DNA from: an uncultured Bacteroidales bacterium
GTDB lineage: Bacteria; Bacteroidota; Bacteroidia; Bacteroidales; Bacteroidaceae
Direction: 5' to 3'
DNA length: 64,000 nucleotides
NCBI GenBank assembly: GCA_902801485.1
Contig: CADCIP010000010.1
Location: 25,465 to 89,464 of the forward strand
The notes under the pieces: model-generated
What the model was told of the DNA's origin: nothing
The model's input: the letters and a program-made list of their open reading frames with translations, nothing else
The model's database searches: none
Shown: piece by piece, positions 1-64,000 of the stretch
Numbering within the stretch: the first letter of the stretch is position 1
Layout: the number at the start of each line of letters is the position of its first letter
Position numbers and translations under genes: made by a program

Positions 1-939
1 CAGAAAATGCAACAGATAAACATCCAGTGTGCGTTGTCCAATATATTGAAGGGCTTTCCCTACGGGATGTTCTGTGGTAAACCGTTTTTTATTATAGCGG
101 AAGAACATTACCACGATAAGTAACAGTGTGTACATGGCTGTGGTGCGGGGCAGGTTGGTCCATGCAAACTTCAGGGCGTGCCATTTGAAAATGTCGGCAC
201 AGCAGACTACAGCCAAGGTTGACACAAGGGGGAAGAACCAAACGCTGTCAAACAGTTTTTGTATTCTATCCCAATACCTGTGTACAATATTGCCCAAAAG
301 GAAGAACTGCGTGAAGCGGATGGTCTGAACGAAACTGGTATAGGAAAAGAACGGGTCCTTGTGGTATGAGAACAGCTTGGGAAGGTACAGTGTTTCGTAT
401 GCGGCGATGGAGAGAAACCAGACGGTAATCCAGAAGACCATCGAAAGTTGAAAGTTGAAAGTTGAGAGTTGAGAGTTTTTTCCTGAAACTTTTTCCTTTA
501 TCTTTTTCAGGTAATGGGCGATGATGCTGATGGTGTAGTAAATGAGGAACATCTGCAATAGAACCCAGGTAAACCAATATCCATCCTTGGTGGGACTCTT
601 TAGGGCATTCAGGAAACCTTCCCAAAAAGCATACTTGGATTTGAAGATGATAAATATACTCAGGAATATAAGGGCTGGTATAATCTGCACATGCAATTTT
701 TTAAGTACCAGAGGGATCGTATTTTTCAGATTCCATACGAAGTTTGCCTTATATGCCAGGAATCCGCTCACAAAAAAGAATAGGGGCATACGGAAGAGCA
801 CCAGAAAGGGTAGGGCTGCACTTGTCTTCTCATTTTCTACAAACCCGAACTGTGCCACATGATACGCCACCACCAGTATCATGGTAAATCCTCGCATGGC
901 ATCCAGCCATTCTATACGCTTTGATTCTTCACTCTTCAT
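1..939 (-). CDS. Acyltransferase family 3 membrane protein (O-acyltransferase). N-terminal 313 codons only; the ORF runs off the left window edge
   Basis: I translated the minus strand from the ATG at 939-937 and found no stop down to base 1. It is absent from the ORF track because it has no in-window stop. The translation MKSEESKRIEWLDAMRGFTMILVVAYHVAQF..FRMPLFFFVSGFLAYK, followed by multiple hydrophobic segments, is typical of Acyl_transf_3 N-termini. Confidence 0.7.
   Translation of the reverse strand, partial: MKSEESKRIEWLDAMRGFTMILVVAYHVAQFGFVENEKTSAALPFLVLFRMPLFFFVSGFLAYKANFVWNLKNTIPLVLKKLHVQIIPALIFLSIFIIFKSKYAFWEGFLNALKSPTKDGYWFTWVLLQMFLIYYTISIIAHYLKKIKEKVSGKNSQLSTFNFQLSMVFWITVWFLSIAAYETLYLPKLFSYHKDPFFSYTSFVQTIRFTQFFLLGNIVHRYWDRIQKLFDSVWFFPLVSTLAVVCCADIFKWHALKFAWTNLPRTTAMYTLLLIVVMFFRYNKKRFTTEHPVGKALQYIGQRTLDVYLLHFL
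443..477. repeat. In-CDS heptamer tandem repeat, GAAAGTT x3 + GAGAGTT x2
   Basis: Five contiguous 7-nt units read directly. On the coding (minus) strand they encode NSQLSTFNFQLS within the acyltransferase. Confidence 0.9.
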
Positions 940-984
940 TCTTCTTTTTAACTAGGGTCTAACGTCTAATGCCTAACGTCTTTC
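924..984. repeat. Short-repeat blocks at a gene junction: A[TC]TCTTC x3 (924-944, overlapping the acyltransferase ATG) and G[TC]CTAA[CT] x4 (957-984, overlapping the 3' end of the 734-aa CDS)
   Basis: Units read directly: attcttc actcttc attcttc, then gtctaac gtctaat gcctaac gtctttc. Confidence 0.85.
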
Positions 985-3170
985 TCTCCCCCAAGGGGGA
1001 GTAGGAGGGGGCTTACCTCCTTCGCGCATTGTTCTACATTATAATATTTCTCCGCTAAGAGTCGTCCCTTGCGCCCCATCTCTTTGGCTTCTTCGGGATG
1101 TGCTGCTATGTATTGGATAGCTCGTTCCCAACCTTCTCTGTCGTAAGGTTCCAGGTAAATACCGCATCCCTCAGCCTCCAGATCCATAGGCATCTGAGGA
1201 TTACGGGTACAGAGGATAGGTTTCCCTAAAGCCAGAGCTTCTACCACGGTGGTTAGTCCCACGGTATAGTTGCTTTGTTCGCAGCAGATACATACGCACT
1301 GACTCTGTGCTACCAGTAAGGCAATTTCGTAAGGCATGAGTCTGTCGCCAAATTGAAGGTTGATATTCTCTTTTATCTCAAGGTCAGCAAATATCCATTC
1401 CAGCTGTTTCTGGGTATAAAGAGTAAGGGGCTGCCCCGTATTATTAAAAGCCTCTGTCAATGTTTTATAGTCCCTCAGCTCTTTTCCTGTAGAGATAAAG
1501 GGGCAAGGGTGCTTGCCGTCGGGTCGCAGGCTATCATAGAATGCCAGATCAGCTCCCCAATGAACCATGCTCATGCGGGCCGGGTCGGCTTTTTCCGATT
1601 TCAAACTGTCCTGTATCAGTTTTTCAGAGAAAAAAATCATGTGGTCCATTCCTTTGTAGAATAGGCGTGCCAAAGTTTCGCGTAAACGACTTTTGGCTTC
1701 TACAATCGGTTGGTGATGCCATACCACAATCCTCTTCCGGTACAGACCTATGGCATGCAACAGTATTATGGGTTCAATTCCACGTGTATGTGTTGCATAC
1801 AGAATGTCGTATTGTTGACGACAAGTAAGAATCTTCCAACTGGCCTTCAGTGTATCCTGTACACGTTTGTATAAATGAATCTGATCATGCCAGATAACTT
1901 CATAGCCGTATTGCTCCAGTTGCAGTGCACCGTACAGAAAGTGGGCAGGAAATTTTCCGTCTTTCCATTCCCGGACAATGCGTGCCGTATCTTGGGTGTG
2001 ATAGAAATATACAGACCCTCTCCATACCTTCCCCTCTAAGGGGAGGCTCTTTCCGCTCAGCCAGAATACCCTTTCGATGTATGGCACCAACAGCGTGCAG
2101 ACGACAAGGACCAGGATGGTCATTGCCAGCATGTCAGGAATGCTCCTTTTGATGTTGTGCTCCATGAGCATCGAAATGTAAACATAGCACATAACCAGGG
2201 GGTAGTGCCCGATATAGTAAACCATGCTGTGCTCCCCGATATAGCAGATGCCTGGTATGCGTCTTACATGTGTGGTCAGCAGGATTCCTGACAGTCCGGT
2301 CAGTGCCAGCATCGTATTCAGCATCACACGCCAGAACGGTCCGATGAAGGTGTTGGTCTTCATTTCGTATTCACCATGCAGGTAGATGTTCACACATACA
2401 AACGCTACGACCAGGATGATGCTGGCAATCAGCCCCTTCTTGTCTTTTATCTTGTCCAATGTTATATGCCATACTTTTCCTAAATAGAAGAAAAAGGCAC
2501 CGCAGAAAACATTGTCCATCATGAAATAGAGAGGATTACCTTGTTTGAAAAGCCAATAGCTCAGCAAGGGGAAGACTAGGATTATCAGATGCAGGTGCCG
2601 GACTTTCTCTATAAAGTGGACTATAATATATGAGGTAAAGAAACAGGGGAGGAACCAGAGCGGACTATTGCCCCATGTAAAGCCTCCCGCCCATATATTG
2701 TAGTTTTGGAAGGAGCGTTCTGTGCCGGGAAATCTCCCGGGGAAGAGCAACATAAAGAACAGACATACACATGCGCTGATGGCAGCCCACGAGAAATAGG
2801 GAATCATCAACCGGCGGAACTTGTCCCAGCAGTAAGTCTTGGAATCACCTTGTACCCCTTTGTTGAAATAACCTGCCTTGAAGAAAAAGAAACTCATCAG
2901 GTAGAAACTCCACTCCATAATTGCCTTCCACCAGTCGGTCTGCCTGAGTGCTGTCTGGCAGACAACGTGCAGCGTTACCATCCTCAGGATGCATAGTCCG
3001 CACAGGATGTCAAAGGCGTGGTTCCGGAGGCCCCCTCCCTTCCTGACCACCTTCGTGAATGGGGATTCGCTCACCTTTGTGGGGCCGGAGCCACACTCAG
3101 TGGCTCCTCTGAAGACCCCAGTCGCCCTTTGGGTGAGGAGTTCTTTTTCTGTTGCTGTTGCTACATTCAT
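966..3170 (-). CDS. Fusion protein: multi-TM acyltransferase-3-like N-half plus GT4/GT1-like glycosyltransferase C-half (734 aa)
   Basis: 734-aa ORF. The N-half has about 10 hydrophobic segments (RNHAFDILCGLCILRMVTLHV..., acyltransferase-like). The C-half is soluble and carries a GT-B-like tail motif (GLTTVVEALALGKPILCT). The ATG overlaps the stop of the upstream flippase gene (ATGA). Confidence 0.65.
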   Translation of the reverse strand: MNVATATEKELLTQRATGVFRGATECGSGPTKVSESPFTKVVRKGGGLRNHAFDILCGLCILRMVTLHVVCQTALRQTDWWKAIMEWSFYLMSFFFFKAGYFNKGVQGDSKTYCWDKFRRLMIPYFSWAAISACVCLFFMLLFPGRFPGTERSFQNYNIWAGGFTWGNSPLWFLPCFFTSYIIVHFIEKVRHLHLIILVFPLLSYWLFKQGNPLYFMMDNVFCGAFFFYLGKVWHITLDKIKDKKGLIASIILVVAFVCVNIYLHGEYEMKTNTFIGPFWRVMLNTMLALTGLSGILLTTHVRRIPGICYIGEHSMVYYIGHYPLVMCYVYISMLMEHNIKRSIPDMLAMTILVLVVCTLLVPYIERVFWLSGKSLPLEGKVWRGSVYFYHTQDTARIVREWKDGKFPAHFLYGALQLEQYGYEVIWHDQIHLYKRVQDTLKASWKILTCRQQYDILYATHTRGIEPIILLHAIGLYRKRIVVWHHQPIVEAKSRLRETLARLFYKGMDHMIFFSEKLIQDSLKSEKADPARMSMVHWGADLAFYDSLRPDGKHPCPFISTGKELRDYKTLTEAFNNTGQPLTLYTQKQLEWIFADLEIKENINLQFGDRLMPYEIALLVAQSQCVCICCEQSNYTVGLTTVVEALALGKPILCTRNPQMPMDLEAEGCGIYLEPYDREGWERAIQYIAAHPEEAKEMGRKGRLLAEKYYNVEQCAKEVSPLLLPLGGEKDVRH
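986..1012 (+). repeat. GC-rich palindromic element copy E1 (CTCCCCC-AA-GGGGGAG-TA-GGAGGGGGC)
   Basis: Perfect 7-bp stem with a 2-nt loop followed by a G-rich tail. It lies inside the last 17 codons of the 734-aa CDS (..SPLLLPLGGEKDVRH). Confidence 0.85.
2015..2049 (-). repeat. GC-rich palindromic element copy E2 (reverse orientation) at the acyltransferase/GT junction
   Basis: The minus strand reads gagCCTCCCCttagaGGGGAAGGtatGGAGAGGGtc. It is translated in frame as SLPLEGKVWRGS around residue 375 of the 734-aa ORF. Confidence 0.8.
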
Positions 3171-4741
3171 TCTTGTGAATCTGGTTTGTTCTTGTGGGAT
3201 TTCTTCCCTCCCCTAAAGGGGAAGTTGGAGGGGGCTAAATATTCTATGCTTTCTCTCATAATCTTGGCACCGCTAATCCACATAATACCGGCATACAAGG
3301 TTGCTGCCATAACAATCCTGCTCAGCAGTCTTAGCCACATGATGGGTATTCCGCCTGTTGCCCACCAGGTAAAGGAATGAACGGCCAGTGTAAACACCAG
3401 GAAGGGCAGGATGTCCTTCAGTGTTTCCCTCCATCGTAAGCCTATCAGGCGTTTTGCGCACCACTGCCAGATGCCCAGCCATGCAACGTTCAGCCCGATA
3501 AAGTAGAGTACCATCGGCATCAGTCCCTTGGGATACAGAGGAATCAGACCCGCCCAAACGGCCAGACATTGCCCGATGGTGCACGCCAGGTTGATGTTAC
3601 TCTTGCCACGACTGATGGTGAGGTTGCTGTACAGCGTCGTAATGGGAACAACGGCACCGTGTATGCACAGCAGTGCTAATATGAGACCGCTTTCAGCCCA
3701 CTTTTCCTTTCCCACTAGCAGAATAAAGTCCTGTGCAATAATCGCCAATCCGAACATGGCGGGGAAGGTGACGAAGCAGGTGAAGCGCATCATCTTGCGG
3801 AATACGCTTCTGTATCGTTCGGTATCCTCGTTTACTTGGGCCAAAGTGGGCTGGGCCACGCTTGTAACCATACCGTTGATGGTGTTCGAAGCCATGTCGT
3901 CCCATTTCCTTGCTTGTGTATAGATACCTGCAACATGGTTGCTGATATACTTTTTCAGTAAAACGGAAAACGCTTCCCTGTTCAAAATGTTAAAGATGTT
4001 GGTAATCATTAACTTGCTGCTGAATCCGAACATCTGCCAGGCAGGAGCAAGGATAGCTGATAGTTGATAGTTGATAGTTGATAGTTGGGAACCATGGGGT
4101 GAGTACCCAGGTCGCTTCTGGCGACCTGTTCTGAAGGGGGCTGTCGGTCTCCAAGGCGAGAAGTACCATGCCATGGTCTGTACTACTACTACAAAACTGA
4201 CGGCCTGGATGACAAGACCCCAATAGTGGAATCCGTTACATGCTAAGGTAACGCCAATGATGCCGGAAATCAGAACGCCGCAGATGTTGCAGATGCTGGT
4301 TTCCTTTACCATCAGATGCCCAAAGAGATAGGCTCGTTGGGCGGTTCCTATACCAGAGAAAAGAAAGCCCAGGAATATTACTCTCGACAGTACCACATAG
4401 TCAGGGTCGTTATAGAAGTCTGCTATCAGCGGGGCACAGAACCACAATATCAGGTAGAGCGTTGCGCTCACCAGTATGTTGAACCAGAAGACGGCATTGT
4501 ATTCCTCGTGCGTAGGTTCCTTCTTGTTGCAGAGGGCAGCAATGAAACCGCTCTCCTGAAGGGCGTTTGCCAAGGCTGCAAAGATGTTTAGCGCAGCAAA
4601 CTTGCCATAATCGTCGGCGTCAAGTTCGTACATCAGTATAAGTCCGAACATGGCGCTAAACAACTGCATGATTCCGTTCGACAAACCTCCCCAGATAAGT
4701 CCTTTTGCCGTACGCTCTTTCAGAGTATTTTCAACATTCAT
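3167..4741 (-). CDS. Wzx-like polysaccharide/O-antigen flippase (MOP/PST family), 524 aa
   Basis: The N-terminus is MNVENTLKERTAKGLIWGGLSNGIMQLFSAMFGLILMYELDADDYGKF. With about 12 or more hydrophobic segments, it resembles Polysacc_synt-type flippases. It sits beside acyltransferase and GT genes. Confidence 0.75.
   Translation of the reverse strand: MNVENTLKERTAKGLIWGGLSNGIMQLFSAMFGLILMYELDADDYGKFAALNIFAALANALQESGFIAALCNKKEPTHEEYNAVFWFNILVSATLYLILWFCAPLIADFYNDPDYVVLSRVIFLGFLFSGIGTAQRAYLFGHLMVKETSICNICGVLISGIIGVTLACNGFHYWGLVIQAVSFVVVVQTMAWYFSPWRPTAPFRTGRQKRPGYSPHGSQLSTINYQLSAILAPAWQMFGFSSKLMITNIFNILNREAFSVLLKKYISNHVAGIYTQARKWDDMASNTINGMVTSVAQPTLAQVNEDTERYRSVFRKMMRFTCFVTFPAMFGLAIIAQDFILLVGKEKWAESGLILALLCIHGAVVPITTLYSNLTISRGKSNINLACTIGQCLAVWAGLIPLYPKGLMPMVLYFIGLNVAWLGIWQWCAKRLIGLRWRETLKDILPFLVFTLAVHSFTWWATGGIPIMWLRLLSRIVMAATLYAGIMWISGAKIMRESIEYLAPSNFPFRGGKKSHKNKPDSQE
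3203..3235 (+). repeat. GC-rich palindromic element copy E3
   Basis: cttCCCTCCCCtaaaGGGGAAGttGGAGGGGGC. It lies in the 3' end of the flippase CDS and encodes ..APSNFPFRGGKK.. of its tail. Confidence 0.8.
4052..4086. repeat. In-CDS heptamer tandem repeat, GATAGCT x1 + GATAGTT x4
   Basis: Four perfect units and one variant read directly. They encode SQLSTINYQLSAI in the flippase. Confidence 0.9.
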
Positions 4742-4848
4742 AGCACAAAAGTACAGACTTTTTAAAGAAAATCATGCATCTGTTTTACTGAAATCTCTTT
4801 TTTGCTGTATGATTGGTTCTTTTTTTTGGAAATTCGGCGAAATATTTC

Positions 4849-4856
4849 TACTTTTG
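4849..4856 (+). promoter_or_regulatory. Bacteroidetes-type -7 box (TACTTTTG, TAnnTTTG consensus) upstream of the V-ATPase D gene
   Basis: Exact match to TAnnTTTG about 40 nt upstream of the ATG at 4897, in a divergent intergenic region. Confidence 0.45.
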
Positions 4857-4896
4857 TGCCGATATTTGATTAATAGAGGCTAACTCAAAGTAATAG

Positions 4897-5520
4897 ATGG
4901 CAATAAAGTTTCAATATAATAAGACTTCTCTACAGCAGATCGAGAAGAATCTGAAGATGCGTCAGCGTACCTTGCCTATCATTAAAAGCAAGGAGACGGC
5001 TTTGCGTCTTGAGGTGAAGAAATGCAAGGAGGAGGCCGATGAACTTGAACAAAAACTGCAAAGTCAGATCGCTGGCTATGAGCGTATGTATGCGTTGTGG
5101 GGTGAGTTCGATACTTCGCTGGTAAGTCTGAAGGATGTGCAACTGAATGTAAAGAAGATAGCGGGTGTACGTGTTCCTATCCTCGAAAACATCGAGTTGG
5201 AGGTTCGTCCTTTCGGATTGTTCAGCGCTCCCAAATGGTATTTCGATGGAATCAACCTCCTTCAGGGGCTGGCAAAGACTGCTGTTGAACGGGAGTTCGT
5301 TTTCGCAAAGCTTCACCTGTTGGAGCATGCCCGTAAGAAGACAACCCAGAAAGTGAACCTTTTCGAGAAGGTGCAGATTCCGGGCTTCCAGGAGGCTGTC
5401 CGTAAGATCAAGCGTTTCATGGAGGACGAGGAGAACTTGTCTAAGTCGTCACAGAAGATTCTGAAATCTTTGCAGGAAAAGCGCCGTGCTGAGGACGAAG
5501 AAAAGGAGGTTGCCGTATGA
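4897..5520 (+). CDS. ntpD: V-type ATP synthase subunit D
   Basis: 207-aa coiled-coil protein beginning MAIKFQYNKTSLQQIEKNLKMRQRTLPIIKSKETALRLEV. Its stop overlaps the start of the subunit I gene (ATGA). Confidence 0.85.
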   Translation: MAIKFQYNKTSLQQIEKNLKMRQRTLPIIKSKETALRLEVKKCKEEADELEQKLQSQIAGYERMYALWGEFDTSLVSLKDVQLNVKKIAGVRVPILENIELEVRPFGLFSAPKWYFDGINLLQGLAKTAVEREFVFAKLHLLEHARKKTTQKVNLFEKVQIPGFQEAVRKIKRFMEDEENLSKSSQKILKSLQEKRRAEDEEKEVAV

Positions 5521-7385
5521 TTGAGAAAATGAAAAAGTTCACCTTCTTGGTGACAGAAAAAGAATATGATTCTTTCATCGCCTCACTGCGTGAACTGGGT
5601 GTAGTACATGTTCAGCAGTTACAGAAAGGTGCCACCAGCGAGGAGTTGCAAGACGGTATGGCGCTGGAGCAACGTTACAAGTCGGTACTTCAGGCTTTGG
5701 AGATTTATACCAAGACCTATAAGGAAATAACAGTTCCTCAGACTATCCGGGAAAATGCCTTACCCGAGGCATTACTGAAGCATGTCGAAGATTTGCAGGC
5801 CGAGGAGTTGAATCTGTTGCATAATATCGATGCGTTGCAGAAGAATATCAGTATGCTGGAGCCCTGGGGCGACTTCGACCCTGCCAGTGTGAAACACCTT
5901 TCCGATACAAGTGCCCAGCAGATTCATTTCTACCGTTGCAGTACCAAGTTCTTCAAGCACGAATGGGTAGATGCCTATTTTGCTACGCCTATCAACGAGC
6001 AGGACAAAAGTACATATTTCATCACCTTCAGCGAGGAAACGCCCGACATACAGGCTGAGCAGATTTTCCTTCCTGCAGGAACATTAAGCGGTTATATCGC
6101 CGAGCGCAAAGCAGAAGAGGAGAAACTGAATGCCGTTCGTGCTGAACTGTTGTATATCAATGCCAACCTGCGTCCCGAATTAGAGAAGGGTCTTGTAAAG
6201 GTGCAGAACGATATTTCTCTCAGTAAGGTTCATCTTAGCGACGAGCGTATTGCCGGTGATATGGTTCGTCTGATGATGGGCTGGGTACGTGCCGACAAGA
6301 CAGAAGCCCTTGTGGAGTATCTCGAGAAGGACAGGATTTATTACGAGATGGAAGACCCTGCATACGAGGATGATGTGCCCATTCAGATAACAAACGGTAG
6401 TTACACAAGTCTCTTCGAGCCCATCTTGCGTATGTATTCTCTGCCCAACTACCACGATATCGACCCCTCAATCTTCTTTGCTCCTTTCTTCATGCTGTTC
6501 TTTGGCTTGTGCTTAGGCGACGGCGGCTATGGCCTGCTGGTTCTCCTGGGTGGAGCTTATCTGGCATGGAAGGGTTCAGATGATATGAAGAGCTATGGAC
6601 GTCTGGGTATCTGGCTAGGTTTGGCAACCACCATCTGTGGCCTCTTCACCGGAACCGTATTCGGAATCGACCTGACGAAGCAGGATTGGGCATTGTTGGC
6701 CCCTGTCAAGCCATACTTTATCAACGATAACGGTATTGGTCCCATCTTCGGTTACTCGCCCATGATGGTATTATCTGTAATCATCGGTTTGGTTCAGGTT
6801 TTGCTTGGTATGGTGCTGAAGGCTTGCAAAGCCTGGAGAAACTATGGTTTCGGCTATTCCATCGGTACATTCAGTTGGGTATTTGCCCTGCTTTCGCTCA
6901 TAGCCCTATATGGCTTGCCTGCCTGTAACGTTGTTTTGCCGGAACCTGTTCGGTATGTGCTCATGGGAATTATCGGCATCAGTGTCATTGGTATCTTCCT
7001 GTACAATAATCCATCAGCATACAAGAACCCCATTACCGGACCGTTGCTTAATATCGGTGGCGGCGTATGGGCTACATATAATATGTCAACGGGTTTGTTG
7101 GGCGACTTGCTCAGTTACATCCGTCTCTTTGCGCTCGGACTGACAGGTGGTGTGTTGGGCGGTGTGTTCAATTCACTTGCTTTCGACCTCACCAGCAGTT
7201 TGCCTTGGTTTATCCGTTGGCTGCCGATGGTCCTCATCCTGCTGGCAGGTCATGGTATCACCTTCGCCCTGAGTATGATCAGTGCTTTCGTGCATCCCAT
7301 GCGACTCACTTTCGTGGAGTTCTTCAAGAATGCTAACTTCGAGGGTGGTGGCAAGGAGTACACTCCGTTCAGGACGGTAAAGTGA
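5517..7385 (+). CDS. ntpI: V-type ATP synthase subunit I (a-subunit, stator/proton channel)
   Basis: 622 aa. It has a soluble N-half and a multi-TM C-half containing LSYIRLFALGL, the conserved Arg helix of a-subunits. It lies between the D and K genes. Confidence 0.9.
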   Translation: MIEKMKKFTFLVTEKEYDSFIASLRELGVVHVQQLQKGATSEELQDGMALEQRYKSVLQALEIYTKTYKEITVPQTIRENALPEALLKHVEDLQAEELNLLHNIDALQKNISMLEPWGDFDPASVKHLSDTSAQQIHFYRCSTKFFKHEWVDAYFATPINEQDKSTYFITFSEETPDIQAEQIFLPAGTLSGYIAERKAEEEKLNAVRAELLYINANLRPELEKGLVKVQNDISLSKVHLSDERIAGDMVRLMMGWVRADKTEALVEYLEKDRIYYEMEDPAYEDDVPIQITNGSYTSLFEPILRMYSLPNYHDIDPSIFFAPFFMLFFGLCLGDGGYGLLVLLGGAYLAWKGSDDMKSYGRLGIWLGLATTICGLFTGTVFGIDLTKQDWALLAPVKPYFINDNGIGPIFGYSPMMVLSVIIGLVQVLLGMVLKACKAWRNYGFGYSIGTFSWVFALLSLIALYGLPACNVVLPEPVRYVLMGIIGISVIGIFLYNNPSAYKNPITGPLLNIGGGVWATYNMSTGLLGDLLSYIRLFALGLTGGVLGGVFNSLAFDLTSSLPWFIRWLPMVLILLAGHGITFALSMISAFVHPMRLTFVEFFKNANFEGGGKEYTPFRTVK

Positions 7386-7392
7386 ATAACGA

Positions 7393-7445
7393 AACCGCTA
7401 ATCGCTAACCGCTAACCGCTAACCCGTAAACAGTAAACCGTAAAC
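7393..7445. repeat. Heptamer blocks AA[CT]CGCT x4, then [CA]GTAAAC x3
   Basis: Read directly, immediately after the ntpI stop codon. Confidence 0.9.
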
Positions 7446-7594
7446 AAAATAAATATTAATCCCTCATAAGACATCGTTCGTTTTTCGTAACGAAGCTGGC
7501 TAACCAAAATAGTAATTCTTTATATAAATAAGGTTGCAAAGCCCGGTTCGGCAAAGCCCAAATTATAAATGATGAATGATGGATTATGAATTAA

Positions 7595-8056
<462 letters not shown>

Positions 8057-8111
8057 TAGGGGTTAACGGTTATGGGTTAACGTTTTCGTTATCGTTTCCG
8101 TTTGTTTAATA

Positions 8112-8145
8112 AAGGCAAGAAGCGTAATGCTCCTTGCCTTTTTTG
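8112..8145 (+). terminator. Rho-independent terminator after ntpK
   Basis: AAGGCAAG..agc gtaat gct..CTTGCCTT stem followed by TTTTTTG. Confidence 0.65.
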
Positions 8146-8204
8146 TTACCTGAAAAATCTTCACACCCCCACAAAAATATCGTTATTCTTTTTAACCGGT
8201 TATC

Positions 8205-8459
8205 GTTTACAGTTTACGGTTTACAGTTTACGGTTTACAGTTTACCGTTTACCGTTTACAGTTCCGCTAACCGCTAATCGCTAGCCGCTAATCGCTAATC
8301 GCTAACCTCTAGCCGCTAACCTACCGCTAACCTCTAACCGCTAACCTCTAACCGCTAACCTCTAACCGCTAATCGCTAACCTCTAATCGCTAATCGCTAA
8401 TCGCTAACCGCTAATCGCTAATCGCTAACCGCTAACCTCTAACCGCTAATCGCTATACC
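8205..8459. repeat. About 255-bp heptamer array: [CAG]GTTTAC x8, then about 28 units of C[GT]CTAA[CT]/CCTCTAA
   Basis: Read directly. It fills the space between the convergent ntpK and outer membrane protein genes. Confidence 0.95.
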
Positions 8460-8463
8460 AACC

Positions 8464-11409
8464 TTAAAATCTTCCTCCGCCTCTTGACGGGCGGTCTCCG
8501 CCACCTCTATCACCTCCGCGTCCTTCTCCTCTCTCACCTTGCATACCGCCTCTGTTGCCTCTCATGCCTCTTCCGCCAAATCTGCCGAATCGCAGATTGG
8601 CCGAGAACAGCACGTAGCTGTGTACCATCTCAGTCTGTGTATCTGTTCTGCTGGTGGCAGATACGGAACGGTTAATGTCGTCACGCTGTCCCAGGATATC
8701 TACAGCTCTAAGAGACAAGGTTAGAATTCTGTGTGGCAGCAGGCTTTGGCTGATAGTGGCATTCCAGATTAGTCGGCTGGTGTTCATGTTGTCATCCGTG
8801 TAGCCCCGTCTGCAGTTCTCGTTAATGTCAGATCTGATGGTCATGTTCCAAGGTGTCTTAATCACAATCTCACTTCCGAATGAGAAGCCGTGGTTGTCCA
8901 GGTTCGAGGCAGAGGCATTTGTGCTGCGCCTCAGGTTATAGTTGAAACTCCCGTTCAGACTGGCTTCCACACTCCACTTGCTTTCCCATTCGCGTCTGTA
9001 GGTAAGGCGCAGGCGCTGACCGAAGTTTCCGCTTCGTGTGGTATTTTCCACGGTCGTAGAATCGACACTCCTGTACAGGAAGCCGACAGCATTCGTATAG
9101 CTGACAGATGTTCCTGAATTTATTATCCAGTACTTTTTCGGTCCTAAGGCTGTATTGAAGTTAAAGTTGGCCGATGCGTTCCAGTTGCCGTTCACGTTTA
9201 CCGGCATGGTTACACGTCCACCCGTTGTCTCGTTATATTCGGTACGGTTGGTAGTAGCGTTGCGTGTTGTTCTGAACTGTATGTTCAGCGACGATGTCCG
9301 TTGGTATTCCACCACTGTTCTGCGGTAGTCCAGATTGAAGTTCTGCGTAAAGGACGGCTTCAGCGTGGCATTACCGATGCGTATGTTCAGTGGGTTCGCA
9401 TCCGAAAGGGTGTCTGGAATCATGTCCGTCATGTTGGGTTGCGAGGTGCTGCCGTTGTACCTGATGTTCAGCTGTTCCTGCCTGCTGAACTTATAGCGGA
9501 AGTACACGTTCGGGGAGAAGTTGGCCACAGTACGTGTCAGTATGGTGTCTATCCGACCTTTCTGGTAGTCAATCTTGCTTACCTGTGGTCTTACGTTCGC
9601 ACCTATGGTCAAATCGTATTTTGTCCTGTTGATACGCAGTTGCACGTTTGCATTATGATTATGGAAATGGTTGATGGTATAGTTACACTGCTGTTTGTCC
9701 CTTACGGTGTAGGGAGAATCAAAGAATTCTGTGTAATTCCATTCATCAACACCTAATATTTCATTGTAGGGGTCAAAGATAGAGCGTACTTCCCGTCTGT
9801 TATCCCTGAAGTTGTAACCATAGCTGTAGCTCAGCTGCAGGTAGGTATTGAAAGCTATGGGCTCACTGTAACCGATGCTTGTTTCTATGTTGTAGTTCTT
9901 CTGCGGATTATTGTTGTACTGCACCTTGTGGTACACACTGTCTCCTCCGTCATGCGCCAATATCTGATAATAGTCTGTAAGGCTGTAGTTGGCGCTCTCG
10001 CCCTTACTGTCGCCGTATCCGCCTCTCACATTCAGGGTGATGTTCCTGCCCCGTTTTCCCAGTTGTTTGTTCACCTGAAGCGAAGCAGAAGCATTTATGT
10101 TATGTGAGGAACTGACACTGGAGCCTCTTCTGTGGTTCACACCAATCTCTTTGGCGAACTTTTCATAGTCAGCCAATGGGTCTTTAGAGTACAGATAGGG
10201 ATCGTCGTTGAATGCAGCCGACTCGTTGTCATTGTTGTTATGGTTCTTTCCGTAGCTGAATTCCGGACGGAACAGGATGTTCCAGGTCGAGTCAGGTTTC
10301 CATTCCACTTTGTACTGGAAACCAAAGTTCTTGTTGTTGCCGCTGCTCCAGTTATGGCTGTTGGTATATGCCGAGTTTCTTATTTCAAAGTTCTGGCTGT
10401 TGCTGCGGCTCTCATTGCTTTGCTGATTGAAATCCCCACTTACGCTACCGTTCAGTTCCACTACTTTGTTTTGCCAGTTCATGGTTGCGCCAACGCTCTG
10501 GTTGTCGGTCATTCCGTTACCTCTGGTATTGTTCCCGTTGCCAATTACGCTGAACTTCTGATCACCTATGAACCGATTAAAGTTCAGACGTCCGTTGTAA
10601 CGGTCTTTTGTTCCGTAGGCGCCGTCCAGATTTCCGAAGAAACCGCGTTTTTTGTTTTTCTTGATGGTCAGGTCCAGTACGGTTCTCTCATTACCGTCAT
10701 CTATACCGGTGATACGGGCACGGTCACTCTTCTTGTCATAGGCTTTTACCTTATCCACAATTTCCGCCGGCAGGTTCTGCAGTACCATGTTTCGGTTGTT
10801 GCCGAAGAATTCCTTGCCGTCCACCAGGATTTGACTGATGTTCTTCCCGTTGAAGGTATAGCCTCCGTTTCCGTCTTCCACAATGCCAGGCAGTTTCTTT
10901 ATCAGTTCCTCCACCATGGCTCCCTCTTCCAGCTTGTATGCGTCGGCATTGTACATTACTGTATCATCTACCACCGTCAGCTCTGCCATTTTTCCTTCTA
11001 TAACGGTTTCTTTCATCAGCGTTGCTTCTTCTCGCATCATGATGTCGTTCACCTTGAAGTTTCCGCTTTTTTCGGGCAGGGTGATACCGAAGATTTGTTC
11101 CTTGTATCCCATAAAGGAAACCTTAATGGTATATTTCCCGGCACGGATATTGGGTAACAGGAACCGGCCTGTCTCGGTGGTAATAGCACCTGTTATCATG
11201 GAGTCCTTATCATTGAAAAGCTTAACGGTAGCACCTTGCAAGGGTTCCAGGGTCTGATTCTCAAATACCGTTCCACGCACGTTCAGTCGAGCCACTCCGC
11301 TGTTCTTGGTAACTTGAGTGCTTGGCTTGTTTTGCTGGGCTTTGATTCCGATAATGGGAATCCAGAGCATCAGAATAAACGTAAGAAAAAGGGCCGATAA
11401 CCTTTGCAT
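8464..11409 (-). CDS. Outer-membrane beta-barrel family protein with an N-terminal carboxypeptidase-regulatory-like domain and an Arg/Gly-rich C-terminal tail
   Basis: 981 aa. Signal peptide MQRLSALFLTFILMLWIPIIGIKAQ. A CarboxypepD_reg-like segment (VRGTVFENQTLEPLQGATVKLF..GRFLLPNIRAGKYTIKVSFMGYKE). A long beta-strand-rich, Asn/Tyr-rich barrel region. Confidence 0.8.
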   Translation of the reverse strand: MQRLSALFLTFILMLWIPIIGIKAQQNKPSTQVTKNSGVARLNVRGTVFENQTLEPLQGATVKLFNDKDSMITGAITTETGRFLLPNIRAGKYTIKVSFMGYKEQIFGITLPEKSGNFKVNDIMMREEATLMKETVIEGKMAELTVVDDTVMYNADAYKLEEGAMVEELIKKLPGIVEDGNGGYTFNGKNISQILVDGKEFFGNNRNMVLQNLPAEIVDKVKAYDKKSDRARITGIDDGNERTVLDLTIKKNKKRGFFGNLDGAYGTKDRYNGRLNFNRFIGDQKFSVIGNGNNTRGNGMTDNQSVGATMNWQNKVVELNGSVSGDFNQQSNESRSNSQNFEIRNSAYTNSHNWSSGNNKNFGFQYKVEWKPDSTWNILFRPEFSYGKNHNNNDNESAAFNDDPYLYSKDPLADYEKFAKEIGVNHRRGSSVSSSHNINASASLQVNKQLGKRGRNITLNVRGGYGDSKGESANYSLTDYYQILAHDGGDSVYHKVQYNNNPQKNYNIETSIGYSEPIAFNTYLQLSYSYGYNFRDNRREVRSIFDPYNEILGVDEWNYTEFFDSPYTVRDKQQCNYTINHFHNHNANVQLRINRTKYDLTIGANVRPQVSKIDYQKGRIDTILTRTVANFSPNVYFRYKFSRQEQLNIRYNGSTSQPNMTDMIPDTLSDANPLNIRIGNATLKPSFTQNFNLDYRRTVVEYQRTSSLNIQFRTTRNATTNRTEYNETTGGRVTMPVNVNGNWNASANFNFNTALGPKKYWIINSGTSVSYTNAVGFLYRSVDSTTVENTTRSGNFGQRLRLTYRREWESKWSVEASLNGSFNYNLRRSTNASASNLDNHGFSFGSEIVIKTPWNMTIRSDINENCRRGYTDDNMNTSRLIWNATISQSLLPHRILTLSLRAVDILGQRDDINRSVSATSRTDTQTEMVHSYVLFSANLRFGRFGGRGMRGNRGGMQGERGEGRGGDRGGGDRPSRGGGRF

Positions 11410-11469
11410 ACAATCATAAGACCTGTTAATTCCCCAAAGGTTTAATCAAGAAAATGAATTATAGGGCCT

Positions 11470-11496
11470 AAAAGCCCCATAAGCCCACTTATGTCA
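11470..11496. repeat. 9-mer block of the CATAAGCCC family (tatagggcc taaaagccc cataagccc)
   Basis: Read directly in the divergent region between the outer membrane protein gene and rhaB. Confidence 0.8.
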
Positions 11497-11549
11497 TTTT
11501 CTCATGTTAAAATATCATTTATTCATACTTCAAATAGAAAAAATAGTAC

Positions 11550-11557
11550 TAATTTTG
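11550..11557 (+). promoter_or_regulatory. Candidate -7 box (TAATTTTG) of the rha operon
   Basis: Exact TAnnTTTG match 35 nt upstream of the rhaB ATG. Confidence 0.45.
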
Positions 11558-11591
11558 CACCGAACAAATCCTTATACTCCTAAAAAACGAA

Positions 11592-13067
11592 ATGAAAGAC
11601 CAAGAAAATTTCTTTGCTGTCGATTTGGGTGCCACCAGTGGACGAACCATTTTAGGCTCAATCCAAAATGGTAAACTTACCCAGCGCGAACTTACACGCT
11701 TTCCCAATCAGATAATCCAGTTGGGTGGCCATTTCTATTGGGATATCTATGCCCTATACAACGAGATTATTCGGGGCCTGAAACTTGTGGCCGAAGAGAA
11801 AATACAACTTACCAGCATCGGTATCGACACATGGGGTGTGGATTTCGTTTGCGTAGGTCGGGATGGTGCACTCCTGCGTAATCCTTATAGCTACCGCGAC
11901 CCTCATACCGTAGGTGAGATGGATGCTTATTTCCAGTTGATTTCTCGCGAGAAGGTTTACGAGAAGACGGGCATTCAGTTCATGAACTTTAATTCGCTGT
12001 TCCAGTTGGCTGCCATGCGCAGAAACAACGACTCGGCACTGGATGCCGCCGGTAAAATCCTTTTTATGCCGGATGCGCTGACCTATATGCTAACAGGAGA
12101 GGCGGTTTGCGAATATACGATTCTCTCCACCAGCCAGATGCTGAATCCGCGTACCAAAAAGATTGATGCCGAGTTGTTGGATGTTATCGGCCTGAAGGAA
12201 AGTCAGTTCGGCCGTTATGTCAACCCAGCTGATAGGGTAGGGACGCTAACGCCCGAAGTGCAGCAGTTGACGGGCCTTGGCCCTGTACCTGTTGTAGCTG
12301 TTGCCGGACACGATACTGCTTCTGCCGTAGCAGCCGTTCCAGCCCAAGACACCAATTATGCTTATCTCAGTTGTGGAACCTGGAGTCTTTTGGGTATCGA
12401 GACGCAGGATGCCATCATCAATCAGAAGAGTTACCAGTATAACTTCACCAACGAAGGCGGTATAGAAGGTACCACCCGTTTCCTGAAGAACATCTGTGGC
12501 ATGTGGCTCTTGGAGCGTTGCCGTCAGGAGTGGACCGATGCCCCGTCTGATGTTAATAAGGTAAATGCTGATGCTATGGAGGCAGAGCCGTTCCGCAGTT
12601 TCATCAATCCCGATGATTCCCGTTTTGCTAATCCCCCCAGTATGGTAAAAGCAATCCAGGATTACTGTCGCGAGACAAACCAACCCGTTCCCGAGACATA
12701 CCGTCAGTTGGCTCGCTGCATCTTCGAAAGCCTTGCACTTCGCTACCGTCAGGTCATTGGCTATCTGCGCGAGCTGGCTCCCTTCCCCATACAGAAATTG
12801 CATGTCATAGGAGGTGGAACACACAACCGTTACCTGATGCAGATGACGGCCGACTGTCTTGGCATCCCTGTCATCACAGGTCCTGTCGAGGGTACTGCCA
12901 TCGGTAATATCATGTTGCAGGCCAAAGCTGCAGGTCTGGTTACCGACATCTTCCAGATGCGTCGCATCATAGCCGACAGTATCGATCTGCATACCTATCT
13001 TCCCCAGGATACCCACTCTTGGGAAGAAGCCTATAAGAGATTCCAGGGCTATTCCAGGTTATCCTAG
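11592..13067 (+). CDS. rhaB: Rhamnulokinase
   Basis: 491 aa. FGGY-kinase N-terminus FAVDLGATSGRTILG. Immediately upstream of rhaA, rhaT and rhaD. Confidence 0.85.
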   Translation: MKDQENFFAVDLGATSGRTILGSIQNGKLTQRELTRFPNQIIQLGGHFYWDIYALYNEIIRGLKLVAEEKIQLTSIGIDTWGVDFVCVGRDGALLRNPYSYRDPHTVGEMDAYFQLISREKVYEKTGIQFMNFNSLFQLAAMRRNNDSALDAAGKILFMPDALTYMLTGEAVCEYTILSTSQMLNPRTKKIDAELLDVIGLKESQFGRYVNPADRVGTLTPEVQQLTGLGPVPVVAVAGHDTASAVAAVPAQDTNYAYLSCGTWSLLGIETQDAIINQKSYQYNFTNEGGIEGTTRFLKNICGMWLLERCRQEWTDAPSDVNKVNADAMEAEPFRSFINPDDSRFANPPSMVKAIQDYCRETNQPVPETYRQLARCIFESLALRYRQVIGYLRELAPFPIQKLHVIGGGTHNRYLMQMTADCLGIPVITGPVEGTAIGNIMLQAKAAGLVTDIFQMRRIIADSIDLHTYLPQDTHSWEEAYKRFQGYSRLS

Positions 13068-13135
13068 TCCCACTAGCCGTTCTAGTCCTACTAGTTAAAC
13101 TAGTTCCTCTAGCTAATTATATAAACTATATAAAT
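13064..13135. repeat. 9-nt-period CTAG-word repeat x6, then TATATAAA[CT] x2. It fills the whole rhaB-rhaA spacer
   Basis: CTAG cores at 13064, 13073, 13082, 13091, 13100 and 13109. The rhaB TAG stop is the first CTAG. Confidence 0.9.
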
Positions 13136-14389
13136 ATGAAAAAAGAACTTTTAAACCAAGCTTATTCCGTAGCCCAGCAGCGCTACGCAGAAATCGGAGT
13201 TGATACCGAGAAAGTATTGAAACAGATGCAGGACTTCCACCTCTCCCTTCATTGCTGGCAGGCCGACGATGTGAAAGGCTTTGAAGTACAGGCCGGTGCC
13301 CTCAGTGGTGGCATCCAGAGTACGGGCGATTTCCCTGGTGCAGCTCGTAACATCGACGAATTGCGTTCGGATATCCTCAAGGCCATGAGCCTCATTCCCG
13401 GTAATCACCGTCTGAACCTTCACGAAATCTATGGCGATTTCCAGGGTAAGGTTGTTGACCGTGACGAGGTGACCGTAGAATTCTTCCAGAGTTGGATCGA
13501 CTGGGCCAAGGCCAACAACACCAAGTTGGATTTCAACAGCACCAGCTTCTCGCACCCCAAGAGCGGCAACCTTACGCTGGCCAATCCCGATAAGGGAATC
13601 CGCGATTTCTGGATCGAGCACACCAAGCGTTGCCGTGACATTGCCAATGCCATGGGCGAGGCACAGAATGACCCCTGTATCATGAACCTTTGGGTACACG
13701 ACGGCTGTAAGGACCAGAGTGTGAACCACATGATGTACCGTCATTTCCTCAAGGAGTCTCTCGATGAGATCTTCCAGAAGAAACAGCCCATGATGAAGGA
13801 TTGTCTCGAAGGTAAGGTCTTCGGTATCGGTCTGGAGAGTTTTACCGTCGGATCGCATGACTTCTATACAGCTTATTGTTCCAAGAACAATGTAATCCAG
13901 ACTATCGATACCGGTCATTATCATCCTACAGAGAGTCCGGCCGACAAGGTCAGTGCCCTTCTCGATTTCATTCCCGAGCTCATGTTGCATGTCAGCCGTC
14001 CCATCCGTTGGGATTCCGACCACGTGACCATCATGGACGATCCCACCCAGGAACTCTTCTCCGAGATCGTACGTGCCGGAGCCCTCAACCGTGTTCACTA
14101 TGGCCTCGACTTCTTCGATGGCAGCATTAACCGTATCGGTGCTTATGTTATTGGTTCCCGCAGTGCCCAGAAGTGTATGCTCCGCGCTTTGTTAGAGCCC
14201 ACCCAGACTATCAGCCGGTACGAGTTGGCAGGCGAAGGCTATAAGGTACTTGCCCTCTTGGAGGAAGCAAAGGCCCTTCCCTGGCAGGCTGTTTACGATG
14301 AGTTCTGCCTTCGCAACAATGTTCCCGTAGGTCAGGACTTCATAAAGGATATAGATAATTATGTTGCAGATACAATCAGCAAACGGTAA
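13136..14389 (+). CDS. rhaA: L-rhamnose isomerase
   Basis: 417 aa. The N-terminus, AQQRYAEIGVDTEKVLKQMQDFHLSLHCWQADDVKGFE, closely parallels E. coli RhaA (..SMHCWQGDDVSGFE). Confidence 0.95.
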   Translation: MKKELLNQAYSVAQQRYAEIGVDTEKVLKQMQDFHLSLHCWQADDVKGFEVQAGALSGGIQSTGDFPGAARNIDELRSDILKAMSLIPGNHRLNLHEIYGDFQGKVVDRDEVTVEFFQSWIDWAKANNTKLDFNSTSFSHPKSGNLTLANPDKGIRDFWIEHTKRCRDIANAMGEAQNDPCIMNLWVHDGCKDQSVNHMMYRHFLKESLDEIFQKKQPMMKDCLEGKVFGIGLESFTVGSHDFYTAYCSKNNVIQTIDTGHYHPTESPADKVSALLDFIPELMLHVSRPIRWDSDHVTIMDDPTQELFSEIVRAGALNRVHYGLDFFDGSINRIGAYVIGSRSAQKCMLRALLEPTQTISRYELAGEGYKVLALLEEAKALPWQAVYDEFCLRNNVPVGQDFIKDIDNYVADTISKR

Positions 14390-14480
14390 ACGGTAAACAG
14401 TAAACAGTAAACCGTAAACCGTAAACAGTAAACTTAAAAGAAGAGTCTCTAACCTTTCAATTCTCAATTTTCAATTCTCA
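14384..14480. repeat. C[GAC]GTAAA x7 (14384-14432) and [CT]T[TC]TCAA x4 (14454-14480). Together they make up most of the rhaA-rhaT spacer
   Basis: Read directly. The rhaA TAA stop is supplied by the first unit, and the last unit abuts the rhaT ATG. Confidence 0.9.
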
Positions 14481-15524
14481 ATGATACTCATCGGATTACT
14501 TATCATCGCCATAGGCGCTTTTTGTCAGTCCAGTAGCTATGTGCCCATCAACAAGATCAAGTCCTGGAGTTGGGAAAGCTATTGGTTGGTTCAGGGCATC
14601 TTTGCCTGGCTCATCCTGCCATTCTTAGGTGCGTTACTGGCTGTCCCTGATGGACATAGCCTCTGTGAACTCTTCACCTCAGAGAATAGCTTTAATATTT
14701 GTATGACGATTCAGTTCGGTATTCTCTGGGGCATAGGCGGATTAACTTTTGGTTTGAGCATGCGCTACTTGGGGGTAGCCTTGGGACAGAGTATTGCCCT
14801 GGGAACCTGTGCTGCCCTTGGAACCATCATGGGACCTGTCTTCCTCAGTTGGTTCTTCCCCGAGCAGGATCCGCTTTCCAAGCTTACTTTCTCCGTCCTT
14901 GTCGGTGTGGCTGTCACGCTCATCGGTATTGCCATCATCGGCATTGCCGGCAATATGAAAGCAAAGGCCCTTTCTAATTCCCTCCCTCAAGGGGAGGGCC
15001 AGGGAGGGGCAGGGGATTTCAATTTCCCCAAGGGTCTCTGCATAGCACTCTTGGCAGGCTTCATGAGCGGATGTTTCAATGTGGGTCTGACCTTTGGAGC
15101 CGATATCAACTTCGGCGAGCTTACCGACCCCATGTTCCGTGCTCTCCCTGCCACGTTGCTCGTAACTATGGGCGGTTTCGTTACCAATGCCGTGTATTGC
15201 CTATACCAGAACCATAAGAACCGGACATGGTCGGATTACAGCAATAAATCCGTTTGGGGCAACAACATTCTGTTCTGCCTCCTGGCCGGTGCCCTGTGGT
15301 ACAGCCAGTTCTTCGGCTTGTCGTTGGGTCAGGGATTCCTGCGGGAGTCACCCGAGCTCATCACCTTCTCCTTCTGCATCCTCATGGCATTGAACGTAAC
15401 GTTCAGTAATGTCTGGGGCATCATACTAAAGGAATGGAAGGGCTGCAGTCGTAAGACCATCACCGTTCTGCTCATAGGCATAGCCATCCTCATCCTCAGT
15501 TCCTTTATTCCACAGTTAGTTTAA
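14481..15524 (+). CDS. rhaT: L-rhamnose/proton symporter
   Basis: 347 aa, about 10 TM segments. INKIKSWSWESYWLVQGIFAWLILPF parallels E. coli RhaT (KKVKKWSWETMW..). It sits within the rha operon. Confidence 0.9.
   Translation: MILIGLLIIAIGAFCQSSSYVPINKIKSWSWESYWLVQGIFAWLILPFLGALLAVPDGHSLCELFTSENSFNICMTIQFGILWGIGGLTFGLSMRYLGVALGQSIALGTCAALGTIMGPVFLSWFFPEQDPLSKLTFSVLVGVAVTLIGIAIIGIAGNMKAKALSNSLPQGEGQGGAGDFNFPKGLCIALLAGFMSGCFNVGLTFGADINFGELTDPMFRALPATLLVTMGGFVTNAVYCLYQNHKNRTWSDYSNKSVWGNNILFCLLAGALWYSQFFGLSLGQGFLRESPELITFSFCILMALNVTFSNVWGIILKEWKGCSRKTITVLLIGIAILILSSFIPQLV
14978..15015 (+). repeat. GC-rich palindromic element copy E4 inside rhaT. It also contains a G-quadruplex motif
   Basis: ttCCCTCCCTcaaGGGGAGGGccaGGGAGGGGCaGGGG, translated as SLPQGEGQGGAGD. 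There are five G3+ tracts with loops of 1-3 nt on the coding strand. Confidence 0.85.
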
Positions 15525-15579
15525 CCCATAAGCCCCATAGGTCCTATAGGTCCCATAAGCCCCATAAGTCTTATAAACA
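15525..15579. repeat. Six 9-nt units of the CCCATAAGC family. They constitute the entire rhaT-rhaD spacer
   Basis: cccataagc cccataggt cctataggt cccataagc cccataagt cttataaac, plus one further base (a) before the ATG. Confidence 0.95.
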
Positions 15580-16401
15580 ATGAATAGTATTCTTTCTTTT
15601 CGCCCAGCCCTGAAAGCCGTTATCGATCAGGTAGCCGAAGTTACCGGTTACCTTTGGCAAAACGGGTGGGCCGAGCGCAACGGCGGTAACATCACCGTAA
15701 ATATCACAGAGTTTTCAGATGCAGAGATGGCCGCAATGCCGGCTCTTGTACCTGCCATACAGATTGGCAAGGAACTCCCTATGCTCAGAGGCAAGTTCTT
15801 CTATGCCAAGGGAACAGGCAAGCGCATGCGCGATCTGGCTCGCGAACCCATGCAGAACGGTTCCATCATCCGTATTTGTCCCGATTGTGCCAGCTACGAG
15901 ATTATTGCCGACGAGCCTGTCCTTCCCACCAGCGAACTGCCCAGCCACCTGGCGCTGCAGAACTATCTCCTGCTGACGGGTAGCACCTATAAGGCAACCC
16001 TCCATACCCATCCCATCGAGTTGGTGGCCATGTCGCATATCCGTCGTTTCTTAGATAGCGACGAACTGACCCGCGTCCTTTGGTCTATGATTCCCGAAAC
16101 CCTCGCCTTTGCTCCCTTAGGCATTGGCGTCGTACCTTATAAGATACCCGGCTCAATAGAGTTGGCAGATGCCACCTTGGAACAGATAAAGAGGCACGAT
16201 GTGGTGCTGTGGGAGAAGCACGGCACGGTTGCAGTCGGTACCGATATCATGGATGCTTTCGACCAGACAGATGTCCTCTGCAAAGCAGCCAAGATCTATC
16301 TTGCCGCCCGCAGCATGGGTGAGGAACCCGAGGGCATGACTCCCCAGGCCGTGAAGGAAATCCAGCAGGTCTTCAGACTCCCCATTAGCAGGCCCTGCTG
16401 A
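15580..16401 (+). CDS. rhaD: Rhamnulose-1-phosphate aldolase
   Basis: 273 aa. GYLWQNGWAERNGGNITVNI parallels E. coli RhaD (..KGWDERNGGNLTLRL). It has the His-rich class II aldolase core (HTHP). Confidence 0.9.
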   Translation: MNSILSFRPALKAVIDQVAEVTGYLWQNGWAERNGGNITVNITEFSDAEMAAMPALVPAIQIGKELPMLRGKFFYAKGTGKRMRDLAREPMQNGSIIRICPDCASYEIIADEPVLPTSELPSHLALQNYLLLTGSTYKATLHTHPIELVAMSHIRRFLDSDELTRVLWSMIPETLAFAPLGIGVVPYKIPGSIELADATLEQIKRHDVVLWEKHGTVAVGTDIMDAFDQTDVLCKAAKIYLAARSMGEEPEGMTPQAVKEIQQVFRLPISRPC

Positions 16402-16419
16402 TGATTGAACGAAAACGGA

Positions 16420-16467
16420 GACGTTAACGTCAACGTCAACGTTTTTAATTATCAATTATCAATTATC
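16420..16467. repeat. AACGT[CT] hexamer x4 (palindromic, followed by T5), then AATTATC x3
   Basis: Read directly between the convergent rhaD and yfhO-like genes. GACGTTAACGTC is a perfect palindrome, so it may act as a terminator. Confidence 0.85.
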
Positions 16468-16469
16468 AA

Positions 16470-19007
<2,538 letters not shown>

Positions 19008-19012
19008 TATTT

Positions 19013-19081
19013 CAACGATAACGTTAACGTTAACGATAACTTTTTTTCTTTGTCTTTAACCTTTAACCTATAACCTATAAC
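19013..19081. repeat. CAACGATAACGTTAACGTTAACGATAACT module (19013-19041), then C[TC][TA]TAAC x4 (19054-19081), directly upstream of the yfhO-like ATG
   Basis: Read directly. The 29-nt module is identical to 57108-57136. Confidence 0.9.
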
Positions 19082-19179
19082 CGTTATATTCTTCAAGAAC
19101 AAGAAAGTGAGAAGCGCAACATTAGATGAGCACTCCTCACTTCATAGGATTTCACTTTTAGAAAAGTTACCGCCCTTAA

Positions 19180-19210
19180 CTCTCCCCCAAAGGGGGAGCA
19201 GGGAGGGGGC
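19180..19210 (+). repeat. GC-rich palindromic element copy E5, 9 nt downstream of the rpsO stop
   Basis: CTCTCCCCCaaaGGGGGAGcaGGGAGGGGGC. Confidence 0.85.
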
Positions 19211-19218
19211 CACGTTTT

Positions 19219-19488
19219 TTACTTACGCAGACCCAGAGCCTTGACGATAGCACGATAGCGGTTGATGTCGCGTGACTTCAAGTAGTTGAGGAGTGCACGA
19301 CGCTTACCTACGAGACCGGTCAGGGCACGCTCTGTGCTGTGGTCCTTACGGTTCTGCTTCATGTGCTCAGTCAGATGGCTGATACGGAATGAAAACAAAG
19401 CAATCTGGCTCTCAGCGCTACCAGTGTCGGTAGTACCCTTACCAAACTTGCCGAAGATCTCTTCTTTTTTTGCTGAATCCAAATACAT
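19219..19488 (-). CDS. rpsO: 30S ribosomal protein S15
   Basis: 89 aa: MYLDSAKKEEIFGKFGKGTTDTGSAESQIALFSFRISHLTEHMKQNRKDHSTERALTGLVGKRRALLNYLK. This is a canonical S15. Confidence 0.97.
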   Translation of the reverse strand: MYLDSAKKEEIFGKFGKGTTDTGSAESQIALFSFRISHLTEHMKQNRKDHSTERALTGLVGKRRALLNYLKSRDINRYRAIVKALGLRK

Positions 19489-19650
19489 AATTCTGTATTG
19501 TTTTTAGTTAAACTTGTTTGTCGAGTAGCGCCCTCACTTTGGGACTACTTCGCAAATGCGGGTGCGAAGGTACGAAAAAAAAATCAATTACCTATTATAT
19601 ATAGGCAATTATTTTTCAAAAAGCTCCCTTTTTGTTCATTTCTTTCTTCT

Positions 19651-19709
19651 GTTCTTTTGTAAAAGAACCAAAAGGCATACGCTCATTTCTTTTCAAAAAG
19701 AAACTGAGC
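19651..19709. other. AT-rich palindromes GTTCTTTTgtAAAAGAAC (19651-19668) and GCTCAtTTCTTTTcaAAAAGAAAcTGAGC (19681-19709)
   Basis: Self-complementarity read directly. A third TTCTTTT/AAAAGAA palindrome lies near 20062-20085. Confidence 0.6.
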
Positions 19710-19913
19710 CAAAGAAAATTCTACTTTCCCCAAACCCCTTTCTACATATAAAGGGGCTTAATTGACTACGGCAGCATACGCCGCCTCCGTCAAGGTTTTG
19801 GTATGGCTCACAAGCTTTCGCCCTTCGGGTGAGCCATGATTGCTTAATGCTCATTACATTCGCAAAAAAAGAAAAACATTCCGCACGAGGGGGTCTTTAG
19901 AGGCAGGTTGGTT

Positions 19914-19972
19914 CTTGGAAGAAAGAGCTGAAATGTTGTCTGAGCAAAGCGAGTTCATTTCAGCCTTCCAAG
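19914..19972. other. Long interrupted hairpin (8 + 9 bp stems, 20-nt loop) in an ORF-free region
   Basis: CTTGGAAG-aaaga-GCTGAAATG..loop..CATTTCAGC-CTTCCAAG. Confidence 0.6.
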
Positions 19973-20087
19973 AAACAGCCAGACGGCCCCCGAGCCAGGA
20001 CGTTTTTGGCTTCTTCTTTTGTTTCTTTATCTTCTTTCCCACGGAAGAAGAAAAGAAAAAAGGTTTTGTTTCTTTTTCTAAAAGAAA

Positions 20088-20136
20088 ACCCCCACTTCCC
20101 ATTTGGGGGAAGAGGGGGTAGGGGGTTGAAGAGGGG
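20088..20136 (+). repeat. Variant GC-rich element E7, also a G-quadruplex motif, 6 nt downstream of the 7536-aa gene stop
   Basis: cccccaCTTCCCatttGGGGGAAGaGGGGGtaGGGGGttgaagaGGGGc. Four G4+ tracts with loops of 4, 2 and 7 nt. Confidence 0.8.
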
Positions 20137-20141
20137 CTTCT

Positions 20142-23100
20142 TTATTCACCAACAATAACTTCAGTATCTTTCTTCACAATACCGGCATCACCACCGCCAA
20201 AGACGTTGCCCATGATGTTGGCACCGTTCATGATATGAACCTTTGTCCATACTGAGAGGGCGAACCATTCGGGATGCTCTACAGATTCATCACCGCGGCC
20301 TGCGCCATAAACCTCACCACCATATTCTTCTTTGTATCCCTCTATTACACCCACAGCACCAGCAATGTTTACGGTGTTGACAGCCATCATACCCTTCCCA
20401 TGGATATCGTCAGCATAGGGACCTTCACTTGTACTACTACTGAATAGTAGAGAGGGAGGAATAACACTGGCCAATGAACCACCGCCATATACGTTACGGT
20501 AAATGACGTTGCCTGGAGCTGCTTGTGTACCTGCTACACCAGTAATGCCATTGCCAACGTTAATGGTAGTTGTATGTGTAACGGAACCGGCAGAGCTACT
20601 ATTATGCATTTTTTTCTCGCTGTCCTCATACTTTCCGATACCAGATCCACCTCCATAAATGTTACCACGGTGCAGCCAGTTCAGGTTATTAAGCTCTTTT
20701 TCAGGCGTCAAATCTTTCGTACCTATCAGGGTTCTGTAAGTATCATTATATGGTATACCTATCTCACCCTTCTTAATAGACACGTTTGTGCTGCGGCGTA
20801 CATGTCCATCCTGACCTCCACCGTAAACAGAACCGTAGATGCGTGGGCTCGATTCGGGAACTGCTGGTTCGTAATTGTTATCGCCTACTTCACCAACAGC
20901 ATCTTTTGCTTCTTGCCCAATGGTTACATTTGTCTCGTTCACATAGCCACAGAAGAAATCTACAGTTCCTGAGTTCGGAACCATACTTCCTGGTTCTGCA
21001 GTAGCCTGACCACGACAACCGCCAAAGACATTACCCGTAGGCATATCATCCTTCGTGAGAACATTAAAGAGTAACTCCTTCATGTCGTCTGCATCGTCAT
21101 CGTCACTTTCAATAGCAGATTTATATGTGGTAGAGGTACCAGGATTTCCTTGTGCGTCACATGGGGTAACCACTGTATTATCGTTAGGCATGTAACCTAC
21201 AATACCACCTATAATATTAACTGTGGCGATGCCACTGTTCAGGAAATGCCATGCATTATCAGGATTTGCACTTGTGGTTTCTGTTGTCCACAGGTTGCCT
21301 GTAATCTTCTCTCCATAACCGTCAGGATAGAAGTCATCAGCACCACCGGCATAGTTACCCTTACCAATAGAACCCAGGTTACCACCACCATAGATATTGC
21401 GTAATACACGTCCACCGGTCATATTCACCTCTGTGTTACCATATACCTTACCGGCAGTAATGCTGTGGACTTTCTTTGACTCACCACTTGGGATGTATTT
21501 ACCTTTACCCTTACCACCGCCATAGACAGCATGCCCAATGAAACCATTCTTAATGTTCACCTGAGTGTTTTCATATACATGGCCATTTTCACCACCACCA
21601 TACACTGAGCCGGTAATACCGGGCTCCTCATCATTAAGTTTCAGAGAGAAGGCCAATTGATTGTCATCCTCATCTATCTTTTCATAAATCTCTATCTTGT
21701 CATCTCCTGGGGTGTAAGCATTATTATTGGCATCCTTGTAATCAATGTTCACCTCTGTCTTCCTCACGTTAGCAAACTGAGCCATTTCGTATCGGTCGCC
21801 CGCTTCACCTCTTGTACCGCCAAATACATCACCATTATCAGAACCCGTGGTGCCGATGCGTCCGCCAGTGATGTTGATGGTTGTCTTACCGGTCGAATAA
21901 GTCTTTTCAACAGGATCTTCTACGGTTAAATTTGGATACGTAAATTTGACAGGCCAGCTGAGTGCAAATCCATTATCCACATTATCGTGCTTAATGATAT
22001 TATTTGGTCCTTCCAATATTCTGCCTACGGAACCCATTGAACCGCCGCCATACACACTTTGAGCTATCAAACCTCCTGAGATATTCACATCGGTGTTGCC
22101 GATTACACAACCAGCCCATGTATTGTGAAGTTCTTCGCCTGAATCAACTTTGTTGTTATTGTTTTTGTCATCCCAGTAGGTATCCGTACCGCATCCGGCA
22201 CCATAAACATTGCCGCGTGTAATCCAGGCTTTTTCATTAATCTTATCATCACCGAAGTCAAACCAGGGATCTGTTTCATCCACAATACCTATGGTACCGC
22301 TCTTCACATTGACGGTTGCGTGAGTAAAGACATGACCGTTTTCACCACCGCCATATACGGAGCCCTTGATATGCGGGCCTGTTTTGCCAGTTTCTCCAAT
22401 GTTGACGATGGATTGTTCCACCCAAGCCATCTTGTCGTATGGGTCTTTATCAACAGAATGAGATGGTATAGACCACATTTCCGTAGGCACTGGCTTCGCA
22501 ATGTCTCCGCGAGAAGAACCATTAACCATACCGTTGTCCCGTCCGCTGATACCGATGGTGCCTCCCTTGATGTTGACCGTTGCAACTCCCGTGTTAGCTT
22601 CCCAATGGAAAGGATATCCCTTGGGGATATTCGCCATCTCATCGGTTTTTCCATCAGAGAAGGTAAATGTACCCACAGAGCCTAAGGCACCACCACCATA
22701 TACATTATGGTAAATGAAGGGCTCGCCCTCTTCGGAACCTGCGTTAATTGTAACATTGGTGTTACCCTTAACAACGCCAAGTAGGGTATGTGTCTTGTTA
22801 CCCTTACCACCACCATATACATTACCCATTGTGGCACCTCCAAACATCACATATCCAGGATCTGTATCTGTCTTGGGTTTTACTTCACCCTTACCAATCT
22901 TACCACCGCTTATGGTAACTTCGGTGTCGCCACCCACAGCAGCCACTTCACCGCCGCCAAATACGCTGGCCCAAACATGACCATCACTCATGCTGACAGT
23001 GGTATTACCATCGACGAGGGCACCCAATTGATTAACTTGAGCGTTTGTGGTAATCTCTCCAATTTCTGCTTCAGTTCCATATCCGCCACCATATACGCTA

Positions 23101-26100
23101 CCGAAGGTGTAGCGAGTTACCTCTGTTGTAGTGGTGTTAGGTTCTTCACCTTCAGTGACAGTCTCCTTAATCTCAGTACCGATAGTACCGCCCTGAATAT
23201 CAATGGTTGTGGTACCGCCTTGCACGTTTTTACCATTGACATAAGATCTTATGGCTCCGAACTCACCACCGCCATATACATTACTCTTAATGGTAGCGCC
23301 TCCTGTGATGGTCAGTTTGGTGCTCTTAGCTGCACCAAGCTTCATCCAGTCAATAGCAGTGATTTTGGACGTGCCATCCAACTGAGTGCGGCGTCCCATG
23401 CTACTGGCAAAGACGTTACCACCCTTGGTATGAGACAAGCGATAGGTGTACGTTCTGGTATTACCAGTCTGAATAGAGTCTGCGATTTCAAATTCAGTGT
23501 TGGGGATATGGTCTGTCACCTGCTGTGCCTTCAGTCCATCCACCGCCGTCTTCTTAGCGGCTTCAATCTGCGCCACTGTCTTTCCATCGGTGGCAACATT
23601 GAAGGTATAATACTTATACTCCAGATCATTACCGATCGTACCGCCAGTGATGTTGATTTCCACATGGCCGCGTCCCTTCGTAAAGAATCCTCCATCAGCT
23701 GTGCCATCGTCGAATAGATGGTCATCACGCATCTCACCATAGCCAGGTGTAGGATTACCATCTGTTTCTGCATCATAGAGTCCATAGCCCACAGAGCCCA
23801 GACGACCACCGCCATAGACAGAGCCAAGCATTGTACCACCAGAGATATTCATCGTCACGCTACCAGCCACGTTACCAGCAGTGTATGCATCACCGGCGAA
23901 TCCACGACCACCACCAAAGATGTTACCATCTACATAGCTGGTACCCCATGTGCCAATCTTTGTGGCATTCCCTGCGTATAGGTCTGCATACGCCTCAGCA
24001 TAGGTTGTCTTGTCGGTTTCATTACCACTAATGTTCATGGTCACATTACGCATCACGTGTCCATCTTCACCACCGCCAAAGGCTGAACCGTAGATCCATC
24101 CTCCATTAATGTTGACTTCAACATCTTGCACATTTGTTTGCTTGTTGAACAATACACGTGGGTCACCCTTACCACCACCGAAGAGATAGCAAGTCACGGG
24201 GTGAGCAGCAATCTGACCCAAGGTACGTGGTACACCAATGGTGCCGCCCGACATATTGACTGTACACTTACCCGCCACATTTGTCAACTCGTTACCGCCA
24301 TAGACATTGGTCAGGATATGTCCACCCTTGATATCTACTACGGTATTGCCGCCTACATCACCAGCCTTCCAGTGCCATGTACCTGCTGCATAGGGGAAAT
24401 AGCCGGATCCACCACCGAATACGTTTCCATAGAAGGTACTGCCGTTATCACCTGTAGTACTACCACCCTTGGAATCATAACTATTCGCATATATATCATG
24501 GGCAGCATATTTGCCAGTACCAGAAGCCTGTCCATACAACCAACTTGCACATTCAGGCAGAGACGATGTGTAGTTGGTCGTAGAAACCAAATCTTTCAAT
24601 GCCTGCCTATCATCATTGCCCATGATCAACTTCCCTTGCGACCACTCAGTCGTTGTATAGCGACGATTGACAGAGAGTGGGTTTGCCAGATACGTACCGT
24701 CATCAGCCATCTGCACATAGCCATTACCAATCTGGCAATCACCTTCTATAATCACATGCGTATCGTGCTGCACGAATCCTTGCTCAGCACCACCAAAGAC
24801 ATCACCCTTCACAAAGGCATTTCCACCAATCGTGACTTTGGTCTGTGTAGCCAAGCCCAAAGATTCAATAAAAGTAAGGTAATCTTCCTCCGTCGTAAAT
24901 CCTGTTACCAGCTCATTGTTTGGCGTCATGTGTTGTGCTGATGAAAAAACACCAGGCGTAGCACCCATACCGGCACCAAAGACGTGGCCGCTATTATCGG
25001 GACCGCCCTCCTTAGTCATCGTCATGTCATCAGGTCCTATCTCAGCATCATCACGAACGATGACAGTACAGTTACCACTCTTCTCGTTCTTCAAAGACTC
25101 TGGCAATCCCGTAGTCGCATTCACGTTATATCGGCCTACCGAAGCAATCTCGCCACCACCATAGACGCTGCCGCCAACTTTGGACTTACCCTGAATGGTC
25201 ACCGTACTATTGCCACGTACTAAAGCAGCGTAGCCATGGGTAGCGATTCCCTTTCCGGCACCGAATACGTTGCCACGGATAGTCACCTCGTTCGTTGTAT
25301 TGCCTTGGACACCGATGGTCACCACCGTGTTCTTTTCCACACGACCAAGTTCACCGCCGCCATAGACATTACCAGTTCCTGCTTTCAGTTTTTCGCCTTC
25401 AAGAGTACCCACAGTGCCATTAGCAATGGTAACACTTGTTCCACCGTTGGCATCAATCAAACCGTCACCGTCAGCGCCCACCATAGCGGAAGCACACTTG
25501 AATGCGCCATCGCCAGTGTTTTTGGTTTCACCCTTACCACCACCGAACACATTACCTGTAATTGTAGCTGCGTTACGGCCGGTGGTTGTAGGAGCCGCCG
25601 CCGATTCACCAAGTTCATCGTACCAAGCCCATACAGCAGCCGTCTTGATATCATTTGTGTTTCTGGCACCAGTCAATGTCGCATTATAGGCCTCTGGAGA
25701 ACTACTCGTTACTTTTACATAAATACCTGTTGCAGTCGCAGTCTCTCCTGTTGTATATAATGGATAATAAGTGTTTGCATCTAAGTTTGTTGCATTAACC
25801 TTGAATTGTTGCCCAACGAAACTGGGTGCATTCGCATCAACAGTTGTATTAGTCACTACCTGAACAGTAGTCCATCCGTCAGCTTGGGAAACTTGTTTCA
25901 CGATTCCGCTTCCATGCTGTGTATTACCACTATTGTCTGCATAAGAGGTAAACGAATAGACTACATCAGTCAATGAGAGTGCACCTGTTAATGTTGCATT
26001 ATAAGTATTACATTCTTCCGGCGTATAAGTCACAGCAGGTGTCTCTAACTTGTACAAGAGTTTTTCGCCACTGGTATTTGTTGTCTCCCATATAGGATTT

Positions 26101-29100
26101 CCATTGACATCCCATTCCGAAATCCACTGACCCGTACCTATCTCTACATACGTATTACCAATCACATCAGCCAGTTCACCGCCACCATAGATATCACCAA
26201 TGGTACCGATGGAAAGTATCTGGTTGCCCGCAGCATCTTTTTGGTCAGCAGGTAAAGAAGAGTAGCCTGCCTTTTCCTTGGCATACTTCTCCAAAATCAT
26301 ACCCTTCTCCATGTTCACGTTGATGTGCGGACTGCCAATCATTGTAGCACCGGCACCATAGCCACCACCAAAGATTTTACCAATCGATGTTGCTGAGACA
26401 ATATTGATACGAGGATCCCACCGCGGAGTGGCCAAAGCACCAGCTTCGCCAGGCATGTAAGGGATTCTCTGATAAACACCTTCAATGTCATTGCCATTTT
26501 TATCCTTTGCATTTTGCGTCTCCGTCTTGTATCCATAGATAGAGTAAGGTGCCAAATAGCCTCCGCCATACAACTCACCTATCGTGATCGGTGTACAGCC
26601 AGCCTCCTGGATAGTAATCGTAATTTTACCATTGATAGTACCTGCTTGGTTGTTACCACCGAAGACTTTTTCATAATGGCCATTAGTGATGATGATATTA
26701 ACGTCACTGTTAAGATTGGCATTATAAGATCCACCGAATATAGTACCACCTTCTTCCACGCAATCGAGCACCAGACGCGATTCAGCATCAGTCTCTGCAG
26801 ACTTACTGCTTGCGTAGGCCTCGTCAGTAACCAAAGTACATGTACCGGCTTGCAGAAGCTGCATTTCTATATTATTACTGATATTGCCCTTCATGTTACT
26901 ACCACCATATACTGTATGGATATGTCCGCCGTTGACAATTGAATGGGCAGTGCCCTTTCCGTATTTATAGGCCTCTCTGGCTTCGGGAGTTGTAGCATCT
27001 TCCACAGCGGGATAGGCTTTTGCCTCTTCGGAGCCGTCTTTCTCTGCGTCACTTGTATTGTGGTGGGTATAGTTCTTATATCCCACATTAGCGCCAGGAT
27101 TCTCATACCACTTATCATCAGAAAACTGATAGCTGTCCTTACCATTACCACCACCAAAGAGTTCGTCGATGATAGCACAAGACTTCACTAATACGTCTGT
27201 TGCCGGTACCGAGGCCGCATTACCACCACCATATACCTGCTTGATACTAGTCACATTACAGCCTTCAATGATAACCTCAGTCTTATCTTGGTCATTGGTT
27301 GGCTCGTATGCAGCTAAGTCTCCACCACCATAGACGGCCGTCACATCGTAGTTGTGCATATCTTTCAATGCGTTAATGATTGCATTTGCTGCATTGGTTA
27401 TACTGGTCTTGTTCGTCTCGTTCAAATTATTCTCATCTGTCGTTGACAATTCTGACAAGAGTGTCTCGGCCGCAGAAATAGCTGTCGCAACTGCGGCATT
27501 TCCATTTGCAGGGGCTGCTTCTGTCTTTAGTCGTGTCAGCCAAGTCTTATAACCTTCATCATTGCCCTTAGAAGCGGTATATGGGGGAGGCGCTATTTTA
27601 AGAGAAATATTATTTGTGCCACTATTCTGTGTAGCATATACATGTACTAAGACATGTCCCTTGGGCGTTCCGTTCAAGTCGTTACATCCAAAGACTTTAT
27701 CTACGATACAGCCCTTCGCATTGTCGGCTACACCTTTATTCAGTTCCACAGTAGTATTGCCCTCTACATCAGCAGCGATACCATTCATATTGGCACCAGA
27801 TTCTCTGGTTCCCTCACCACCGCCGTAAACATCGTGATAAATACGTCCGCCCTTTAGGTTCACCTCGGTGTCTTTCTTTACTAAACCACCCTTAGCACCA
27901 CCATAGACATTACCGTAGATTTTGGCATCCTTTGAATGGTCAGAAGGATGAGGATTGATATTCACCTCCGTCCACAGAACAGTAGCGTAGTTTTCAATGG
28001 ATTCACCTGTTCCCAAGTCACCGCCACGGTCACCACGGCTACCGCCATAGATGCTACCACCATACTTATACGTATCGTAAACTGCAGGATCACCAATAGT
28101 ACCACCATTGATATTGACCGTACACTTAGACAATGATGCCGTTGCATAGTCATCCTGATTTATCTTCGGAGGACCGACACAAGCCAAGGCTCCACCGCCA
28201 TATACATTGTTATATATGATACCGCCATTGATGTCCACCGTCGTCTTGTTAGTTATAGAACCAGAAGACATACCATGCTTTCCGGTAGCCCACAGACCCA
28301 GACCAGAGCCGGCACCATAGACATTACCTCGATGGTAGCGATGATATTCGGCATCTTTACCGCCTGCTGCTGCTGTCTCTGCATAGGTCTGACCAATAGT
28401 TCCATCATTGACAATGACATGCGCACTACCACGTACGTGTCCGTCACGACCACCGCCAAAGACTTGACCGTATAAGCGTGGCCCACCATTGGATTCTGTA
28501 CCAATGGTAACCTCAGTCTCGTTAACATAGCCTAAGTAGAAGTTGGGCGCATATTCATAGCGTGGATCGAGCATAATATCCTCCGCTGCTTGTCCGCGGC
28601 TACCACCGAAGACCATACCCGTAGGAGTAGCCATACTGTTGTCTCCGCCCACACTGCCGTATGTGCCATTCAGCGTACCTACGGTTCCTCCCTCAATGAT
28701 GACGGTAGCCTTACCGCTGCTGAGGAAGGCCTTACTATTATCACTGACATTGTCCCAAAGGTTACCTGTGAGCGTCTCACCGTAACCCGCAGGATAATAG
28801 TCGTCGGCACCTCCGGAATAGTTACCCTTACCCACAGAGCCAAGGTAACCGCCGCCATAGACATTGTTCAATACATGACCGCCTGTCATGGTGATGCGTG
28901 TGTTGCCATATACCTTTCCGGCTGTCCAGCTATAGAGATTGTCTTTAGTACTCTTATATTCTTCAGTACTTTCATCTTTAAGGTAGCCCTGGTACGTACT
29001 GATTCCCTTACCGGCACCATAGACGCTCAGACCAATCAAACCATTGGTGATATTGACAGCTGCATTCTCATAGACGTGACCATCCTCACCACCGCCATAT

Positions 29101-32100
29101 ACAGCACCCATGATACAATTATCCTCACCCCCAATGTTTGTAGGATCCTTGCCTGTTGGTGTAGAACCATAGTTGATGTTCACCGCAGTCTCACGCACAT
29201 TGGCACAGAAGGCCTCGGTGTAGCGCTGCTCGTGAATATCGGTGATATCTACCTCAACCAGAACATTTTGGTCATTCTTAACTTTCTTCTTAAAGGCTAC
29301 TTGTCCCTTACTACCACCGAACACATAGCCAGTACGGTCGTCCCAGGTGGTACTACCGATATGACCACCCGTGATGGTCACAGTTGCCTTGCCACCTAAG
29401 TTGTTACCGCCAACAGACTCGGCATCGTTCGGTGCAGCTTTGATATACTGGAATTTGTAGGGCCAACTCAAACCAAATCCATCTGTCAAGCTTTCGTGCT
29501 TCGTGATGTAATTATACGTTCCGTTCTCCTCACTGTTAAAGTTAATAAGACCTACAGAAGCATATTCACCACCGCCATAGACATTCTTCTCCACTTTACC
29601 GCCAGAGATATTCACATTCGTATCGCCAGAGACGCAACCAGTCCATGTCATTGGGGTGAAGGTGTAATAGCTGGTTGGAATAGATGAGTAGCCACCTGCT
29701 CTGATTGTTGTCGGCTCTCGTTCGTCACTACCATAGCCACCGCCAAAGACATGACCATGGATGACCGGACTATTTGCAGGGGTGGCGTTAGGAAGTATAT
29801 TCACAGTGGCACGGTTACGTACAATGCCGTACTCACTTCCACCATATACATTGTTCATTATTTCGCCACCGCTGATGTCCACCTTTGTTAGTTTAGCTAC
29901 AGCCATCTTAGGCCACATTGGATTCGTCGAACCGTCAAGCAGTGTGGTACGTCCCATTGAGCCGCCAAAGACGTTACCACCGACAGGGTGATTGGTTCCT
30001 GCCTCTGTCGTAGTGCCTATCTTGCCGCCACGAATGTCAATGGTGATATGGCCATGCTCGCCGTTACTTCCTGTTTCATCTATCAACTGACCATAAGAAT
30101 CATTGCCTATTTTTTCGTCTAAATCTATACCAACCGAAGCCAGACGACCACCACCATAGATACTACCCAGCATGGTACCGCCAGTAATATTAATCTGTGT
30201 GTTGCCTCCTACACCACCGGCAATCAAGTTTTTACCGCTGAATCCACGGCCACCGCCGAAGACGTTACCATCCACATAGCTGGTGCCCCAGGTACCAATC
30301 TTGGCATTGTCCTTGATTACAACTTTTGCATCGCCCAGCACATGGCCATCCTCAGCACCACCGAATACGGAACCATAAATGATGCCGCCTGAAACTTCAA
30401 CCTCCACGCTGTTTACATTGGTAAACTGATCAAAGTGAGTACGCTCGTCACCCTTACCGCCACCAAAGAGGTAACAGGTCACAGGATGGTCTGCAATCTG
30501 TTGCAGCGTACGTGGTACGCCAATGGTACCACCAGACATTTTAACAGTACATTTACCCGTGTTTGCTACTCCGGGAGTTCCTACATCGGTATATTCGTTA
30601 CCGCCATATACATTCGTCAAGATATGACCGCCGGTAATGGTCAAATTAGCATTACCTTCTACCCATCCAGCCGAACGACACCAGTCGTAGCCGACGGCAT
30701 TATTGCCTTCTTTTATCTTATAGGGCATGTAGCCAGATCCACCACCGAACACACAGCCAATCCAAGTCTTACCGTCAGAAGGATTATCAGTGCTGGCAGG
30801 GCTTAAATCTGGGTGAGCACTAACATACTGGGTAAAATCCTTATAGTACGGGTCGTAAGGCAAATATTCATTATTGCTGTTACCGTATGGAAAATGTGAA
30901 CATTCGGGCATTGATGCCGCAGCATTATTGATATCTGTTGCATTACCCGATGTAACTGCCGTTGCTGCAGCAGTCCATTGGTCATCCGTATAGCGTATAG
31001 GCTTGCCGTTCTCCGCCTTTCCCTTGCCTACACCAATCTGGCACTGATCTTGAATTGTTACATTTGTATTGCCAAGCACACGTCCAAACTCACCACCACC
31101 AATGATGGATTCCAGTATAAATGCTGTGCCACCAATAGTCACATTTGTGCTTCCTACGTAAGTCTTGAAGTGTGCGTCAGGTTCAACTGCAGGATCCTCT
31201 ATGATACCGCAACCTCCGCCCCATACCCAGCCTTCTGCAACAGGACCACCGTCCGCATCCGGTCTTTCCATACCCAATGTTGCAACTTCAACGGGACCAA
31301 TCTGGCCGCCTTTAACAACAACCGTACATAAACCGGTACCTGATGCGCAAGAAACGGGCTTACCAATACATCCGGTATGAGGCGTATGACCATAGACTCC
31401 TGTATATTCTTCTTCCGTTTTTCTGGTAAATGTACCTACCGAACCGGAGTAACCACCACCAAAGATACCGTTAAATACATAGCCGTTATACATTCTTACA
31501 GTGGTATTGGTTAGCACATCGGCCTTACTGCCACCACCATATACAGTGCCGCCTATGGTAACCTTCTCTGCACCTTCTGTAACAGCTGCATATTCTCCTG
31601 GGGCAGTCTCCTCAGTACAGATGTTAACTTCTGTGCTACCTGTTACATTTGCCTCTTCACCACCGCCGTAGACATTGCCTGTGATGTGGGCGCCGCGAAC
31701 GTCTTGATTAACGTAATAAATCGTCGTAATCTTTCCGTCTGCACCATAAATAGAGTTACCAGACTCATCTACAAGAGCATGAGTGCTGGGATCACGTCGC
31801 ATGATACCAACAGAGGTTGCCGTACCGATATTGACTTCCGCGTCTCCATTCACTTTACCATGCTGGCCACCACCAAACACATTGCCGATGGTACCGATAG
31901 CGTCAGCGATATGACCAGTTACTCGCTTCTCGTAATAGGTAACGCCGGATTGAGCCACACCTGATGCAAGTGTGGTTCCTGTATTATCGGTATAGTAGCC
32001 AGCAACGCTTGATGTGCCTACTGTTAGGCCATTAACTACAACATACGTAGTACTAATACCGCTAATATTGTGATAGGTACCGCTACCACCTTTTTCTGTA

Positions 32101-35100
32101 CTATATAGCTCGTAATCAGTAGGCAGGAGCACCGTATTGCCAGCCTTAAGTCCTTTCACCATGTTGATGTTCACCTTCGTGTTGGCCGTCGCCTCTTCAA
32201 TAAAGCCACCGCCATAGACATTTTCGATGCGGGTCGCTGACTTGGCGTTCACGGTGATGGTACGAGTCTTAGTTTCGTACGCATTGCCGTCCTTGTCGGT
32301 ACCTGGATATTTGGCACGGTTGCCACCACCTACCAGATTTTCTATGATAATGGGTTTATCGCAGGGGTCTGTCTCTTCAATGTTGACGGTTATGTTACCA
32401 CCAATACCGCCACGCATGTCGTTGCCTCCATAGACATTCTTGAAAAAGCCACTGGTGATGGTCAGGGTGACATCGCCTTTGATATGAGCCTTGTAGGAAC
32501 CGCCGCAGACGTATTCTATCTGCGAGTTCGTTTCAGTACAAGCGGCAATAACCACGTTCACGTCACCGTCAACATCGGCCTCACTGCCGGCACCATACAA
32601 CTTGGTAATGACCAGAGGACAGCCACCTGCCTGCTCCAGCGTAGGATTCGTGCTACGGCAATTACCCTTGGCATCGCTACCGCCAAACACCTGACCAATC
32701 TTTCCACCGTGACAGGTGATGTTTGCTGCGCCATTGACATCGGCACCGGTATTATCCTCCCAGTTACCAAACTTCTTCACGGGCTGACTACCGTTACCAC
32801 CGCCAAACGCATATTCTATGTCGTAGGATCCCCAGATAGTAACATTCGTGGATGGTACGGCAGCCGAGTTGCCACCACCATAAATCCTGGAGATACTGGT
32901 TTCGCCGCAACCATCAATGACAACATATGTCTTCTTTCCTTCATTAGGCAAGTAATCGGCCTGGTCACCACCACCATAGACGGCTTGTATCTCATAGTTC
33001 TTATGTCCACTGCTGCCATCTTCTGGTCGAGTTCCATATACCTCAACAAGCACATCGCCCATCGGACAACCATTGAGGTTGTTGCAGCCAAACACACGAC
33101 CCTCAAGCGGTACTGAACTGTAAGACGTACCACTCGTAGTTACCACATCTTGTGGATTATTTGAGAATGCAACACGGGTACCACCATATTTGCTAATAGA
33201 ATCAGTACGATTGATGCTTACTCTTACATCACCATAAACGTTGGCTTTAACTTCTTCAATTGCGGCAACAGCTTCTATTGCTGGGGTCTTTATATCGCCA
33301 ACTTTCTTAGCACCTGATAAAGTGGCATTATACAAATTGGCATCTGCTTCTGTAGGAGAATTACCCTCTGCATAATCTGTTTTTGAAACTCCGGGAACAG
33401 CATTCAATGCCGCAGCTTGTTCTGCGGTCAAGTGAGTTGTGCTATTTAAAGCACCCTCAAGATTTGCATTATGTGTTAGTGCGTCTTCTGCTGTATAATA
33501 AGTAGCATCTGCGGCCTCAACACCTTCTGTTCCAAGACGTCCCAGACCACCGCCATAGACATTGCCGACAACACCACCTGTTAATGTGACAAGAGTCTTG
33601 TGCTTTGTGCCACCCGTTGTTGGCCCTCTGCCTGTTACTGTTTCTGACGATGCTGTATTCATGTTTGATGCCCAGTCACCCTGTATAGTTCTCGCCTCAT
33701 AATATGTGCCTGTGCCATTATACGTTTCATCTGTAGTAATGAGAGAGTTTTCGTTCTGTGCACTATATAATCCTTTTAGCGATGAAGCAGGAATGTACTC
33801 ATAATAGTGGGTGTTTTCCTGAGCTAATCCTGTTGCCGAGGTATAAGTATAGGGGTCATTGTCCGTGCCGGTTCCTCCCGTCCTTGTATATAGCCCAGTA
33901 ACAGGAGATATGCCAACTGCTAAGCCCAACTTTTCAACATATTTTTCTTTTGAAAGTCCGAGCACCACAATATAGACGGTCTTGTCTCCGGCAGTGAAAT
34001 CCCAGTTCGCTGTATTAGTCTTAGCCAATGCACCGCCGCCATAAACATCACCGACAACCTTACCACCGCAGATGACAACATTCACGCCGCCTGCCACATC
34101 TGCCTCGTTACCACCACCAAAGATGCGGTCTGCCTGACCGTTGCTCATCTTCACAATTGTACTACCGCCAAAGTCGGCTTTATTTCCACCGCCGTATATA
34201 TCATGTGTAATGGTACCTCCGTTATTAAAGACCATTGCCGCTGTGTGCGGAGCACCATTGAGGTTGTTACAACCAAATACGTTATTGGCATTACCACTCG
34301 TGATGGTTATTGTTGACGGGCCATAGACATTGGCAACAATATCACTTGTGGCACCGTTTTCTCCATTTTTCTGTCCCAGACCGCCACCATACAGGTTGCC
34401 CACGATGGTTGTACCCGAGAGGTTGACCGTGGTTGCCTTCAGTATTCTATAATACTTTTCCCCTGATTTTGCCTTGCCCAAAGCTGGGGTGTAGGTATAG
34501 GGAGAGGAGTTGCCAGAACGGGTGAAATAGCCATCAACAGGAGAGGTACTAGGTGTGAGGCCAGTAGTCACTTCTTCTACTGCATCGTCAGCATAAACGA
34601 GACTATTGTTTACCCAGTTATCTGTGTTGGTGTTGGCCAATGCACCACCGCCATAAACATCCTGTTTTACGGTTCCACCAGTCAGGTTGACTGTCACAGC
34701 ACCCTTGACCGCACCGTTCTGGCCGCCGCCGTATGCATCGCGCCATACGGTACCACCACTGATGGTCAGGTTAGAACTACCTACCGTGGCCATTGTAGGC
34801 TCACTTTGCTCACCTCGGGCCGCTGCAAATACATAACCACCCGCATCATTATCTTCTGCACCAATAACAGCATCACCACTGATAGTGACATTGGTGCTGC
34901 CAGTAACAGAACCCATGGCACCTGCACCATAAACATCACGAACTACAAGACCACCATTAATCAGTACCGTTGTTTTTCCCTCAATAATACCAGCCTTTGC
35001 GTTATAGGTATCACCATCTCCTTGACCGGTCTCTTTACTTCTATCAGCCCAATATTTATCTGTACCGCAACCACCACCATATACATTACCTCGGTAGGGG

Positions 35101-38100
35101 TATTTTACACCTTTTTGACCTTCTGGGTCATCAGTTAACTCTTCTGTAATACCAATCATACCGCTATGGATGGTTACTTTGGCATCGTTCTTGGTATGAC
35201 CGTTCTCACCACCACCATATACGGAACCCATAATCTGGGGAGATGTTTTAGAGTTGGATGAAGAAGAACCTATTGTAACATCGGTATCATAGACCCATGC
35301 CACTTTATCGTGAATCTCATCAGGAGCACCCACATCACCGCGTGAAGAGCCGAACACTATACCATTTTCGTGGCCATTGATACCAATCTTACCGCCAGTG
35401 ATTTCAATCGTAGCCTTACCGGTATTCTCTTTTCCAGAAGAAAGTCCGGTAGGTAGTCCTGTTGTTCCATCATAGTCGAAAGTACCCACAGAACCATAGG
35501 CACCACCACCATATATATTATGGTAGATTTCTGGTGTTATTACAGTCTCACCATCTATGGTATTCTCAATTAATATATGGGTATTTCCTTTTACAAGCCC
35601 CGCATTAATGTTGTCGTTGTCACTTGTCTTTGTAATACTACCCTTACCGCCGCCATAGACGTTGCCTATCTCGGCTCCTCCATGCTCAGTGTTTATATCG
35701 CCAATCTTTCCACCGCGTACGGTGATGTTGGTATTGCCGTTAACAGTACCTTCCTCACCACCACCATAGACACTCTTAGCTATTGTACCGCCGGCCAAAT
35801 CTATCGTAGTATTGTCAACCTCCGTTACCAAACCAAGACCGGCACCAAACACGTTGCCTGTAATGGTTGCACCCAGAACATTGGTGGGTTCATTAGTGAC
35901 AGGTGCTCCCATATTGGAACGTATTGTAACGGTGGACTCTGTACAGATGTTCACATGGGTGTCACCCTTAACATCTGCTTCACTACCGCCACCATAGACA
36001 TTACCGATGGATCCTATTTCGTCTTTAATCTTACAACCGATGGTGTTAGCATCAATATCGGTCTGATCTGAAATGTTGGGAATATTCTTATACGCCTTCG
36101 GCAGTTGAACTGTCTCATTTAGACCAGCTTGATTACCTTTAACCTCGTTGATATTTACCGTGGGATTACCGTACATGACAGCACCCGAACCTAAACCACC
36201 ACCAAACGCATTGCCTATACTGGTGCAGGAAATAATGTTCAGAATGGGATCCCGGTACCATTGTGTTTCTGAATAATTTGTAGTAGGTGCTCCGAAAGCA
36301 TTATCCGTATGGTCACTAAGTGAACTTCTTGGCTTAACTTTATTCTCATCATTTGTGTCCGTATAATAACCAAACACCGAGTAGGCTGCCTGATTACCGC
36401 CCAGATATAGGTTGTCAATGACTAGCGGGTCACAACCAGTCTCCTCTATGGTGAGCGTGATGGGACCTTGGATGGTACCGCTTTGATCGTTACCACCGAA
36501 CACTCCAAGGAAGTGCCCACTGGTGACAACAAGGTCAACACCGCCCTTTACATTTGCCGCTCTGGCACCACCATAGACATAGTCCATGTTATTGACACAC
36601 CCCAGTATCATAGTCACAGCACCATCTTGCTCTGCCTGATTACCAGCTCCGTAAATTTCCTTTATATCGCGGACATTACAACAGTCAAATGAGGTATAGG
36701 TGGGATTTTTCTCCGGCATCGTCACGGATGTTCCACCACGCACGTTACCCTTAGTGTTACTACCACCAAAGACATACATGATATGACCACCCACTAGTTT
36801 GGTTTCGGCTTTACCTGTGCCGTATGCCTCTTTGCTCGTGTCGCCTGCATAAGCAGTCCCGTTTTCTGTCTTAGGCATCAGGCCTACATCTGCACCAGGA
36901 TTGTTAGGGGCATCTGTTGTGCTCTTACCATTACCACCGCCAAATACATAATTGATGATATAGGATCCCATGATGGTCACATCGGTAGCAGGTACAGCAG
37001 CAGCATTACCACCGCCATAAACATATTCAATACTTGTCAGATCGCAACCTTCAACCAGCACTTCTGCACAAGCAGCAGCTACCTTGGCAGGATTGCCTGC
37101 GTCGTAGCCTTCGGCGCTGGGGTCTGTTACTAATGTGGCATTTGTAGGTATATAGTCAGCTTTATTACCACCGCCATAAACAGCGGCTACATCGTAAGTG
37201 GTACGTTGTTCACGTGTCTTTGCAAGTGCCTGTTCTGAGGACTTGTCGCTACCCACTGTACGCTTTACCCAGACTTTTACATGACCCTTCGGCGAACCAT
37301 TCAGGTTGTTACAACCGAATATCTGACCAGACACAAACGTGCGGTCGTCATTGGAATCTGTCTTTGAACCAAGGTGTTGGGTCACCAGCTTCGCACCATC
37401 AAGCAATACATTGACACCACCGCCCACACGGGCTGCAATATCACTGGTGGCACCATTCTCACCGTTCTTCTGTCCTAGGCCACCACCAAAGACATTTCCA
37501 TTGATGATGCCGCCATACAAATTAACAGCGATAGCCTTAGCGGTTTGGTCATCACCTGCTTCATTGACGTTCACACCTCCCAACGCTGAACCACCATAGA
37601 CACTACCATAAATCACGGCAGCACCTGCATAGACGGGAGTCTCTCCGTCGGTCTTCGTACCGATATTCACCGTGACATCACCCTCCACCAATGTGGGCTG
37701 ACCGAAGCCTCCGCCGAATACGGTATTGACAATGTTTGTAGCTGGTTCGGGCGCTGTACCAATGGTACCACCTGTGATGGTCACTTCGGTATTGGCCTTC
37801 ACCACACCATTCTCGTTGGCACCGCCATAGACAGCGGTTTTCACGAGGGCCTTAGCATTATCGCTATTCTCTATGGTCACCGTTGTATTACCGAAGTTCT
37901 TTGCCACGATGTCCTTGGTGTTATCTGTATCATCGTGTCCCAGACCTCCACCAAATACATTCCCATTTATGGTACCTGAGTAGATATTAACACTCGTTGT
38001 CTTTGGGTCTGCGTCTGTACCAGAGTACAGTGTGCTATTGCCTTCTTTCTTTGCATTCACTGCACCTAATGCACTACCGCCATAGACATTACCTTGCACT

Positions 38101-41100
38101 GTACCGGTTCCTGTATAGGTAAAGGGAGCAGACTCGCCGCCCTTCGTGCCAAGGTTCACGGTCACGTTGCCGCCAACCACCGTGGAGGCACCCTTACCAC
38201 CACCATAGACGTCCTGAGTGACGGTACCGCTGGTCATGCTCACCTCTGTATTGCCATCCACATCGGCTGTATTGCCACCACCAAAGACATTTAGGACTCC
38301 TTCTGTTGCTGTGGCTTCAATCTTTACTTTTGTATTATGGTTTACTGCAGACATATCACCGCCACCGAATACACCGCCTGATGGAGTGCCTATTACATCA
38401 CCATTTGCATCAAATGTTTTTCCTTCTACCTTTGTGTTTCCCTTAATAGTCAAGTCGGTATAGCCCACTTTACCAAGAGCATCCAGATTCACGTCGGTTA
38501 AGACATATTTGTTGTCTTCAGTACCAGGGGCTCCTTCAGTAGTGGGAAGGTCGGCAACGTGTTTCCAATCATAGTTAACGGGATCAGGTAAATCTACCTT
38601 CTCGAATATACCCGTATTCGGGTTGAACTTGGGATTTGTTGCAAACCAATTCTTCCTCACGGGAATCTTTGGTATGTCGGCTGAATATCCACCGCCAAAT
38701 ACGTTGCCATGTACAGTACAGCCATCAAGTACAGAGGTCGCCTTATCTGAAACATTTCCCAGTTTGCCACCACCATAGAAGTTCTTATTGATGATACAAT
38801 TCTTTAGATTGGATTCAACATTCTCGCATTGCGCCAAAGAGAATGTGGCAAACTTCACAAAGAAACGGGCACCTACTAAGCCTGTTGACCATACGAAAAA
38901 TTCATAGTCATAATCAGTAGCGACACCTTTGCCTTTTTTACCATAATCAGCATGACTACTATTAGCATTAGTAGATGCACCATTGTAGTATTTGCCAAAA
39001 TCACCGTTATAGGTATTCTTGTAAGTATTGAAGTTATAACTTGTTTCGTCATAATACTTTTGCCTTGAATAGGAGAGACCACCATAGCCAGCACCGAAAT
39101 ATTCGTTGAAGGTACATCCCTCTGCATTTGTGGTGACACCCTTACCGGTTTGCATATTACCAAACTTCGGGCCACCACAGAAAGTACCCACATAACTGTT
39201 AAAGATGTCGGTGGTAATGGTTCCCTTGATGGGTTTGGTGTCGTTTATGCCACCGCCGTAGAAATTGTCAATATCGGCATTGTAAATTTGCCAATGCACA
39301 TTGCCATCGATTTGTTCTTGGGCTGCACCTGCAGCTTCAATAAAATGGCCACCGCTGATGTAGCACTCAGCGTGATCATTGGCGTTTGTTTCTGCATTCG
39401 GGTTATAGGTTCCAGAGAGGTAAAAGCCATTATATTCACCACCAGTCACGGACACTGGTACATGTGGAGTGGCTTTGTTACCGTCACTATGCGTGCCGAC
39501 ACCAAAAGAATTGATATATGCATTGCCTCCCACGTGGATATAGTAGGTCTTTCCTGAGACAGCACTAGCACGTGTGGACACGAACTGGTCCCAATAACCG
39601 CCCTGCAGAATCAACGGAGCGTATGACTTACTATTTCCTGTTATTTTCTCAGTATTTTCATATTCTATCTGGTTGGAGAACATCAGGCTGGTATTCGTGG
39701 TTTCAAACCATCCTCTCATTAGGAAGATGGTGAAATTCAAAAGGTTGCTTGCGCCATTTGGCTTCTGGGCTTGAGCAGTACCGGGAATATTCAGGAAATC
39801 AAAACGGATTGGACACACCGACTGACGGTTGCTATGGTGGTAAATCATACTATAATCGGGCTCATGGTCATTATCCAGATCTACCGACATAATGGTAAAT
39901 GGCTTGGTACCATTTGAAGGCACCGTACTTTGATGTAGGTTGCCCACTAGCACCACGGCATAGTCATACACAGTGGGATTATTAACGTCTTTGAGATTAT
40001 TCAGCGCCGATGAGATGGAGGTATAAACCGTCTGTTCGCTGCCATTTATAGTGATTTTTCCGTCAGGGAACTGTTTAACCAAGCCACTTACCTGTTGAGC
40101 GGAATATGAAGTATTGTATACCACATCGAGATATTCATCAGCCACGTAGACTGCATTTCCCCAATATGGCTCAATCCAGATATCGGTAACGCCATAGGGC
40201 ACGTCGAAATAAGCACCCTGCGAGAATACGCGACCGCTGACAGTGAATTTATCCTTATTGGAACTTTTTCGGTCGGCGAAATTAAAGTCGGGATAGTTCT
40301 TGACACCTGAGGTTGGCGCGGTATAGTTGGTAGTCGTATAGGGGTCGCCTTCAATTGCGGTGATATTGGTAATCTTCCAGCCCGTCACAACCTTGTTGTT
40401 CTTATAATTATCTGTACCGTAATCGTTGTAATAGGGTAGCTGTATCTTGTCGTAGTTGAAGTTGTAGCGTTCGAAGTCTTTGTCGGTGCGGGCTATCTCA
40501 ATTGTTCGCGATGTGATGCCGGTTCCGCTGATATGGACATTCAGTGTTTTATTACCCAACTTGCCGCCTTTGTTTCGGTCTTCCTCTTTGGGCTTGTCAT
40601 TTTCCAATGTTAAGGTAGGCGCATTATTCACATCATAATTAATGATAGAAGGATAATACCCCTGAGCCTTTAGCACCGGGTATGGCTTGGGATTAGTAAT
40701 ACTTCTATCTGCCGTTTCCAAAACCCATTTCGCCATTTCGTCTGTATTTGCCATATCACCCGTGGCGTAGAAGGCGGCTAAACGTTTGTTGCTGTTTAGC
40801 AACAGGCGATACATCTCAAAGCGCTTCAGGTATATGTCTTCAACAGCAAGGGCGTTATTATATTTTTTTGTGTTATTATCTGCGCGGGCAGCAAAGGTCG
40901 TAGCCTGATCATAAGCGTAATAGTTATAGGTGTTCAAACCTCCATGACCGTTGCTGATGTTCAGACCACCATATACAGGAGAAACATTTGTGCCACCGGT
41001 AATGTCACCATAGAACATACAGTTCATTACCATGGTACGGCAATCTTCTGCAGTTGACGCAAAAGCATTGTAACCCACAATACCACCAACGTCTCCACCA

Positions 41101-42752
41101 CCAGTAATATTAGCATAGCTATAGCAGTTGATGACACGTGATCTGCCGTCAAGATGTCCCACGATGCCGCCCACGTGTCCTGATTCAGTTAATTCGCCTG
41201 CGAGGATACCACAATTGTAGATGCGGGTATCACCTGTAGCTGTACAGGCGATGGCACCGAGGTGGTTATCACCATTACCACTACTTAGAGTGGCATTGGT
41301 CAGGATAATATTACGGATAGTTGCACCGTCGGCATATAATACCAACGGCTTATTAAAGGTGTAGTGGTTGAATTGGCCGTCAATGGTTCCCTTGAAAGGA
41401 TCATTTGCCGTTCCGATATAGTCTGTTAACGTGAAGTCATCAGCCAGAATATACGAGCGGTTCATTTCTGTCATTTCGCTCGAAGAATGAACCGTCAATG
41501 GAGGTGTGAAAACAGCTTCAGAAGACCTATAATAGCCTGGCTTTGTAGCAACGGCTCTGACAACTGTTGCACTTCCCATATTGAACGCCCCGGAATAAGG
41601 TGTGGCTGACGGTGTGGCCTCCGTGTTGTCGAGGGTATAATAGATGTTTGCACCGCCTTCTGCTGTGATGGTGATGACATTCTCTACAACCGAGATGACA
41701 GGCTTGTCAAGGATAGGAAGATTGTATGTCCTTACCGCCGTCGGAAAGTCATCACTTGGACTCTTTGCAATGGCTTTGATAGTATGCCGGTCTGACGTTT
41801 CATCGATGGTGGGGACGTTAATAGAAGTTGTGCCAGTACCGCTGGTGGGTGTATTCGTGGTAGAGGTTGTAGGTGTGCTGCCGTCAATGGTATAGTAGAT
41901 GCTCGCTCCCTCCTCAGAAGTAATTGTAAAAGTACCATCGTAATTGTTGGTGATGGTAGGGGGATCGATGGTAGCCTTTTCGAGATAGAACTTTGCATTA
42001 GCATCATTCTTCGTGTACACACCGATGATACCTGCCGTGTTTGCATAACCTGTTGGTCCACCTGTTTTACCTGACTCTCCCTTCAATGAATTTTTATTGC
42101 CACTATTGACCGTTAACCAGTTCCTGTCAGCAGCTCCGCCAACAACACCCTTAGGAGAGATGACCAAATAGGTGCTGTATGGTTCTATAGTAAACAATTC
42201 CTTGTCGTCGAGATCACCTGGTGCTATCGCTTCAAGATGCACACGCATACGGTCTGGATTATTAGTCGTCCTAATAGTGCCATTGGATACCAAGTATTTG
42301 CCATCCAGGGCACGCTTGATGTAATAGTACTCCTCGGTAGGATGCTTCTCTACAACCCACACGGCTTTTCGGGCATCATAAACACCATTCCTGCATTGAT
42401 ATGTGGTGATGAACGGCATACCATTGTCATTGTCGGTGCCGGTAAAGTCATCGGTAGCCAGGTAGTAGCACCACTCTTCTGTGGGACACAGGTAATAGTT
42501 TGTCGTGGTATTGTTTTTATTATAGCCGTTTGTACCAATATAATACACACCCGAATAGTCCTGTCCCCAAACACCATTCACACCCATAAACATGAGGAGG
42601 GTGCAGAGGAGGGCTTTGCTAAGGAAATTTTGCGCGCTAGTTAGAGAACATATTTTTCCTAGGTGGGAAAAAATATTTTTCCAGTTAGTGGGTAATAATT
42701 GGTTATCTGAGTTGTAGTTTAGTCTAATTTCTTTATCTTTATAGCTTGTCAT
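20142..42752 (-). CDS. Giant secreted beta-solenoid protein (7536 aa) with an N-terminal globular/lectin-like, 2x CHB_HEX_C-like and GLUG-like head. No T9SS C-terminal domain
   Basis: Uninterrupted 22,611-nt ORF with ATG at 42752. There is a hydrophobic signal-like segment ALLCTLLMFMGVNGVWGQ at residues 47-64. N[VI][YF]GGG-type Gly-rich repeats recur throughout. It ends ..NVFGGGDAGIVKKDTEVIVGE. Confidence 0.9.
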   Translation of the reverse strand: MTSYKDKEIRLNYNSDNQLLPTNWKNIFSHLGKICSLTSAQNFLSKALLCTLLMFMGVNGVWGQDYSGVYYIGTNGYNKNNTTTNYYLCPTEEWCYYLATDDFTGTDNDNGMPFITTYQCRNGVYDARKAVWVVEKHPTEEYYYIKRALDGKYLVSNGTIRTTNNPDRMRVHLEAIAPGDLDDKELFTIEPYSTYLVISPKGVVGGAADRNWLTVNSGNKNSLKGESGKTGGPTGYANTAGIIGVYTKNDANAKFYLEKATIDPPTITNNYDGTFTITSEEGASIYYTIDGSTPTTSTTNTPTSGTGTTSINVPTIDETSDRHTIKAIAKSPSDDFPTAVRTYNLPILDKPVISVVENVITITAEGGANIYYTLDNTEATPSATPYSGAFNMGSATVVRAVATKPGYYRSSEAVFTPPLTVHSSSEMTEMNRSYILADDFTLTDYIGTANDPFKGTIDGQFNHYTFNKPLVLYADGATIRNIILTNATLSSGNGDNHLGAIACTATGDTRIYNCGILAGELTESGHVGGIVGHLDGRSRVINCYSYANITGGGDVGGIVGYNAFASTAEDCRTMVMNCMFYGDITGGTNVSPVYGGLNISNGHGGLNTYNYYAYDQATTFAARADNNTKKYNNALAVEDIYLKRFEMYRLLLNSNKRLAAFYATGDMANTDEMAKWVLETADRSITNPKPYPVLKAQGYYPSIINYDVNNAPTLTLENDKPKEEDRNKGGKLGNKTLNVHISGTGITSRTIEIARTDKDFERYNFNYDKIQLPYYNDYGTDNYKNNKVVTGWKITNITAIEGDPYTTTNYTAPTSGVKNYPDFNFADRKSSNKDKFTVSGRVFSQGAYFDVPYGVTDIWIEPYWGNAVYVADEYLDVVYNTSYSAQQVSGLVKQFPDGKITINGSEQTVYTSISSALNNLKDVNNPTVYDYAVVLVGNLHQSTVPSNGTKPFTIMSVDLDNDHEPDYSMIYHHSNRQSVCPIRFDFLNIPGTAQAQKPNGASNLLNFTIFLMRGWFETTNTSLMFSNQIEYENTEKITGNSKSYAPLILQGGYWDQFVSTRASAVSGKTYYIHVGGNAYINSFGVGTHSDGNKATPHVPVSVTGGEYNGFYLSGTYNPNAETNANDHAECYISGGHFIEAAGAAQEQIDGNVHWQIYNADIDNFYGGGINDTKPIKGTITTDIFNSYVGTFCGGPKFGNMQTGKGVTTNAEGCTFNEYFGAGYGGLSYSRQKYYDETSYNFNTYKNTYNGDFGKYYNGASTNANSSHADYGKKGKGVATDYDYEFFVWSTGLVGARFFVKFATFSLAQCENVESNLKNCIINKNFYGGGKLGNVSDKATSVLDGCTVHGNVFGGGYSADIPKIPVRKNWFATNPKFNPNTGIFEKVDLPDPVNYDWKHVADLPTTEGAPGTEDNKYVLTDVNLDALGKVGYTDLTIKGNTKVEGKTFDANGDVIGTPSGGVFGGGDMSAVNHNTKVKIEATATEGVLNVFGGGNTADVDGNTEVSMTSGTVTQDVYGGGKGASTVVGGNVTVNLGTKGGESAPFTYTGTGTVQGNVYGGSALGAVNAKKEGNSTLYSGTDADPKTTSVNIYSGTINGNVFGGGLGHDDTDNTKDIVAKNFGNTTVTIENSDNAKALVKTAVYGGANENGVVKANTEVTITGGTIGTAPEPATNIVNTVFGGGFGQPTLVEGDVTVNIGTKTDGETPVYAGAAVIYGSVYGGSALGGVNVNEAGDDQTAKAIAVNLYGGIINGNVFGGGLGQKNGENGATSDIAARVGGGVNVLLDGAKLVTQHLGSKTDSNDDRTFVSGQIFGCNNLNGSPKGHVKVWVKRTVGSDKSSEQALAKTREQRTTYDVAAVYGGGNKADYIPTNATLVTDPSAEGYDAGNPAKVAAACAEVLVEGCDLTSIEYVYGGGNAAAVPATDVTIMGSYIINYVFGGGNGKSTTDAPNNPGADVGLMPKTENGTAYAGDTSKEAYGTGKAETKLVGGHIMYVFGGSNTKGNVRGGTSVTMPEKNPTYTSFDCCNVRDIKEIYGAGNQAEQDGAVTMILGCVNNMDYVYGGARAANVKGGVDLVVTSGHFLGVFGGNDQSGTIQGPITLTIEETGCDPLVIDNLYLGGNQAAYSVFGYYTDTNDENKVKPRSSLSDHTDNAFGAPTTNYSETQWYRDPILNIISCTSIGNAFGGGLGSGAVMYGNPTVNINEVKGNQAGLNETVQLPKAYKNIPNISDQTDIDANTIGCKIKDEIGSIGNVYGGGSEADVKGDTHVNICTESTVTIRSNMGAPVTNEPTNVLGATITGNVFGAGLGLVTEVDNTTIDLAGGTIAKSVYGGGEEGTVNGNTNITVRGGKIGDINTEHGGAEIGNVYGGGKGSITKTSDNDNINAGLVKGNTHILIENTIDGETVITPEIYHNIYGGGAYGSVGTFDYDGTTGLPTGLSSGKENTGKATIEITGGKIGINGHENGIVFGSSRGDVGAPDEIHDKVAWVYDTDVTIGSSSSNSKTSPQIMGSVYGGGENGHTKNDAKVTIHSGMIGITEELTDDPEGQKGVKYPYRGNVYGGGCGTDKYWADRSKETGQGDGDTYNAKAGIIEGKTTVLINGGLVVRDVYGAGAMGSVTGSTNVTISGDAVIGAEDNDAGGYVFAAARGEQSEPTMATVGSSNLTISGGTVWRDAYGGGQNGAVKGAVTVNLTGGTVKQDVYGGGALANTNTDNWVNNSLVYADDAVEEVTTGLTPSTSPVDGYFTRSGNSSPYTYTPALGKAKSGEKYYRILKATTVNLSGTTIVGNLYGGGLGQKNGENGATSDIVANVYGPSTITITSGNANNVFGCNNLNGAPHTAAMVFNNGGTITHDIYGGGNKADFGGSTIVKMSNGQADRIFGGGNEADVAGGVNVVICGGKVVGDVYGGGALAKTNTANWDFTAGDKTVYIVVLGLSKEKYVEKLGLAVGISPVTGLYTRTGGTGTDNDPYTYTSATGLAQENTHYYEYIPASSLKGLYSAQNENSLITTDETYNGTGTYYEARTIQGDWASNMNTASSETVTGRGPTTGGTKHKTLVTLTGGVVGNVYGGGLGRLGTEGVEAADATYYTAEDALTHNANLEGALNSTTHLTAEQAAALNAVPGVSKTDYAEGNSPTEADANLYNATLSGAKKVGDIKTPAIEAVAAIEEVKANVYGDVRVSINRTDSISKYGGTRVAFSNNPQDVVTTSGTSYSSVPLEGRVFGCNNLNGCPMGDVLVEVYGTRPEDGSSGHKNYEIQAVYGGGDQADYLPNEGKKTYVVIDGCGETSISRIYGGGNSAAVPSTNVTIWGSYDIEYAFGGGNGSQPVKKFGNWEDNTGADVNGAANITCHGGKIGQVFGGSDAKGNCRSTNPTLEQAGGCPLVITKLYGAGSEADVDGDVNVVIAACTETNSQIEYVCGGSYKAHIKGDVTLTITSGFFKNVYGGNDMRGGIGGNITVNIEETDPCDKPIIIENLVGGGNRAKYPGTDKDGNAYETKTRTITVNAKSATRIENVYGGGFIEEATANTKVNINMVKGLKAGNTVLLPTDYELYSTEKGGSGTYHNISGISTTYVVVNGLTVGTSSVAGYYTDNTGTTLASGVAQSGVTYYEKRVTGHIADAIGTIGNVFGGGQHGKVNGDAEVNIGTATSVGIMRRDPSTHALVDESGNSIYGADGKITTIYYVNQDVRGAHITGNVYGGGEEANVTGSTEVNICTEETAPGEYAAVTEGAEKVTIGGTVYGGGSKADVLTNTTVRMYNGYVFNGIFGGGYSGSVGTFTRKTEEEYTGVYGHTPHTGCIGKPVSCASGTGLCTVVVKGGQIGPVEVATLGMERPDADGGPVAEGWVWGGGCGIIEDPAVEPDAHFKTYVGSTNVTIGGTAFILESIIGGGEFGRVLGNTNVTIQDQCQIGVGKGKAENGKPIRYTDDQWTAAATAVTSGNATDINNAAASMPECSHFPYGNSNNEYLPYDPYYKDFTQYVSAHPDLSPASTDNPSDGKTWIGCVFGGGSGYMPYKIKEGNNAVGYDWCRSAGWVEGNANLTITGGHILTNVYGGNEYTDVGTPGVANTGKCTVKMSGGTIGVPRTLQQIADHPVTCYLFGGGKGDERTHFDQFTNVNSVEVEVSGGIIYGSVFGGAEDGHVLGDAKVVIKDNAKIGTWGTSYVDGNVFGGGRGFSGKNLIAGGVGGNTQINITGGTMLGSIYGGGRLASVGIDLDEKIGNDSYGQLIDETGSNGEHGHITIDIRGGKIGTTTEAGTNHPVGGNVFGGSMGRTTLLDGSTNPMWPKMAVAKLTKVDISGGEIMNNVYGGSEYGIVRNRATVNILPNATPANSPVIHGHVFGGGYGSDEREPTTIRAGGYSSIPTSYYTFTPMTWTGCVSGDTNVNISGGKVEKNVYGGGEYASVGLINFNSEENGTYNYITKHESLTDGFGLSWPYKFQYIKAAPNDAESVGGNNLGGKATVTITGGHIGSTTWDDRTGYVFGGSKGQVAFKKKVKNDQNVLVEVDITDIHEQRYTEAFCANVRETAVNINYGSTPTGKDPTNIGGEDNCIMGAVYGGGEDGHVYENAAVNITNGLIGLSVYGAGKGISTYQGYLKDESTEEYKSTKDNLYSWTAGKVYGNTRITMTGGHVLNNVYGGGYLGSVGKGNYSGGADDYYPAGYGETLTGNLWDNVSDNSKAFLSSGKATVIIEGGTVGTLNGTYGSVGGDNSMATPTGMVFGGSRGQAAEDIMLDPRYEYAPNFYLGYVNETEVTIGTESNGGPRLYGQVFGGGRDGHVRGSAHVIVNDGTIGQTYAETAAAGGKDAEYHRYHRGNVYGAGSGLGLWATGKHGMSSGSITNKTTVDINGGIIYNNVYGGGALACVGPPKINQDDYATASLSKCTVNINGGTIGDPAVYDTYKYGGSIYGGSRGDRGGDLGTGESIENYATVLWTEVNINPHPSDHSKDAKIYGNVYGGAKGGLVKKDTEVNLKGGRIYHDVYGGGEGTRESGANMNGIAADVEGNTTVELNKGVADNAKGCIVDKVFGCNDLNGTPKGHVLVHVYATQNSGTNNISLKIAPPPYTASKGNDEGYKTWLTRLKTEAAPANGNAAVATAISAAETLLSELSTTDENNLNETNKTSITNAANAIINALKDMHNYDVTAVYGGGDLAAYEPTNDQDKTEVIIEGCNVTSIKQVYGGGNAASVPATDVLVKSCAIIDELFGGGNGKDSYQFSDDKWYENPGANVGYKNYTHHNTSDAEKDGSEEAKAYPAVEDATTPEAREAYKYGKGTAHSIVNGGHIHTVYGGSNMKGNISNNIEMQLLQAGTCTLVTDEAYASSKSAETDAESRLVLDCVEEGGTIFGGSYNANLNSDVNIIITNGHYEKVFGGNNQAGTINGKITITIQEAGCTPITIGELYGGGYLAPYSIYGYKTETQNAKDKNGNDIEGVYQRIPYMPGEAGALATPRWDPRINIVSATSIGKIFGGGYGAGATMIGSPHINVNMEKGMILEKYAKEKAGYSSLPADQKDAAGNQILSIGTIGDIYGGGELADVIGNTYVEIGTGQWISEWDVNGNPIWETTNTSGEKLLYKLETPAVTYTPEECNTYNATLTGALSLTDVVYSFTSYADNSGNTQHGSGIVKQVSQADGWTTVQVVTNTTVDANAPSFVGQQFKVNATNLDANTYYPLYTTGETATATGIYVKVTSSSPEAYNATLTGARNTNDIKTAAVWAWYDELGESAAAPTTTGRNAATITGNVFGGGKGETKNTGDGAFKCASAMVGADGDGLIDANGGTSVTIANGTVGTLEGEKLKAGTGNVYGGGELGRVEKNTVVTIGVQGNTTNEVTIRGNVFGAGKGIATHGYAALVRGNSTVTIQGKSKVGGSVYGGGEIASVGRYNVNATTGLPESLKNEKSGNCTVIVRDDAEIGPDDMTMTKEGGPDNSGHVFGAGMGATPGVFSSAQHMTPNNELVTGFTTEEDYLTFIESLGLATQTKVTIGGNAFVKGDVFGGAEQGFVQHDTHVIIEGDCQIGNGYVQMADDGTYLANPLSVNRRYTTTEWSQGKLIMGNDDRQALKDLVSTTNYTSSLPECASWLYGQASGTGKYAAHDIYANSYDSKGGSTTGDNGSTFYGNVFGGGSGYFPYAAGTWHWKAGDVGGNTVVDIKGGHILTNVYGGNELTNVAGKCTVNMSGGTIGVPRTLGQIAAHPVTCYLFGGGKGDPRVLFNKQTNVQDVEVNINGGWIYGSAFGGGEDGHVMRNVTMNISGNETDKTTYAEAYADLYAGNATKIGTWGTSYVDGNIFGGGRGFAGDAYTAGNVAGSVTMNISGGTMLGSVYGGGRLGSVGYGLYDAETDGNPTPGYGEMRDDHLFDDGTADGGFFTKGRGHVEINITGGTIGNDLEYKYYTFNVATDGKTVAQIEAAKKTAVDGLKAQQVTDHIPNTEFEIADSIQTGNTRTYTYRLSHTKGGNVFASSMGRRTQLDGTSKITAIDWMKLGAAKSTKLTITGGATIKSNVYGGGEFGAIRSYVNGKNVQGGTTTIDIQGGTIGTEIKETVTEGEEPNTTTTEVTRYTFGSVYGGGYGTEAEIGEITTNAQVNQLGALVDGNTTVSMSDGHVWASVFGGGEVAAVGGDTEVTISGGKIGKGEVKPKTDTDPGYVMFGGATMGNVYGGGKGNKTHTLLGVVKGNTNVTINAGSEEGEPFIYHNVYGGGALGSVGTFTFSDGKTDEMANIPKGYPFHWEANTGVATVNIKGGTIGISGRDNGMVNGSSRGDIAKPVPTEMWSIPSHSVDKDPYDKMAWVEQSIVNIGETGKTGPHIKGSVYGGGENGHVFTHATVNVKSGTIGIVDETDPWFDFGDDKINEKAWITRGNVYGAGCGTDTYWDDKNNNNKVDSGEELHNTWAGCVIGNTDVNISGGLIAQSVYGGGSMGSVGRILEGPNNIIKHDNVDNGFALSWPVKFTYPNLTVEDPVEKTYSTGKTTINITGGRIGTTGSDNGDVFGGTRGEAGDRYEMAQFANVRKTEVNIDYKDANNNAYTPGDDKIEIYEKIDEDDNQLAFSLKLNDEEPGITGSVYGGGENGHVYENTQVNIKNGFIGHAVYGGGKGKGKYIPSGESKKVHSITAGKVYGNTEVNMTGGRVLRNIYGGGNLGSIGKGNYAGGADDFYPDGYGEKITGNLWTTETTSANPDNAWHFLNSGIATVNIIGGIVGYMPNDNTVVTPCDAQGNPGTSTTYKSAIESDDDDADDMKELLFNVLTKDDMPTGNVFGGCRGQATAEPGSMVPNSGTVDFFCGYVNETNVTIGQEAKDAVGEVGDNNYEPAVPESSPRIYGSVYGGGQDGHVRRSTNVSIKKGEIGIPYNDTYRTLIGTKDLTPEKELNNLNWLHRGNIYGGGSGIGKYEDSEKKMHNSSSAGSVTHTTTINVGNGITGVAGTQAAPGNVIYRNVYGGGSLASVIPPSLLFSSSTSEGPYADDIHGKGMMAVNTVNIAGAVGVIEGYKEEYGGEVYGAGRGDESVEHPEWFALSVWTKVHIMNGANIMGNVFGGGDAGIVKKDTEVIVGE
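40953..41465 (-). other. GLUG-motif-like region of the 7536-aa protein (about aa 430-600)
   Basis: FKGTIDGQFNHYTF..IRNIILTNATL..GAIACTATGDTRIYNCGILAGEL..GGIVGHLDGRSRVINCYSYANITGGGDVGGIVGYN matches the pattern F.G.fDG.gh.I..L then (v/i)GG(l/i)vG repeats. Confidence 0.55.
41505..41969 (-). other. Two chitobiase/hexosaminidase-C-terminal-like (CHB_HEX_C / Fn3-associated type) modules (about aa 262-416)
   Basis: TFTITSEEGASIYYTIDGSTPT..HTIKAIAKSP and VITITAEGGANIYYTLDNTEATPSATPYSGAFNMGSATVVRAVATKPGYYRSSEAVF. Confidence 0.55.
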
Positions 42753-42778
42753 GGCTCTGTTTTAAACACTTTGCGGAG

Positions 42779-42786
42779 CAAAGTTA
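42779..42786 (-). promoter_or_regulatory. Proximal -7 box TAACTTTG for the 7536-aa gene, 27 nt upstream of its ATG. It is overlapped by the palindrome ACTTTGC-gga-GCAAAGT (42768-42784)
   Basis: Exact TAnnTTTG match on the minus strand, with TTTG 19 nt further upstream. Confidence 0.5.
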
Positions 42787-42965
42787 CGTATAAGCGAGAG
42801 AATAACAAAATAAATCGAAGATTTTTTTTTGTTTTTCCGAGCGAAAGTAAGTTAGAACGCAGTTCAATGTTACGCATAAGTGAGAGAATAACCAAAAGAA
42901 ACGGAAGTTTTTTTTGGTTTTTCCGAGCGAAAGTAAGTTAGAACGTAGTTCAAAGTTACGCAAAT
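42779..42965 (-). repeat. 86-bp direct repeat, 2.2 copies, each carrying a -33 TTTG / -7 TAAC[TA]TTG promoter-like pair
   Basis: The reverse complement of the -7 box (caaagtta / caatgtta / caaagtta) occurs at 42779, 42865 and 42951, an exact 86-nt period. The units are about 85 percent identical by eye. Confidence 0.85.
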
Positions 42966-43166
42966 TTGGCAATACCGCCATTCACTTTTTGTGAACTACC
43001 ACCCTTTAAAAGAACTATGGTTATTCAGAGTGATTACATCTAATGAGATGGTTATCATAAAAACAAGCTCTTACCCCCAAAACATTATCTATACCCTTCA
43101 GCAAAATTAGAACATCGAAAGACCTTCTTGAACACGGATTTCACGAATCACACGGATAAGACTAAC

Positions 43167-43314
43167 GCGGTAGCAGATGCTCTCAGGCAGCGGCATTTGT
43201 GCCACTGACAGTGGTAGTGCTTGCTGTCTTTTACTCTGAAAATGTATTTTCAAGATAAAAGAAAGTAAACCTACTTAGCGTACAGGGCCTGTACGCCTGA
43301 GCATCTGTTACCCC
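43167..43314. other. About 148-nt element closed by an 18-bp long-range inverted repeat, with internal hairpins. Either a structured RNA or a MITE-like element
   Basis: GGTAGCAGATGCTCtcAGGC (43170-43188) pairs with GCCTGAGCATCTGTTACC (43295-43312). Internal hairpins are GCCACtgacaGTGGT and the perfect 18-nt palindrome GCGTACAGGCCTGTACGC (43279-43296). Confidence 0.4.
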
Positions 43315-43406
43315 ACCGCAAGGATTTCTTAAATTTGGTTTAATTTCTCTCGGAGCGTAGCGGCGGAGTAGTACAGAAGAAAAAGAGAGTCGCCTGACGT
43401 CTCCAT

Positions 43407-43540
43407 TTGTTCAGATAGGGTTAATGAGTTGTTCAGATAGGGTTAACGAGTCATCGAGATAATCCCTTTGGGGGGTAAGGGATTATCTGAATGAGTTGTG
43501 GAGATAAGGGGAATGACTCATTGAGATTATCTGAATGAAG
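43407..43540. repeat. Cluster of direct and inverted AGATA[AG]GG / TTATCTGAATGA motifs (iteron-like)
   Basis: A 22-bp direct repeat TTGTTCAGATAGGGTTAA[TC]GAG x2 (43407-43450). A 12-bp perfect inverted repeat AGATAATCCCTT/AAGGGATTATCT (43457-43488). ATTATCTGAATGA occurs twice. Confidence 0.8.
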
Positions 43541-43675
43541 CAAAGGTGACAGGGTCACATTTTTCAACTTAATTACAGCTCAAAATCAAGTTAAATAAAA
43601 AATTTTTCAAGTTGATCTCTGTTTGGAATTAACCTATTCGTTACAGATATACCAGAAATATTATACTCTCCTTTT

Positions 43676-43757
43676 CCGCTTCGCTCCAAGAAAATCTCCA
43701 GCAATCTACAGCAATTATTCGGAAGGCCAAAGGCCTAGTAACTTCGGAGCGAAGCGG
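43676..43757. other. 12-bp GC-rich long-range stem (CCGCTTCGCTCC / GGAGCGAAGCGG) enclosing about 58 nt, 9 nt downstream of the 4447-aa gene stop. Possible 3' end structure
   Basis: Complementarity read directly. There is an inner GGCCaaaGGCC hairpin. No U-tract follows on the minus (sense) strand. Confidence 0.35.
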
Positions 43758-43766
43758 TAACTTCTT

Positions 43767-46700
43767 TTACTTAATATACAACTTCTTCTTATTAACAATG
43801 TACGTGCCTGGTGCTGTGACAGGTGTGATGACCGTCTTACCCGGCTCAAGCGTGTAAGATGCCAGCAATGCACCTGTAGCATTGACAATGTGGATGGTCT
43901 TAGCCGTCTTCAGGCCAGATACGGTAACAATGCTTCTGCCACGAGCGTAAATCTCTATTCTACCGGTATCTCTGCTCTGCAGATCCTTGTCAGGCTCAAT
44001 GGTACCACTGGCAACATTACTGAACTCAATGTAGTTAACCTCCCTTACACCATTGGATGGTACTGTAGTAAAGTACGGACGGAAGGCCTCTACGGTAACG
44101 GCATCACCCTCAGTAGGTACCTTATTATACCTGTCACCATCTTCATTGAGCGCCCATGCTGTTGTACCTGCAGCCAGCGTCTGGTTCATGTAGCTGGGAC
44201 GGAAGATATAACCGTTCTTTGTTGCTTCAGCCTCTGCCTCTAAGATTTCGTCGTCGCTCACGCGGATAGTGATAGCCGGATTAGAAGCGAAGGTAATAGT
44301 CTGCTTATCCAGTTTCGCGGGCTCCTTTGCGGTGTTCAAAGGTATGAAGCTACCGCTTAGGTCGAACTCGTAGTAGGTTGAACCTGGGAAGCCAATCAGG
44401 TATGGCGTAGCCTGGGTGAGCAACGGGTATCCGTTGTATTCACGTTTCTTCTCGTAATAAGTCCTATACAAATCCGTGTTCGCATCTTTCTGGTCATGAC
44501 CACCTTGAATTCCCTTGTAGTAGTAATCCCACAGGAAAGTATTCGTTACATCCTTCTTATTGTTGTTATCAGGATCTGGGTAGGTAAAGTTGGCAACCTT
44601 GACATTATTGTTTGCGTCCTTATCCGTGATTTTTTCTAACTTACGCAGCCAGTATTCATGACCTGTGTCACTGCCCTTATAGAAGTGCGAAATTTCACCC
44701 TTCTGCTGTGTTGTAACCAGTTCAGCGGCGAACGGCAGACTGATGCCTTGCCAGCCCTTCGTCAGGGCATCCTGCGTCAGGGTTACAAACTCGTCGTCGT
44801 CCGGTGTACGTTGGTACCACATGCGCTTATCGCTGGCAAATTTGTATGAGATAGGCGCATTAAAGTCGTTCTTATCTACCAGGAGGTGGTCGTTCACAGA
44901 CTCATACTTGATACCGTCGTTCGCAGGATTTGCCATCTTCTGAACCCAGTGACCTTGTATAGCATACATATTAGCTGCCACGGTGCGATAGCCCTCAGTA
45001 CTTTCTGCGTAAGTTGGGTCAGCAAGAGCGGCGCTCACGGTTGTAGCGGTCTTTCCATCGGCAAATGTGTATGCCAACAGGTTCTTTGTCAGGTCGATAT
45101 TATTGAATCCAGTCAGACCATCATCGTCCAGCAATGGAGCATAGAACTTAGTGCTGGTATTGTTTGGCCCGAACTTTAACTCATAAGCATTCTTGGTCCC
45201 ATTAGCGGCATACATATCATTGTAGCCAGAGAAGTCAATGGCTGTCATATCCTTATGTGCATCGTGGGCCGTTACATTGGCAGCTATCTGTTCTGCTGTC
45301 AACTTCTCGCTTTGTGTAAAGATGGCGTATGGGTTAAAGTAAGCTACACCCATATCTTTGCTGCGGAAGTATGCCGGAGCACGATATACACGGTTACCAT
45401 ATTCGTTCGTCAGCAAGCGGCTGTTGCTACGGATGATAGGTGCAGGCAATTCCTGATGACTGAGACCCGTAACCTGGTTGTAGTTCAGTGCCTGACCGAA
45501 GTACAGATAGTCGTCTGGCCAGATGGGTGAGAAGTAAACAACATCAATATCCTGGTTGTTTTCATCCTGCTCCGTCACAATCCTCATACGTATGTCGGTT
45601 TCATCGGGGATGGTACCGTTGGCATAACGGTAGTCACCATCCTTGAAGCGCTGCTCTACATAACCACGTCTTCTTGCAACATCTTCAGTTCCAATGGGAT
45701 AGTAAGCGTAATTATAGGGATAGTCACCTGTGCTCATTTTTTCGGGCAGAGTGCCATCAGCATTGGGCTGGAGGTAGTTATATTCTACCTTAGTTCCAGT
45801 CCATGACTTGTTGTTGTCATAATAACGCTTGCGCAAGTAGAATCCGTTCAGGTTGTAAGCTACTTCACCGTTGAAGAACGACTGAGCAGGCATTGGGCGG
45901 GCAATACCTCTACCATCATCAGTGTCTTTATACGTATTGGTATTTAGACTGTAGCAGTTTTCAATCTGTGTACCACTGCCCACTGTTTGACCAATAATAG
46001 CCTTAGTGGTGTTAACTGGCGTTCCTGTAGTCATTACCCAGCAGTTCTCGGCATAACCCTCATCTGCGTAATCTGCAACACCACCGCCTGTGAATGAACC
46101 TGTAACACCTAAGTTATATACATTACCACAGAGTTTGCTGAAGAGGGAACTGGTAAGGCCGGTTATCTTGTGACCATCACCATGCAAGGTACCTTCGAAG
46201 CAAATATCATTTGCAGGGTTATCATCGTCATCATTCTTGCCGATAGGTGTCCATGGGTCATCTTCATATACTGCTGGATTCTCGGTTGTAGCAGCTGTTT
46301 TTAGTTTCTTGCTATGGTCAATATCCGTACGCAGGATGAATTGCAACTTGTTAGCTCCCTTCACACGACTCTCCATTGGAACGTGTCCTGCCAGAGTGCC
46401 AGTTCCGCCTATTGGATCAGGTTTACCATCATGGTCTTCGTCTTTTTGTTCTATCAAGCTTAAATCAAACAATCGCTTCAACTCATCCAGACCGTTCTTT
46501 GTGGTTTGGGGATCGTTGGTTGTGTAATCATTGATGTATATCTTAGGCTCACGCTTTACACCACTATTATCAATGTGCATGTGGTGTGTCTTGTTGGCAT
46601 CAGACATCACCTCTGCCAAGTCGTGGTAGTTGGCCACGCTTACAGGCACATGGTTAGAGTAGGTACGGCCCAGATAGGTCTTTGCGTAGTAAGCCACATA

Positions 46701-49700
46701 CCAATCATCCTGATACCAGTAGAGCGGGTCGTACTGCGGGTCGTAGTCGATACCGTTGACGTGACTTTCTGCATCTCCAGGTGTCTCAAACAACTCCCAT
46801 CCACCACCGGTGATTTCGTATGCACCAGGTGTTACGTCAGGCTCCATCATACTGATATATTCGCCTGGTATAATCATGCTGGGCTGGATGATATCTTCTA
46901 CGGTAGGTACACCACTCTTGAACTGCAGGTGGATATTAACCACATGACGTTCACTGATAGGAGTTACATTACCACTAGCATCACTCTCCTCATAGTCGTA
47001 TTGGTAAATTACGGTGATAATCTTCTCCTTAGAGAGATTATAGATATCAGAGTTTCGGGCCACATAGAACGTACTGGTCTCTGTGGGAGATATGCCATGG
47101 ATGGTGAAATTCTTCTGGTCGTTGGGGAGATTTGAATAGCGATAGAAGGTGAGGCCATGATCGGTGTCATCGGTGCCAATGATTGCTCCTACAGGTACAG
47201 TTGCCCCTGCGCCATAACTATTATTGTTACTACCCTTGATACTCTTTACTGCATTGTCATTATTTCCTATATTATAGCTATTTTTGCAATAATAGTAGTC
47301 TTTGCCTTCATCTTCACTATCAAAATGTAATACAGTAACTTTAGCTTTCTCCTCGTCTGTCAGGTTATTATAAGCCTCTTCAGTAATTTTATCTCCAACG
47401 TTTTTGTTTTCAAATGCAGTGTTGACTACATAGTAGTCGCCAGCTTCCTCCACATGGATTGTTTCATAATTCGATTTTTCAACATCAGTCAGATTATTGT
47501 AGCCTTTGGTTGTGACGTTTATGTCGGCGGTACTGATGATAGTACCTATAGTGACCTCATCGCCGTTATAATAATTTTTACCCTCACGATCTCTAACGGG
47601 ATTCTTATCTATAGTATAATTCTCTCGGCAATAATAATAAGTTCCAGTTTCACTAAATGGAATAATATCTATTTCTTCCGGATTTTTCACAATTTCACCA
47701 TCCGTTTCCTGTAGGCTGACAAACGTTGCATTGTCAATGGTTGTACCTACTGCATAAACTGTATTGCCTATCTGGAAGGTTTTATTGACGATGTAATATT
47801 CGCCAGCTGTTTTAACATCAATAGCAGCATAGTGACGCTGTTCATTGTTCAACGACTCATAAACTTCTCGGCTCAGTTCGTCTCCCTTTTTAATTTCATC
47901 ATCGGTTACGATTGTCGGCACATTATTTTCTACACGTTTGATGCTAATGTCATATCCTAATTCCTTGGTTTCGTTGCTATTGTATGTGGCTGTATAGTCG
48001 ATTGGAGTTTCCAAAGAGTAAGTGGCAGGATTAGCTTCTGCTCCATCCGGAGTACCTGCTGCGCTGTCATACTGGTACTTTTGACCCTCTTCGTGTACTA
48101 TGTTACCCTCTTCATCCTTGCTATAAAGTGAGTCAATGAGAAGGTCAAGAGCATCATAGTTGAAATCGAACTTCTGACGGTCTGTTTCAGACATTGAACT
48201 CCAAGCCTCCAAGCCACGATAGTTCTTACCTGATTCATAGTAGTTTCCGCCAAAGAGTCCTTCCTTGGTACAATAGTAGGCGGGAACAATCTTCTTTGTT
48301 ATTTCCTCTCTCAGAGTCACTAACGATGTCAGTGACTTCTTTTTATCAGTTTCTATTTCTAAGGCCTTGATTTGTTCTGGCGTTAACTCCCCGGCATCAT
48401 CCATAATCTTATTCATGTCAGCTTTAACTGAGTTAACATAACCGGTCATCTCACCGTAAGTCATCTTACTGTTCATGTAGATGAATTCGTCCTTACTCAA
48501 TTTGATGGTACTGGTACAGATGTATGCAGGTTCTGCCTTTCCTTCGTATTCAGTATTGGTTGTGGCTTTCGTCTTAGAAATAGTTGAACCAATATTCTGA
48601 TGGTGGGTTTCGCCAGTCTCATCGTCCTTAATGCTAACCTGCTGAGTTACAATGTAGGCTTCTTCGAAGTTGGCTTGTTCACCATCCTCTGGAGTTACTT
48701 TTTTGTCAATTTGACTATTGTTGTTGACATCCTCTCCCGAATCAAGTGTGCCATTGTTGTTGACATCTTCATTGATATTCTTCACATACGTGTCATAGAC
48801 ATCCGAAGAGATGAGTTCACCAACCTTATAGCTAATCTGTCCAAGAACGCTACCAGTTCCAGATTTAAGATGGTAGGTGGGGCCGTCGTGATAGAGCAAC
48901 TTATCTTCGGTAGATTTTGTTTCGAATGTAGAGACAGAAATCTTCTTGTCCTCGTTTCCAGTGGGTGTAATCTTTGTATACCAGGTATTCCATAATTCAG
49001 GGTTATTTACCTTATAGGTCAGGATATAACCACGGTTGTGACTCACATTATTAGATGAACGGAAGATATAATCTTCATCCGCATTTTTCTTGTTTGCATC
49101 CTGAATAGTATTGCCTTCGACATCTTTGTAAGTATGCGTTCCGTAATTTGCAAGCTCATTTGGTGTCAGAACTATGGTCCCGGCAGGATGAACCACAGGG
49201 TCATCATCTATACAAACATCTACGCAATTGACGTAAGTTTCCGGTTTAAACAATTCTTTTTCAGAAGCACTCAGCAGGTTGTAGTCCCAATAGCTGATAG
49301 GATCGTTCAGATAGTAGACCTTGTCGTTAATAACAATTTTTTTGCCACTTTCCAGTTTTACACCGGGAGATGCATAGTATGCATAGTAGTTAGGCTGTAC
49401 ATTAATTAAATGCATCTTTCCGTGTGACGCAGCAGCAATGGTCAATGGGATGTCTATGGTCTCACTGAAAGCATTGGGATTACCCGTGTAGGCTGAGATG
49501 TACTGGTCGTATACATATATCTGACCCTTGATGAACCAGTAATGGGCAGGTACAAAGTCTGTGCTTAGATAACGACCACTGACATTGTAGCAGTCATCAA
49601 TAATAGTCTGGGTGCTGTGTACAAAGTTACCTGAGGTCTCCCATTCATACTTGTTATTATCACTAGTATCGTATTGATAGTCCCACTTAGTAACGGCACC

Positions 49701-52700
49701 ATTGTTCAATGCCGTCAGCGTAGTATTTTTGTGATTGGTTTTGCTGCGTTTGCCATGTTCGTTCTTGGCATAGACGAATCCACCACCAATACCGGTCTGC
49801 ACATTAATAAGGTCAAGCTCTATGACACCGGTAATGGGGCCCCAAACTTTTTCGTTCAAATCAGTTCCAGTACTCTCCTCTGTGGTCAACTCCAAATATA
49901 CACCGGATGCCAAGGCCACCTTGTTGTGGCTGTTTCCATTATTGCGCTTATGCTCCTGATGGAAGGCTTTTTTCCATTTGTAGAAGTCGGTGCCGGGCTG
50001 ATTATACACATAATTTGTATAGGTGGGGTTATCTTCATTATCAACTCCGGTTTGTATCTTTGCATCTTCTTTATAAATCGAGTTATTGTTATCTGTTGTT
50101 CTGATATCGCCGGCACCATCTTCACCGCCAAAGTCCACGTCGCTAGTCAGGGCGCCTAAGTAGTTTACAATGTTGTAAATACCAAAGTAGTTACCATGCA
50201 TATAGCCATCGGTATCTACTGCATCACCTGCTGTGGAAATCTTCTTGTTCAGAGAGACCTCACGAACACGGTTAATGGTGTAGTTGGTATAGTCCATGAT
50301 CTCTGGTACACGGTCCTGTGCTCCCTGCATCACCATACGGCTACCAAAGACACCACAGAAATCAGCACGTTGGATACTGTTCATCAGTCTGCCGGCATAA
50401 ACAGGCAAAACTCCGTTCTCTTCCCAATAGGTATCATTGGGTTCCCAAACTTCATTTGTTTCATTATAGTTAAGAATAGCAGTAGTGCCATCTTTGACAG
50501 ATTCATATTTCTTTGTTGTCTCGTTATATTCAAGGAACAGAGTCAGCAAGTCATCTGCTGTGATGGTTGACGCCTTAGTGTTTCCATCCTCGGCGTAATA
50601 CCAAGTATGTTCTTTATCCTGACAAGTTTTCTTGCACTTATATTTCAACTCATAGTAAGCAGCCTCACGATCAGGTAGGGCTTTGTACTCAGAGATTGTA
50701 ATTTCTTTTTTAATGGAATAGTAATCGGTACCATAGTTGGTGATGTTCAACTCACGGTAGCCATCTACCAGTGTCAGGTTACCATCACCATACAGACCAC
50801 CGGTATGACCTGTACCCAGTGTGATCATATCGCGGTGATAGATATCGTGGACAGAGGCGGTGGCATTACCAAATACTGAGATGGTATTGGCATTGGTGGT
50901 GGAACCTGATGAGGTGTTACCACCAGCAAATACAGCATTATGGATAATGATACCAAAGTCATCAAGTTGTCCCCATGTGGCTTTATCTTCAGAGTCGTTT
51001 TTGGCCTTTAATGTATTAAGGGCAGCAATAGGAACATAAGTGCCAGCAGAATAGGTGCGATCGAAAGTAATACCGGCTGGGTCAATTACGTTTCCAAAAA
51101 TATCTATTTTGTTTTTGTAGCTATCATTCTCTTTCAGGTAATTAAAGTCTATTGTGGCGACTTTTTCGCCTACTGCATAATGAATACCTGTGAAAGAGGC
51201 CGTTTCGCCAGTCTTAACTTTACACTGTGGCTCAATAAGTACCTTGCAGTCCTCTGTAAGCATTCTTTCTTCCTTACTGGTTGAGCCTGTAGTCACGGTT
51301 TCTGTGATGAAACCTTGAGAATCTATGTTTGAACCAGTGGAGTTGTCGCCATACCATTTGTGTTTGTAGTAATAACCTTGATAATCATCTTTATAGCGTT
51401 CACTTCCTTCGGGTTTCACGCCTCGGCCAAACTTAACAACCTTCTCGTTTCCTGAAGTTACCTCTTCGTACTCGTAAGCACTGTACACATATCCAATATC
51501 GCCACCACCAAAGACGTTGCCGTCACCATTGGCTGTGCCTGCAGTAGTTCCAATCTCTCCACCATGGATGTGCACCTCAGTTTGACCAAAGATGTAACCA
51601 TCACAGTTAAGCTTACCATGTTCATTCAGGTTGTTGTATCCACGACCGCCACCAAAGACATTTCTGTGTACATGACCACCAAACATTTCTACATCAGTTC
51701 TACCGGGACGGTAAATACCAACTAGCGTGCGGGTAGTCTTGCCTCCAGTGGAAGATACGCTCATTTTTCCACGACCAATAGCTGCAATCTCACCTCCACC
51801 AAAGACACTATTGCGGATATGGCCGTCGTAGAGATTTACAAAGGTCTTGTCAACGCTACTGTTGTCCACGTAACCACCGCCAAAGACGCAGCCGGCTTCA
51901 TAAAGACGAGAGTTGGGAATATGATTGCCGTCTTTATCTTTGTGCGTATCGTCATCTATCTTCTCAACATAACGTTCATCGTGATCTGTTTCTTGGTCAT
52001 CTTGTAGAGCGGCATTATATTCATATCCAATATATCCATTGTTAATGGTTACGTTAGAATTACCATAAATGGGAGCACCCTCGCCTCCACCATATACGTT
52101 ACGTGTAACGGCGGGAATACCACTTGTGAAATTGTTGCCTTCAACATAAAGGTCACCAATCACCACATTGGTTTCGCCTGGAATGTCATTTGTTGGTGCA
52201 TCGCTAAATTCACCTACGTGCTTGCCGACTTCACCATTCCAACCGCCGCCATAGACATTACGACAAGTACCACCCTTGATGTAAACATTGGCACTGGCCG
52301 TAAAGTTCTTGCACTCTACAGAATCCTGAACGGCACCAGAGGTTCCAGCGGCATAGATATCCTTATTTACCTTACCACCCAGCAATGCAATATAAGTGGT
52401 ACCGGCTACCTTGGCATATTCACCCAAGCCACCACCGTAAGCATAGTTACCTACGTAGGCACCTTCGTTGATGATAACATTGGTGTTGAATTTACCGCCG
52501 GTGTTGCCCAAAAGTTCTTTGGTTCTGCCATCCATCTCATTGGCAGTTCTGACAAGTCTATCATTGCTTAGATTCGTCCAGTTATTAGCTGTGTAATTGC
52601 GTGAGCCTTGTGCATCCGAAAGGGGATCAAAATAAAAAGAACCATCTGAGTAGGTACCAGACAATCTCCATGCTTCGTAGGGGATTACAATATCTCCATC

Positions 52701-55700
52701 TTGTTTACCAGGTCTGTCGGGTGCATAGTCATTCATGTACTTTTGAACACTCTGTGCATTATACACTTTTCCGTCCTGGCCGCCACCATAGACCTCCCAA
52801 ACCTCAGCACCATCGTTCAGGTTGACCTCGGTGTACTCCGACCATGTGTCAGCACCCAGTCCGGCACCAAAGATGTAACCGGTACTACTACCATATTTCC
52901 AATGTTCTGTATTGACGGGCGAGTTGATGTTTACCTTACTATAGATGGTACGGCGCTCGTTGTTATTACCACCATAGATGGAACCTCTCTGTAACGGATC
53001 TCCAACAGGTTGTTTCGTATCCTCATCTATTCTTGGTGGGTTGTAAATGAGTAGGGCGTCTTTACTACTGTATATCACATTGGCCTCATAAACATCACAT
53101 GGGGTCCAATAGTTCAATCCGTAAGCGCCACCAAAGATACTACCAATCTTGATGGTAGATGTTTCGGGAACATTTACTACGGTACGCAATGTAACGCCTT
53201 CTTCATAACTGCCACCGTATGCAGCACCAATCTGACCGCTCATCAAATCAATAGTGGCTGTAGCTTCATCCAAAACGAAGTCTTCTTCATAGGTTTCTTT
53301 TTTGCTATAGCGCATACCCATACCGTTTCTTCTGCCGGCACCGAATACCTCGGTATCTCGGAACGGTTGTGGTGTCTTACCCTCATCATATCCTGGGAGG
53401 TTATAGAAAGGTAAATTTATAAGAACGTAGCTGTGGTCTTGCATCTTGTCACCTTCCAGTCCTGCTGCACCCTGGCCACCACCAAAGACTTTGGACAGAT
53501 GGTTAAAACTGGCAAAAGCGCTGTTCGTGATGTTCTCATCAGGTCTGATATCGACAACAGCGTTATGGTTGTATGGCATATAATCACCTACGCGGCTCTT
53601 GTATTTGGGATCTTCGTAGTCATAGTCGCCATAACAGCCACCAAAGATACCAATGGCGTAACCTTGATCATAATGAGTATAGGTGGTGGCAATCCTGTTT
53701 TGATTATTAAGGTTTACTGTAAAATTATCTGCGTTCAGGATGCGACCTCCCAAATCGTTGGCGCCATAGGTGTAATCACGAATGAAGGGGTAACCGCCTT
53801 CCTCTAGTCCGGATGCATTCAGACCTTTTCCGATGTACGTCTCGGCATGACCCAGCACATCGGCATTACATGCACCGCCCCAGGAGTTGAAGATACGTCC
53901 ATTGCCCAGATACACGCGGGTATCGCCTATAACAGGTCCTTGGAAACCACCACCATAGGCAAACTCGATATCTGCCATGTCTTCTCTTCCGTTAACATCA
54001 GAACGTGGCGTTCCGTATTTGTCTGCAGTACCATGCAAGTTGATGGTGGTACTGTATGCGGGGTTGTACTCGTATCGTTTGCCGTTGAATGAGTAGTAGC
54101 CAGTAGTCTTGTCATAAGTTCCATCTGCTGCATTACTTGTGCCAGTGGATTTACCAATCACACCTTCCTCACTACCACCAAAGACTTGGAATGTATAACT
54201 CTTCTTAACGTTGATGGTAGTGCTGCCCCATACCTCGGAGTCTTTACCATAGCCTCCAGCAAAGACGTTAAGGGCAGAACCCAAAACGTCCATACCCTGC
54301 TCGTCGAGGATTACACCCGAGTTACGCTGGGTAATGTGATATTTGAAATCTTCTGGATGGTCGTACAATGAGCGGTCCGGATCGTTGCTGACAACGGCAA
54401 AGACTTCGTCGCGCTTTACCAAATCATTTTCCAGATTTATTACGATATTGCCGTTTACATGTCCGCTATGGTAGCAGCCTCCATATACGTTACCGCCTAA
54501 GAGACGGCGGGCAATGTCATCATCAGTTGCATCACCGGTACCTGAGCCAGAAGTTGTCTCTACAAAGCCATTGGTCCATTCATAGTAATTGCTTCCGTCG
54601 GCAGCTTCATTTCCTGTAGCGGTATATTCGGTATATTTGTTGTTGCTTTCTTTCGTGTAATACTTCTTACCTTCCGTTAATGTAGTACCATTGGGTACAG
54701 CGGTATAATCCTCCCACTTAACGGTGTTCCATTCCAATGCGTTGTCTAATGTTGTACCGGTTTCGGTCAACCTCTTGGGTTCAAACCGGATACCTTTTCC
54801 TTCGTAAGGCGTGAAATTCAGCTCCAGACGGTCTTTAATCTTTTTGTTTTCGCCACTGCCCTCTGTGTATCCATCAGAGTTTGCTCGTTCAGCCAGACTT
54901 CCAATAATTCCACCATCATATGCTGCATTATAAGGGCCTTCAGGAACGTATGCATCGTTACAACCACCGACAAACTTGTTGTAGATGGTAATGGGAGCAT
55001 TCAACGTCATGGAGTTTTCACCACTATACGTCATACTGCCTACATTTCCACCTAAGAAGAAACTACCGATATAGCTGGAATATGGTATGTAATCCTCTTT
55101 GTCGGCAGGAGTTTTTTCGAAGGATAGGGTGGGCTGCATATCCAAGGCGGCTCCTTCCATATATTCAGCAAATGTGGAGGCGTCCTGTTTAAAATCAATG
55201 GTAAAGTAGTCTGTGTAACCGTCTTCAACTTTTCCGATTTTTCCATCTTTATCAACGCCTTTGGCATAAAATTCCAAAACGTCCTCTTTAACCATGCCCT
55301 CTCCGTTGTTGCCAAGGAATACGTTCTCGGCAATAACATGGGAACCCATTTTAAGTTCTACCAAAGGGCTCTCCATGCTGGATTTCAGCGTAGCGCAGTT
55401 TCCTCCTAAGAAAACCTTACCACGGATGATGGTGGGCTCCTGAGCACTTTTCCCTCTCAAATGGATGGATACCTGCTCTGCATTGGGGCGGAAATCGTTA
55501 AGAGCTCCTATAATAGACGTAGCCCCCGAGGGCTGCTCAAAATAAAGGTCTTTGAAGTATGGGTGGCTCGCTAGTTCTGGGTTGTTTGTATATGCGTATG
55601 CACCGTTACCACCACCATAAACATCTCCACGGATACTGGTTCTGATGCCCACTGCATTACCGCCCGTTACCTTACCCGTAATGTCGTTACCACCATAAAC

Positions 55701-57110
55701 GTTGTTGATGTCTCCACCAGCAATTACCAAACGTGCCGACAAACCGGGCGGGAACTTATATTTGGGGTCCTCCAGCTTGATGTCCTCAATAGCTACATAG
55801 TCGGGCTCAAAAGTATCATCCGGAACATCTGGTTCCAGCTTTCCAGATTTCAATGGTACAACATCAGCCATACGGCAACCGCCAAAGACGTTGTCCACTT
55901 TAAGGGTTGAGGTTTCTGGTATTTCCAGCAGCAGACCTACGGGACTGGTCATGGCTCCCTTGTTTCCACCGCTGTACAGGTTACGGACCTTACCGCTCTG
56001 CAGGTCCCATTTGGGACGGATAGCCATTTCAGCCATATTGTTTCCACCAAACATACGACCAACCTGGAAGGCATCGCTGGAAGGATAAGATAAGGCAAGG
56101 TTGATACCCATGTCCCTGAAACGTGCATCTATCAGCAACTCACCAGCATGCTCATCGTCACCAGCATTTTTGCTTGTAATTCTTGTATCCTTAATGCTGG
56201 TTACTACCTCACTGGGGTTGTCATAATGAATGACAGTTTCTTCTGTTATGGTAGCGTTGTTACCGCCTCCGTAAACATAGTCGATGGAGCCTCCCTCAAG
56301 ATCCAAGAATGTCTTCTGCAACTCCGGTCGGTTAAAGCCGGTTTCGCCAGGCTCTGTAATCTTTGTGGCGATAACTGTGTTTTCACCTACATTCTTGATA
56401 GTGTGGATGATTTTTCCGTTTCCGTCAGGTTTTTGTTCATAATCATATTCACCATTACCACCGGCAAAGACCTGACCAATGTATATTTTGCCTTCTTGTG
56501 CTTCTGTCTTTATATCATTGGTAGTTCTAAATCCTTCATCGCCTTCTTGCAGACTATTTGCTGTGTTGTATTCATCGCATTCTGCCTGTGTATAGTGAAC
56601 GGCATCGGTTTTTGTTGTTCCAATATGAACATAACTGTTCCAGGTGTTATCTACACCTTTTGCGGTAGCATCTCCAGAGGTTAACCACGTGGGTAGGTTT
56701 GCTGTGCCAATGTTACCGGAGATGTCATTACCACCAAAGACTTGGTTAACTACAATATAGTCACTTGCGGTCTTGCACGTTACATTAACAGATGTGTTAC
56801 CGCCCACATTGGCCATACGGGCACCACCAAATACCTTACCTCTTGGGTTGTCTAATTGCTTATCGTTGTTGGTATAGCGCGATCCTATATCACCAGCCTT
56901 AACCTCAACCTTGGTGCTACCTTCCACATTACCTTGGTTACCACCACCATACACATTACCACCAATACGGATTTGACCGTAAACATTGAACATTGAACAT
57001 TGAACATTGAACATGAAGATAAAGGCCATAAGCCCCCTAAGCCCTATAGATTTTATGGGGCTTATAAGCTGCTTCATTATGGTCTTTATTCTTCTCATTC
57101 TTTTTATCAA
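43767..57110 (-). CDS. Giant T9SS cargo protein (4447 aa in the ORF track; probable ATG at 57098): beta-solenoid N-half, mixed middle, GLUG-like region and C-terminal sorting domain
   Basis: Uninterrupted 13.3-kb ORF. The track start is TTG, and the first ATG gives MRRIKTIMKQ.. . Repeats of the type GNVYGGGNQGNVEGSTKVEVKAG occur in the N-half. The C-terminus is a T9SS CTD (see feature 43770-43973). Confidence 0.9.
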   Translation of the reverse strand: MIKRMRRIKTIMKQLISPIKSIGLRGLMAFIFMFNVQCSMFNVYGQIRIGGNVYGGGNQGNVEGSTKVEVKAGDIGSRYTNNDKQLDNPRGKVFGGARMANVGGNTSVNVTCKTASDYIVVNQVFGGNDISGNIGTANLPTWLTSGDATAKGVDNTWNSYVHIGTTKTDAVHYTQAECDEYNTANSLQEGDEGFRTTNDIKTEAQEGKIYIGQVFAGGNGEYDYEQKPDGNGKIIHTIKNVGENTVIATKITEPGETGFNRPELQKTFLDLEGGSIDYVYGGGNNATITEETVIHYDNPSEVVTSIKDTRITSKNAGDDEHAGELLIDARFRDMGINLALSYPSSDAFQVGRMFGGNNMAEMAIRPKWDLQSGKVRNLYSGGNKGAMTSPVGLLLEIPETSTLKVDNVFGGCRMADVVPLKSGKLEPDVPDDTFEPDYVAIEDIKLEDPKYKFPPGLSARLVIAGGDINNVYGGNDITGKVTGGNAVGIRTSIRGDVYGGGNGAYAYTNNPELASHPYFKDLYFEQPSGATSIIGALNDFRPNAEQVSIHLRGKSAQEPTIIRGKVFLGGNCATLKSSMESPLVELKMGSHVIAENVFLGNNGEGMVKEDVLEFYAKGVDKDGKIGKVEDGYTDYFTIDFKQDASTFAEYMEGAALDMQPTLSFEKTPADKEDYIPYSSYIGSFFLGGNVGSMTYSGENSMTLNAPITIYNKFVGGCNDAYVPEGPYNAAYDGGIIGSLAERANSDGYTEGSGENKKIKDRLELNFTPYEGKGIRFEPKRLTETGTTLDNALEWNTVKWEDYTAVPNGTTLTEGKKYYTKESNNKYTEYTATGNEAADGSNYYEWTNGFVETTSGSGTGDATDDDIARRLLGGNVYGGCYHSGHVNGNIVINLENDLVKRDEVFAVVSNDPDRSLYDHPEDFKYHITQRNSGVILDEQGMDVLGSALNVFAGGYGKDSEVWGSTTINVKKSYTFQVFGGSEEGVIGKSTGTSNAADGTYDKTTGYYSFNGKRYEYNPAYSTTINLHGTADKYGTPRSDVNGREDMADIEFAYGGGFQGPVIGDTRVYLGNGRIFNSWGGACNADVLGHAETYIGKGLNASGLEEGGYPFIRDYTYGANDLGGRILNADNFTVNLNNQNRIATTYTHYDQGYAIGIFGGCYGDYDYEDPKYKSRVGDYMPYNHNAVVDIRPDENITNSAFASFNHLSKVFGGGQGAAGLEGDKMQDHSYVLINLPFYNLPGYDEGKTPQPFRDTEVFGAGRRNGMGMRYSKKETYEEDFVLDEATATIDLMSGQIGAAYGGSYEEGVTLRTVVNVPETSTIKIGSIFGGAYGLNYWTPCDVYEANVIYSSKDALLIYNPPRIDEDTKQPVGDPLQRGSIYGGNNNERRTIYSKVNINSPVNTEHWKYGSSTGYIFGAGLGADTWSEYTEVNLNDGAEVWEVYGGGQDGKVYNAQSVQKYMNDYAPDRPGKQDGDIVIPYEAWRLSGTYSDGSFYFDPLSDAQGSRNYTANNWTNLSNDRLVRTANEMDGRTKELLGNTGGKFNTNVIINEGAYVGNYAYGGGLGEYAKVAGTTYIALLGGKVNKDIYAAGTSGAVQDSVECKNFTASANVYIKGGTCRNVYGGGWNGEVGKHVGEFSDAPTNDIPGETNVVIGDLYVEGNNFTSGIPAVTRNVYGGGEGAPIYGNSNVTINNGYIGYEYNAALQDDQETDHDERYVEKIDDDTHKDKDGNHIPNSRLYEAGCVFGGGYVDNSSVDKTFVNLYDGHIRNSVFGGGEIAAIGRGKMSVSSTGGKTTRTLVGIYRPGRTDVEMFGGHVHRNVFGGGRGYNNLNEHGKLNCDGYIFGQTEVHIHGGEIGTTAGTANGDGNVFGGGDIGYVYSAYEYEEVTSGNEKVVKFGRGVKPEGSERYKDDYQGYYYKHKWYGDNSTGSNIDSQGFITETVTTGSTSKEERMLTEDCKVLIEPQCKVKTGETASFTGIHYAVGEKVATIDFNYLKENDSYKNKIDIFGNVIDPAGITFDRTYSAGTYVPIAALNTLKAKNDSEDKATWGQLDDFGIIIHNAVFAGGNTSSGSTTNANTISVFGNATASVHDIYHRDMITLGTGHTGGLYGDGNLTLVDGYRELNITNYGTDYYSIKKEITISEYKALPDREAAYYELKYKCKKTCQDKEHTWYYAEDGNTKASTITADDLLTLFLEYNETTKKYESVKDGTTAILNYNETNEVWEPNDTYWEENGVLPVYAGRLMNSIQRADFCGVFGSRMVMQGAQDRVPEIMDYTNYTINRVREVSLNKKISTAGDAVDTDGYMHGNYFGIYNIVNYLGALTSDVDFGGEDGAGDIRTTDNNNSIYKEDAKIQTGVDNEDNPTYTNYVYNQPGTDFYKWKKAFHQEHKRNNGNSHNKVALASGVYLELTTEESTGTDLNEKVWGPITGVIELDLINVQTGIGGGFVYAKNEHGKRSKTNHKNTTLTALNNGAVTKWDYQYDTSDNNKYEWETSGNFVHSTQTIIDDCYNVSGRYLSTDFVPAHYWFIKGQIYVYDQYISAYTGNPNAFSETIDIPLTIAAASHGKMHLINVQPNYYAYYASPGVKLESGKKIVINDKVYYLNDPISYWDYNLLSASEKELFKPETYVNCVDVCIDDDPVVHPAGTIVLTPNELANYGTHTYKDVEGNTIQDANKKNADEDYIFRSSNNVSHNRGYILTYKVNNPELWNTWYTKITPTGNEDKKISVSTFETKSTEDKLLYHDGPTYHLKSGTGSVLGQISYKVGELISSDVYDTYVKNINEDVNNNGTLDSGEDVNNNSQIDKKVTPEDGEQANFEEAYIVTQQVSIKDDETGETHHQNIGSTISKTKATTNTEYEGKAEPAYICTSTIKLSKDEFIYMNSKMTYGEMTGYVNSVKADMNKIMDDAGELTPEQIKALEIETDKKKSLTSLVTLREEITKKIVPAYYCTKEGLFGGNYYESGKNYRGLEAWSSMSETDRQKFDFNYDALDLLIDSLYSKDEEGNIVHEEGQKYQYDSAAGTPDGAEANPATYSLETPIDYTATYNSNETKELGYDISIKRVENNVPTIVTDDEIKKGDELSREVYESLNNEQRHYAAIDVKTAGEYYIVNKTFQIGNTVYAVGTTIDNATFVSLQETDGEIVKNPEEIDIIPFSETGTYYYCRENYTIDKNPVRDREGKNYYNGDEVTIGTIISTADINVTTKGYNNLTDVEKSNYETIHVEEAGDYYVVNTAFENKNVGDKITEEAYNNLTDEEKAKVTVLHFDSEDEGKDYYYCKNSYNIGNNDNAVKSIKGSNNNSYGAGATVPVGAIIGTDDTDHGLTFYRYSNLPNDQKNFTIHGISPTETSTFYVARNSDIYNLSKEKIITVIYQYDYEESDASGNVTPISERHVVNIHLQFKSGVPTVEDIIQPSMIIPGEYISMMEPDVTPGAYEITGGGWELFETPGDAESHVNGIDYDPQYDPLYWYQDDWYVAYYAKTYLGRTYSNHVPVSVANYHDLAEVMSDANKTHHMHIDNSGVKREPKIYINDYTTNDPQTTKNGLDELKRLFDLSLIEQKDEDHDGKPDPIGGTGTLAGHVPMESRVKGANKLQFILRTDIDHSKKLKTAATTENPAVYEDDPWTPIGKNDDDDNPANDICFEGTLHGDGHKITGLTSSLFSKLCGNVYNLGVTGSFTGGGVADYADEGYAENCWVMTTGTPVNTTKAIIGQTVGSGTQIENCYSLNTNTYKDTDDGRGIARPMPAQSFFNGEVAYNLNGFYLRKRYYDNNKSWTGTKVEYNYLQPNADGTLPEKMSTGDYPYNYAYYPIGTEDVARRRGYVEQRFKDGDYRYANGTIPDETDIRMRIVTEQDENNQDIDVVYFSPIWPDDYLYFGQALNYNQVTGLSHQELPAPIIRSNSRLLTNEYGNRVYRAPAYFRSKDMGVAYFNPYAIFTQSEKLTAEQIAANVTAHDAHKDMTAIDFSGYNDMYAANGTKNAYELKFGPNNTSTKFYAPLLDDDGLTGFNNIDLTKNLLAYTFADGKTATTVSAALADPTYAESTEGYRTVAANMYAIQGHWVQKMANPANDGIKYESVNDHLLVDKNDFNAPISYKFASDKRMWYQRTPDDDEFVTLTQDALTKGWQGISLPFAAELVTTQQKGEISHFYKGSDTGHEYWLRKLEKITDKDANNNVKVANFTYPDPDNNNKKDVTNTFLWDYYYKGIQGGHDQKDANTDLYRTYYEKKREYNGYPLLTQATPYLIGFPGSTYYEFDLSGSFIPLNTAKEPAKLDKQTITFASNPAITIRVSDDEILEAEAEATKNGYIFRPSYMNQTLAAGTTAWALNEDGDRYNKVPTEGDAVTVEAFRPYFTTVPSNGVREVNYIEFSNVASGTIEPDKDLQSRDTGRIEIYARGRSIVTVSGLKTAKTIHIVNATGALLASYTLEPGKTVITPVTAPGTYIVNKKKLYIK
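43770..43973 (-). other. T9SS (Por) C-terminal sorting domain, type A-like
   Basis: The last 68 aa are RDTGRIEIYARGRSIVTVSGLKTAKTIHIVNATGALLASYTLEPGKTVITPVTAPGTYIVNKKKLYIK. The pattern matches Por_Secre_tail: ..I.v....v..l.G.....i.N..G..v.......g...i.....GtYiv. Confidence 0.75.
45950..46215 (-). other. GLUG-like region of the 4447-aa protein
   Basis: ICFEGTLHGDGHKITGLTSSLFSKLCGNVYNLGVTGSFTGGGVADYADEGYAENCWVMTTG..IENCYSLN shows the same F.GT.(D/H)G.GH.I.GL..LF....G.v.NLgv pattern as the head of the 7536-aa protein. Confidence 0.4.
56980..57014 (-). repeat. In-CDS heptamer repeat ATGTTCA x4 (+ ATGTTTA) in the signal-peptide region of the 4447-aa gene
   Basis: The plus strand reads taaacat tgaacat x4. 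The coding strand encodes FMFNVQCSMFNVYGQ. Each unit contains an ATG. Confidence 0.9.
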
Positions 57111-57227
57111 CGATAACGTTAACGTTAACGATAACTATTTTATTCTTTTAATCTTTCTAAAGTCTAAAGTCTAGTGTCTATAGTCTTTAACCTTTTAACT
57201 GTCACCTATCACCTATCAACTATCAAC
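57108..57227. repeat. Concatenated short-repeat blocks: the GATAACGTTAACGTTAACGATAAC module, CTA[AGT][AGT]GT x4, CTTTAAC-like x2, T[GA]TCA[CA]C x4
   Basis: Read directly. Together with E6 they make up nearly the whole spacer between the 435-aa and 4447-aa genes. Confidence 0.9.
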
Positions 57228-57228
57228 T

Positions 57229-57259
57229 TTCCCTCCCCCAAGGGGGAGCCGGAGGGGGC
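57229..57259 (+). repeat. GC-rich palindromic element copy E6, 7 nt downstream of the 435-aa gene stop
   Basis: ttCCCTCCCCCaaGGGGGAGccGGAGGGGGC. Confidence 0.85.
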
Positions 57260-57265
57260 TTTTAA

Positions 57266-58573
57266 TTAATTCAGTTCCACCGTTGGATTATCCAGATCCC
57301 AATTTCCTAACTGGTACAGGTAGGTGGGTTTTAGGGTCAGTTTTATTGTATATTTTTTACCTCTGTCCAGGTATGGAATGCTGTTAAACAGTCTATACAT
57401 ATCTATTTTGTTTTCCACTATGCTATTCTTTCTGATCAGATGCTCATCACTTCTGTCATAGACATCATAGGTGCTGCGCAGCATATAGAAGTTGTTTATG
57501 TTGGGTACTACGTAGGCGTAATCCACATTATCTGTGTATTTTAATTCCTCTGAGTTTGCCACCGTTCCAGATGGAATCTCCACCTCGCCATCAAAGAATG
57601 TTATGAATGGCATAGGGTCACCAGTAGCGTTTTGTGAGAAGGTGATACTCGTGATGGGCGATGTTCCACCTGTTGCATCATCGTTAGCTGTCAGCGTTAC
57701 GGTAGCGTTAATTCCCTTTCGCTTCATAAGCGTGTTGTCATCATCGCTATTGTATGACGAATATCCCCTCAACTCCAATTTCTTCAACTTTATTTTACGC
57801 AGCGCTGCGTAAGTGTCATCAACATGGAACTGGAAGTCTATAGCAGCGTACAGGTGCTCAAAGAGCATGAAGAGGTAGTTGTGCGTATCAGCTCCGTTGT
57901 ATATGGTACAGGAGAAATCTCCTCTTCTTAGGGTCTTTTCGTCTGCGATTTCTGTGGCCGATTTACCCTCTTTCGCTCCCACCAGAATGCAAATATCTTC
58001 ACCTGATACGCTACCCATATTATTGAGAGTAAGTATAGCACCATTATCATATGAACTGTTAGGAGCAACAGAGGATGCCCCTGTCGCCTCATTTGGCGAG
58101 AAGCCATAGAGATACTGTATGCCAGCAGGTGCCTCTTTATCAATAATCCATTTGTTGGGAGTGGTGGTAGTATAATACCAGATATGCCGTTGTTCGACGG
58201 TTGTTGAATAGGTAAAGAATGCGCCAATAGAAGAATGCTTTATAGGTTCATAATAACCAGTAGGTGGTGTCCATTCATCAGCACGTGTCCCAGTGCTCTC
58301 CACATCCTCATAAGGTGCCAAGTAGCTCATTATCTGCACGGGAGCACCCTGCTCCTCAGCAGGTGGAACCTGCTCTGAGGAGCAGGAAGAGAAAATGAAG
58401 GCTGCGATTAAGAGAGAGGAGAGCCAAACTAGTTTGAGCTTTCCCGAACGTGAGCAGGCTCGACCGAAGGTCAAGAATGAAGAATGAAGAGTGAAGAATA
58501 GGCATAATATGCTCAGGCTCATGGATCTCATGGGCTTTATAAGCTTGCTTATTATGGTCTTTATTCTTCTCAT
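57266..58573 (-). CDS. Fimbrillin (Mfa-like, type V pilin)-family lipoprotein, 435 aa, with an unusually long N-terminal leader
   Basis: Lipobox ..AAFIFSSC at Cys64, then ..STGTRADEW (Arg97). An internal LYAAIDFQFHVD-type strand and overall beta-rich composition resemble the neighbouring pilin-like genes. Confidence 0.7.
   Translation of the reverse strand: MRRIKTIISKLIKPMRSMSLSILCLFFTLHSSFLTFGRACSRSGKLKLVWLSSLLIAAFIFSSCSSEQVPPAEEQGAPVQIMSYLAPYEDVESTGTRADEWTPPTGYYEPIKHSSIGAFFTYSTTVEQRHIWYYTTTTPNKWIIDKEAPAGIQYLYGFSPNEATGASSVAPNSSYDNGAILTLNNMGSVSGEDICILVGAKEGKSATEIADEKTLRRGDFSCTIYNGADTHNYLFMLFEHLYAAIDFQFHVDDTYAALRKIKLKKLELRGYSSYNSDDDNTLMKRKGINATVTLTANDDATGGTSPITSITFSQNATGDPMPFITFFDGEVEIPSGTVANSEELKYTDNVDYAYVVPNINNFYMLRSTYDVYDRSDEHLIRKNSIVENKIDMYRLFNSIPYLDRGKKYTIKLTLKPTYLYQLGNWDLDNPTVELN
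58472..58499. repeat. In-CDS heptamer repeat [CG]AAGA[AG]T x4, the same family (opposite orientation) as 924-944
   Basis: caagaat gaagaat gaagagt gaagaat. Encodes LFFTLHSSFLTF in the leader of the 435-aa protein. Confidence 0.85.
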
Positions 58574-58582
58574 TTTTTTTTG

Positions 58583-58686
58583 CTAGGCTAGCTAGTTTAA
58601 CTAGTCTCACTAGTTCTAACTAGGATTTGTTCAACCGTAAACCGTAAACGGTAAACTAATTATAATTTTTCACTTTTCACTTTTCA
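58583..58686. repeat. CTAG-word repeat, AAC[CG]GTA x3 and [TC]TTTTCA x3 blocks in the spacer between the 376-aa and 435-aa genes
   Basis: Read directly. The families are the same as at 13064-13117 and 14384-14432. Confidence 0.9.
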
Positions 58687-58704
58687 TTTTTTGCTGTGCA
58701 AAAA

Positions 58705-59835
58705 CTACCAATTATACAAATCATATTTCTGTTCACCACCATCATTCCAGTTTATCACACCCGTGTGGACCATATCCAGTTCCACACCACCACTCTCATT
58801 TATTTTAAATATGTACGTGTAGCTGTAGCTTGGCAGCCAAACCATATATTGTGCTGGTACCGTACAGTCTTTTTCCTCACCATTCACGGTTAATGAAAAC
58901 TCGTAGGCTCCCTGATTGCGATTAGGTACTACAGTGTACCATGGGCCAGCAGGAATAGCTGGGGTGACGCTATTGTCTCCCTCCTTCCAGGGAGTTGAAA
59001 GTTCTGCCATTGATGTCAACTCATCAAATTCTGTTGTTTCCCAACTCTCCTCCGTAACATTTCCGGTAATAGGGTAGGTTACTGTATAGGTACAATTGGT
59101 GTAGATGTCCTTTCCCTCTGCCATGGGGTGGAAGCTATAGTCTTTTAAGGTTGGGTCTAACTCATTTTCACTATTCTTTACAACGCGTACTATAAACCTT
59201 ACCTTAGCCAGAGGCTTTATAAACTTCAGGGTTACCGCCTCACCAAAAAGGTTAGTGCCTGTGTTGTCCGAGAACCATAGCTTGCTGTAGTATGGCGTGC
59301 TGGACTCATTCAGGGCATTGGCGGTAAAAGAGGTTTCGTAGGTGCCATCTGTGGTATTTTGGGTCACCGTTGCATCTGCCGATGTTCCTGTTACCGCAAA
59401 GAAGCGGTAGGCCTTGGCAGACCAGTCCCAGTATTTAGGTGTCTGGTCGGGATAAGCGATAAGGATATAGTCCCAACTGTTAGAGTTGGTAGTCGAACTG
59501 CCGGCGCTGTTATCTGCATATCTTACGCGGTATTCGTTCATAACCGTCTGGTAGGTAGAGTAGGGATTTCCCTGAGGCCCGTTGTTTTTAAAGGCCCAAA
59601 CGCGGAAAGATGTAACACCCGTGTTTTGCAGAGGAGTGCTGCCGGCGCGCGTCACCTCCTCGTCCTGCTGGTTAGCAGAGAAGGCGATAACCGTCTGCAA
59701 AGGCTCCGGCTTCTGCGGTTCCGGCACGTGATCGGAAGAGCAGGCCCCCACAAGCCCCATAAGCCCTATAAGCCCCACAAGCCCTATCAGCCTCATAGCC
59801 CCATTTGCCTTATAATCTTCCTCTCTCTCTCTCAT
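58705..59835 (-). CDS. Fimbrillin-family lipoprotein, 376 aa in the ORF track (probable start Met14 at 59796)
   Basis: MRLIGLVGLIGLMGLVGACSS lipoprotein signal (Cys32 in ORF numbering), VIAFSANQQDEEVTRAGS (Arg63), and VTLKFIKPLAKVRFIV, a fimbrillin-like strand. Confidence 0.75.
   Translation of the reverse strand: MREREEDYKANGAMRLIGLVGLIGLMGLVGACSSDHVPEPQKPEPLQTVIAFSANQQDEEVTRAGSTPLQNTGVTSFRVWAFKNNGPQGNPYSTYQTVMNEYRVRYADNSAGSSTTNSNSWDYILIAYPDQTPKYWDWSAKAYRFFAVTGTSADATVTQNTTDGTYETSFTANALNESSTPYYSKLWFSDNTGTNLFGEAVTLKFIKPLAKVRFIVRVVKNSENELDPTLKDYSFHPMAEGKDIYTNCTYTVTYPITGNVTEESWETTEFDELTSMAELSTPWKEGDNSVTPAIPAGPWYTVVPNRNQGAYEFSLTVNGEEKDCTVPAQYMVWLPSYSYTYIFKINESGGVELDMVHTGVINWNDGGEQKYDLYNW
59749..59802 (-). 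repeat. Six in-frame 9-nt units of the CATAAGCCC family encoding the signal-peptide h-region (LIGLVGLIGLMGLVG)
   Basis: cacaagccc cataagccc tataagccc cacaagccc tatcagcct catagcccc on the plus strand. Confidence 0.9.
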
Positions 59836-59872
59836 TCTTCTTTAACTCTTAACCTCTAACCTTTCTGTATTG

Positions 59873-59904
59873 CAAAGTTACTTCTTTTATTTAAACCTGC
59901 CAAA
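59873..59904 (-). promoter_or_regulatory. Internal promoter-like pair: -33 TTTG (59901-59904) and -7 TAACTTTG (59873-59880), 20-nt spacer
   Basis: Exact consensus matches on the minus strand, 31 nt after the 642-aa gene stop and 38 nt before the ATG at 59835. Confidence 0.45.
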
Positions 59905-59934
59905 TTCGTTATGTTAAATTTGTTTGTCAGTTGC

Positions 59935-64000: not shown

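Follow-up and report, generated by a model that had tools for sequence, protein, structure and literature searches.

What are the short GC-rich palindromes that recur at, and inside, the ends of genes in this 64,000-nt stretch of an uncultured Bacteroidales genome (hereafter, the window), and how do they come to lie there? A reading of the sequence alone had proposed a REP/RPE-like family associated with gene 3′ ends and acting as an mRNA stabiliser or non-canonical terminator.

Repeat copies in the window

All seven palindromes listed by the sequence-only reading could be recovered, at the same place or a few bases away (E1-E7; Table 1), with the anatomy it described, that is, a C/G stem (5-8 bp), a short loop (2-5 nt) and then a second G-run. 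The full repeat unit consists of a C-arm, a short loop, a G-arm, a spacer of 2-3 nt and an outer terminus, GGAGGGGGC. The view that this is a dispersed palindromic repeat family of REP/RPE-like kind is upheld. E1-E7 are the sole loci in the window matched by a loose fuzzy three-block pattern, against 0.08 expected from first-order Markov resampling, and the pattern CCCC..GGGGR..GGAGGGG hits four loci, compared with none in 100 dinucleotide-preserving shuffles. Rfam yielded no matches in the window at gathering thresholds and a single unrelated one (21930-21980) at E<=5, and a tRNA scan of the window returned nothing relevant. The two polarities of the repeat are named here after the ends of a putative cassette considered below, in which LE would run GCCCCCTCC, spacer, C-arm, loop, G-arm, and RE would run C-arm, loop, G-arm, spacer, GGAGGGGGC.

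Table 1. Copies of the repeat and associated features, in positions of the window
Feature	Position	Strand	Description
Putative cassette interior attached to E1	937-983	-	AAAGACGTTAGGCATTAGACGTTAGACCCTAG..ATG
E1	984-1012	+	LE orientation; minus (gene) strand GCCCCCTCC-TA-CTCCCCC-TT-GGGGGAG(AG)
E2	2014-2048	-	Sense AGCCTCCCC-TTAG-AGGGGAAGG-TAT-GGAGAGGGTC
Second RE terminus remnant	3029-3043	-	GGAAGGGAGGGGGCC; codes ..RKGGGL..
Decayed RE copy	3114-3140	-	CTCCTCACCCAAAGGGCGACTGGGGTC; in acyltransferase N-terminal extension
E3	3206-3235	+	LE orientation; 3′ end of wzx flippase ORF 3167-4741
E4	14980-15010	+	CCCTCCC-TCAA-GGGGAGGG-CCA-GGGAGGGGC; in sense, RE polarity
Probable rpsO terminator hairpin, not part of the element	19095-19143	-	14-bp stem, then UUCUUGUUCUU; 37 nt downstream of E5
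E5	19180-19211	+	LE orientation; terminus 7 nt past rpsO (S15) stop
E6	20089-20137	+	Aberrant variant with extra G-runs; terminus GAAGAGGGGC, 4 nt past stop of 7536-aa ORF
E7	57231-57259	+	LE orientation; terminus 6 nt past stop of ORF 57266-58573

The proposed 3′-end location and uniform orientation apply to five copies, E1, E3, E5, E6 and E7, all on minus-strand genes, but not to E2 and E4, which lie mid-ORF in the opposite polarity to their host genes, with the G-rich strand as sense. The outer terminus of E5, E6 and E7 falls within a few nucleotides of a stop codon (Table 1); E1 and E3 are read through, their ORFs stopping 16 and 37 nt past the element, respectively. The repeats are indeed absorbed into reading frames, as C-terminal tails (E1, E3), as a linker (E2) and as a loop of RhaT (E4), and comparison of orthologues with and without the element shows that tails, linker and loop have been replaced.

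E1 lies inside the coding sequence and supplies its last residues, ..SPLLLPLGGEKDVRH followed by the stop, as the sequence-only reading had it. The ORF in question (966-3170) is a fused acyltransferase-glycosyltransferase, in which E1 codes for ..SPLLLPLGGE; glycosyltransferase homologues without E1 finish ..EVAKIIKNEG, and those with it ..PLLLP(L/R)GGEKD(V/F)R(H/S), in each case directly before the stop. The adjoining interior provides the stop codon of this ORF (966-968) and holds the ATG (937-939) of the next acyltransferase gene, which leaves the window. Interiors homologous to it (AAAGACGTCAGACCCTAG..ATG) come after the LE copies of two junctions in a related contig, L239, where they yield the same tail, GG(E/G)KD(V/F)R(H/P/S) plus stop. 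E1 is polymorphic: 8 of 10 strain contigs have a 107-nt AT-rich segment where its C-arm and loop would be.

Within the same 734-aa ORF, E2 codes for the linker SLPLEGKVWRG between the Acyl_transf_3 and Glycos_transf_1 domains. Stand-alone glycosyltransferase homologues begin, with M(K/T)VYFYHTQD, precisely at the end of E2; fused homologues have variable P/G/S/R linkers at this point, and the corresponding junction DNA of L239 is a collapsed LE+RE pair. As read from these comparisons, E2 is what fuses the acyltransferase to the glycosyltransferase. E3 is translated as ..APSNFPFRGGKK.. up to a stop (3167-3169) that overlaps the ATG of the next ORF (ATGA), and L239 carries a complete doublet at this junction, with LE, a 53-nt interior containing stop and ATG, and RE. 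Two decayed minus-strand pieces could be added to the original list (Table 1). The longer one aligns with the intact RE of L239 (GAACACCTCCCCTCTGGGAGGGTGGAAGGGGGTC) and is the probable partner of E3; the shorter one directly precedes the conserved body of the acyltransferase (RNHAFDIL), whose Pfam Acyl_transf_3 match starts only at residue 50. At the junctions that hold E3 and E1 in the window, L239 has complete mini-cassettes (LE, stop, ATG and RE).

E4 occupies the central loop of the rhamnose/H+ symporter RhaT, where it codes for ..SLPQGEGQGGAG.. in place of the ..SASLSEEEKRQAVK.. of homologues that are 91% identical; at the DNA level about 36 nt were exchanged for 48 nt (net +12), so that E4 is not a clean insertion. 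E5 is present at 5 of 10 strain places and absent from the other five, all with an identical S15 protein, and the places without it carry an ordinary terminator instead. The hairpin downstream of E5 has a predicted folding energy of -23.4 kcal/mol (z -4.4) and a U-rich tail, recurs in another contig (L136) followed by U8, and probably represents the intrinsic terminator of rpsO. E6 is found in the same-species contig L248 and is absent from L242-L246, so that strain-level presence and absence are recorded for E1, E5 and E6. E7 is followed by heptamer arrays and an AACGTT-type palindrome and then by the start of a 4447-aa ORF; a look-up of the protein adjoining E7 gave no record. One further copy, of RE polarity, lies past the right end of the window, 27 nt upstream of an ATG.

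Paired ends and DUF559 nuclease genes in Bacteroidota

The same consensus occurs in many Bacteroidota genomes, with 228 fuzzy copies in 119 genome tiles, a sample chosen by a strict pattern and therefore skewed to canonical copies, in which ORFs were called by a crude longest-ORF heuristic. Adjacent copies no more than 150 nt apart form predominantly doublets with outward-facing termini (41, versus 6, 5 and 6 for the other arrangements). The bias in position and orientation relative to stop codons that the sequence-only reading anticipated extends to the family: in 21 of 39 intergenic copies the terminus side lies between -12 and +7 nt of a stop codon, and on the hairpin side all of the 39 keep a distance of at least 23 nt from the nearest gene. 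The outer terminus always points toward the body of the host gene; past a stop codon the sense strand is C-rich, and within N-terminal codons it is G-rich. Long ORFs contain about half of the strict copies, and 58% of copies are open in all six frames, compared with 12% of random genomic segments of the same length.

Alignments and 170 strict copies give GG(G)AGGGGGC as the conserved unpaired part, with no conserved GTAG or CGTC. One of the 41 doublets showed a direct repeat of at least 4 nt, as expected of a target-site duplication; permutation gave 1.3 on average. When C-arms were exchanged among 108 copies that had been anchored without the C-arm, the result was 5.88 versus 5.98 bp, with no covariation over and above sequence conservation; that most of the copies sampled have one common stem is the probable reason. 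Separately, the sub-family stems CCCTCCC/GGGAGGG, CCTCTCCC/GGGAGAGG and TCCCCCC/GGGGGGA hint at compensatory change. Matches to the pattern were also seen in Devosia, Rhodocyclaceae, Nitrospirae, Chloroflexus and Streptomyces; these may in part be related families and in part chance matches in GC-rich DNA. Longer conserved flanks accompany the copies of Devosia and Rhodocyclaceae, and those of Devosia form doublets spaced by 52-60 nt.

In several Bacteroidota loci a DUF559 gene, confirmed by Pfam (E 1e-34), is closely bracketed by an inverted pair (L058, L091, L101, L120 and L123, and in degenerate form L103). The cassette of L058 is inserted in frame in ValRS and that of L101 in an IcmF-like mutase. 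Free-standing DUF559 genes between argG and argC and between leuA and leuC carry the same ends, with LE overlapping the upstream stop. The ATG from which RE is translated as part of ArgC or LeuC overlaps the DUF559 stop or lies shortly after it. Conversely, among 74 metagenomic DUF559 loci, LE was detected at 22, RE at 25 and both at 16, against 0/49 and 1/49 in displaced control windows, and a generic inverted-repeat search added about 25 loci with the same style of ends; roughly three quarters of these 74 genes thus have such ends. In all cassettes examined, RE is the reverse complement of LE, and the core of E5, CTCCCCCAAAGGGGGAGCAGGGAGGGGGC, differs from the RE of the L120 cassette at 1 of 29 bases.

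The only cargo of the cassettes is the DUF559 nuclease of 120-130 aa, which matches PDB 3r3p, the catalytic domain of the homing endonuclease I-Bth0305I (E 3e-3), and PDB 3hrl (E 4e-19). Alignment of ten cassette proteins shows invariant acidic and His residues. The insertions are read straight through (ValRS, the IcmF-like mutase and L091) or lie between genes, with no intron or intein embedding, and the junctions KV/APSL.. and ..GGGL/GVEG are unlike intein ends. This homologue of homing endonucleases was found in related loci only: no DUF559 gene was found in the window, in its rightward extension or in the same- and related-species contigs sampled. Solos and doublets far outnumber DUF559-bearing copies.

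We consider it fairly probable that the copies in the window derive from a small selfish "junction cassette" whose terminal inverted repeats they represent, without the nuclease, as solo ends and decayed doublets. The full element would carry a gene for a DUF559 (Vsr-like PD-(D/E)xK) endonuclease between LE and RE and would make its home between co-directional genes or in permissive gene loops. LE would abut or overwrite the last codons of the upstream gene, the interior would supply a stop and a new ATG, and RE would be translated in frame to give the N-terminal residues encoded by the downstream gene. Since they are made of C-runs and G-runs, the ends lack stops in nearly all frames and code for linkers rich in Pro, Gly and Ser, so that reading through the cassette need not ruin its host. 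Once the nuclease gene is lost, LE-RE doublets of 70-190 nt would remain, and further decay would leave solos whose polarity still records the cassette, C-rich in sense after stops and G-rich at N-termini. The bias toward 3′ ends is better explained in this way, since the element would be one end of a polar junction cassette.

Spread would probably proceed by DUF559-induced breaks or nicks repaired by recombination or gene conversion, with the ends of about 30 nt serving as homology, and classical cut-and-paste transposition is probably not the route. Indirect hints of copying by repair are the lack of target-site duplications and the replacement, rather than pure insertion, at E4. The effects on the host (tail replacement, gene fusion and loop replacement) look incidental. 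As a counterpoint, a 120-aa nuclease cannot carry out strand transfer alone, and the doublets could have existed first and been invaded later by DUF559, which would then not be their mobiliser; the action of DUF559 on the LE and RE ends is putative. It is quite possible, if short of probable, that the repeats descend, as non-autonomous forms, from bacterial mobile elements of an undescribed class, in which DUF559 and hairpin ends together overwrite junctions and loops. Its own stop and start codons and stop-free, Pro/Gly-coding ends would then permit life inside operons and essential genes (ValRS, AsnRS, LeuC and ArgC) without inactivation, with remodelled protein termini and fused neighbouring genes as side effects. 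No description of the element was found in the published literature on REP/REPIN, DUF559, Vsr-like homing endonucleases and in-frame or Prevotella palindromes.

Alternative explanations and known systems

The converse order of events, in which independent REPIN-like doublets are moved by another enzyme and a DUF559 homing-endonuclease gene invades them secondarily, as a parasite of a parasite, we regard as unlikely. The multicopy repeat would then offer DUF559 both a landing site and homology arms, and this would agree with the far greater frequency of doublets without DUF559, with the position of DUF559 always between complete ends, with the existence of bona fide homing endonucleases in the Vsr-like family and with the absence of target-site duplications. 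However, all-against-all clustering of 57 hairpin-side ORFs revealed no family of another recurrent partner gene near the repeats, and the presence of the ends at some three quarters of the DUF559 subfamily fits co-evolution at least as well.

REP hairpins in Escherichia coli protect mRNA 3′ ends from exonucleases, and the terminator or stabiliser role proposed by the sequence-only reading would similarly have GCCCCCUCC..CUCCCCC-loop-GGGGGAG terminate transcription non-canonically after stops or shield the mRNA. The single orientation of five window copies just past or over stop codons, the 21 of 39 intergenic copies adjoining stops and the stable stems (-13 to -26 kcal/mol) speak for this idea, as do the ordinary terminators found at the equivalent place in strains lacking E5 and the structure of E6, whose gene strand forms a 12-bp stem followed by UUUUCUUUU, so that it, alone among the copies, could act as a terminator. 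Yet six of the seven copies lack a U-tract: E1-E5 were not called in a stem-plus-T-run scan, and E7, outside that scan, has no T-run after its stem on the gene strand (the bases that follow are AGAAAG in E1, GAAGAA in E3, AGUUAA in E5 and GAAAGU in E7). Fold energies of the gene strand do not differ significantly from those of shuffles and were dropped as evidence, because any C-run/G-run sequence folds well. E5 is dispensable among strains and is followed by a separate, strong hairpin, the probable terminator of rpsO. Relatives of the element sit between translationally coupled genes (wzx and the acyltransferase, with ATGA; argG and argC; leuA and leuC), where termination would be harmful; E3 lies at such an overlapped junction and E2 inside a fused ORF, neither of them at the end of a transcription unit. 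With its polarity reversed, the same element is also seen mid-ORF and at 5′ ends, either before or within N-termini, and the outward-facing doublets and the link to DUF559 would be left unexplained. We therefore judge this role quite improbable as the reason for the repeats; as a by-product, they may act as RNA 3′ hairpins.

The REPIN/RAYT system, reportedly set out by Bertels and Rainey in 2011, is the closest parallel in form. Shared with REP/REPIN-RAYT are imperfect palindromes of 25-35 nt, high copy number, mostly inverted doublets, an associated gene flanked by two inverted copies, some intragenic copies and the lack of target-site duplication, the last also being typical of HUH-type elements. 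A classical REP/REPIN family moved by a RAYT (an IS200/IS605-type Y1 transposase; Nunvar 2010) encoded elsewhere in the genome is nevertheless very unlikely. REP families carry a GTAG or CGTC tag (28 families described; Di Nocera 2013, PMC3733652), which is not conserved here, where pure C-run/G-run stems are joined to an additional G-run terminus on the outside. In the genome tiles sampled, the one recurrent gene found between inverted copies codes for a DUF559 PD-(D/E)xK nuclease, is multicopy and is not an HUH Y1 transposase gene. The strong polarity relative to start and stop codons and the routine in-frame translation differ too, and such frequent in-frame residence within ORFs is unusual for REPs. 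Selection by the host of a Pro/Gly-rich peptide module, or of a DNA G-quadruplex or hairpin switch recruited for regulation, is scarcely credible: E4 and E6 do have at least four G-runs and the encoded peptides are flexible linkers, but copies are found in every frame and either orientation, also outside coding DNA, the peptide varies with the frame, the host proteins are mutually unrelated, and the copies are polymorphic for presence and decay by point mutation in relatives. Neither a conserved reading frame nor purifying selection on the encoded peptide is seen across hosts.

The junction cassette favoured here shares features with several other systems. Rickettsia palindromic elements (RPEs), mentioned in PMC3733652 and reportedly described by Ogata et al. 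in 2000, are likewise selfish palindromes; they are inserted in frame in protein genes unrelated to one another, whose products gain additional peptide segments from them. They differ in length (about 100-150 bp, against about 30 nt for the solos here), in being restricted to Rickettsia, a different phylum, and in lacking a nuclease gene, whereas the present elements are found chiefly at the ends of genes and at junctions, where they contribute stop and start codons. Vsr-like homing endonucleases are known from "fractured genes" with split inteins (Dassa 2009, PMC2677866) and from the intron-encoded I-Bth0305I (PMC3239194; PDB 3r3p). Shared with the cassettes are a small Vsr-fold nuclease gene in or between conserved genes, in host orientation, and RNA hairpins just upstream of the nuclease ORF, and in one intein-less case residues were added to both fragments at the break point. 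In contrast, the cassettes have no intron or intein, their GC-rich inverted ends are translated, nuclease-less doublets and solos abound, and insertion is often a read-through domain that leaves the host unsplit.

The free-standing homing genes of T-even phages (seg, mob) spread by "intronless homing". Nuclease genes between conserved neighbours, expression from the host operon and break-repair spread with co-conversion of flanks are points of likeness, but seg and mob are phage-borne GIY-YIG or HNH genes without terminal inverted repeats or non-autonomous repeat progeny. The mobile GC clusters of yeast mitochondria are polymorphic among strains, sometimes in frame (var1) and spread in a manner resembling gene conversion. 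These, and the hairpin repeats of fungal and sponge mitochondria (PMC2800124), are also short GC-rich palindromes in AT-richer genomes; unlike the present repeats, they are organellar, have other sequences and lack a DUF559 partner. Terminal inverted repeats are shared with TIR transposons and MITEs, but neither a target-site duplication nor a DDE-type transposase was found.

Implications

If the link to DUF559 is true, it would assign this very common nuclease a role as engine or passenger of REPIN-like repeats in Bacteroidota, a phylum dominant in gut and rumen. It would also explain many oddities in the annotation of metagenome-assembled genomes, among them tails rich in Pro and Gly, extended N-termini, gene fusions that are unexpected, housekeeping enzymes with an inserted "endonuclease domain" and false calls of "programmable inversion". 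The repeats are hot spots of strain-level variation and thus useful strain markers, as well as a likely source of assembly breaks. Finally, through them selfish DNA would have a concrete and testable way to rewrite the termini of proteins and to fuse genes, exemplified by the acyltransferase-glycosyltransferase fusion.

Seven repeat copies and the window genes that hold them

The window derives from a rumen or gut, Prevotella-like member of the Bacteroidales; proteins identical to its own are found on ENA rumen metagenome contigs, and the close homologues of RhaT carry the label 'Bacteroidaceae bacterium' MAGs. The copies E1-E7, numbered by position, are a genuine repeat family with one plan on the listed strand: a C-arm CTCCCCC or close variant, a 2-5-nt loop, a G-arm GGGGGAG, a 2-3-nt spacer and a terminus GG(G)AGGGGGC. 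A strict pattern recovers four loci in the window and none in 100 shuffles, whereas a fuzzy three-block pattern finds exactly the seven copies listed by the sequence-only reading, far above the 0.08 expected per Markov resampling of the window. We name the two polarities LE and RE, after the left and right inverted ends of the DUF559 cassette described below, whose outer termini face the host gene bodies. An eighth intact copy, CTCCCCCGAGGGGGAGCGGAGAGGGGGC, lies ~4.9 kb past the right end of the window in the same species (contig L251, 3384-3411), in RE polarity; the ATG 27 nt downstream belongs to a 115-aa gene that forms a pair with one for a ParE-like toxin.

On the strand of the adjoining minus-strand gene, E1, E3, E5, E6 and E7 are in LE orientation (terminus GCCCCCTCC, C-arm, loop, G-arm). 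E5, E6 and E7 start 7, 4 and 6 nt after the stop codon, respectively, and read-through of E1 and E3 supplies the last protein residues ..SPLLLPLGGEKDVRH and ..APSNFPFRGGKKSHKNKPDSQE. E2 and E4 have the opposite, RE polarity, their sense strand being the G-rich one: E2 encodes SLPLEGKVWRG, which links the acyltransferase half of the fused ORF to its glycosyltransferase (GT) half, and E4 codes for SLPQGEGQGGAG within RhaT's central loop. The initial claim that copies sit at or inside gene 3' ends describes E1, E3, E5, E6 and E7, for which the single relative orientation is also right, but not E2 and E4, which are mid-ORF and reversed; the claim that copies are absorbed into reading frames is borne out by protein tails, linker and loop alike.

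In the window (1-8056) and in contigs L126-L135, the V-ATPase operon is split, with subunits A and B apart from D, I and K; the interruption consists of three polysaccharide genes on the opposite strand (acyltransferase, acyltransferase-GT fusion and wzx), with E1-E3 at their junctions. Relatives of the 7536-aa ORF have Fn3_assoc, CHB_HEX_C_1 and Peptidase_M26_N domains, and strain lengths range from 7011 to 7525 aa. Most intergenic spacers are occupied by period-7 tandem arrays, the unit being different in each (for example CCGCTAA x27.9, GTTTACA x8.4 and CAGTAAA x8.1), often just 5' of start codons; they resemble the STRR heptamer repeats of cyanobacteria. Three such arrays lie in frame within ORFs (3 x 7 nt = 7 aa) and encode ..QLSTINYQLS.., ..QLSTLNSQL.. 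and ..MFNVQCSMFNV..; heptamer arrays, like the GC-rich repeats, have thus been taken up into coding regions.

Repeat copies, genes and related features (window coordinates unless a contig is named)
Feature	Location	Strand	Remark
E1	984-1012	+	site read directly
E2	2014-2048	-	site read directly
E3	3206-3235	+	site read directly
E4	14980-15010	+	site read directly
E5	19180-19211	+	site read directly
E6	20089-20137	+	site read directly; aberrant copy
E7	57231-57259	+	site read directly
Fused Acyl_transf_3 + Glycos_transf_1 ORF	966-3170	-	
wzx flippase	3167-4741	-	
V-ATPase subunits D, I, K	4897-8056	+	
rhaB, rhaA, rhaT, rhaD	11592-16401	+	
yfhO	16470-19007	-	
rpsO	19219-19488	-	
Giant ORF, 7536 aa	20142-42752	-	
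Giant ORF, 4447 aa	43767-57110	-	
86-nt tandem repeat (2.1 copies) and 22-nt repeats	42779-42962, 43407-43538		1-kb spacer between giant ORFs
Period-7 arrays	8264-8455, 8205-8263, 14377-14433, 7393-7446, 443-477, 57156-57228, 19054-19086, 58633-58691, 16447-16472, others		
In-ORF heptamer arrays	4052-4087; 17686-17717; 56982-57014		wzx; yfhO; N-terminus of 4447-aa ORF
AACGTT-type palindromic array, 29 nt	19012-19040		few nt ahead of yfhO ATG
AACGTT-type palindromic array, 29 nt	57107-57135		overlaps listed TTG start (57110) of 4447-aa ORF, 8 nt before in-frame ATG
AACGTT-type palindromic array	16421-16442		
23S_rRNA_IVP insertion, rpsO-yfhO spacer	L002 14599-14994; L241 1899-2342; L248 2057-2452		
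DUF559 + LE/RE	L058		in frame within valyl-tRNA synthetase
DUF559 + LE/RE	L091		Prevotella contig
DUF559 + LE/RE	L101		in frame in IcmF-like mutase
DUF559 + LE/RE	L120		Alloprevotella contig
DUF559 + LE/RE	L123		Prevotellaceae; three tandem LEs
DUF559 + LE/RE	L103		degenerate case
Core motif, Devosia and relatives	L008, L022, L030, L038, L045, L073-L075, L097, L114, L118		
Core motif, Rhodocyclaceae	L013, L033, L037, L099, L124		

Sites with and without the element

Homologues 91% identical to RhaT have ..SASLSEEEKRQAVK.. where the window has ..AKALSNSLPQGEGQGGAG.., ~36 nt of DNA being exchanged for 48 nt; E4 is by this comparison a replacement, not a clean insertion. The GT C-terminus reads ..EVAKIIKNEG* or similar without E1 and ..PLLLP(L/R)GGEKD(V/F)R(H/S)* with the element; the tail is replaced where an E1-type element is present. 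Stand-alone GTs start M(K/T)VYFYHTQD, and fused AT3-GT proteins have variable P/G/S/R linkers exactly there; at this junction (E2), the related contig L239 holds a collapsed LE+RE pair. Therefore, the element fused the acyltransferase and GT genes. The wzx/AT3 junction (E3) of L239 is a complete mini-cassette consisting of LE, a 53-nt interior and RE, followed by the conserved enzyme body; within the interior, TAG/TAA ends wzx and ATG starts the acyltransferase. A second, homologous mini-cassette lies 3' of the L239 GT gene. In the window, E3 survives and decayed RE pieces (3114-3140, 3029-3043) lie in the stretch coding for the 49 extra residues at the acyltransferase N-terminus; E1 likewise survives, with an interior (937-983) homologous to that of the L239 mini-cassette.

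Among strains, E2 and E3 are fixed. The C-arm of E1 is replaced in eight of ten strain contigs by a 107-nt AT-rich heptamer-type segment in which the acyltransferase start region, ..AAAAAATGAAGAGTGAAGG.., occurs a second time (window 940-1012 versus L126 and L128-L134); the GT protein has 730 aa with this commoner allele and 734 aa in the window. Contig L248, from the same species, carries E6; L242-L246 lack it. After the rpsO stop codon, an LE-type element is found in 5 of 10 places with identical S15 protein; the other five have a canonical hairpin and T-run right after the stop, in some with a 23S_rRNA_IVP gene inserted behind it.

Downstream of E5 and of E7, the spacers contain near-identical AACGTT-type arrays (GTTATCGTTAACGTTAACGTTATCGTTGA) and also have AAGGTTAAAGAC in common; they are therefore homologous mosaics. 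The gene that follows the rpsO terminator in some strains encodes a 23S_rRNA_IVP/bAvd-like four-helix bundle and is flanked by inverted GGAAGTTAAA-type repeat arrays; the insertion seems to be a further small selfish cassette that occupies this same rpsO-yfhO spacer. In one strain, the 3' part of rpsO contains a 21-nt direct duplication, CCTTGACGATAGCACGATAGC (L001, 14760-14800), and S15 is called at 110 versus 89 aa.

The wider family and the DUF559 cassette

A pattern search of one genome per species yielded at least 119 tiles. Among the matches listed, most tiles are from Bacteroidota (rumen Prevotellaceae and Bacteroidaceae, Chitinophagales, Marinilabiliales, Saprospirales), other phyla being represented by Devosia, Rhodocyclaceae, Nitrospirae and others, and the consensus is cCTCCCCC-loop-GGGGGAGG-yy-GG(G)AGGGGGC-t, with freely varying loops. 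About half of these listed copies lie within long ORFs, as delimited by a crude ORF caller, in either orientation, and 58% are open in all six frames, compared to 12% of random genomic segments of equal length. Listed copies at most 150 nt apart are arranged LE to RE with termini outward in 41 cases, versus 6, 5 and 6 for the other arrangements; these outward-terminus pairs of 70-190 nt are REPIN- or MITE-like doublets, and a search for target-site duplications at doublets found none. Intergenic copies among the matches listed are positionally biased: for 21 of 39, the terminus side falls between -12 and +7 nt of a stop codon, several others have it ~15 nt ahead of an ATG, and the hairpin side is always at least 23 nt from any gene. 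In Alpha-/Betaproteobacteria, the core motif has longer conserved flanks (..cacctcCCCC..GGGAGGGGGCcgtct..); the Devosia copies form outward-terminus doublets with interiors of 52-60 nt, and L038 has a DUF559 gene at a distance of 2 kb.

Translated ORFs holding inverted pairs revealed between the two copies a DUF559 domain (PF04480, E 1e-34), a Vsr-like endonuclease domain, and a tblastn search among the tiles listed for DUF559 bracketed tightly by LE and RE gave the cassettes in the table. Close homologues are mostly free-standing proteins of 122-145 aa. The two free-standing genes that were located lie within biosynthetic operons (argG-DUF559-argC and leuA-DUF559-leuC), in cassettes with like ends, here with an additional small hairpin within the spacer. 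On the upstream side, LE adjoins or overlaps the preceding gene's stop codon, and on the downstream side RE is read in frame into ArgC or LeuC, the new argC ATG overlapping the DUF559 stop (ATGA) and the leuC ATG lying a few bases 3' of it. The AsnRS N-terminus in L120 likewise contains an in-frame RE, its ATG overlapping the DUF559 stop. The leu operon hosting the cassette also has a PDDEXK_3 (PF13366) gene wedged between leuD and leuB (L150 5729-6109, L151 5711-6091).

Conversely, among 80 metagenomic DUF559 loci, 74 with usable flanks, 22 have an LE-like end upstream, 25 an RE-like end downstream and 16 both, versus 0/49 and 1/49 for control windows shifted by 800 nt. Because ~25 apparent negatives show similar C-run/G-run ends in a generic inverted-repeat search, these and the positives together indicate that about three-quarters of the tested DUF559 subfamily is bracketed. 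The E5 core and the RE of L120's cassette agree at all but one of 29 bases, so the window copies belong to the same family; the window itself and the other contigs compared, from the same or related species, were found to contain no DUF559 gene. As a structural and evolutionary account, we favour with moderate confidence that the window repeats are ends of a DUF559 cassette family. DUF559 proteins have a PDB match in 3hrl (E 4e-19) and a weak one in 3r3p (E 3e-3), the catalytic domain of the homing endonuclease I-Bth0305I; across ten aligned cassette proteins, D, E and H residues do not vary.

Proposed mobilisation and RNA role, and relation to known systems

Cassette architecture, polarity, doublets and solo copies, host-protein consequences, strain-level turnover and lack of target-site duplication are direct observations; the enzymatic mechanism we hold with clearly less confidence than the cassette-end account. 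Copying would begin with a break or nick by DUF559. The ends may then serve as homology for copying by recombination or gene conversion, which fits the E4 replacement and the mosaic rpsO spacer, and the C/G-run ends would persist by being translatable in any frame. Alternatively, DUF559 may be a secondary invader of doublets mobilised by something else.

The role originally proposed for the copies, as transcription terminator or mRNA 3'-end stabiliser, is not supported. The aberrant E6 does have a 12-bp stem followed by a U-tract on the gene strand, but is the sole copy with one; E1-E5 gave no terminator-like calls in the scan, and E7, outside that scan, lacks a T-run past the stem. A 14-bp hairpin with a U-rich tail 37 nt downstream of E5 (dG -23.4, z -4.4), conserved in L136 and then followed by U8, is likely the rpsO terminator, rather than E5 itself, and many relatives sit inside ORFs or between translationally coupled genes. 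Copies may still affect RNA 3' ends as a by-product, but the pattern does not require such an effect and would not be explained by it alone.

The likening of the family to REP and RPE elements was right: the doublets and the gene flanked by inverted copies recall REP/REPIN-RAYT systems, and residence in frame within genes recalls Rickettsia RPEs. Unlike REP/REPIN-RAYT, however, the window family has no GTAG/CGTC tag, and the partner gene differs. The Vsr-like nuclease family includes homing endonucleases encoded within group I introns or, in 'fractured genes', between split inteins (PMC2677866, PMC3239194); hairpins ahead of the nuclease ORFs were described as well, along with a single case that lacks an intein and has residues added at the break (PMC2677866). 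The cassette nuclease is of the same family but is without intron or intein. We found no published description of the element; what is new is its tie to DUF559 cassettes and the junction-overwriting design, and in kind it is a REPIN/MITE-like repeat with homing-endonuclease-like cargo. Milman et al. found DUF559 proteins enriched among inverted-repeat-flanked targets of 'programmed inversion' (PMC9881135), and this enrichment is what such cassette ends would produce.

Follow-up and report, generated by a model that had tools for sequence, protein, structure and literature searches.

A dispersed repeat encodes the linker of an acyltransferase-glycosyltransferase fusion at a hypervariable gene junction in Bacteroidales

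The window, that is the whole 64,000-nucleotide stretch of DNA analysed here, begins in what would be a three-gene glycan cassette of a gut bacterium of the Bacteroidaceae (GTDB), called Prevotella-like here after the sources of its relatives, made up of a flippase, a fused ORF joining an Acyl_transf_3 (AT3) domain to a glycosyltransferase (GT), and a second AT3 gene. The flippase is the upstream gene, and its stop codon overlaps the start codon of the AT3-GT ORF within an ATGA at 3167-3170. The features of the cassette are the following.

1..939, minus strand: second Acyl_transf_3 gene of the cassette, cut by the start of the window.
966..3170, minus strand: fused ORF of 734 aa, Acyl_transf_3 membrane domain plus GT4 glycosyltransferase (from the ORF, Pfam and member sequences).
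996..2012, minus strand: GT4 glycosyltransferase half, aa 387-725, delimited by Pfam, the starts of stand-alone GTs and AlphaFold (first beta-strand at aa 386-390).
2088..3023, minus strand: Acyl_transf_3 (PF01757), aa 50-361 (Pfam E 3.7e-19; AlphaFold helices H52-H365).
3045..3125, minus strand: 27-aa insert in the N-terminal tail (A16-V42), from a different dispersed repeat with the hairpin GGAGCCAC..GTGGCTCC.
3167..4741, minus strand: Wzx-type flippase (Polysacc_synt_3, Pfam).

Within one polypeptide, PF01757 is followed by PF00534/PF13439, and this arrangement is kept across the relatives. GT4-type families (Glyco_transf_4, Glycos_transf_1, Glyco_trans_1_2) are found by Pfam at aa 432-718 of the 734-aa protein. 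A preliminary description of this DNA had proposed a multi-TM acyltransferase-like half joined to a soluble GT-like half, and the Pfam domains confirm it. It had also placed the beginning of the second half at the extreme N-terminus of a GT; indeed, 67 of the 67 stand-alone GT homologues start at the junction residue, with M-[KRTH]-[VIL]-Y-[FY]-Y-H-T. The AlphaFold model contains two well-folded halves and an intervening segment of pLDDT <50 (aa 377-383), such low values being also found at aa 728-734 and at aa 1-48, where the N-terminal insert lies. A sequence search of the PDB gave only weak GT4 matches (6kih, 7qsg). Between aa 363 and 470, no in-frame ATG, GTG or TTG is present, so the GT half can be produced only within the fusion. 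The product would thus be one bifunctional enzyme, combining a multi-pass AT3 acyltransferase with a cytoplasmic GT4 glycosyltransferase. The identical 734-aa protein is recorded in 53 member sequences and 5 contigs, hence an isolated misassembly is not the source of the open frame.

Fusions of the AT3 domain to an SGNH domain are represented by OafA/OafB and OatA. The family described here has the same general organization, with an Acyl_transf_3 membrane domain, a linker and a soluble carbohydrate-active domain encoded in a surface-glycan locus. However, the partner in OafA/OafB and OatA is a periplasmic SGNH esterase, whereas here it is a cytoplasmic GT4 glycosyltransferase of GT-B fold. Database labels for the AT3-GT family are only "acyltransferase family protein" or "glycosyltransferase" and, to our knowledge, the AT3-GT4 fusion family is uncharacterised.

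The linker between the two halves coincides with a repeat copy, called E2, whose parts are listed below.

2013..2048, minus strand: linker S375-S386 (SLPLEGKVWRGS, 12 aa), wholly coded by the 36 bases of E2, AGCCTCCCCTTAGAGGGGAAGGTATGGAGAGGGTCT (sequence; AlphaFold).
2040..2046, minus strand: pyrimidine arm of E2, CCTCCCC (sequence).
2027..2034, minus strand: purine arm of E2, GGGGAAGG, complementary to the pyrimidine arm apart from an additional A (sequence, folding).
2016..2023, minus strand: third block of E2, GGAGAGGG, a degenerate mirror of the purine arm (sequence, pattern scan).

Encoding of the 12 linking residues by the element, as first described, holds for aa 375-386. The junction site given earlier was also right, with the limits corrected from 2015-2049 to 2013-2048 on the minus strand. 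The term palindromic applies only in part, since the 7-nt pyrimidine arm pairs imperfectly with the purine arm and is then followed by a mirror-like third purine box. In E2, the box GGAGAGGG departs from the mirror of the purine arm at two positions. A near-twin, identical at 33 of 36 positions and read in the same frame, is found in a clade B relative (L005:4717-4752), inside the inter-domain loop of its GT; it has a perfect 7-bp stem and shares with E2 the subfamily box GGAGAGGGTCT. From the extra A, the two box mismatches and the perfect stem of the twin, E2 looks like a decayed member of the repeat family. It is open in two of its three forward frames.

Related copies are found elsewhere in the window, either within genes or beside them.

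986..1012, plus strand: copy E1, CTCCCCC AA GGGGGAG TA GGAGGGGGC; its minus-strand reading gives the C-terminal tail ..PLLLPLGGEKDVRH of the 734-aa protein, up to the stop codon.
about 3207..3236, plus strand: copy E3, read in the extended C-terminal tail of the flippase, shortly before the ATGA stop/start overlap.
14481..15524, plus strand: RhaT-family ORF (PF06379, Pfam E 1e-45).
14979..15012, plus strand: copy inside the RhaT-family ORF, in frame as SLPQGEGQGGAG, with arm GGGGAGGG and mirror box GGGAGGGG.
19182..19212, plus strand: intergenic copy, 7 nt beyond the rpsO stop codon.
19219..19488, minus strand: rpsO.
57230..57262, plus strand: intergenic copy, directly 3' of the minus-strand ORF 57266..58573 and adjoining heptamer arrays.

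With a relaxed pattern, the scan of the window returns exactly these six places, including E2, when 0.01 copies are expected from shuffles; a strict pattern gives 3 matches against 0 expected. Two of the six copies are in mid-ORF (E2 and the rhaT copy), two are read as ORF tails (E1 and E3) and two are intergenic. The rhaT copy, noticed earlier under the name E4, is indeed read in the same phase relative to the element as E2. In relatives devoid of E1, the protein ends in ..EVAQLLK, and the E1-coded tail lies within the low-confidence segment aa 728-734. The flippases of clade A, the window's own clade, have a C-terminal tail of about 19 aa, which is missing from L011, L025 and L005; in the flippase, repeat copies are confined to the central loop and the tail, the same permissive pattern as in the fused ORFs.

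In the general layout of the repeat, a loop separates a pyrimidine arm from a purine arm, and a spacer leads on to a mirror purine box. Four of the window copies (986, 14979, 19182 and 57230) agree fully with the definition of triplex motifs (pyrimidine/purine/purine blocks, stems of 6-15 nt, loops of 1-6 nt, at most one mismatch), as do many copies in related loci, and the intergenic copies have the same three blocks as those within ORFs. In 659 kb of related, unselected loci, the third block that follows a perfect pyrimidine/purine hairpin is a mirror of the purine arm in 14 cases and a direct repeat in none; with the scan loci added, the figures are 190 vs. 19 among the matches listed. The box also co-varies with the arm: GGGGGAG goes with GAGGGGG, GGGGAGGG with GGGAGGGG, and GGAGGGG with GGGGAGG. 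By its layout, the family is of the intrastrand-triplex or BoxC type, formation of the triplex itself being predicted from the sequence. ViennaRNA folding, which considers only Watson-Crick and wobble pairs, gives z-scores from +0.25 to -1.9 for the six copies (-0.4 for E2) relative to composition-matched shuffles. These values are unremarkable, so hairpin stability alone is no evidence for the element.

Strict copies inside fused ORFs occur only in the N-terminal tail, the linker, the GT inter-domain loop and the C-terminal tail, and in the window protein these spots are the low-confidence segments of the AlphaFold model. The in-frame copies, at such structurally permissive sites, leave the host ORF intact and conserved. 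The family would normally reside just 3' of genes or in very short gene gaps, and would be tolerated in frame at disordered tails, loops and linkers. Inverted doublets are found at L011:2176-2275 and L011:4686-4765, and a looser pair made up of two different subtypes at L005:4616-4752; linkers of about 30 aa in P0007, P0021, P0025, P0058 and P0061 are of doublet type, as inferred from the peptides. A scan of a genome collection with a 19-base pattern returned at least 120 loci, when about 90 chance matches are expected in 596 Gb by our own arithmetic. Single matches in GC-rich non-Bacteroidota are therefore not interpretable. Among the scan matches listed, 53% continue with GC outside the imposed pattern. 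The copies would have spread by copying of some kind or by recombination. In the ORFs of the 1.55 Mb of fetched loci, no transposase, RAYT-like or other, was found (for RAYT, scanning every ORF of 212 sources for HUH...Y motifs yielded one irrelevant match), no common tetranucleotide of the GTAG/CGTC type is present at either hairpin foot among the copies, and no Rfam family reaches the gathering threshold in the whole window.

Among known repeats, the closest in organization are the intrastrand triplex motifs of E. coli, Enterobacter and cyanobacteria known as TMECO, earlier BoxC, whose loci show unusual variation from strain to strain (Holder et al., 2015, PMC4666352). In both, a C-rich and a G-rich arm flank a loop, and another G-rich block follows after a 3-nt loop; second loops of the TTA and CCG types, occasional inverted pairs, stems more conserved than loops and the absence of an associated transposase are also shared (PMC4666352). 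The AT3-GT junction is hypervariable, as TMECO-bearing loci are variable. In contrast, stems are 7-8 nt here instead of 9 nt, copies can abut heptamer arrays, and the triplex is predicted from layout alone. TMECO are "always intergenic" in E. coli K-12, whereas two of the six window copies are in mid-ORF and two in ORF tails. Finally, the host is different, and Bacteroidales are not mentioned in the main text of that study (PMC4666352).

Short in-frame repeats that leave genes intact are also known as Rickettsia palindromic elements (RPE) and intragenic REPs (PMC10969869; Di Nocera et al., 2013, PMC3733652). As here, the protein gains 10-30 residues at a surface or linker position, in some cases from a dimer and in some genes at two places (PMC10969869, PMC3733652). 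However, on published descriptions, RPE-1 is set apart by its length of about 100-150 bp and its conserved peptide, the present unit being about 27-36 nt long, and REPs carry a GTAG or CGTC tag, whereas the present unit is tagless with a purine/pyrimidine-asymmetric three-block layout. REP/REPIN sequences are likewise short hairpin repeats with many copies per genome, singlets as well as inverted doublets, most of which lie directly 3' of genes; unlike REP/REPIN-RAYT systems, the present repeats lack the conserved 5' tetranucleotide and a RAYT in the fetched loci. In Bacteroidetes, RAYT subclass 2.6 goes with REP/REPIN of "atypical secondary structures" (PMC3116915, PMC6006769), and a link of our family to this subclass is only a lead.

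The AT3-GT protein has 58 fused homologues, 56-88% identical to it, which keep both halves (AT3 52-91%, GT 63-88% identity) and carry more than 25 different linker sequences. Clade A, to which the window belongs, is monophyletic at 100%; all of its members are fused, and their linkers fall into at least six types. E2 is carried only by P0001, P0003 and P0033, in the latter two in tandem with another element; fused relatives devoid of E2 form the SPKPSVEGEKKR group, the SLPQPLPRRG... groups and the TLTQQPARREGKKR group. Repeats are the source of most fused linkers, and there are also fused proteins with unrelated linkers or without any repeat features. In the linker DNA of 14 loci, units made of a hairpin plus a box occur in both orientations, some paired in tandem and some truncated, and other linkers of 36 nt are unrelated in sequence. 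In clade B, a perfect 36-nt element of L212 occupies the very site of the stop and start codons of split relative L023. A final T, corresponding to codon 2 of the stand-alone GT, is retained in many fused linkers. In other clade A linkers, of the form ...EKKR/VYFY, the KK resembles the C-terminus of split AT3 proteins (..KK before the stop) and elements are inserted upstream of it. P0002 (L001), the closest relative by its AT3 half, was considered as an empty site and looks like a 15-nt deletion remnant of E2.

The separate genes that the preliminary description had suggested looking for, the stop codon of one and the start codon of the other lying at the junction, are found in three loci, all in sister clade B (L022, L023 and L024; identity to the window protein of about 54% for AT3 and 68-73% for GT). 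Their boundaries are exactly at the junction: in one case ...WLSGRWKK is followed by TGA-A-ATG and MTVYFYHTQ, and in the others the genes overlap by 4 nt (ATGA) or are 10 nt apart. The AT3/GT boundary is free of repeats in all three loci, and their start contexts are homologous, A-rich and native-looking (AAATGAC, with an M-T-[VI] start). L025 has only the GT, the AT3 half being cleanly lost and a GTG start remaining, and all outgroups have a stand-alone GT. Two other candidates were set aside: L009/L010, where an AT3 lies 24 nt upstream of a stand-alone GT, have an AT3 that is not a close relative (BLASTP E 0.06), and P0066, recorded as a "427-aa GT only", corresponds in L011 to an intact 707-aa fusion frame. 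In a neighbour-joining tree (own distance code, 200 bootstraps), fused and split forms interleave, monophyly of all fused forms and that of split forms being each recovered in 0/200 bootstraps. The AT3 and GT trees conflict for L023, and recombination between alleles is likely.

With a probability of about 0.68, these data together point to a single bifunctional enzyme born from the fusion of adjacent genes, to the arrival of E2 in an already fused gene, and to a junction that is a hot spot. The AT3 and GT halves would descend from adjacent operon genes with stop and start overlapping or at most 10 nt apart, a state that persists in the three sister-clade loci. Since clade A is entirely fused with or without E2, E2 would have landed in a pre-existing linker or replaced part of it. 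In the window lineage, fusion would thus predate E2, a slightly decayed single unit of the dispersed family, now probably translated as 12 neutral linker residues. We infer both this order of events and the lack of a catalytic role for the linker; the split allele being absent among sampled clade A members, "fused before E2" rests on parsimony over the neighbour-joining tree. The junction as a whole would be a hot spot, with its more than 25 linkers, both orientations, singlets and inverted doublets, deletion remnants and switches between fused and split forms.

A broader role for the repeats is possible, though we regard it as tentative. Triplex-type repeats may repeatedly fuse operon neighbours in Prevotella-like genomes by landing at overlapping or near-abutting stop and start codons and leaving an open, disordered linker. 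The AT3/GT pair would then have been fused several independent times, in clade A and in several clade B lineages, and possibly re-split, by a process still running in gut bacteria. The repeat-derived majority of linkers also fits such a causal role; a disordered linker is equally a tolerated landing site.

It is rather unlikely that the whole family descends from a fused ancestor, with the three split loci and GT-only L025 as secondary fissions or deletions and the repeats as mere passengers. The nesting of split loci among fused ones, neither group being monophyletic in any bootstrap, would agree with this, and L025 does illustrate a clean AT3 loss with a GTG start. However, a fission has to create its stop and start codons at the correct position; the three split loci have homologous AAATGAC and M-T-[VI] starts; the terminal T of many fused linkers matches the second codon of stand-alone GTs, and the outgroups all have a stand-alone GT.

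Less probable still is the origin first proposed for this locus, in which insertion of E2 into a short AT3-GT gap, or a deletion that it provoked, removed the stop and start and made the fusion in the window lineage. Of that proposal, descent from adjacent genes stands, as attested by the three split loci, and E2 as the cause is unsupported, since relatives devoid of E2 also encode a single fused protein. Split relatives with gaps from -4 to +10 nt do exist, 3' ends of genes and short gaps are the preferred sites of the family, the other two boundaries of the cassette are occupied by E1 and E3, already read in ORF tails, and both the two open frames of E2 and the element of L212 at the L023 stop/start position are in line with a fusing event. 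Moreover, P0002 looks like something other than a clean empty site, which counts against a late arrival of E2, and separate fusions for each linker type from unsampled split alleles could make E2 the fusing event of its own sub-lineage. Against this, every clade A protein is fused whatever its linker, E2 being present in only three or four, P0003 and P0033 have E2 plus a tandem second element, and the KK of ...EKKR/VYFY hints at a small deletion, unrelated to the repeat, as the origin of the fusion, this short match being weak evidence.

Convergence of G/C runs in a Pro/Gly/Ser-rich low-complexity spacer, with no copied element involved, is very improbable: short, low-complexity sequences, ordinary folding z-scores and the roughly 90 chance matches expected for the scan pattern would speak for it, but six copies in the window against 0.01, the 33/36 identity of E2 to a copy at another site (L005), the three-block layout of intergenic copies, a mirror box that co-varies with the arm, and the 53% of listed matches that extend beyond the imposed pattern argue for a copied element. 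Finally, that the frame is open across the junction only through errors of assembly or sequencing, or that the gene is a decaying pseudogene, is hardly credible, for although G/C homopolymer runs are error-prone, the identical protein recurs in 53 member sequences and 5 contigs, and both halves are conserved in 58 fused homologues and confidently folded in the model.

The locus thus offers a protein linker whose coding DNA is a genomic repeat, inside an enzyme that remains intact, and one gene boundary caught in several states among relatives, from separate or overlapping genes to fusions with many linkers. The range of intrastrand-triplex (BoxC/TMECO) type repeats is thereby widened to Bacteroidales, with an in-frame tolerance inside genes unlike that in E. 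coli. Repeat-coded tails and linkers can also distort gene calls, as illustrated by the intact 707-aa frame recorded as a truncated 427-aa GT. If the repeats do cause fusions, the locus would make the origin of multi-domain proteins from operon neighbours directly testable.

The AT3-GT gene encodes an acyltransferase half (AT3; Acyl_transf_3, PF01757) and a GT4-type glycosyltransferase half (GT) in one frame, and lies within a three-gene cassette:

3167..4741, minus strand: Wzx-type flippase, first gene of the cassette
966..3170, minus strand: AT3-GT ORF, 734 aa
aa 50-361 of the AT3-GT protein: Acyl_transf_3 domain (Pfam)
aa 432-718 of the AT3-GT protein: GT4-type glycosyltransferase families (Pfam)
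2013-2048, minus strand: linker S375-S386, SLPLEGKVWRGS, coding DNA AGCCTCCCCTTAGAGGGGAAGGTATGGAGAGGGTCT
1..939, minus strand: second AT3 (AT3b), third gene of the cassette

The linker follows ..VFWLSGK, the final AT3 motif, and precedes VYFYHTQ, the first motif of the GT; it is encoded by repeat copy E2, as the preliminary description of an acyltransferase-glycosyltransferase ORF with 12 linking residues had it. Since no in-frame ATG, GTG or TTG was found in aa 363-470, the GT half can be produced only within the fusion. The protein is recorded identically in 53 member sequences and 5 contigs. The cassette is embedded in a V-type ATPase operon, both here and in two relatives with conserved synteny (loci L001 and L002). 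It (window 1-7385; L001, L002) is opposite in strand to the V-ATPase genes, with D-I-K on one side and A-B on the other. A PF05635 gene (23S_rRNA_IVP, four-helix-bundle) lies amid the V-ATPase genes at L001:13181-13546 and is absent from L002.

Descent of the fusion from two adjacent genes, proposed earlier, is borne out by relatives. In clade B, sister to the window's own clade A, three loci have the AT3 (about 54% identical to that of the window protein) and the GT (68-73%) as two intact genes, with the predicted stop and start at the junction:

L022: ..WLSGRWKK, stop, as TGA-A-ATG, then MTVYFYHTQ
L023: ..WLSGRWQTTGKDK, stop, with ATGA overlap
L024: ..WLSGRYKK, stop, 10 nt, then ATG

No repeat was found at these three AT3-GT boundaries, which have in common a native-looking, A-rich start context (AAATGAC). 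For 67 of 67 stand-alone GT homologues from metagenomes, the N-terminus, M-x-[VIL]-Y-[FY]-Y-H-T, coincides exactly with the junction. One less closely related locus encodes AT3 (46%), flippase and GT (50%) separately, in three genes; at L025:3040-3100 (clade B) the AT3 half has been lost, and the GT (67% identical) has a GTG start three bases past the flippase stop.

The split loci branch from within the fused ones on the tree: "all fused" and "split" were each monophyletic in 0/200 bootstraps, and L023 groups with one fused group (82-94% support). Hence there were several fusions, or fissions, or recombination moving junction alleles. Sequence comparison favours the split arrangement as the older state, because the start context is shared and many fused linkers retain T, the second codon of stand-alone GTs.

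A protein search gave about 60 full-length homologues (56-88% identity), each with both Pfam domains. In their alignment both halves are well conserved; the linker varies extremely, both in sequence and in length (7-33 aa). Bootstrapping recovers clade A as monophyletic every time (100%), and all its sampled members are fused; their linkers fall into six types or more (SLPLEGKVWRGS, SPKPSVEGEKKR, SLPQPLPRRGEQGDKGGGRT, a doublet-like type of 31-33 aa, TLTQQPARREGKKR and SLPPPFTNRGGCRPV). Within it, the E2 unit is present only in the window protein (P0001) and in P0003 and P0033, where it lies downstream of another element; in P0002 the linker seems to be what a 15-nt deletion left of E2. Relatives without E2 thus also encode one fused protein, which contradicts the suggestion that insertion of E2, or a deletion mediated by it, made the fusion.

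Six sites in the window match a relaxed form of the repeat pattern, against 0.01 expected from shuffles:

986-1012 (E1): 3' end of the AT3-GT gene, read into its C-terminal tail
2013-2048 (E2): mid-ORF, in frame as the AT3-GT linker, strand opposite to the pattern of the others
about 3207-3236 (E3): 3' end of the flippase gene, read into its C-terminal tail
14979-15012 ("E4"): mid-ORF, in frame in a RhaT-family transporter, read SLPQGEGQGGAG, as first described
19182-19212: intergenic, just past rpsO
57230-57262: intergenic, just past ORF 57266..58573

Good copies read CTCCCCC-AA(A)-GGGGGAG-N2-4-GGAGGGGGC. Four of the six, two intergenic and two in C-terminal tails, lie at 3' ends of minus-strand genes in a single orientation; the two mid-ORF, in-frame copies have the opposite one. 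The repeat had been called palindromic, which is correct for its first two blocks, a pyrimidine arm and a purine arm complementary to it, but a third block, which mirrors the purine arm and does not copy it directly, makes it no simple palindrome. In 659 kb of related loci chosen without regard to the repeat, an exact mirror came after perfect 7-bp pyrimidine/purine hairpins in 14 cases and a direct repeat in 0 (190 vs 19 once the scan loci are included). The box covaries with the arm (GGGGGAG with GAGGGGG; GGGGAGGG with GGGAGGGG; GGAGGGG with GGGGAGG). Judged from sequence, this geometry is of the intramolecular purine-motif triplex type and matches the published intrastrand triplex class. 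RNA hairpin energies of the window copies were no better than those of shuffles.

The nearest published layout is that of TMECO, formerly BoxC, an intrastrand triplex motif with the pattern CCCTCNCCC-N3-6-GGGNGAGGG-N3-GGGNGAGGG (Holder et al., 2015; PMC4666352). In such motifs the second loop is of the TTA or CCG type, inverted pairs occur now and then, and no transposase is linked to them (PMC4666352). In the present family, TTA and TTG rank among the most frequent spacers, and the 57230 copy has CCG. Unlike TMECO, the present repeat occurs in another host phylum, has shorter stems and heptamer arrays alongside, and has copies inside genes; it also lacks the GTAG/CGTC tag of REPs. In behaviour, it is closest to two kinds of element that leave genes intact on in-frame insertion, intragenic REPs and the palindromic elements of Rickettsia (PMC10969869, PMC3733652).

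At the DNA level, the linkers in 14 fused loci are for the most part three-block units that can still be recognised, whether single or tandem and whole or truncated, and they occur in both orientations; several linkers have a length of exactly 36 nt but unrelated sequences. L212 carries a perfect unit, CCCCTCTCC-GA-GGAGAGGGG-TCT-GGGGTGAGG, after a TGG codon shared with split L023; in L023 that codon is followed by tail, stop and start (26 nt in all), and the difference is a replacement rather than a simple insertion. The L213 linker (protein P0048) resembles split intergenic sequence minus the stop, and L213 is the most frequent partner of split L022 on the tree (about 55% bootstrap). Clade A linkers ending ..KKR before VYFY have KK as in the split AT3 C-terminus, with elements upstream of it, which hints that at least this fusion may have arisen by a small deletion, the KK match being short and not firm.

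In fused ORFs, strictly defined units are confined to the N-tail, the AT3-GT linker, the inter-Rossmann loop of the GT and the C-tail, and none was found in the folded AT3 or GT bodies. The flippase follows the same pattern, with a central loop holding heptamer repeats (window) or an inverted unit doublet (L011), and in clade A E3 adds about 19 aa to its tail. In the AlphaFold model of the window protein (mean pLDDT 78.8; first GT strand from aa 386), the largest segments with pLDDT <50 are the three repeat-coded stretches (aa 1-48, 377-383 and 728-734), and two short AT3 loops (aa 81-83 and 269-274) also fall below 50.

The 27-aa N-tail insert (A16-V42; 3045-3125, minus strand) is a different dispersed repeat with a hairpin GGAGCCAC..GTGGCTCC, also found in L001, L002, L012 and L021 and, in two more copies, in the unrelated L112. 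At L011:3161-5281, the public record holds only a 427-aa "glycosyltransferase" (P0066) from an internal Met start; the 707-aa fused frame is intact.

At least 120 loci matched in a scan that took one genome for each species. Among the matches listed, the majority are from Bacteroidota (many rumen or gut Prevotella-type MAGs, Mucilaginibacter, Chitinophagaceae), and 53% run on with GC past the imposed pattern; about 90 chance matches are expected by calculation in the collection, so that isolated hits outside Bacteroidota carry little weight. At L005:4717-4752, a site in the inter-domain loop of the GT (clade B protein) and outside the AT3-GT linker, 33 of 36 nt are identical to E2 in the same reading frame (SLPIEGEVWRGS); this match at a different site is evidence of unit copying. 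The loci examined, 1.55 Mb of DNA, yielded no RAYT-like gene. A RAYT subclass specific to Bacteroidetes, with "atypical secondary structures", has been described (PMC6006769) and is only a lead on how units spread. Inverted, REPIN-like doublets of the unit are coding at L011:2176-2275 (flippase central loop) and L011:4686-4765 (GT inter-domain loop).

Other repeats also abound in the window. Tandem arrays of a 7-nt unit number about twenty, the unit sequence varying among arrays (443-477, 4052-4087, 7393-7446, 8205-8455, 14377-14433, 16447-16472, 17686-17717, 19054-19086, 56982-57014, 57156-57228, 58473-58499, 58633-58691), and most are intergenic. Several heptamer arrays are in frame within ORFs, in AT3b (..NSQLSTFNFQLS..), the flippase loop (..QLSTINYQLS..) and a YfhO-like ORF, and in the window and Prevotella-type scan loci they often adjoin the pyrimidine-arm side of triplex-type repeats. 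Intergenic 9-nt-unit arrays (CCCATAAGC and variants) lie at 15525-15568, 57025-57060 and 59746-59804. Two giant minus-strand ORFs (20142-42752, 7536 aa; 43767-57110, 4447 aa), rich in short degenerate repeats (..VYGGGG.. type, coding strand), dominate the direct-repeat families, and an 86-nt unit (x 2.1; 42779-42962) lies directly upstream of the 7536-aa ORF start.

The most likely account is that fusion came first and the triplex-type unit entered later. The AT3-GT enzyme family would derive from neighbouring operon genes; in the window lineage the fusion would already have been present when a unit entered the linker or replaced part of it, to be translated as a neutral spacer. The usual site of the repeat family would be just 3' of genes, with copies tolerated where the protein is disordered, and the AT3-GT junction would be a hot spot for repeat gain, loss and replacement. 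Such a hot spot agrees with the reported tie of these motifs to local instability, loci that carry them being unusually variable between strains (PMC4666352). That triplex-type repeats have repeatedly created fusions of operon neighbours seems rather unlikely, and it is a reading that can be tested directly at the AT3-GT locus.

Follow-up and report, generated by a model that had tools for sequence, protein, structure and literature searches.

Sec-exported proteins of Bacteroidota that are not lipoproteins are expected to require a CTD for T9SS passage across the outer membrane (PMC10202324). How, then, could a very large presumed fiber protein that ends without a CTD reach the cell surface? 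The question is raised by a gene of rumen Prevotella in a 64,000-nt window of contig CADCIP010000010.1 (assembly GCA_902801485.1), the whole stretch of DNA analyzed here, to which all positions refer (Table 1). The gene is intact, and a single unbroken 22.6-kb ORF encodes a protein of 7536 residues, hereafter the giant. The first-pass annotation had left two explanations for its end, namely, dependence on a partner (the CTD-bearing neighbor or the pilins) or a truncated 3' end, possibly linked to a GC-rich element, E7, close behind the stop. The evidence presented below makes it probable that the giant lacks a CTD by nature, as a member of an undescribed fiber family, and that it is encoded in an Mfa-like/T9SS operon and displayed via other products of the cluster.

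Table 1. Features of the giant gene and its surroundings, in window positions
Feature	Position	Strand	Basis or remark
E7, hairpin ACCCCCUCUUCCC-CCAAAU-GGGAAGUGGGGGU then UUUUCUUUU	20079..20119	minus	Folding; read as intrinsic terminator
CTD-less giant gene, head class, 7536 aa	20142..42752	minus	ATG 42752, TAA stop 20142-20144 included
Terminal coil IMGNVFGGGDAGIVKKDTEVIVGE, conserved native C-terminus of family	20145..20216	minus	Terminal motif in homologs
Gly-rich coil body, aa 1351-7536, presumed beta-solenoid of large super-modules	20145..38702	minus	Self-BLAST, motif count
Internal paralog of terminal motif, aa 4958-4968, VKKDTEVNLKG	27849..27881	minus	Chain runs on into next super-module
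Best-conserved part of family, aa 421-1447, including GLUG region	38412..41492	minus	Homolog identity, Pfam Glug
Two CHB_HEX_C_1/Fn3_assoc Ig-like modules, aa ~280-414	41511..41915	minus	Pfam, E=1e-14
Conserved N-terminal domain of mature giant, aa 64-~275	41928..42563	minus	Many invariant residues in homolog alignment
Extended signal peptide, aa 1-63	42564..42752	minus	n-region ~45 aa, h-region ALLCTLLMFMGV, predicted signal peptidase I site VWG↓Q
1-kb leader between partner and giant	42753..43766	minus	86-nt tandem duplication 42779-42950, several inverted repeats
4447-aa partner-class gene	43767..57110	minus	Coils from mature N-terminus; divergent T9SS type A CTD at end
435-aa lipoprotein, presumed pilin-like accessory subunit	57266..58573	minus	Lipobox FSSC
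376-aa lipoprotein, type V (Mfa/FimA) pilin fold	58705..59835	minus	Lipobox VGAC, AF2 + Foldseek
Two paralogous ~640-aa lipoprotein genes, presumed stalk-type pilins	59935-61863, 62007-63944	minus	Lipoboxes

The giant begins with a Sec-type signal. Only one 19-residue window of the protein is strongly hydrophobic (aa ~40-60, core ~47-58), and inspection together with comparison of homologs places the likely signal peptidase I cleavage at VWG↓QDYSG. The cleavage region ...WG↓Q(T)DYSG(V/T)YYIG is common to the homologs, whose n-regions are likewise often long, and the Gln at the mature N-terminus fits the Q-rule of Bacteroidota. We infer from this signal peptide, and by analogy, that the giant may be exported and located at the surface. 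In the head that follows, the N-terminal domain gave a weak PDB profile match to designed beta-trefoils (E=0.05), a weak hint of such a fold. Downstream of the Ig-like modules, aa 421-1447 share 54 to 59% identity with the homologs in loci L077, L071, and L002, and Pfam Glug matches aa 524-550 (E=1e-4). A profile of the head also matched residues 131-393 of the chain in the IgA1 protease structure 6xja (E=1.8e-9), and homologs carry PF05342 (Peptidase_M26_N). The likeness to the Streptococcus pneumoniae IgA1 protease (M26) concerns its N-terminal GLUG domain, a non-catalytic domain only. A motif search found no HExxH in either the giant or the 4447-aa neighbor, and a metalloprotease function of the giant was dropped for lack of this motif.

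The remaining ~6200 residues form the coil body. There are 96 copies of the loose motif [VIL][YF]G[GAS][GASC] from aa 1351 to 7517, compared with 1.4 expected from shuffled sequences, at a minimum spacing of ~25-30 residues, and the strict form N[VI][YF]GGG is present 27 times. The first-pass annotation had described just this layout, with a signal-like segment after 45 residues, two CHB_HEX_C-like modules, a GLUG-like region, and Gly-rich N[VI][YF]GGG-type repeats throughout the rest, and each element was recovered. No Pfam family matched the repeat body. Chlamydial Pmp proteins and autotransporter passengers such as TibA have short Gly-rich motifs at a similar coil spacing, but the motif itself differs, and neither Chlam_PMP nor an autotransporter beta-barrel was matched in the giant by Pfam. 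The last 240 aa were modeled with AF2 (pTM 0.81), and in the model short strands continue through to the final residue. Foldseek searches of this model against PDB and BFVD returned nothing significant (best E ~2), and the weak, nonsignificant hints were to beta-helices only, including HpmA and TibA. Because the C-terminal model has no significant structural match in these databases, the coil body is described here as a presumed beta-solenoid.

The chain ends in ...NVFGGGDAGIVKKDTEVIVGE. VKKDTEV has a sole internal copy, at aa 4958-4968, after which the sequence continues as NLKGGRIYHDVYGGG. In a self-BLAST, aa 3806-4964 were similar to aa 5892-7532; the chain thus ends at precisely the point that closed the preceding super-module, a repeat-module boundary as had been proposed. 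Searches of the last 150, 200, and 800 aa against Pfam and NCBIfam gave no match at E<=10, and at this threshold neither a type A CTD (TIGR04183/PF18962) nor a type B CTD (TIGR04131/PF13585) was detected. These databases, in which no model of the type C cargo class (ChiA-like, cl41395) was identifiable, returned no C-terminal match of any kind. A local HMM built from 43 CTDs of the partner family did not match the giant or any of 240 family C-termini, and Por_Secre_tail was absent from the precomputed annotation of 240 homologs. The absence of a CTD claimed in the first-pass annotation holds for the type A and type B searches over all three lengths. All frames 3' of the stop were also checked for a CTD-like ORF, and no frameshift, read-through, or downstream ORF that would restore a CTD was found.

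Comparison with homologs indicates that this end is native. The head of the giant has 474 homologs (E<1e-10, 40 to 63% identical) that share its architecture and type of end and are named 'chitobiase/beta-hexosaminidase C-terminal domain-containing protein' by NCBI. The giant has every feature that defines this head class, that is, a mature Q(T)DYSGxYYIG... start, CHB_HEX_C, GLUG, YGGG coils, and a terminal-coil end. Among the 120 best protein homologs from metagenomes (34 to 60% identical to the giant), 90 contain the terminal motif ...GNV[FY]GGGDxGxVKKDxEVxIG, mostly <=6 residues from the end. The same holds at the genome level: in 57 of 74 loci, which represent different species-level genomes, the protein ends 0 to 28 residues past the motif, most of these 57 ORFs being >3500 aa and reaching the locus edge. 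Complete readable members of 1450 to 2535 aa all end in the equivalent coil, as do more distant members of the family. After the motif, many members add Pro/Thr tails of 4 to 28 residues, tails of ~60 residues, or a BACON domain, and in short members KKD is replaced by other residues and the final residues are acidic or neutral. The family is widespread in rumen and gut Prevotellaceae/Bacteroidales, and the giant is a very long member of it. Judged from sequence, its shared traits are a Sec signal before Gln, a conserved N-terminal domain, Ig-like modules, GLUG, and a variable number of coils; the chains end after the last coil strand, and no member has a T9SS CTD. A literature search on the head class and on CTD-less T9SS passengers found nothing relevant, and the family is uncharacterized and undescribed.

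These data bear directly on truncation, by which a 3' deletion or insertion tied to E7, or an assembly error, would have cost the giant its T9SS CTD. Such a loss might be suspected from the fact that the chain ends where the internal paralogous module goes on, and from the GC-rich element directly behind the stop. However, members of the family typically stop at this position, and truncation is rejected for this reason: the homologs that were to be checked for an extension into a CTD mostly have the shared terminal motif instead, and the complete short members all end in a coil of this kind. Nor does E7 point to a deletion. This G+C-rich element indeed starts a few nucleotides past the stop, as had been noted, but it consists of a hairpin and a U-run (centroid structure, -26.2 kcal/mol; MFE z-score, -2.6) and is the intrinsic terminator of the giant gene. 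The hairpin was recovered by folding and was not among the results of a simple terminator scan of the window, and Rfam gave no match anywhere in the window at gathering thresholds. Of 48 homologous loci, only the two close orthologs L004 and L026 have an E7-like sequence after the stop; at the others, unrelated sequence follows, and the protein end is unchanged. With no CTD-like ORF downstream, truncation has almost no chance of being correct and is effectively excluded on present data.

The giant is the last gene of an Mfa-like cluster that consists of four lipoproteins, a ~4400-aa T9SS type A cargo protein, and the giant itself. Pfam and NCBIfam assigned no family to the four upstream lipoproteins even at E<=10, and PDB sequence and profile searches gave no match. 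The pilin fold of the 376-aa lipoprotein became visible only through its AF2 model (pLDDT 76.8) and Foldseek, which returned 36 PDB matches at E<=1e-3, all to Bacteroidales fimbrial proteins, including FimA (6jzk), Mfa3 (5nf4), and Mfa2 (5nfi). With its lipoprotein signal and its modeled FimA/Mfa fold, this protein is classed as a type V pilin, and its homologs carry PF13149 (Mfa_like_1). The ~640-aa lipoproteins share motifs with it and have homologs in identical order in L020, and homologs of the 435-aa lipoprotein adjoin partner-class genes in L020, L125, and L126. In L082, an independent assembly of this species, the gene order from the pilins to the partner is identical, and the 376-aa pilin product is 99% identical to that of the window. 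The giant does not belong to the type V pilin class, as its signal fits signal peptidase I and is not that of a lipoprotein, and pilin Pfam families were absent from homologs of its head and C-terminal region. No T9SS core genes lie within the window, and no PorP/SprF-family gene was present among the scanned ORFs (15 of those >=150 aa).

The 4447-aa partner probably starts at the ATG at 57098 or 57077. Its mature N-terminus is NVYG↓QIRIGGNVYGGG, and solenoid coils begin right there. The CTD attributed to this neighbor in the first-pass annotation was recovered as a divergent type A domain in the last ~75 aa (43770-43994), which scores 19.5 bits against TIGR04183, under the cut-off of 23. TIGR04183 is also the best match at the extreme C-terminus of four partner homologs, one of which reaches 23.8 bits. 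Besides the window protein, CTDs of the partner class were detected in L078 (Prevotella communis), L002, L077, and L080, and 41 of 42 large representatives of the family have one.

A partner homolog of ~4000 aa lies directly upstream of the giant homolog in 33 of 46 informative metagenome loci (72%), with a median gap of ~300 nt. The same pair, a giant with a CTD followed by one without, is present in the cultured Prevotella communis (CP091792.1), where a 4027-aa CTD protein precedes a 2423-aa homolog of the giant with the C-terminal peptide ...NTNVQIGK. About a quarter of the informative loci lack a partner directly upstream, some family genes stand alone (L081, L107, L131, L133, L109, and L119), and there are tandem arrays of CTD-less members in which no partner is seen. 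Adjacency of a partner can therefore not be a strict requirement. The 86-nt repeat of the leader was absent from 162 related loci searched, and 'FLRPFSSKRAELERRL', an upstream element of other species, was not found within the window. Of the dependence on the CTD-bearing neighbor or the pilins proposed in the first-pass annotation, the conserved gene pair makes such reliance plausible on sequence grounds, while partnerless members speak against it.

We propose that the giant is exported by Sec and, after cleavage of the signal, would form a fiber roughly 100 nm long or longer, given an assumed beta-solenoid rise per coil, with the lectin-like or Ig-like head as its working end. Without a sorting signal of its own, it would reach or stay at the surface via other cluster products. 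The most likely carrier or anchor would be the CTD-bearing partner, itself exported and anchored by the T9SS. A specific arrangement that we regard as quite unlikely is a split fiber, with the C-terminus of the giant stacked head-to-tail on the N-terminus of the partner. The last solenoid coil of the giant (...VKKDTEVIVGE-COOH) seems to lack a cap, and so does the coil with which the mature partner-class proteins begin (Q-IRIGGNVYGGGN...), a start that is kept in the window partner, all ten full-length representatives read, L020, and L125. In L020, a partner N-terminus and a giant C-terminus are found in one continuous chain, which is either a real recombinant or a chimeric MAG assembly. A phmmer search with the partner N-terminus gave matches of a generic coil type over the whole giant and nothing more specific, and the idea of a split super-module, with specific homology between the partner N-terminus and the starts of giant super-modules, was dropped for this reason. 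If true, stacking would yield a composite fiber of ~12,000 residues with the CTD-derived linkage of the partner as the anchor and the lectin-like head of the giant as the tip, and the partner could even carry the CTD-less chain out through the T9SS.

Export of the giant could also be independent of its neighbors. The family may be exported alone by an unrecognized route (a head signal, an unlinked transporter, or outer-membrane vesicles), with synteny reflecting co-regulation or shared ancestry only, and the stand-alone genes, the partnerless tandem arrays, and the strong conservation of aa 421-1447 are all consistent with this. Furthermore, very large exoproteins have extended signal peptides, which the long n-regions of the family recall. 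However, no TPS domain, autotransporter barrel, TpsB/Omp85 gene, or PorP/SprF gene was found, and the partner is kept directly upstream at most informative loci with a short gap. We therefore consider an independent route unlikely. Still more doubtful is a cryptic T9SS signal in the last coil or coils, for example a short CTD of the Prevotella type or a CTD of a new class, which would make the giant ordinary T9SS cargo. Standard models can miss such signals, as the 48 short CTDs of 40 to 51 aa predicted in Prevotella intermedia were found by custom HMMs alone (PMC11969387). In addition, the terminal motif is well conserved, and the tail of the giant includes G-A-N-I and two adjacent Lys residues, a loose likeness to motifs D (GxN+I) and E. 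However, the motif duplicates an internal coil, many members append tails or a BACON domain so that it frequently lies before the end of the chain, and short members lack KKD. The spacing between the motif B-like and D-like elements, judged by eye, falls outside the range of 1 to 6 residues that is reported for short CTDs. A separate sandwich domain is absent from the AF2 model, and the partner-CTD HMM found no match. Finally, the giant might not pass the outer membrane at all, remaining periplasmic or being freed by lysis only, as could be expected of a protein in which no known type of outer-membrane sorting signal was found. A fiber of >7000 residues with an Ig-/lectin-like head, encoded in an operon of pilins and T9SS cargo, would fit the periplasm poorly, and this outcome seems highly improbable.

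Several known systems resemble the giant and its cluster in part. As in the window, the mfa1-mfa5 genes of Porphyromonas gingivalis encode pilin-fold lipoproteins followed by a large Sec-dependent CTD protein, and Mfa5, the large protein encoded last, combines a signal peptide with a type IX CTD (PMC7835359). In contrast, the large proteins of the window are 4 to 6 times longer and consist of Gly-rich coils with no vWA domain found, and the additional CTD-less giant has no mfa counterpart. SprB and RemA of Flavobacterium johnsoniae, from the same phylum, are repetitive proteins of thousands of residues and, like the giant, presumed surface fibers (PMC10202324). However, SprB carries a type B CTD and depends on the adjacent SprF, and RemA has a type A CTD, while the giant has neither CTD nor a PorP/SprF neighbor. 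The TpsA exoproteins (FHA and HpmA) resemble the giant in their very long presumed beta-helix, extended signal peptide, conserved N-terminal region, and lack of a C-terminal sorting signal, but the giant has no TPS (Haemagg_act) domain, the window has no TpsB gene, and no sequence relationship was found.

Overall, the giant belongs to a family with hundreds of members of up to 7536 residues that is abundant in rumen Prevotellaceae and never carries a CTD. This implies either partner-mediated export and display of cargo or another route for very large fibers, and since the gene pair is carried by the cultured Prevotella communis, the question is open to experiment. Either route would alter the prediction of T9SS secretomes, because current predictions count CTDs only, and would be relevant to the attachment of rumen Prevotella to plant material or to other cells.

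The giant gene is intact, and every element of the domain layout that the first-pass annotation had read from its product was borne out. The signal-like segment was found as the only hydrophobic segment of the protein (aa ~47-58, behind a 45-residue n-region), with a likely cleavage site at VWG/QDYSG. Pfam confirmed the proposed head modules as two CHB_HEX_C_1/Fn3_assoc stretches and one Glug motif. The mature N-terminus is strongly conserved in the family (Q(T)DYSGxYYIGxxGYN..NYYLCPTEGW), and there is a weak hint that the first head domain is a beta-trefoil. The GLUG region gave a clear profile match (E=1.8e-9) to pneumococcal IgA1 protease, within the N-terminal, non-catalytic domain of that enzyme, and the giant contains no HExxH motif. 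Conservation is highest at aa 421-1447 (54-59% identity, compared with 35-45% for the coils). The family is unnamed, its sole NCBI name being 'chitobiase/beta-hexosaminidase C-terminal domain-containing protein'.

The Gly-rich repeats reported for the rest of the protein comprise 96 copies of the coil motif [VIL][YF]G[GAS][GASC] in aa 1351-7517, where 1.4 would be expected, with a smallest spacing of about 25-30 residues; no Pfam family matched this coil body. Self-comparison revealed large super-modules. As aa 3806-4964 resembles aa 5892-7532, the giant stops exactly where the earlier module copy stops, in agreement with the module boundary initially proposed; it holds two copies of VKKDTEV, an internal one (aa 4958) and a terminal one. 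For the last 240 residues, AF2 gave a model that was confident overall (pLDDT 77, pTM 0.81), with short strands up to the last residue. Since the model had no significant structural neighbour in PDB or BFVD and its weak matches were beta-helices (tapirin, HpmA, DFA-IIIase, ice-binding proteins, TibA), a beta-solenoid is a reasonable inference for the coil body and not a demonstrated fold.

The giant has no known outer-membrane sorting signal. Its last 150-800 residues matched no Pfam or NCBIfam profile, including those of type A and B T9SS C-terminal sorting domains (CTDs), even at E<=10, as the first-pass annotation had anticipated. Nor did a local HMM constructed from the CTDs of 43 partner-family proteins match the giant (top score among 240 family C-termini, 8 bits), and no CTD-like ORF lies downstream. 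When the last 800 aa were searched against 5.8 billion proteins, the terminal motif GG[GAS][DN]xGx[VT]x[KR..][DN]xxVx[IV]G was present in 90 of the 120 best homologues (34-60% identical), mostly 0-6 residues from the end. Likewise, when one genome was scanned per species, the ORF ended 0-28 residues past the motif in 57 of 74 loci. Most of these 57 ORFs run for >3500 codons up to the locus edge; thus, giant size is common. A head search (aa 1-1450) returned 474 homologues, including complete proteins of 1450-2535 aa, one of them from cultured Prevotella communis. Apart from a few seemingly frameshifted or cut sequences, the complete homologues read to the end finish in ...GNV[YF]GGGNxxxVxGxTxVxI[GEQ] plus a few residues, and none carries a CTD annotation. 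The stop is native, and these shared ends refute the 3' truncation initially considered.

A minority of homologues continue past the terminal motif, with a Pro/Thr tail, a Pro/Gln-rich tail of ~60 residues (~55-65), a BACON domain (PF19190/PF13004) or one further module itself ending in such a coil. The Pro/Gln-rich tail has a conserved end (...EAPxNRS(I/V)(T/R)T(R/N)(Q/R)AxAQ), was seen at five loci (L007, L027, L033, L043, L058) and in seven proteins (P0013, P0052, P0055, P0074, P0086, P0115, P0119) and is absent from the window giant; it could be a distinct C-terminal tag. BACON domains were found at L036 and L052 and in P0071, P0083, P0088, P0095 and P0099. On one metagenome contig (L001:1-14026), the giant's orthologue is split into two gene calls (6184 aa and 1341 aa, 4-nt overlap), probably through a frameshift or assembly error within the repeats.

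The giant gene is the final gene of its cluster, and the GC-rich element E7 3' of its stop is an intrinsic terminator, whose G+C-rich hairpin of 12 bp contains a single internal mismatch and is followed by UUUUCUUUU. An E7-like sequence follows the stop in only 2 of 48 homologous loci (L004, L026), while the others have unrelated sequence there, yet an identical kind of protein end. E7 therefore did not create the stop, and the suspected association between E7 and loss of the 3' end is refuted. Hairpins of the form CCCCC-(2-3 nt)-GGGGG had three exact matches in the window against 0.23 expected and are likely terminators of the E7 style. Beyond E7 lie ~600 nt of non-coding DNA, followed by rpsO and a YfhO-like gene. 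The remaining window is housekeeping (polysaccharide synthesis, V-ATPase, rhamnose utilisation), and no T9SS, PorP/SprF or TpsB genes were found within it.

Features of the giant gene cluster and its surroundings (window positions)
Feature	Position	Strand	Remark
Lipoprotein gene	62007-63944	-	first of four in transcription order
Lipoprotein gene	59935-61863	-	second of four
Lipoprotein gene	58705-59835	-	third of four; 376 aa
Lipoprotein gene	57266-58573	-	fourth of four; 435 aa
4447-aa ORF	43767-57110	-	after the lipoprotein genes
Giant gene	20142-42752	-	single ORF, 7536 codons; ATG at 42752, TAA at 20142-20144
rpsO	19219-19488
CCCCC-N-GGGGG hairpin	988-999		just inside 3' end of ORF 966-3170
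CCCCC-N-GGGGG hairpin	19184-19196		just after rpsO
CCCCC-N-GGGGG hairpin	57235-57246		just after 435-aa pilin-like gene
Further CCCCC-GGGGG family members	14979-15020, 43460-43490
Tandem duplication in leader	42779-42950		86-nt copies, 86% identical
Inverted repeat in leader	43169-43312		14-nt arms around 116 nt

The 376-aa lipoprotein is predicted from its AF2 model (pLDDT 76.8) to be a type V pilin. All 36 Foldseek matches at E<=1e-3 were Bacteroidales fimbrial proteins, including FimA, Mfa2 and Mfa3, and its homologues carry PF13149. It has lipoboxes and motifs in common with the remaining three lipoproteins, the pilin fold having been modelled for the 376-aa protein only. The relatives come nearly all from rumen and gut Prevotellaceae/Bacteroidales metagenome-assembled genomes (MAGs). 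The gene order recurs, from the pilins up to where the 4447-aa gene begins, on a rumen metagenome contig encoding a 99% identical 376-aa pilin.

The family of the 4447-aa neighbour consists of proteins about 3400-4700 aa long, in which a coil begins right at the mature N-terminus (AQ/IKIGGNVYGGGN...) and the C-terminal end is a divergent type A CTD. The CTD originally ascribed to the neighbour was upheld: its own TIGR04183 match is sub-threshold (19.5 bits versus 23), TIGR04183 was again the best match at the extreme C-terminus of four homologous tails (one above threshold), and the tail ...PGxT(V/I)ET....G(V/I)YIV....KKLxVK ends 41 of 42 large family representatives. The listed TTG start of this ORF is probably too far upstream; within 57077-57110, an ATG at 57098 or 57077 gives a normal signal peptide (MKQLISPIKSIGLRGLMAFIFMF...NVYG/Q).

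A 1-kb repeat-rich leader separates the two giant genes. Its tandem duplication stops 27 nt short of the giant's ATG and is absent from 162 related loci; each copy contains a small A/T-rich hairpin. The arms of its inverted repeat (GGTAGCAGATGCTC / GAGCATCTGTTACC) are 13/14 complementary, with further nested complementarity in the segment, which could either form a structured RNA or be a small invertible segment. A translated string, ...MARVWLEYAYS...FLRPFSSKRAELERRL...ITARRSRDYGS..., recurs in the N-terminal ~90 residues of P0145, P0158, P0198, P0202, P0206 and P0237, where gene callers over-extended the homologues upstream. The string suggests that, in other species, the leaders of these genes may share a conserved DNA element, which was not found in the window.

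Conserved linkage ties the giant to a T9SS cargo gene and to at least one pilin gene. When metagenomes were scanned with the giant head, 80 loci were recovered, 46 of them with >=3 kb of upstream sequence; in 33 of the 46, a neighbour homologue (C-terminal 900 residues) lies directly upstream of the head gene (median gap, about 300 nt). The pair also occurs in P. communis, an Alloprevotella MAG, L077 and L080. Exceptions were tandem arrays of CTD-less members, a different CTD-bearing giant (L101) and truly stand-alone genes. At many loci (L080, L089, L093, L115, L121, L127, L162), the CTD-bearing partner precedes a tandem of two or three CTD-less family genes, of which the later copies lack the N-terminal CHB_HEX_C part. 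The layout resembles that of the Porphyromonas gingivalis mfa operon, where the large CTD-bearing Mfa5 comes after the pilins (PMC7835359), but differs in that the cluster closes with at least one additional CTD-less fibre.

One homologous locus has a single gene in place of both giants. The flanks of L020 are orthologous to the window (pilins upstream, 80% identical DNA downstream), and its 1928-aa gene (L020:4883-10666) fuses partner aa 1-1630 (49% identity) to giant aa 7111-7535 (48% identity), matching window regions 52221-57110 and 20145-21422. The join falls within the one stretch of similarity between the two window giants. Either the gene is a real recombinant, produced by a recombination-mediated deletion, or the MAG assembly is chimeric here. 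In head-class proteins the chain stops directly behind a coil strand and no capping domain can be recognised after it; partner-class proteins start on a coil at the mature N-terminus. These two ends point to a possible single composite fibre, stacked head to tail, with the partner as its anchor. A stronger form of the idea, with the partner N-terminus specifically continuing the giant's super-module, met with generic coil similarity only.

Because a CTD is regarded as both necessary and sufficient for export by the T9SS (PMC10202324), a Sec substrate that lacks one has to be explained differently. Partner-assisted export or anchoring is the most likely explanation. The giant would be exported by Sec, cleaved by signal peptidase I before Gln and folded into a long coil fibre, its head serving as the working end, and its display would depend on other products of the cluster. 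The partner dependence envisaged in the first-pass annotation draws its support from synteny. An autonomous route of a kind not yet known is unlikely, though it is the strongest of the competitors. A cryptic or short CTD is more doubtful still; short CTDs do exist in Prevotella (PMC11969387), and the profiles of Pfam, NCBIfam and the partner family returned no match. That the giant is not exported at all is very improbable, and a truncated protein is the least credible reading, with next to no likelihood.

The giant represents a further case of giant Bacteroidota surface fibres encoded in pilin/T9SS operons, and its family constitutes a family-wide exception to the CTD rule that is testable in a cultured species.

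Follow-up and report, generated by a model that had tools for sequence, protein, structure and literature searches.

A family of giant proteins, probably T9SS cargo, encoded beside type V pilin-like lipoproteins in rumen Prevotella relatives

The locus and the integrity of giant gene 1

The window, which is the whole 64,000-nucleotide stretch of DNA that we analyzed, carries two giant genes next to a run of lipoprotein genes, as follows.

62007..63944, minus strand: 645-aa lipoprotein with a predicted type V pilin fold (conserved sites and Foldseek)
59935..61863, minus strand: 642-aa pilin-like lipoprotein, 33% identical to the 645-aa protein (E 7e-66)
58705..59835, minus strand: 376-aa lipoprotein, a paralogue of the 645- and 642-aa proteins (BLASTP E 5e-11 to the 645-aa protein)
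57266..58573, minus strand: pilin-like lipoprotein gene directly upstream of giant gene 1, a 435-aa ORF whose true start is probably later
43767..57098, minus strand: giant gene 1, 4,443 aa from the ATG at 57098, stop codon at 43767-43769
42753..43766, no strand: 1-kb gap between the giant genes
20142..42752, minus strand: giant gene 2, 7,536 aa, lacking a C-terminal sorting domain (CTD)

The ORF of giant gene 1 extends over 43767..57110 on the minus strand and has 4,447 codons when counted from a TTG at 57110, and its coordinates confirm an earlier note on this DNA that placed the first ATG at 57098. Translation probably begins at this ATG, since MR[RK]I.TI also opens the short signal peptides of orthologues, and the resulting product is about 480 kDa (~478 kDa). 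In 69 of 74 related loci the orthologue is one uninterrupted frame of 3,723 to 4,465 codons, the cultured isolate Prevotella sp. tc2-28 being among the 69. The orthologues are collinear with giant protein 1 across its whole length, and the window ORF is intact and conserved from end to end. Giant gene 1 is a real gene.

We also considered whether the ORF could be spurious, decaying, or normally split, given that gene calls in metagenome contigs are fragmented. Homologues in protein databases come as pieces of 1,000 to 2,080 aa, one related locus (L001) has frameshifts, and another (L003) has a single in-frame TAG. However, the database pieces begin at arbitrary points within conserved regions, the breaks in two further loci (L004 and L005) are stretches of N introduced by scaffolding, and the genome loci are intact, so the idea of a gene normally split in two was rejected. 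With the window frame unbroken, this explanation is already refuted for the window copy, and its probability is close to nil.

A scan of GTDB species genomes returned 329 relatives, placing the locus across hundreds of rumen Prevotellaceae species; the giant protein 1 family is uncharacterized and restricted to rumen Prevotella relatives. Pfam gave no matches at E<0.1 over all 4,443 aa, and no Pfam or NCBIfam family scored above its cut-off on the whole protein, the sole relevant weak match being TIGR04183 at 16.9 bits. Sequence and profile searches of the PDB (aa 1-2133, 2040-2620, and 3245-4443, and the solenoid) found nothing significant, BLASTP of the protein against itself found no internal repeats at E<1e-3, and Rfam found nothing in the 64-kb window. 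Neither giant protein has a characterized homologue.

For the genes upstream, Foldseek searches with a model of the 645-aa protein (pLDDT 62) returned only Bacteroidales type V pilins as top PDB matches (4qb7, E 5e-7, probability 1.00). Homologues of this protein form more than 7,000 clusters. In its alignment, Cys19 and Thr48 do not vary and Arg49 is kept in at least 90% of the sequences (Thr48-Arg49-Ala50 in the window), and a further alignment of upstream pilin-like proteins has the consensus CSS...TRA. The 645- and 642-aa proteins themselves have no match in Pfam. A 9-nt array encodes the signal peptide of the 376-aa lipoprotein, and the gene that occupies its position in L003 scores 26.3 bits with Pfam P_gingi_FimA, above the cut-off of 21.4; a DUF3575 protein stands at the head of the locus in the same strain. 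An orthologue of the 435-aa ORF lies directly upstream of giant gene 1 in 71 loci; Mfa_like_1 matches 2 of 36 of these orthologues, the PDB search gave 3sy6 at E 0.057, and the ORF has a 23-nt start module in common with giant gene 1. Known Bacteroidales type V pilins (PDB 4qb7, 4gpv, 4k4k, and 4jg5; Mfa1, 5nf3; Mfa4, 5dhm) resemble the upstream proteins, not the giant protein, in their lipoprotein signal, conserved Arg site, and Foldseek top matches, although the 645- and 642-aa proteins exceed them about twofold in length (256 to 336 residues in those pilins). As judged from the modeled fold, the FimA match, and the conserved TRA site, the upstream lipoproteins are type V pilin-like, and giant gene 1 does close a type V pilin-like gene cluster at its 3' end.

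Giant protein 2 has CHB_HEX_C_1/Fn3_assoc and Glug motifs near its N terminus (Glug, 29.4 bits in Pfam), followed by 117 copies of an xFGGG motif that continue to its very end. Its description in the earlier note as lacking a CTD proved correct, and it is in addition a conserved partner, being encoded downstream of giant gene 1 in 56 of 58 loci. The possibility that a CTD lies hidden beyond giant gene 2 was rejected, as rpsO follows and a CTD-like ORF is absent there.

Architecture of giant protein 1

Along giant protein 1 we distinguished the following features.

56976..57098, minus strand: signal peptide, 41 aa, MRRIKTIMKQLISPIKSIGLRGLMAFIFMFNVQCSMFNVYG, by inspection, with cleavage before Gln42
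56982..57014, minus strand: 7-nt tandem array ATGTTCA x4.7 within the signal peptide, encoding FNVQCSMFNV
50919..56975, minus strand: Gly-rich xFGGG repeat region, aa 42-2060, a presumed beta-solenoid rod (motif enrichment and hhalign)
49239..50981, minus strand: central core, aa 2040-2620, the most conserved part (identity in 50-residue blocks)
47109..47843, minus strand: two tandem modules of ~115-120 aa, aa ~3086-3330 (Smith-Waterman)
47376-47675, minus strand: second module copy, aa 3142-3241, lineage specific (gapped in 98% of the alignment)
45939..46205, minus strand: start of a putative GLUG/M26_N-like beta-helix, aa 3632-3720 (hhalign and AlphaFold)
aa 4361-4378, minus strand: predicted disordered linker before the sorting domain (low AlphaFold confidence)
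43770..43958, minus strand: probable T9SS type A C-terminal sorting domain, aa ~4381-4443 (TIGR04183/PF18962 at family level and AlphaFold)

By inspection, the n-region of the leader is positively charged, its core is hydrophobic, and its cleavage site reads YG|Q. An AxA-type site followed by Q-I-x-I-G-G-N-V-Y-G-G-G occurs in 58 of 73 orthologues (species), while the other 15 of the 73 have an N-terminal extension. Sec signal peptides of T9SS cargo in the Bacteroidota often leave an N-terminal Gln after cleavage. Short repeat arrays, of 7 nt and the like, enlarge the signal peptide, in line with the repeat-built N-terminal leader proposed earlier, and the ATGTTCA array sits inside it. Phase variation through this array was considered and rejected, since the copy number is identical in a contig of the same strain (L005) and in a relative at 96 to 97% (L001) and the encoded FNVQCSMFNV peptide is kept in four other species (L016, L017, L018, and L057).

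The N-terminal half is Gly rich, as the earlier note had it: the Gly content is 12 to 16% in aa 1-2000 and 6 to 11% beyond, and the motif [VIFLYAM][FYWALVI]G[GAS][GASCN] (xFGGG) occurs 32 times in aa 42-2060, compared to 3.0 ± 1.7 in shuffled sequences, an approximately 10-fold enrichment, with a single occurrence in the C-terminal half. Canonical spacings of 25 to 27 residues occur, although the majority are longer and irregular. When the region was aligned by hhalign with the repeats of giant protein 2, the probability was 93 to 97%. From this repeat pattern, we presume that the Gly-rich region forms a beta-solenoid.

Next to the repeats, the central core is the most conserved part of the protein, with 50-residue blocks of up to 82% identity compared to about 45% for typical orthologues, and with invariant Asp, His, Arg, and Cys positions; the stretches RADFCGVFGSR and NNGNSHNK are examples that contain invariant residues. 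Searches with aa 2040-2620 found no homologue in Pfam, where matches were at chance level only, or in the PDB, and a search of 1.84e9 proteins gave 170 cluster representatives; those of full length are giant proteins that contain the core in their middle part. This degree of conservation and the invariant residues would fit a protein that is not an adhesin but an enzyme, secreted or at the surface, or else a processing module, with its activity in the core and the repeats as a spacer. Equal conservation would be expected of a folding nucleus or of a site for protein-protein docking, however, and the negative Pfam and PDB searches and the occurrence of the core only inside the giant protein 1 family make an enzyme very unlikely.

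The earlier note had also described tandem modules of about 90 aa. Tandem modules are present, with a Smith-Waterman score for the pair of 135 compared to 36 ± 6.8 for shuffled sequences, but there are only two copies, and their period is ~115 to 120 aa and not 90, because AGEYYIVN and AGDYYVVN are 121 aa apart and the YYYC motifs are 114 aa apart. In the alignment of 58 orthologues, the second copy is gapped in 98% of the sequences.

A GLUG-like region had been reported at about 45.95 to 46.2 kb. The location held, at aa 3633-3716. By hhalign, this stretch aligned with the true Glug region of giant protein 2 at a probability of 85% (E 6e-6), and the AlphaFold model of the C-terminal part has a short-strand helix at model residues 340-475, with a pLDDT of about 90. 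The Pfam families Glug (PF07581) and Peptidase_M26_N (PF05342) gave no match to the 200-aa stretch even at E<=10, and the only structure found by a PDB profile search of the region was 3n6z, a "putative IgA1 protease," at E 0.46. The GLUG call in giant protein 1 is thus a weak one that draws on profile-profile similarity. Both giant proteins recall the GLUG and M26_N parts of IgA1-protease-like proteins, giant protein 2 through its true Glug motifs and giant protein 1 through aa 3632-3720 and the modeled helix, but neither contains a peptidase domain.

Sorting domain, export, and comparison with known systems

The earlier note had assigned the last 68 aa to a T9SS type A sorting domain and had proposed an HMM check of the C terminus and structure prediction of segments. 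On the window copy, TIGR04183 scored 16.9 bits with the whole protein, 20.8 with the last 100 aa, and 21.2 with the last 85 aa, and PF18962 did not match. Since the best of these scores lies under the curated TIGR04183 cut-off of 23 bits, the window copy taken alone is subthreshold. The assignment is carried by the family, in which 50 of 60 aligned tails match TIGR04183 at E<0.01 (best 9.7e-9) and 11 of 60 match PF18962. In addition, an AlphaFold model of the C-terminal 1,199 aa (aa 3245-4443) has a seven-strand sandwich at model residues 1137-1198 (pLDDT 55 to 80) behind a linker at residues 1117-1134 (pLDDT <50); Foldseek returned only generic Ig-like matches to this model, with TM values of <0.07 relative to the query. 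Family-level HMM matches and the predicted C-terminal sandwich make giant protein 1 a probable T9SS type A cargo, as the earlier note had read it.

A functional T9SS has been reported in Prevotella intermedia, along with unusually short CTDs in that species, and the same study notes that surface proteins of Porphyromonas gingivalis are under negative selection against O-glycosylation (PMC10897501). We found that the Bacteroidota O-glycosylation sequon, D[ST][AILMTV], is depleted in giant protein 1 (3 compared to 16 expected, z -3.3) and in giant protein 2 (2 compared to 26 expected, z -4.8), and that orthologues have a median of 3 compared to 14; the depletion is specific.

Mfa5 of P. gingivalis has a signal peptide and a T9SS CTD, is encoded last in the mfa operon, and contains a vWA domain with a MIDAS and Ig-like domains with an isopeptide bond (PMC7835359). 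Giant protein 1 resembles it in having a signal peptide and a probable T9SS sorting domain and in being encoded after lipoprotein pilins of the FimA/Mfa fold. It differs in lacking both the vWA domain (no vWA or MIDAS match in Pfam at E<0.1 over 4,443 aa) and the Ig-like domains with an isopeptide bond, in having ~2,000 aa of Gly-rich repeats and a core with no known homologue, and in being followed by a second, CTD-less giant gene. The "Mfa5 position" of the earlier note is therefore a positional analogy only: the place at the distal end of a type V pilin cluster holds, but vWA and all Pfam matches are absent and Mfa5 homology was not detected. The analogy does allow a different fate for the protein, in which it would leave the cell through the T9SS and, as a pilus accessory, become part of the tip of a type V pilus made of the upstream lipoproteins, and not simply be anchored to LPS. 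The lipoprotein Cys and Thr-Arg-Ala site of the pilin-like proteins, the order of pilins followed by a CTD protein in 71 loci, the DUF3575 protein at the head of the locus in the same strain, and the parallel with the makeup and gene position of Mfa5 all favor this. However, the 645-aa model is of low confidence, the vWA domain and detectable homology are missing, a cargo of ~480 kDa with a 7,536-aa partner would, to our knowledge, far exceed any pilus tip protein, and we know of no mechanism by which a CTD protein is incorporated into type V pili. We consider incorporation into a pilus a serious alternative, if a rather unlikely one.

SprB and RemA of Flavobacterium johnsoniae are giant repetitive T9SS adhesins that are exported via a C-terminal domain and form cell-surface filaments. 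Giant protein 1 is likewise very large, repetitive, and CTD bearing, but its CTD is type A-like, while SprB has a type B CTD and serves gliding motility and Prevotella is nonmotile; sequence similarity to SprB or RemA was not detected by Pfam.

A proposed surface fiber and the pairing of the two giant proteins

We propose, at a probability of roughly 0.6, that giant protein 1 is an LPS-anchored cell-surface fiber protein of rumen Prevotella that is exported by the T9SS and belongs to a three-part locus. From sequence and conservation, the protein would enter the Sec pathway and lose its 41-aa signal peptide, exposing an N-terminal Gln. It would then probably cross the outer membrane by the T9SS through the C-terminal domain seen at the family level, and, by established T9SS biology, this domain would be removed and the new C terminus joined to anionic LPS. 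Because the C terminus would be the anchored end, the C-terminal 2,400 residues (core, modules, and GLUG-like helix) would lie near the cell, with the Gly-rich rod of ~2,000 residues pointing outward. The type V pilin-like lipoproteins, giant protein 1, and the CTD-less 7,536-aa protein with the same repeats may work together, and giant protein 1 may perhaps couple giant protein 2 or the pilus to the cell surface, as the earlier note suggested.

A likely role would be adhesion or formation of a surface coat in the rumen. The term "adhesin" is a guess from architecture, because a binding or catalytic domain was not found with Pfam, the PDB, or Foldseek. The core, and not the distal tip, is the most conserved part of the protein, which is unusual for an adhesin that binds a host or substrate and counts against the term.

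Prevotella relatives dominate the rumen, but little is known about their attachment to feed particles or other microbes. The locus unites two export routes that are usually studied apart, those of lipoprotein type V pilins and of T9SS cargo, and includes a 7,536-aa protein without a recognizable outer membrane export signal. Since the locus is present in the cultured isolate Prevotella sp. tc2-28 (L071), experiments are feasible.

The ends of the two giant proteins suggest a further arrangement, in which an uncapped C-terminal turn of giant protein 2 would stack on the uncapped mature N terminus of giant protein 1 (pyroGlu-I-x-I-G-G-N-V-Y-G-G-G). The CTD-bearing giant protein 1 would then be the cell-proximal anchor of a composite fiber of ~12,000 residues, with the CHB_HEX_C/Fn3_assoc and GLUG parts of giant protein 2 at its tip. 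In more than 100 of 120 cluster representatives, giant protein 2 ends in ..GNV[FY]GGGD.G.VKKD..V.[IV]G[ED] plus 0 to 8 residues, and by sequence this conserved C terminus and the mature N terminus of giant protein 1, with its motif in 58 of 73 species, would together make up one complete solenoid turn. The joined turn, VFGGGDAGIVKKDTEVIVGE|QIRIGGNVYGGG, has a motif spacing of 27 residues, compared to 25 to 27 in the most compact internal turns, and closely resembles the internal turn VYGGAKGGLVKKDTEVNLKGGRIYHDVYGGG. The common repeat family found by hhalign, the conservation of the gene pair in 56 of 58 loci, and the avoidance of the O-glycosylation sequon by both proteins fit the same arrangement. 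However, complementary end points are expected by chance about 1 time in 10, many giant protein 2 orthologues have 4 to 8 extra residues (PVTP, EKVTP) or BACON domains past the motif, the 15 of 73 giant protein 1 orthologues noted above carry an N-terminal extension, and the passage of a CTD-less 7,536-aa protein across the outer membrane would still be unexplained. We regard end-to-end docking as unlikely on balance. If it were true, it would explain the surface retention, and perhaps the transport, of a protein without a sorting domain; docking of the paired termini would represent a novel means of building and anchoring a very long surface fiber and would offer a testable example of a CTD-less protein that depends on the T9SS for its display.

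The 1-kb gap that separates the two giant genes contains 86-bp (x2.1) and 22-bp repeats, and its ORFs are all of 65 aa or less. In 19 related loci, a 427-aa ORF lies between the giant genes; its identification by eye as an IS200/RAYT transposase was dropped, Pfam giving only weak PKD matches. Most intergenic regions of the window are filled by 6- to 9-nt arrays comparable to those that enlarge the signal peptide of giant protein 1.

Extent, start and leader of the giant gene

On the reverse strand, 43767 to 57110 is an open reading frame of 4,447 codons that, as the earlier note stated, begins with TTG and has its first ATG at 57098. Counted from this ATG, the protein (giant 1) has 4,443 aa, and its mature form has a computed mass of ~478 kDa and pI of 4.7. 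The features discussed are as follows.

20142-42752 (-), giant 2, the 7,536-aa partner
20145-20210, conserved C-terminal motif of giant 2, usually 0 to 8 residues from the stop
42753-43766, gap between the giant genes, with an 86-bp repeat (x2.1, 42779-42962) and 22-bp repeats (43407-43538)
43767-57098 (-), giant 1
56982-57014, ATGTTCA array (x4.7) within the giant 1 signal peptide, preceded by a GGGCTTA-like stretch
57266-58573 (-), 435-aa pilin-like ORF
58705-59835 (-), 376-aa pilin-like ORF
59935-61863 (-), 642-aa pilin-like ORF
62007-63944 (-), 645-aa pilin-like ORF

The giant frame is not an assembly artefact. A contig of the same strain (L005) is 99.7% identical to the window across 10 kb, and in a scan of relatives (one genome per GTDB species; 329 relatives, 80 loci retained) the orthologue is a single unbroken frame of 3,723 to 4,465 codons in 69 of the 74 loci of sufficient length. 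The homologues in protein databases are pieces of 1,000 to 2,080 aa that begin at arbitrary points within conserved regions. Breaks in the orthologues of L005 and a related locus, L004, are scaffold gaps of N, and the orthologue in L001, a 96-97% relative, has frameshifts. At ~9899-9901 of another locus, L003, a lone in-frame TAG stands at a Lys of the window protein (YYQL*YKC versus YYELKYKC). All 80 retained loci come from Prevotella, Prevotellaceae, Bacteroidaceae or Bacteroidales genomes, apart from one unclassified bacterium; most are from ruminant gut metagenome-assembled genomes, and one is from an isolate, Prevotella sp. tc2-28. The family is uncharacterised and confined to Prevotellaceae and related Bacteroidales, mostly of the rumen.

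In residues 1 to 41 of giant 1 (MRRIKTIMKQLISPIKSIGLRGLMAFIFMFNVQCSMFNVYG) the n-region is basic, the core is hydrophobic, and a site of small residues precedes Gln42. An A-x-A-type site directly precedes Q-I-x-I-G-G-N-V-Y-G-G-G in 58 of 73 orthologues, and most of the remaining 15 retain the Gln past the predicted site, with a short inserted spacer. Signal peptidase I cleavage in Bacteroidota habitually leaves an N-terminal Gln, a habit that the conserved Gln of giant 1 fits. The signal peptide of many orthologues is a plain one of 20 aa starting MR[RK]I.TI, and because these short signal peptides share the beginning of giant 1, the ATG at 57098 is likely the ancestral start. In the window lineage the leader is ~21 residues longer, the extra DNA consisting of simple arrays, so that its earlier description as repeat-built was correct at the DNA level; the GGGCTTA-like stretch resembles 9-nt units elsewhere in the window. 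We also considered the leader as a contingency locus. The array copy number is identical in L005 and L001, FNVQCSMFNV[YF][AG] is kept as protein in four other loci (L016, L017, L018 and L057), and 6- to 9-nt arrays of differing sequence occupy most of the window's intergenic regions; on present evidence, the leader is not such a locus.

The first 23 nt of the giant gene (57076-57098) and of the 435-aa ORF (58551-58573) are identical (MRRIKTI). In the 435-aa ORF this start puts ~60 residues before the lipoprotein Cys, and its true start is uncertain because gene callers give 357 aa for its counterpart on L003 and L005.

Sorting domain and internal architecture

The most economical reading of giant 1 is that of a T9SS-exported, LPS-anchored surface fibre, whose C-terminal half would be cell-proximal, with the N-terminal repeat rod directed outward, and which would act jointly with the pilin-like proteins and giant 2. 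The proposed T9SS type A sorting domain (CTD) at its C terminus holds at the level of the family. Alone, the window copy falls short of the curated TIGR04183 cut-off of 23 bits (16.9 bits for the whole protein, 20.8 for the last 100 aa and 21.2 for the last 85 aa) and has no match to Pfam PF18962. The tail is clearly homologous throughout the family (consensus L.I....I.VTS.L....DVRIVN.AG.T...F.I.PGETVET.V...GVYIV....G...KK..VK), and of 60 family tails, 50 match TIGR04183 (E < 0.01; lowest E, 9.7e-9) and 11 match PF18962. AlphaFold modelling of the C-terminal 1,199 aa (53 sequences, mean pLDDT 75) places seven beta-strands at the end (residues 1137-1198 of the model, pLDDT 55-80), past a linker with pLDDT < 50. 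A functional T9SS and unusually short CTDs are reported for Prevotella intermedia (PMC10897501), and short CTDs may be behind the low scores of giant 1. For the family as a whole, we take the tail to be a T9SS type A sorting domain, from which export by this route is predicted.

In aa 42-2060, Gly makes up 12 to 16% of residues, and there are 32 xFGGG-type motifs, compared to 3.0 ± 1.7 in shuffles and 1 in the C-terminal half, with a tightest spacing of 25 to 27 residues. With hhalign, the profile built from aa 1530-1890 matches three distinct regions of giant 2 in several registers (probability 93-97%), and giant 2 carries 117 such motifs. Searches of this N-terminal half gave no Pfam match and no PDB sequence match. 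The half is Gly-rich, as first described, and enriched in the motif; the solenoid fold is presumed from the repeat pattern.

The most conserved part of giant 1 is a central core (aa 2040-2620), with 50-residue blocks of up to 82% identity, versus ~45% for typical orthologues. This core has no relative in Pfam or PDB and only 170 cluster representatives out of 1.84 billion proteins; full-length matches are giant proteins with the core mid-protein, and shorter ones look like fragments. Its conservation would also allow for a role in catalysis or docking, and adhesion is guessed from the architecture of the protein. In place of the tandem modules of ~90 aa reported earlier, we found two copies 114 to 121 aa apart (aa ~3086-3330; 14.6 SD over shuffles) and no array of 90-aa units. 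Of the aligned sequences (58 orthologues), 98% have a gap at the second copy, a recent duplication. The stretch described as GLUG-like (aa 3632-3720) gave no match to Pfam Glug or M26_N, but its profile aligns to a region of giant 2 (hhalign probability 85%, E 6e-6) that itself matches Glug at 29.4 bits; AlphaFold models it as a short-strand helix (pLDDT ~90). For the ~650 aa ahead of the CTD, Foldseek returned generic Ig-like matches only.

Pilin-like genes and the second giant protein

Four same-strand lipoprotein ORFs (645, 642, 376 and 435 aa) lie upstream of the giant gene, each with a Cys-containing signal and then a Thr-Arg-Ala site. Cys19 and Thr48 never vary across the 645-aa family, and conservation of Arg49 is at least 90%. 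The 645-aa protein has >7,000 homologue clusters; the best 120 matches listed are 63 to 73% identical, plus one identical sequence, and none of these 120 has a pilin-type Pfam domain. Its AlphaFold model is weak (pLDDT 62), and the 12 top-ranking PDB structures matched by it are without exception Bacteroidales type V pilins or "cell adhesion proteins" of the same fold (4qb7, E 5e-7, probability 1.00; 4gpv, 4k4k and 4jg5; Mfa4 and Mfa1 lower). The 376-aa protein is paralogous to the 645-aa one (E 5e-11), and the L003 gene at its position passes Pfam P_gingi_FimA (26.3 bits; cut-off, 21.4). In 71 loci the gene immediately upstream of giant 1 is an orthologue of the 435-aa ORF; in the family of this ORF, 2 of 36 members match Mfa_like_1, and the sole PDB match is fimbrial protein BF1861 (E 0.057). 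Upstream, beyond the window end at 64000, the locus extends on the same-strain contig (L005, 345-6040) to a third pilin-like paralogue of 631 aa, a toxin-antitoxin pair of ParE type, and genes for a DUF5119-like protein (394 aa) and a DUF3575 protein (522 aa). Bacteroidales fimbrial loci often have a DUF3575 protein at their head.

The mfa operon of Porphyromonas gingivalis ends with Mfa5, which combines a signal peptide with a T9SS CTD (PMC7835359). Giant 1 also has a signal peptide and a T9SS-type CTD and lies beyond pilin-like genes, so the Mfa5 position assigned to it stands as a positional analogy; since it lacks a vWA domain, it is not an Mfa5 homologue. The family is a variant of a known theme, in which a giant surface protein of the T9SS neighbours type V pilins. 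The earlier note, which saw a surface-anchored adhesin that might couple giant 2 or the pilus to the cell, was largely right in observation, with details corrected, and its interpretation is partly supported.

A giant 2 orthologue is downstream in 56 of the 58 loci having at least 4 kb of downstream sequence, and rpsO comes after it. The signal peptide of giant 2 ends WG/Q, two CHB_HEX_C_1/Fn3_assoc units and Glug motifs lie near its N terminus, and no CTD was found in it, as noted earlier. In >100 of 120 cluster representatives the C terminus is a turn, ..GNV[FY]GGGD.G.VKKD..V.[IV]G[ED], followed by 0 to 8 residues; a few homologues extend past it into BACON domains. This end motif may serve for docking, or as a sorting signal that has gone unrecognised. 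If it stacked end to end with the N-terminal turn of mature giant 1, the surface retention of CTD-less giant 2 would be accounted for. Mature giant 1 begins with the start of a turn as conserved as the giant 2 end, and VFGGGDAGIVKKDTEVIVGE joined to QIRIGGNVYGGG gives a 27-residue spacing and closely resembles the internal turn VYGGAKGGLVKKDTEVNLKGGRIYHDVYGGG. We nevertheless consider such stacking improbable, as complementarity would arise by chance ~1 time in 10, many partners have short tails or BACON domains past the motif, 15 of 73 giant 1 orthologues have N-terminal spacers, and giant 2 would still lack an explained route over the outer membrane. The 1-kb gap between the giant genes contains no ORF >65 aa; of the 80 related loci, 19 have a conserved 427-aa ORF there (L003, 15937-17220), with weak PKD matches only.

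Glycosylation sequons and short tandem arrays

The Bacteroidota O-glycosylation sequon D[ST][AILMTV] occurs 3 times in giant 1 versus 16 expected (z -3.3), 2 times in giant 2 versus 26 (z -4.8), a median of 3 times in giant 1 orthologues versus 14, and not at all in the four pilin-like ORFs (57266-63944); variants starting with E, N, Q or K show no depletion. This depletion hints, independently, at a surface destination. Relevant to it is a 524-aa protein (3167-4741, -) that matches the NCBIfam O-glycosylation flippase model Oglyco_Wzx (E 1.7e-174, below the model cut-off). A 981-aa ORF (8464-11409, -), without an NCBIfam match, is enriched in the sequon (7 versus 2.5 expected), and the heptamer array ahead of it is the window's longest.

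Short tandem arrays with units of 6 to 9 nt, mostly 7 nt and differing by place, occur between most genes of the window (for example, CCGCTAA x27.9 at 8264-8455).

443-477, 4052-4087, 7393-7446, short tandem arrays
8205-8455, 14377-14482, 15525-15568, short tandem arrays
16447-16472, 19014-19086, 57109-57228, short tandem arrays
58592-58691, 59746-59804, 61935-61958, short tandem arrays

Several arrays extend into the 5' ends of genes, where they encode parts of signal peptides; an array of the 9-mer CTTATGGGG encodes GLIGLMGLVG of the 376-aa ORF. Comparable arrays are present in orthologous leaders of other species.
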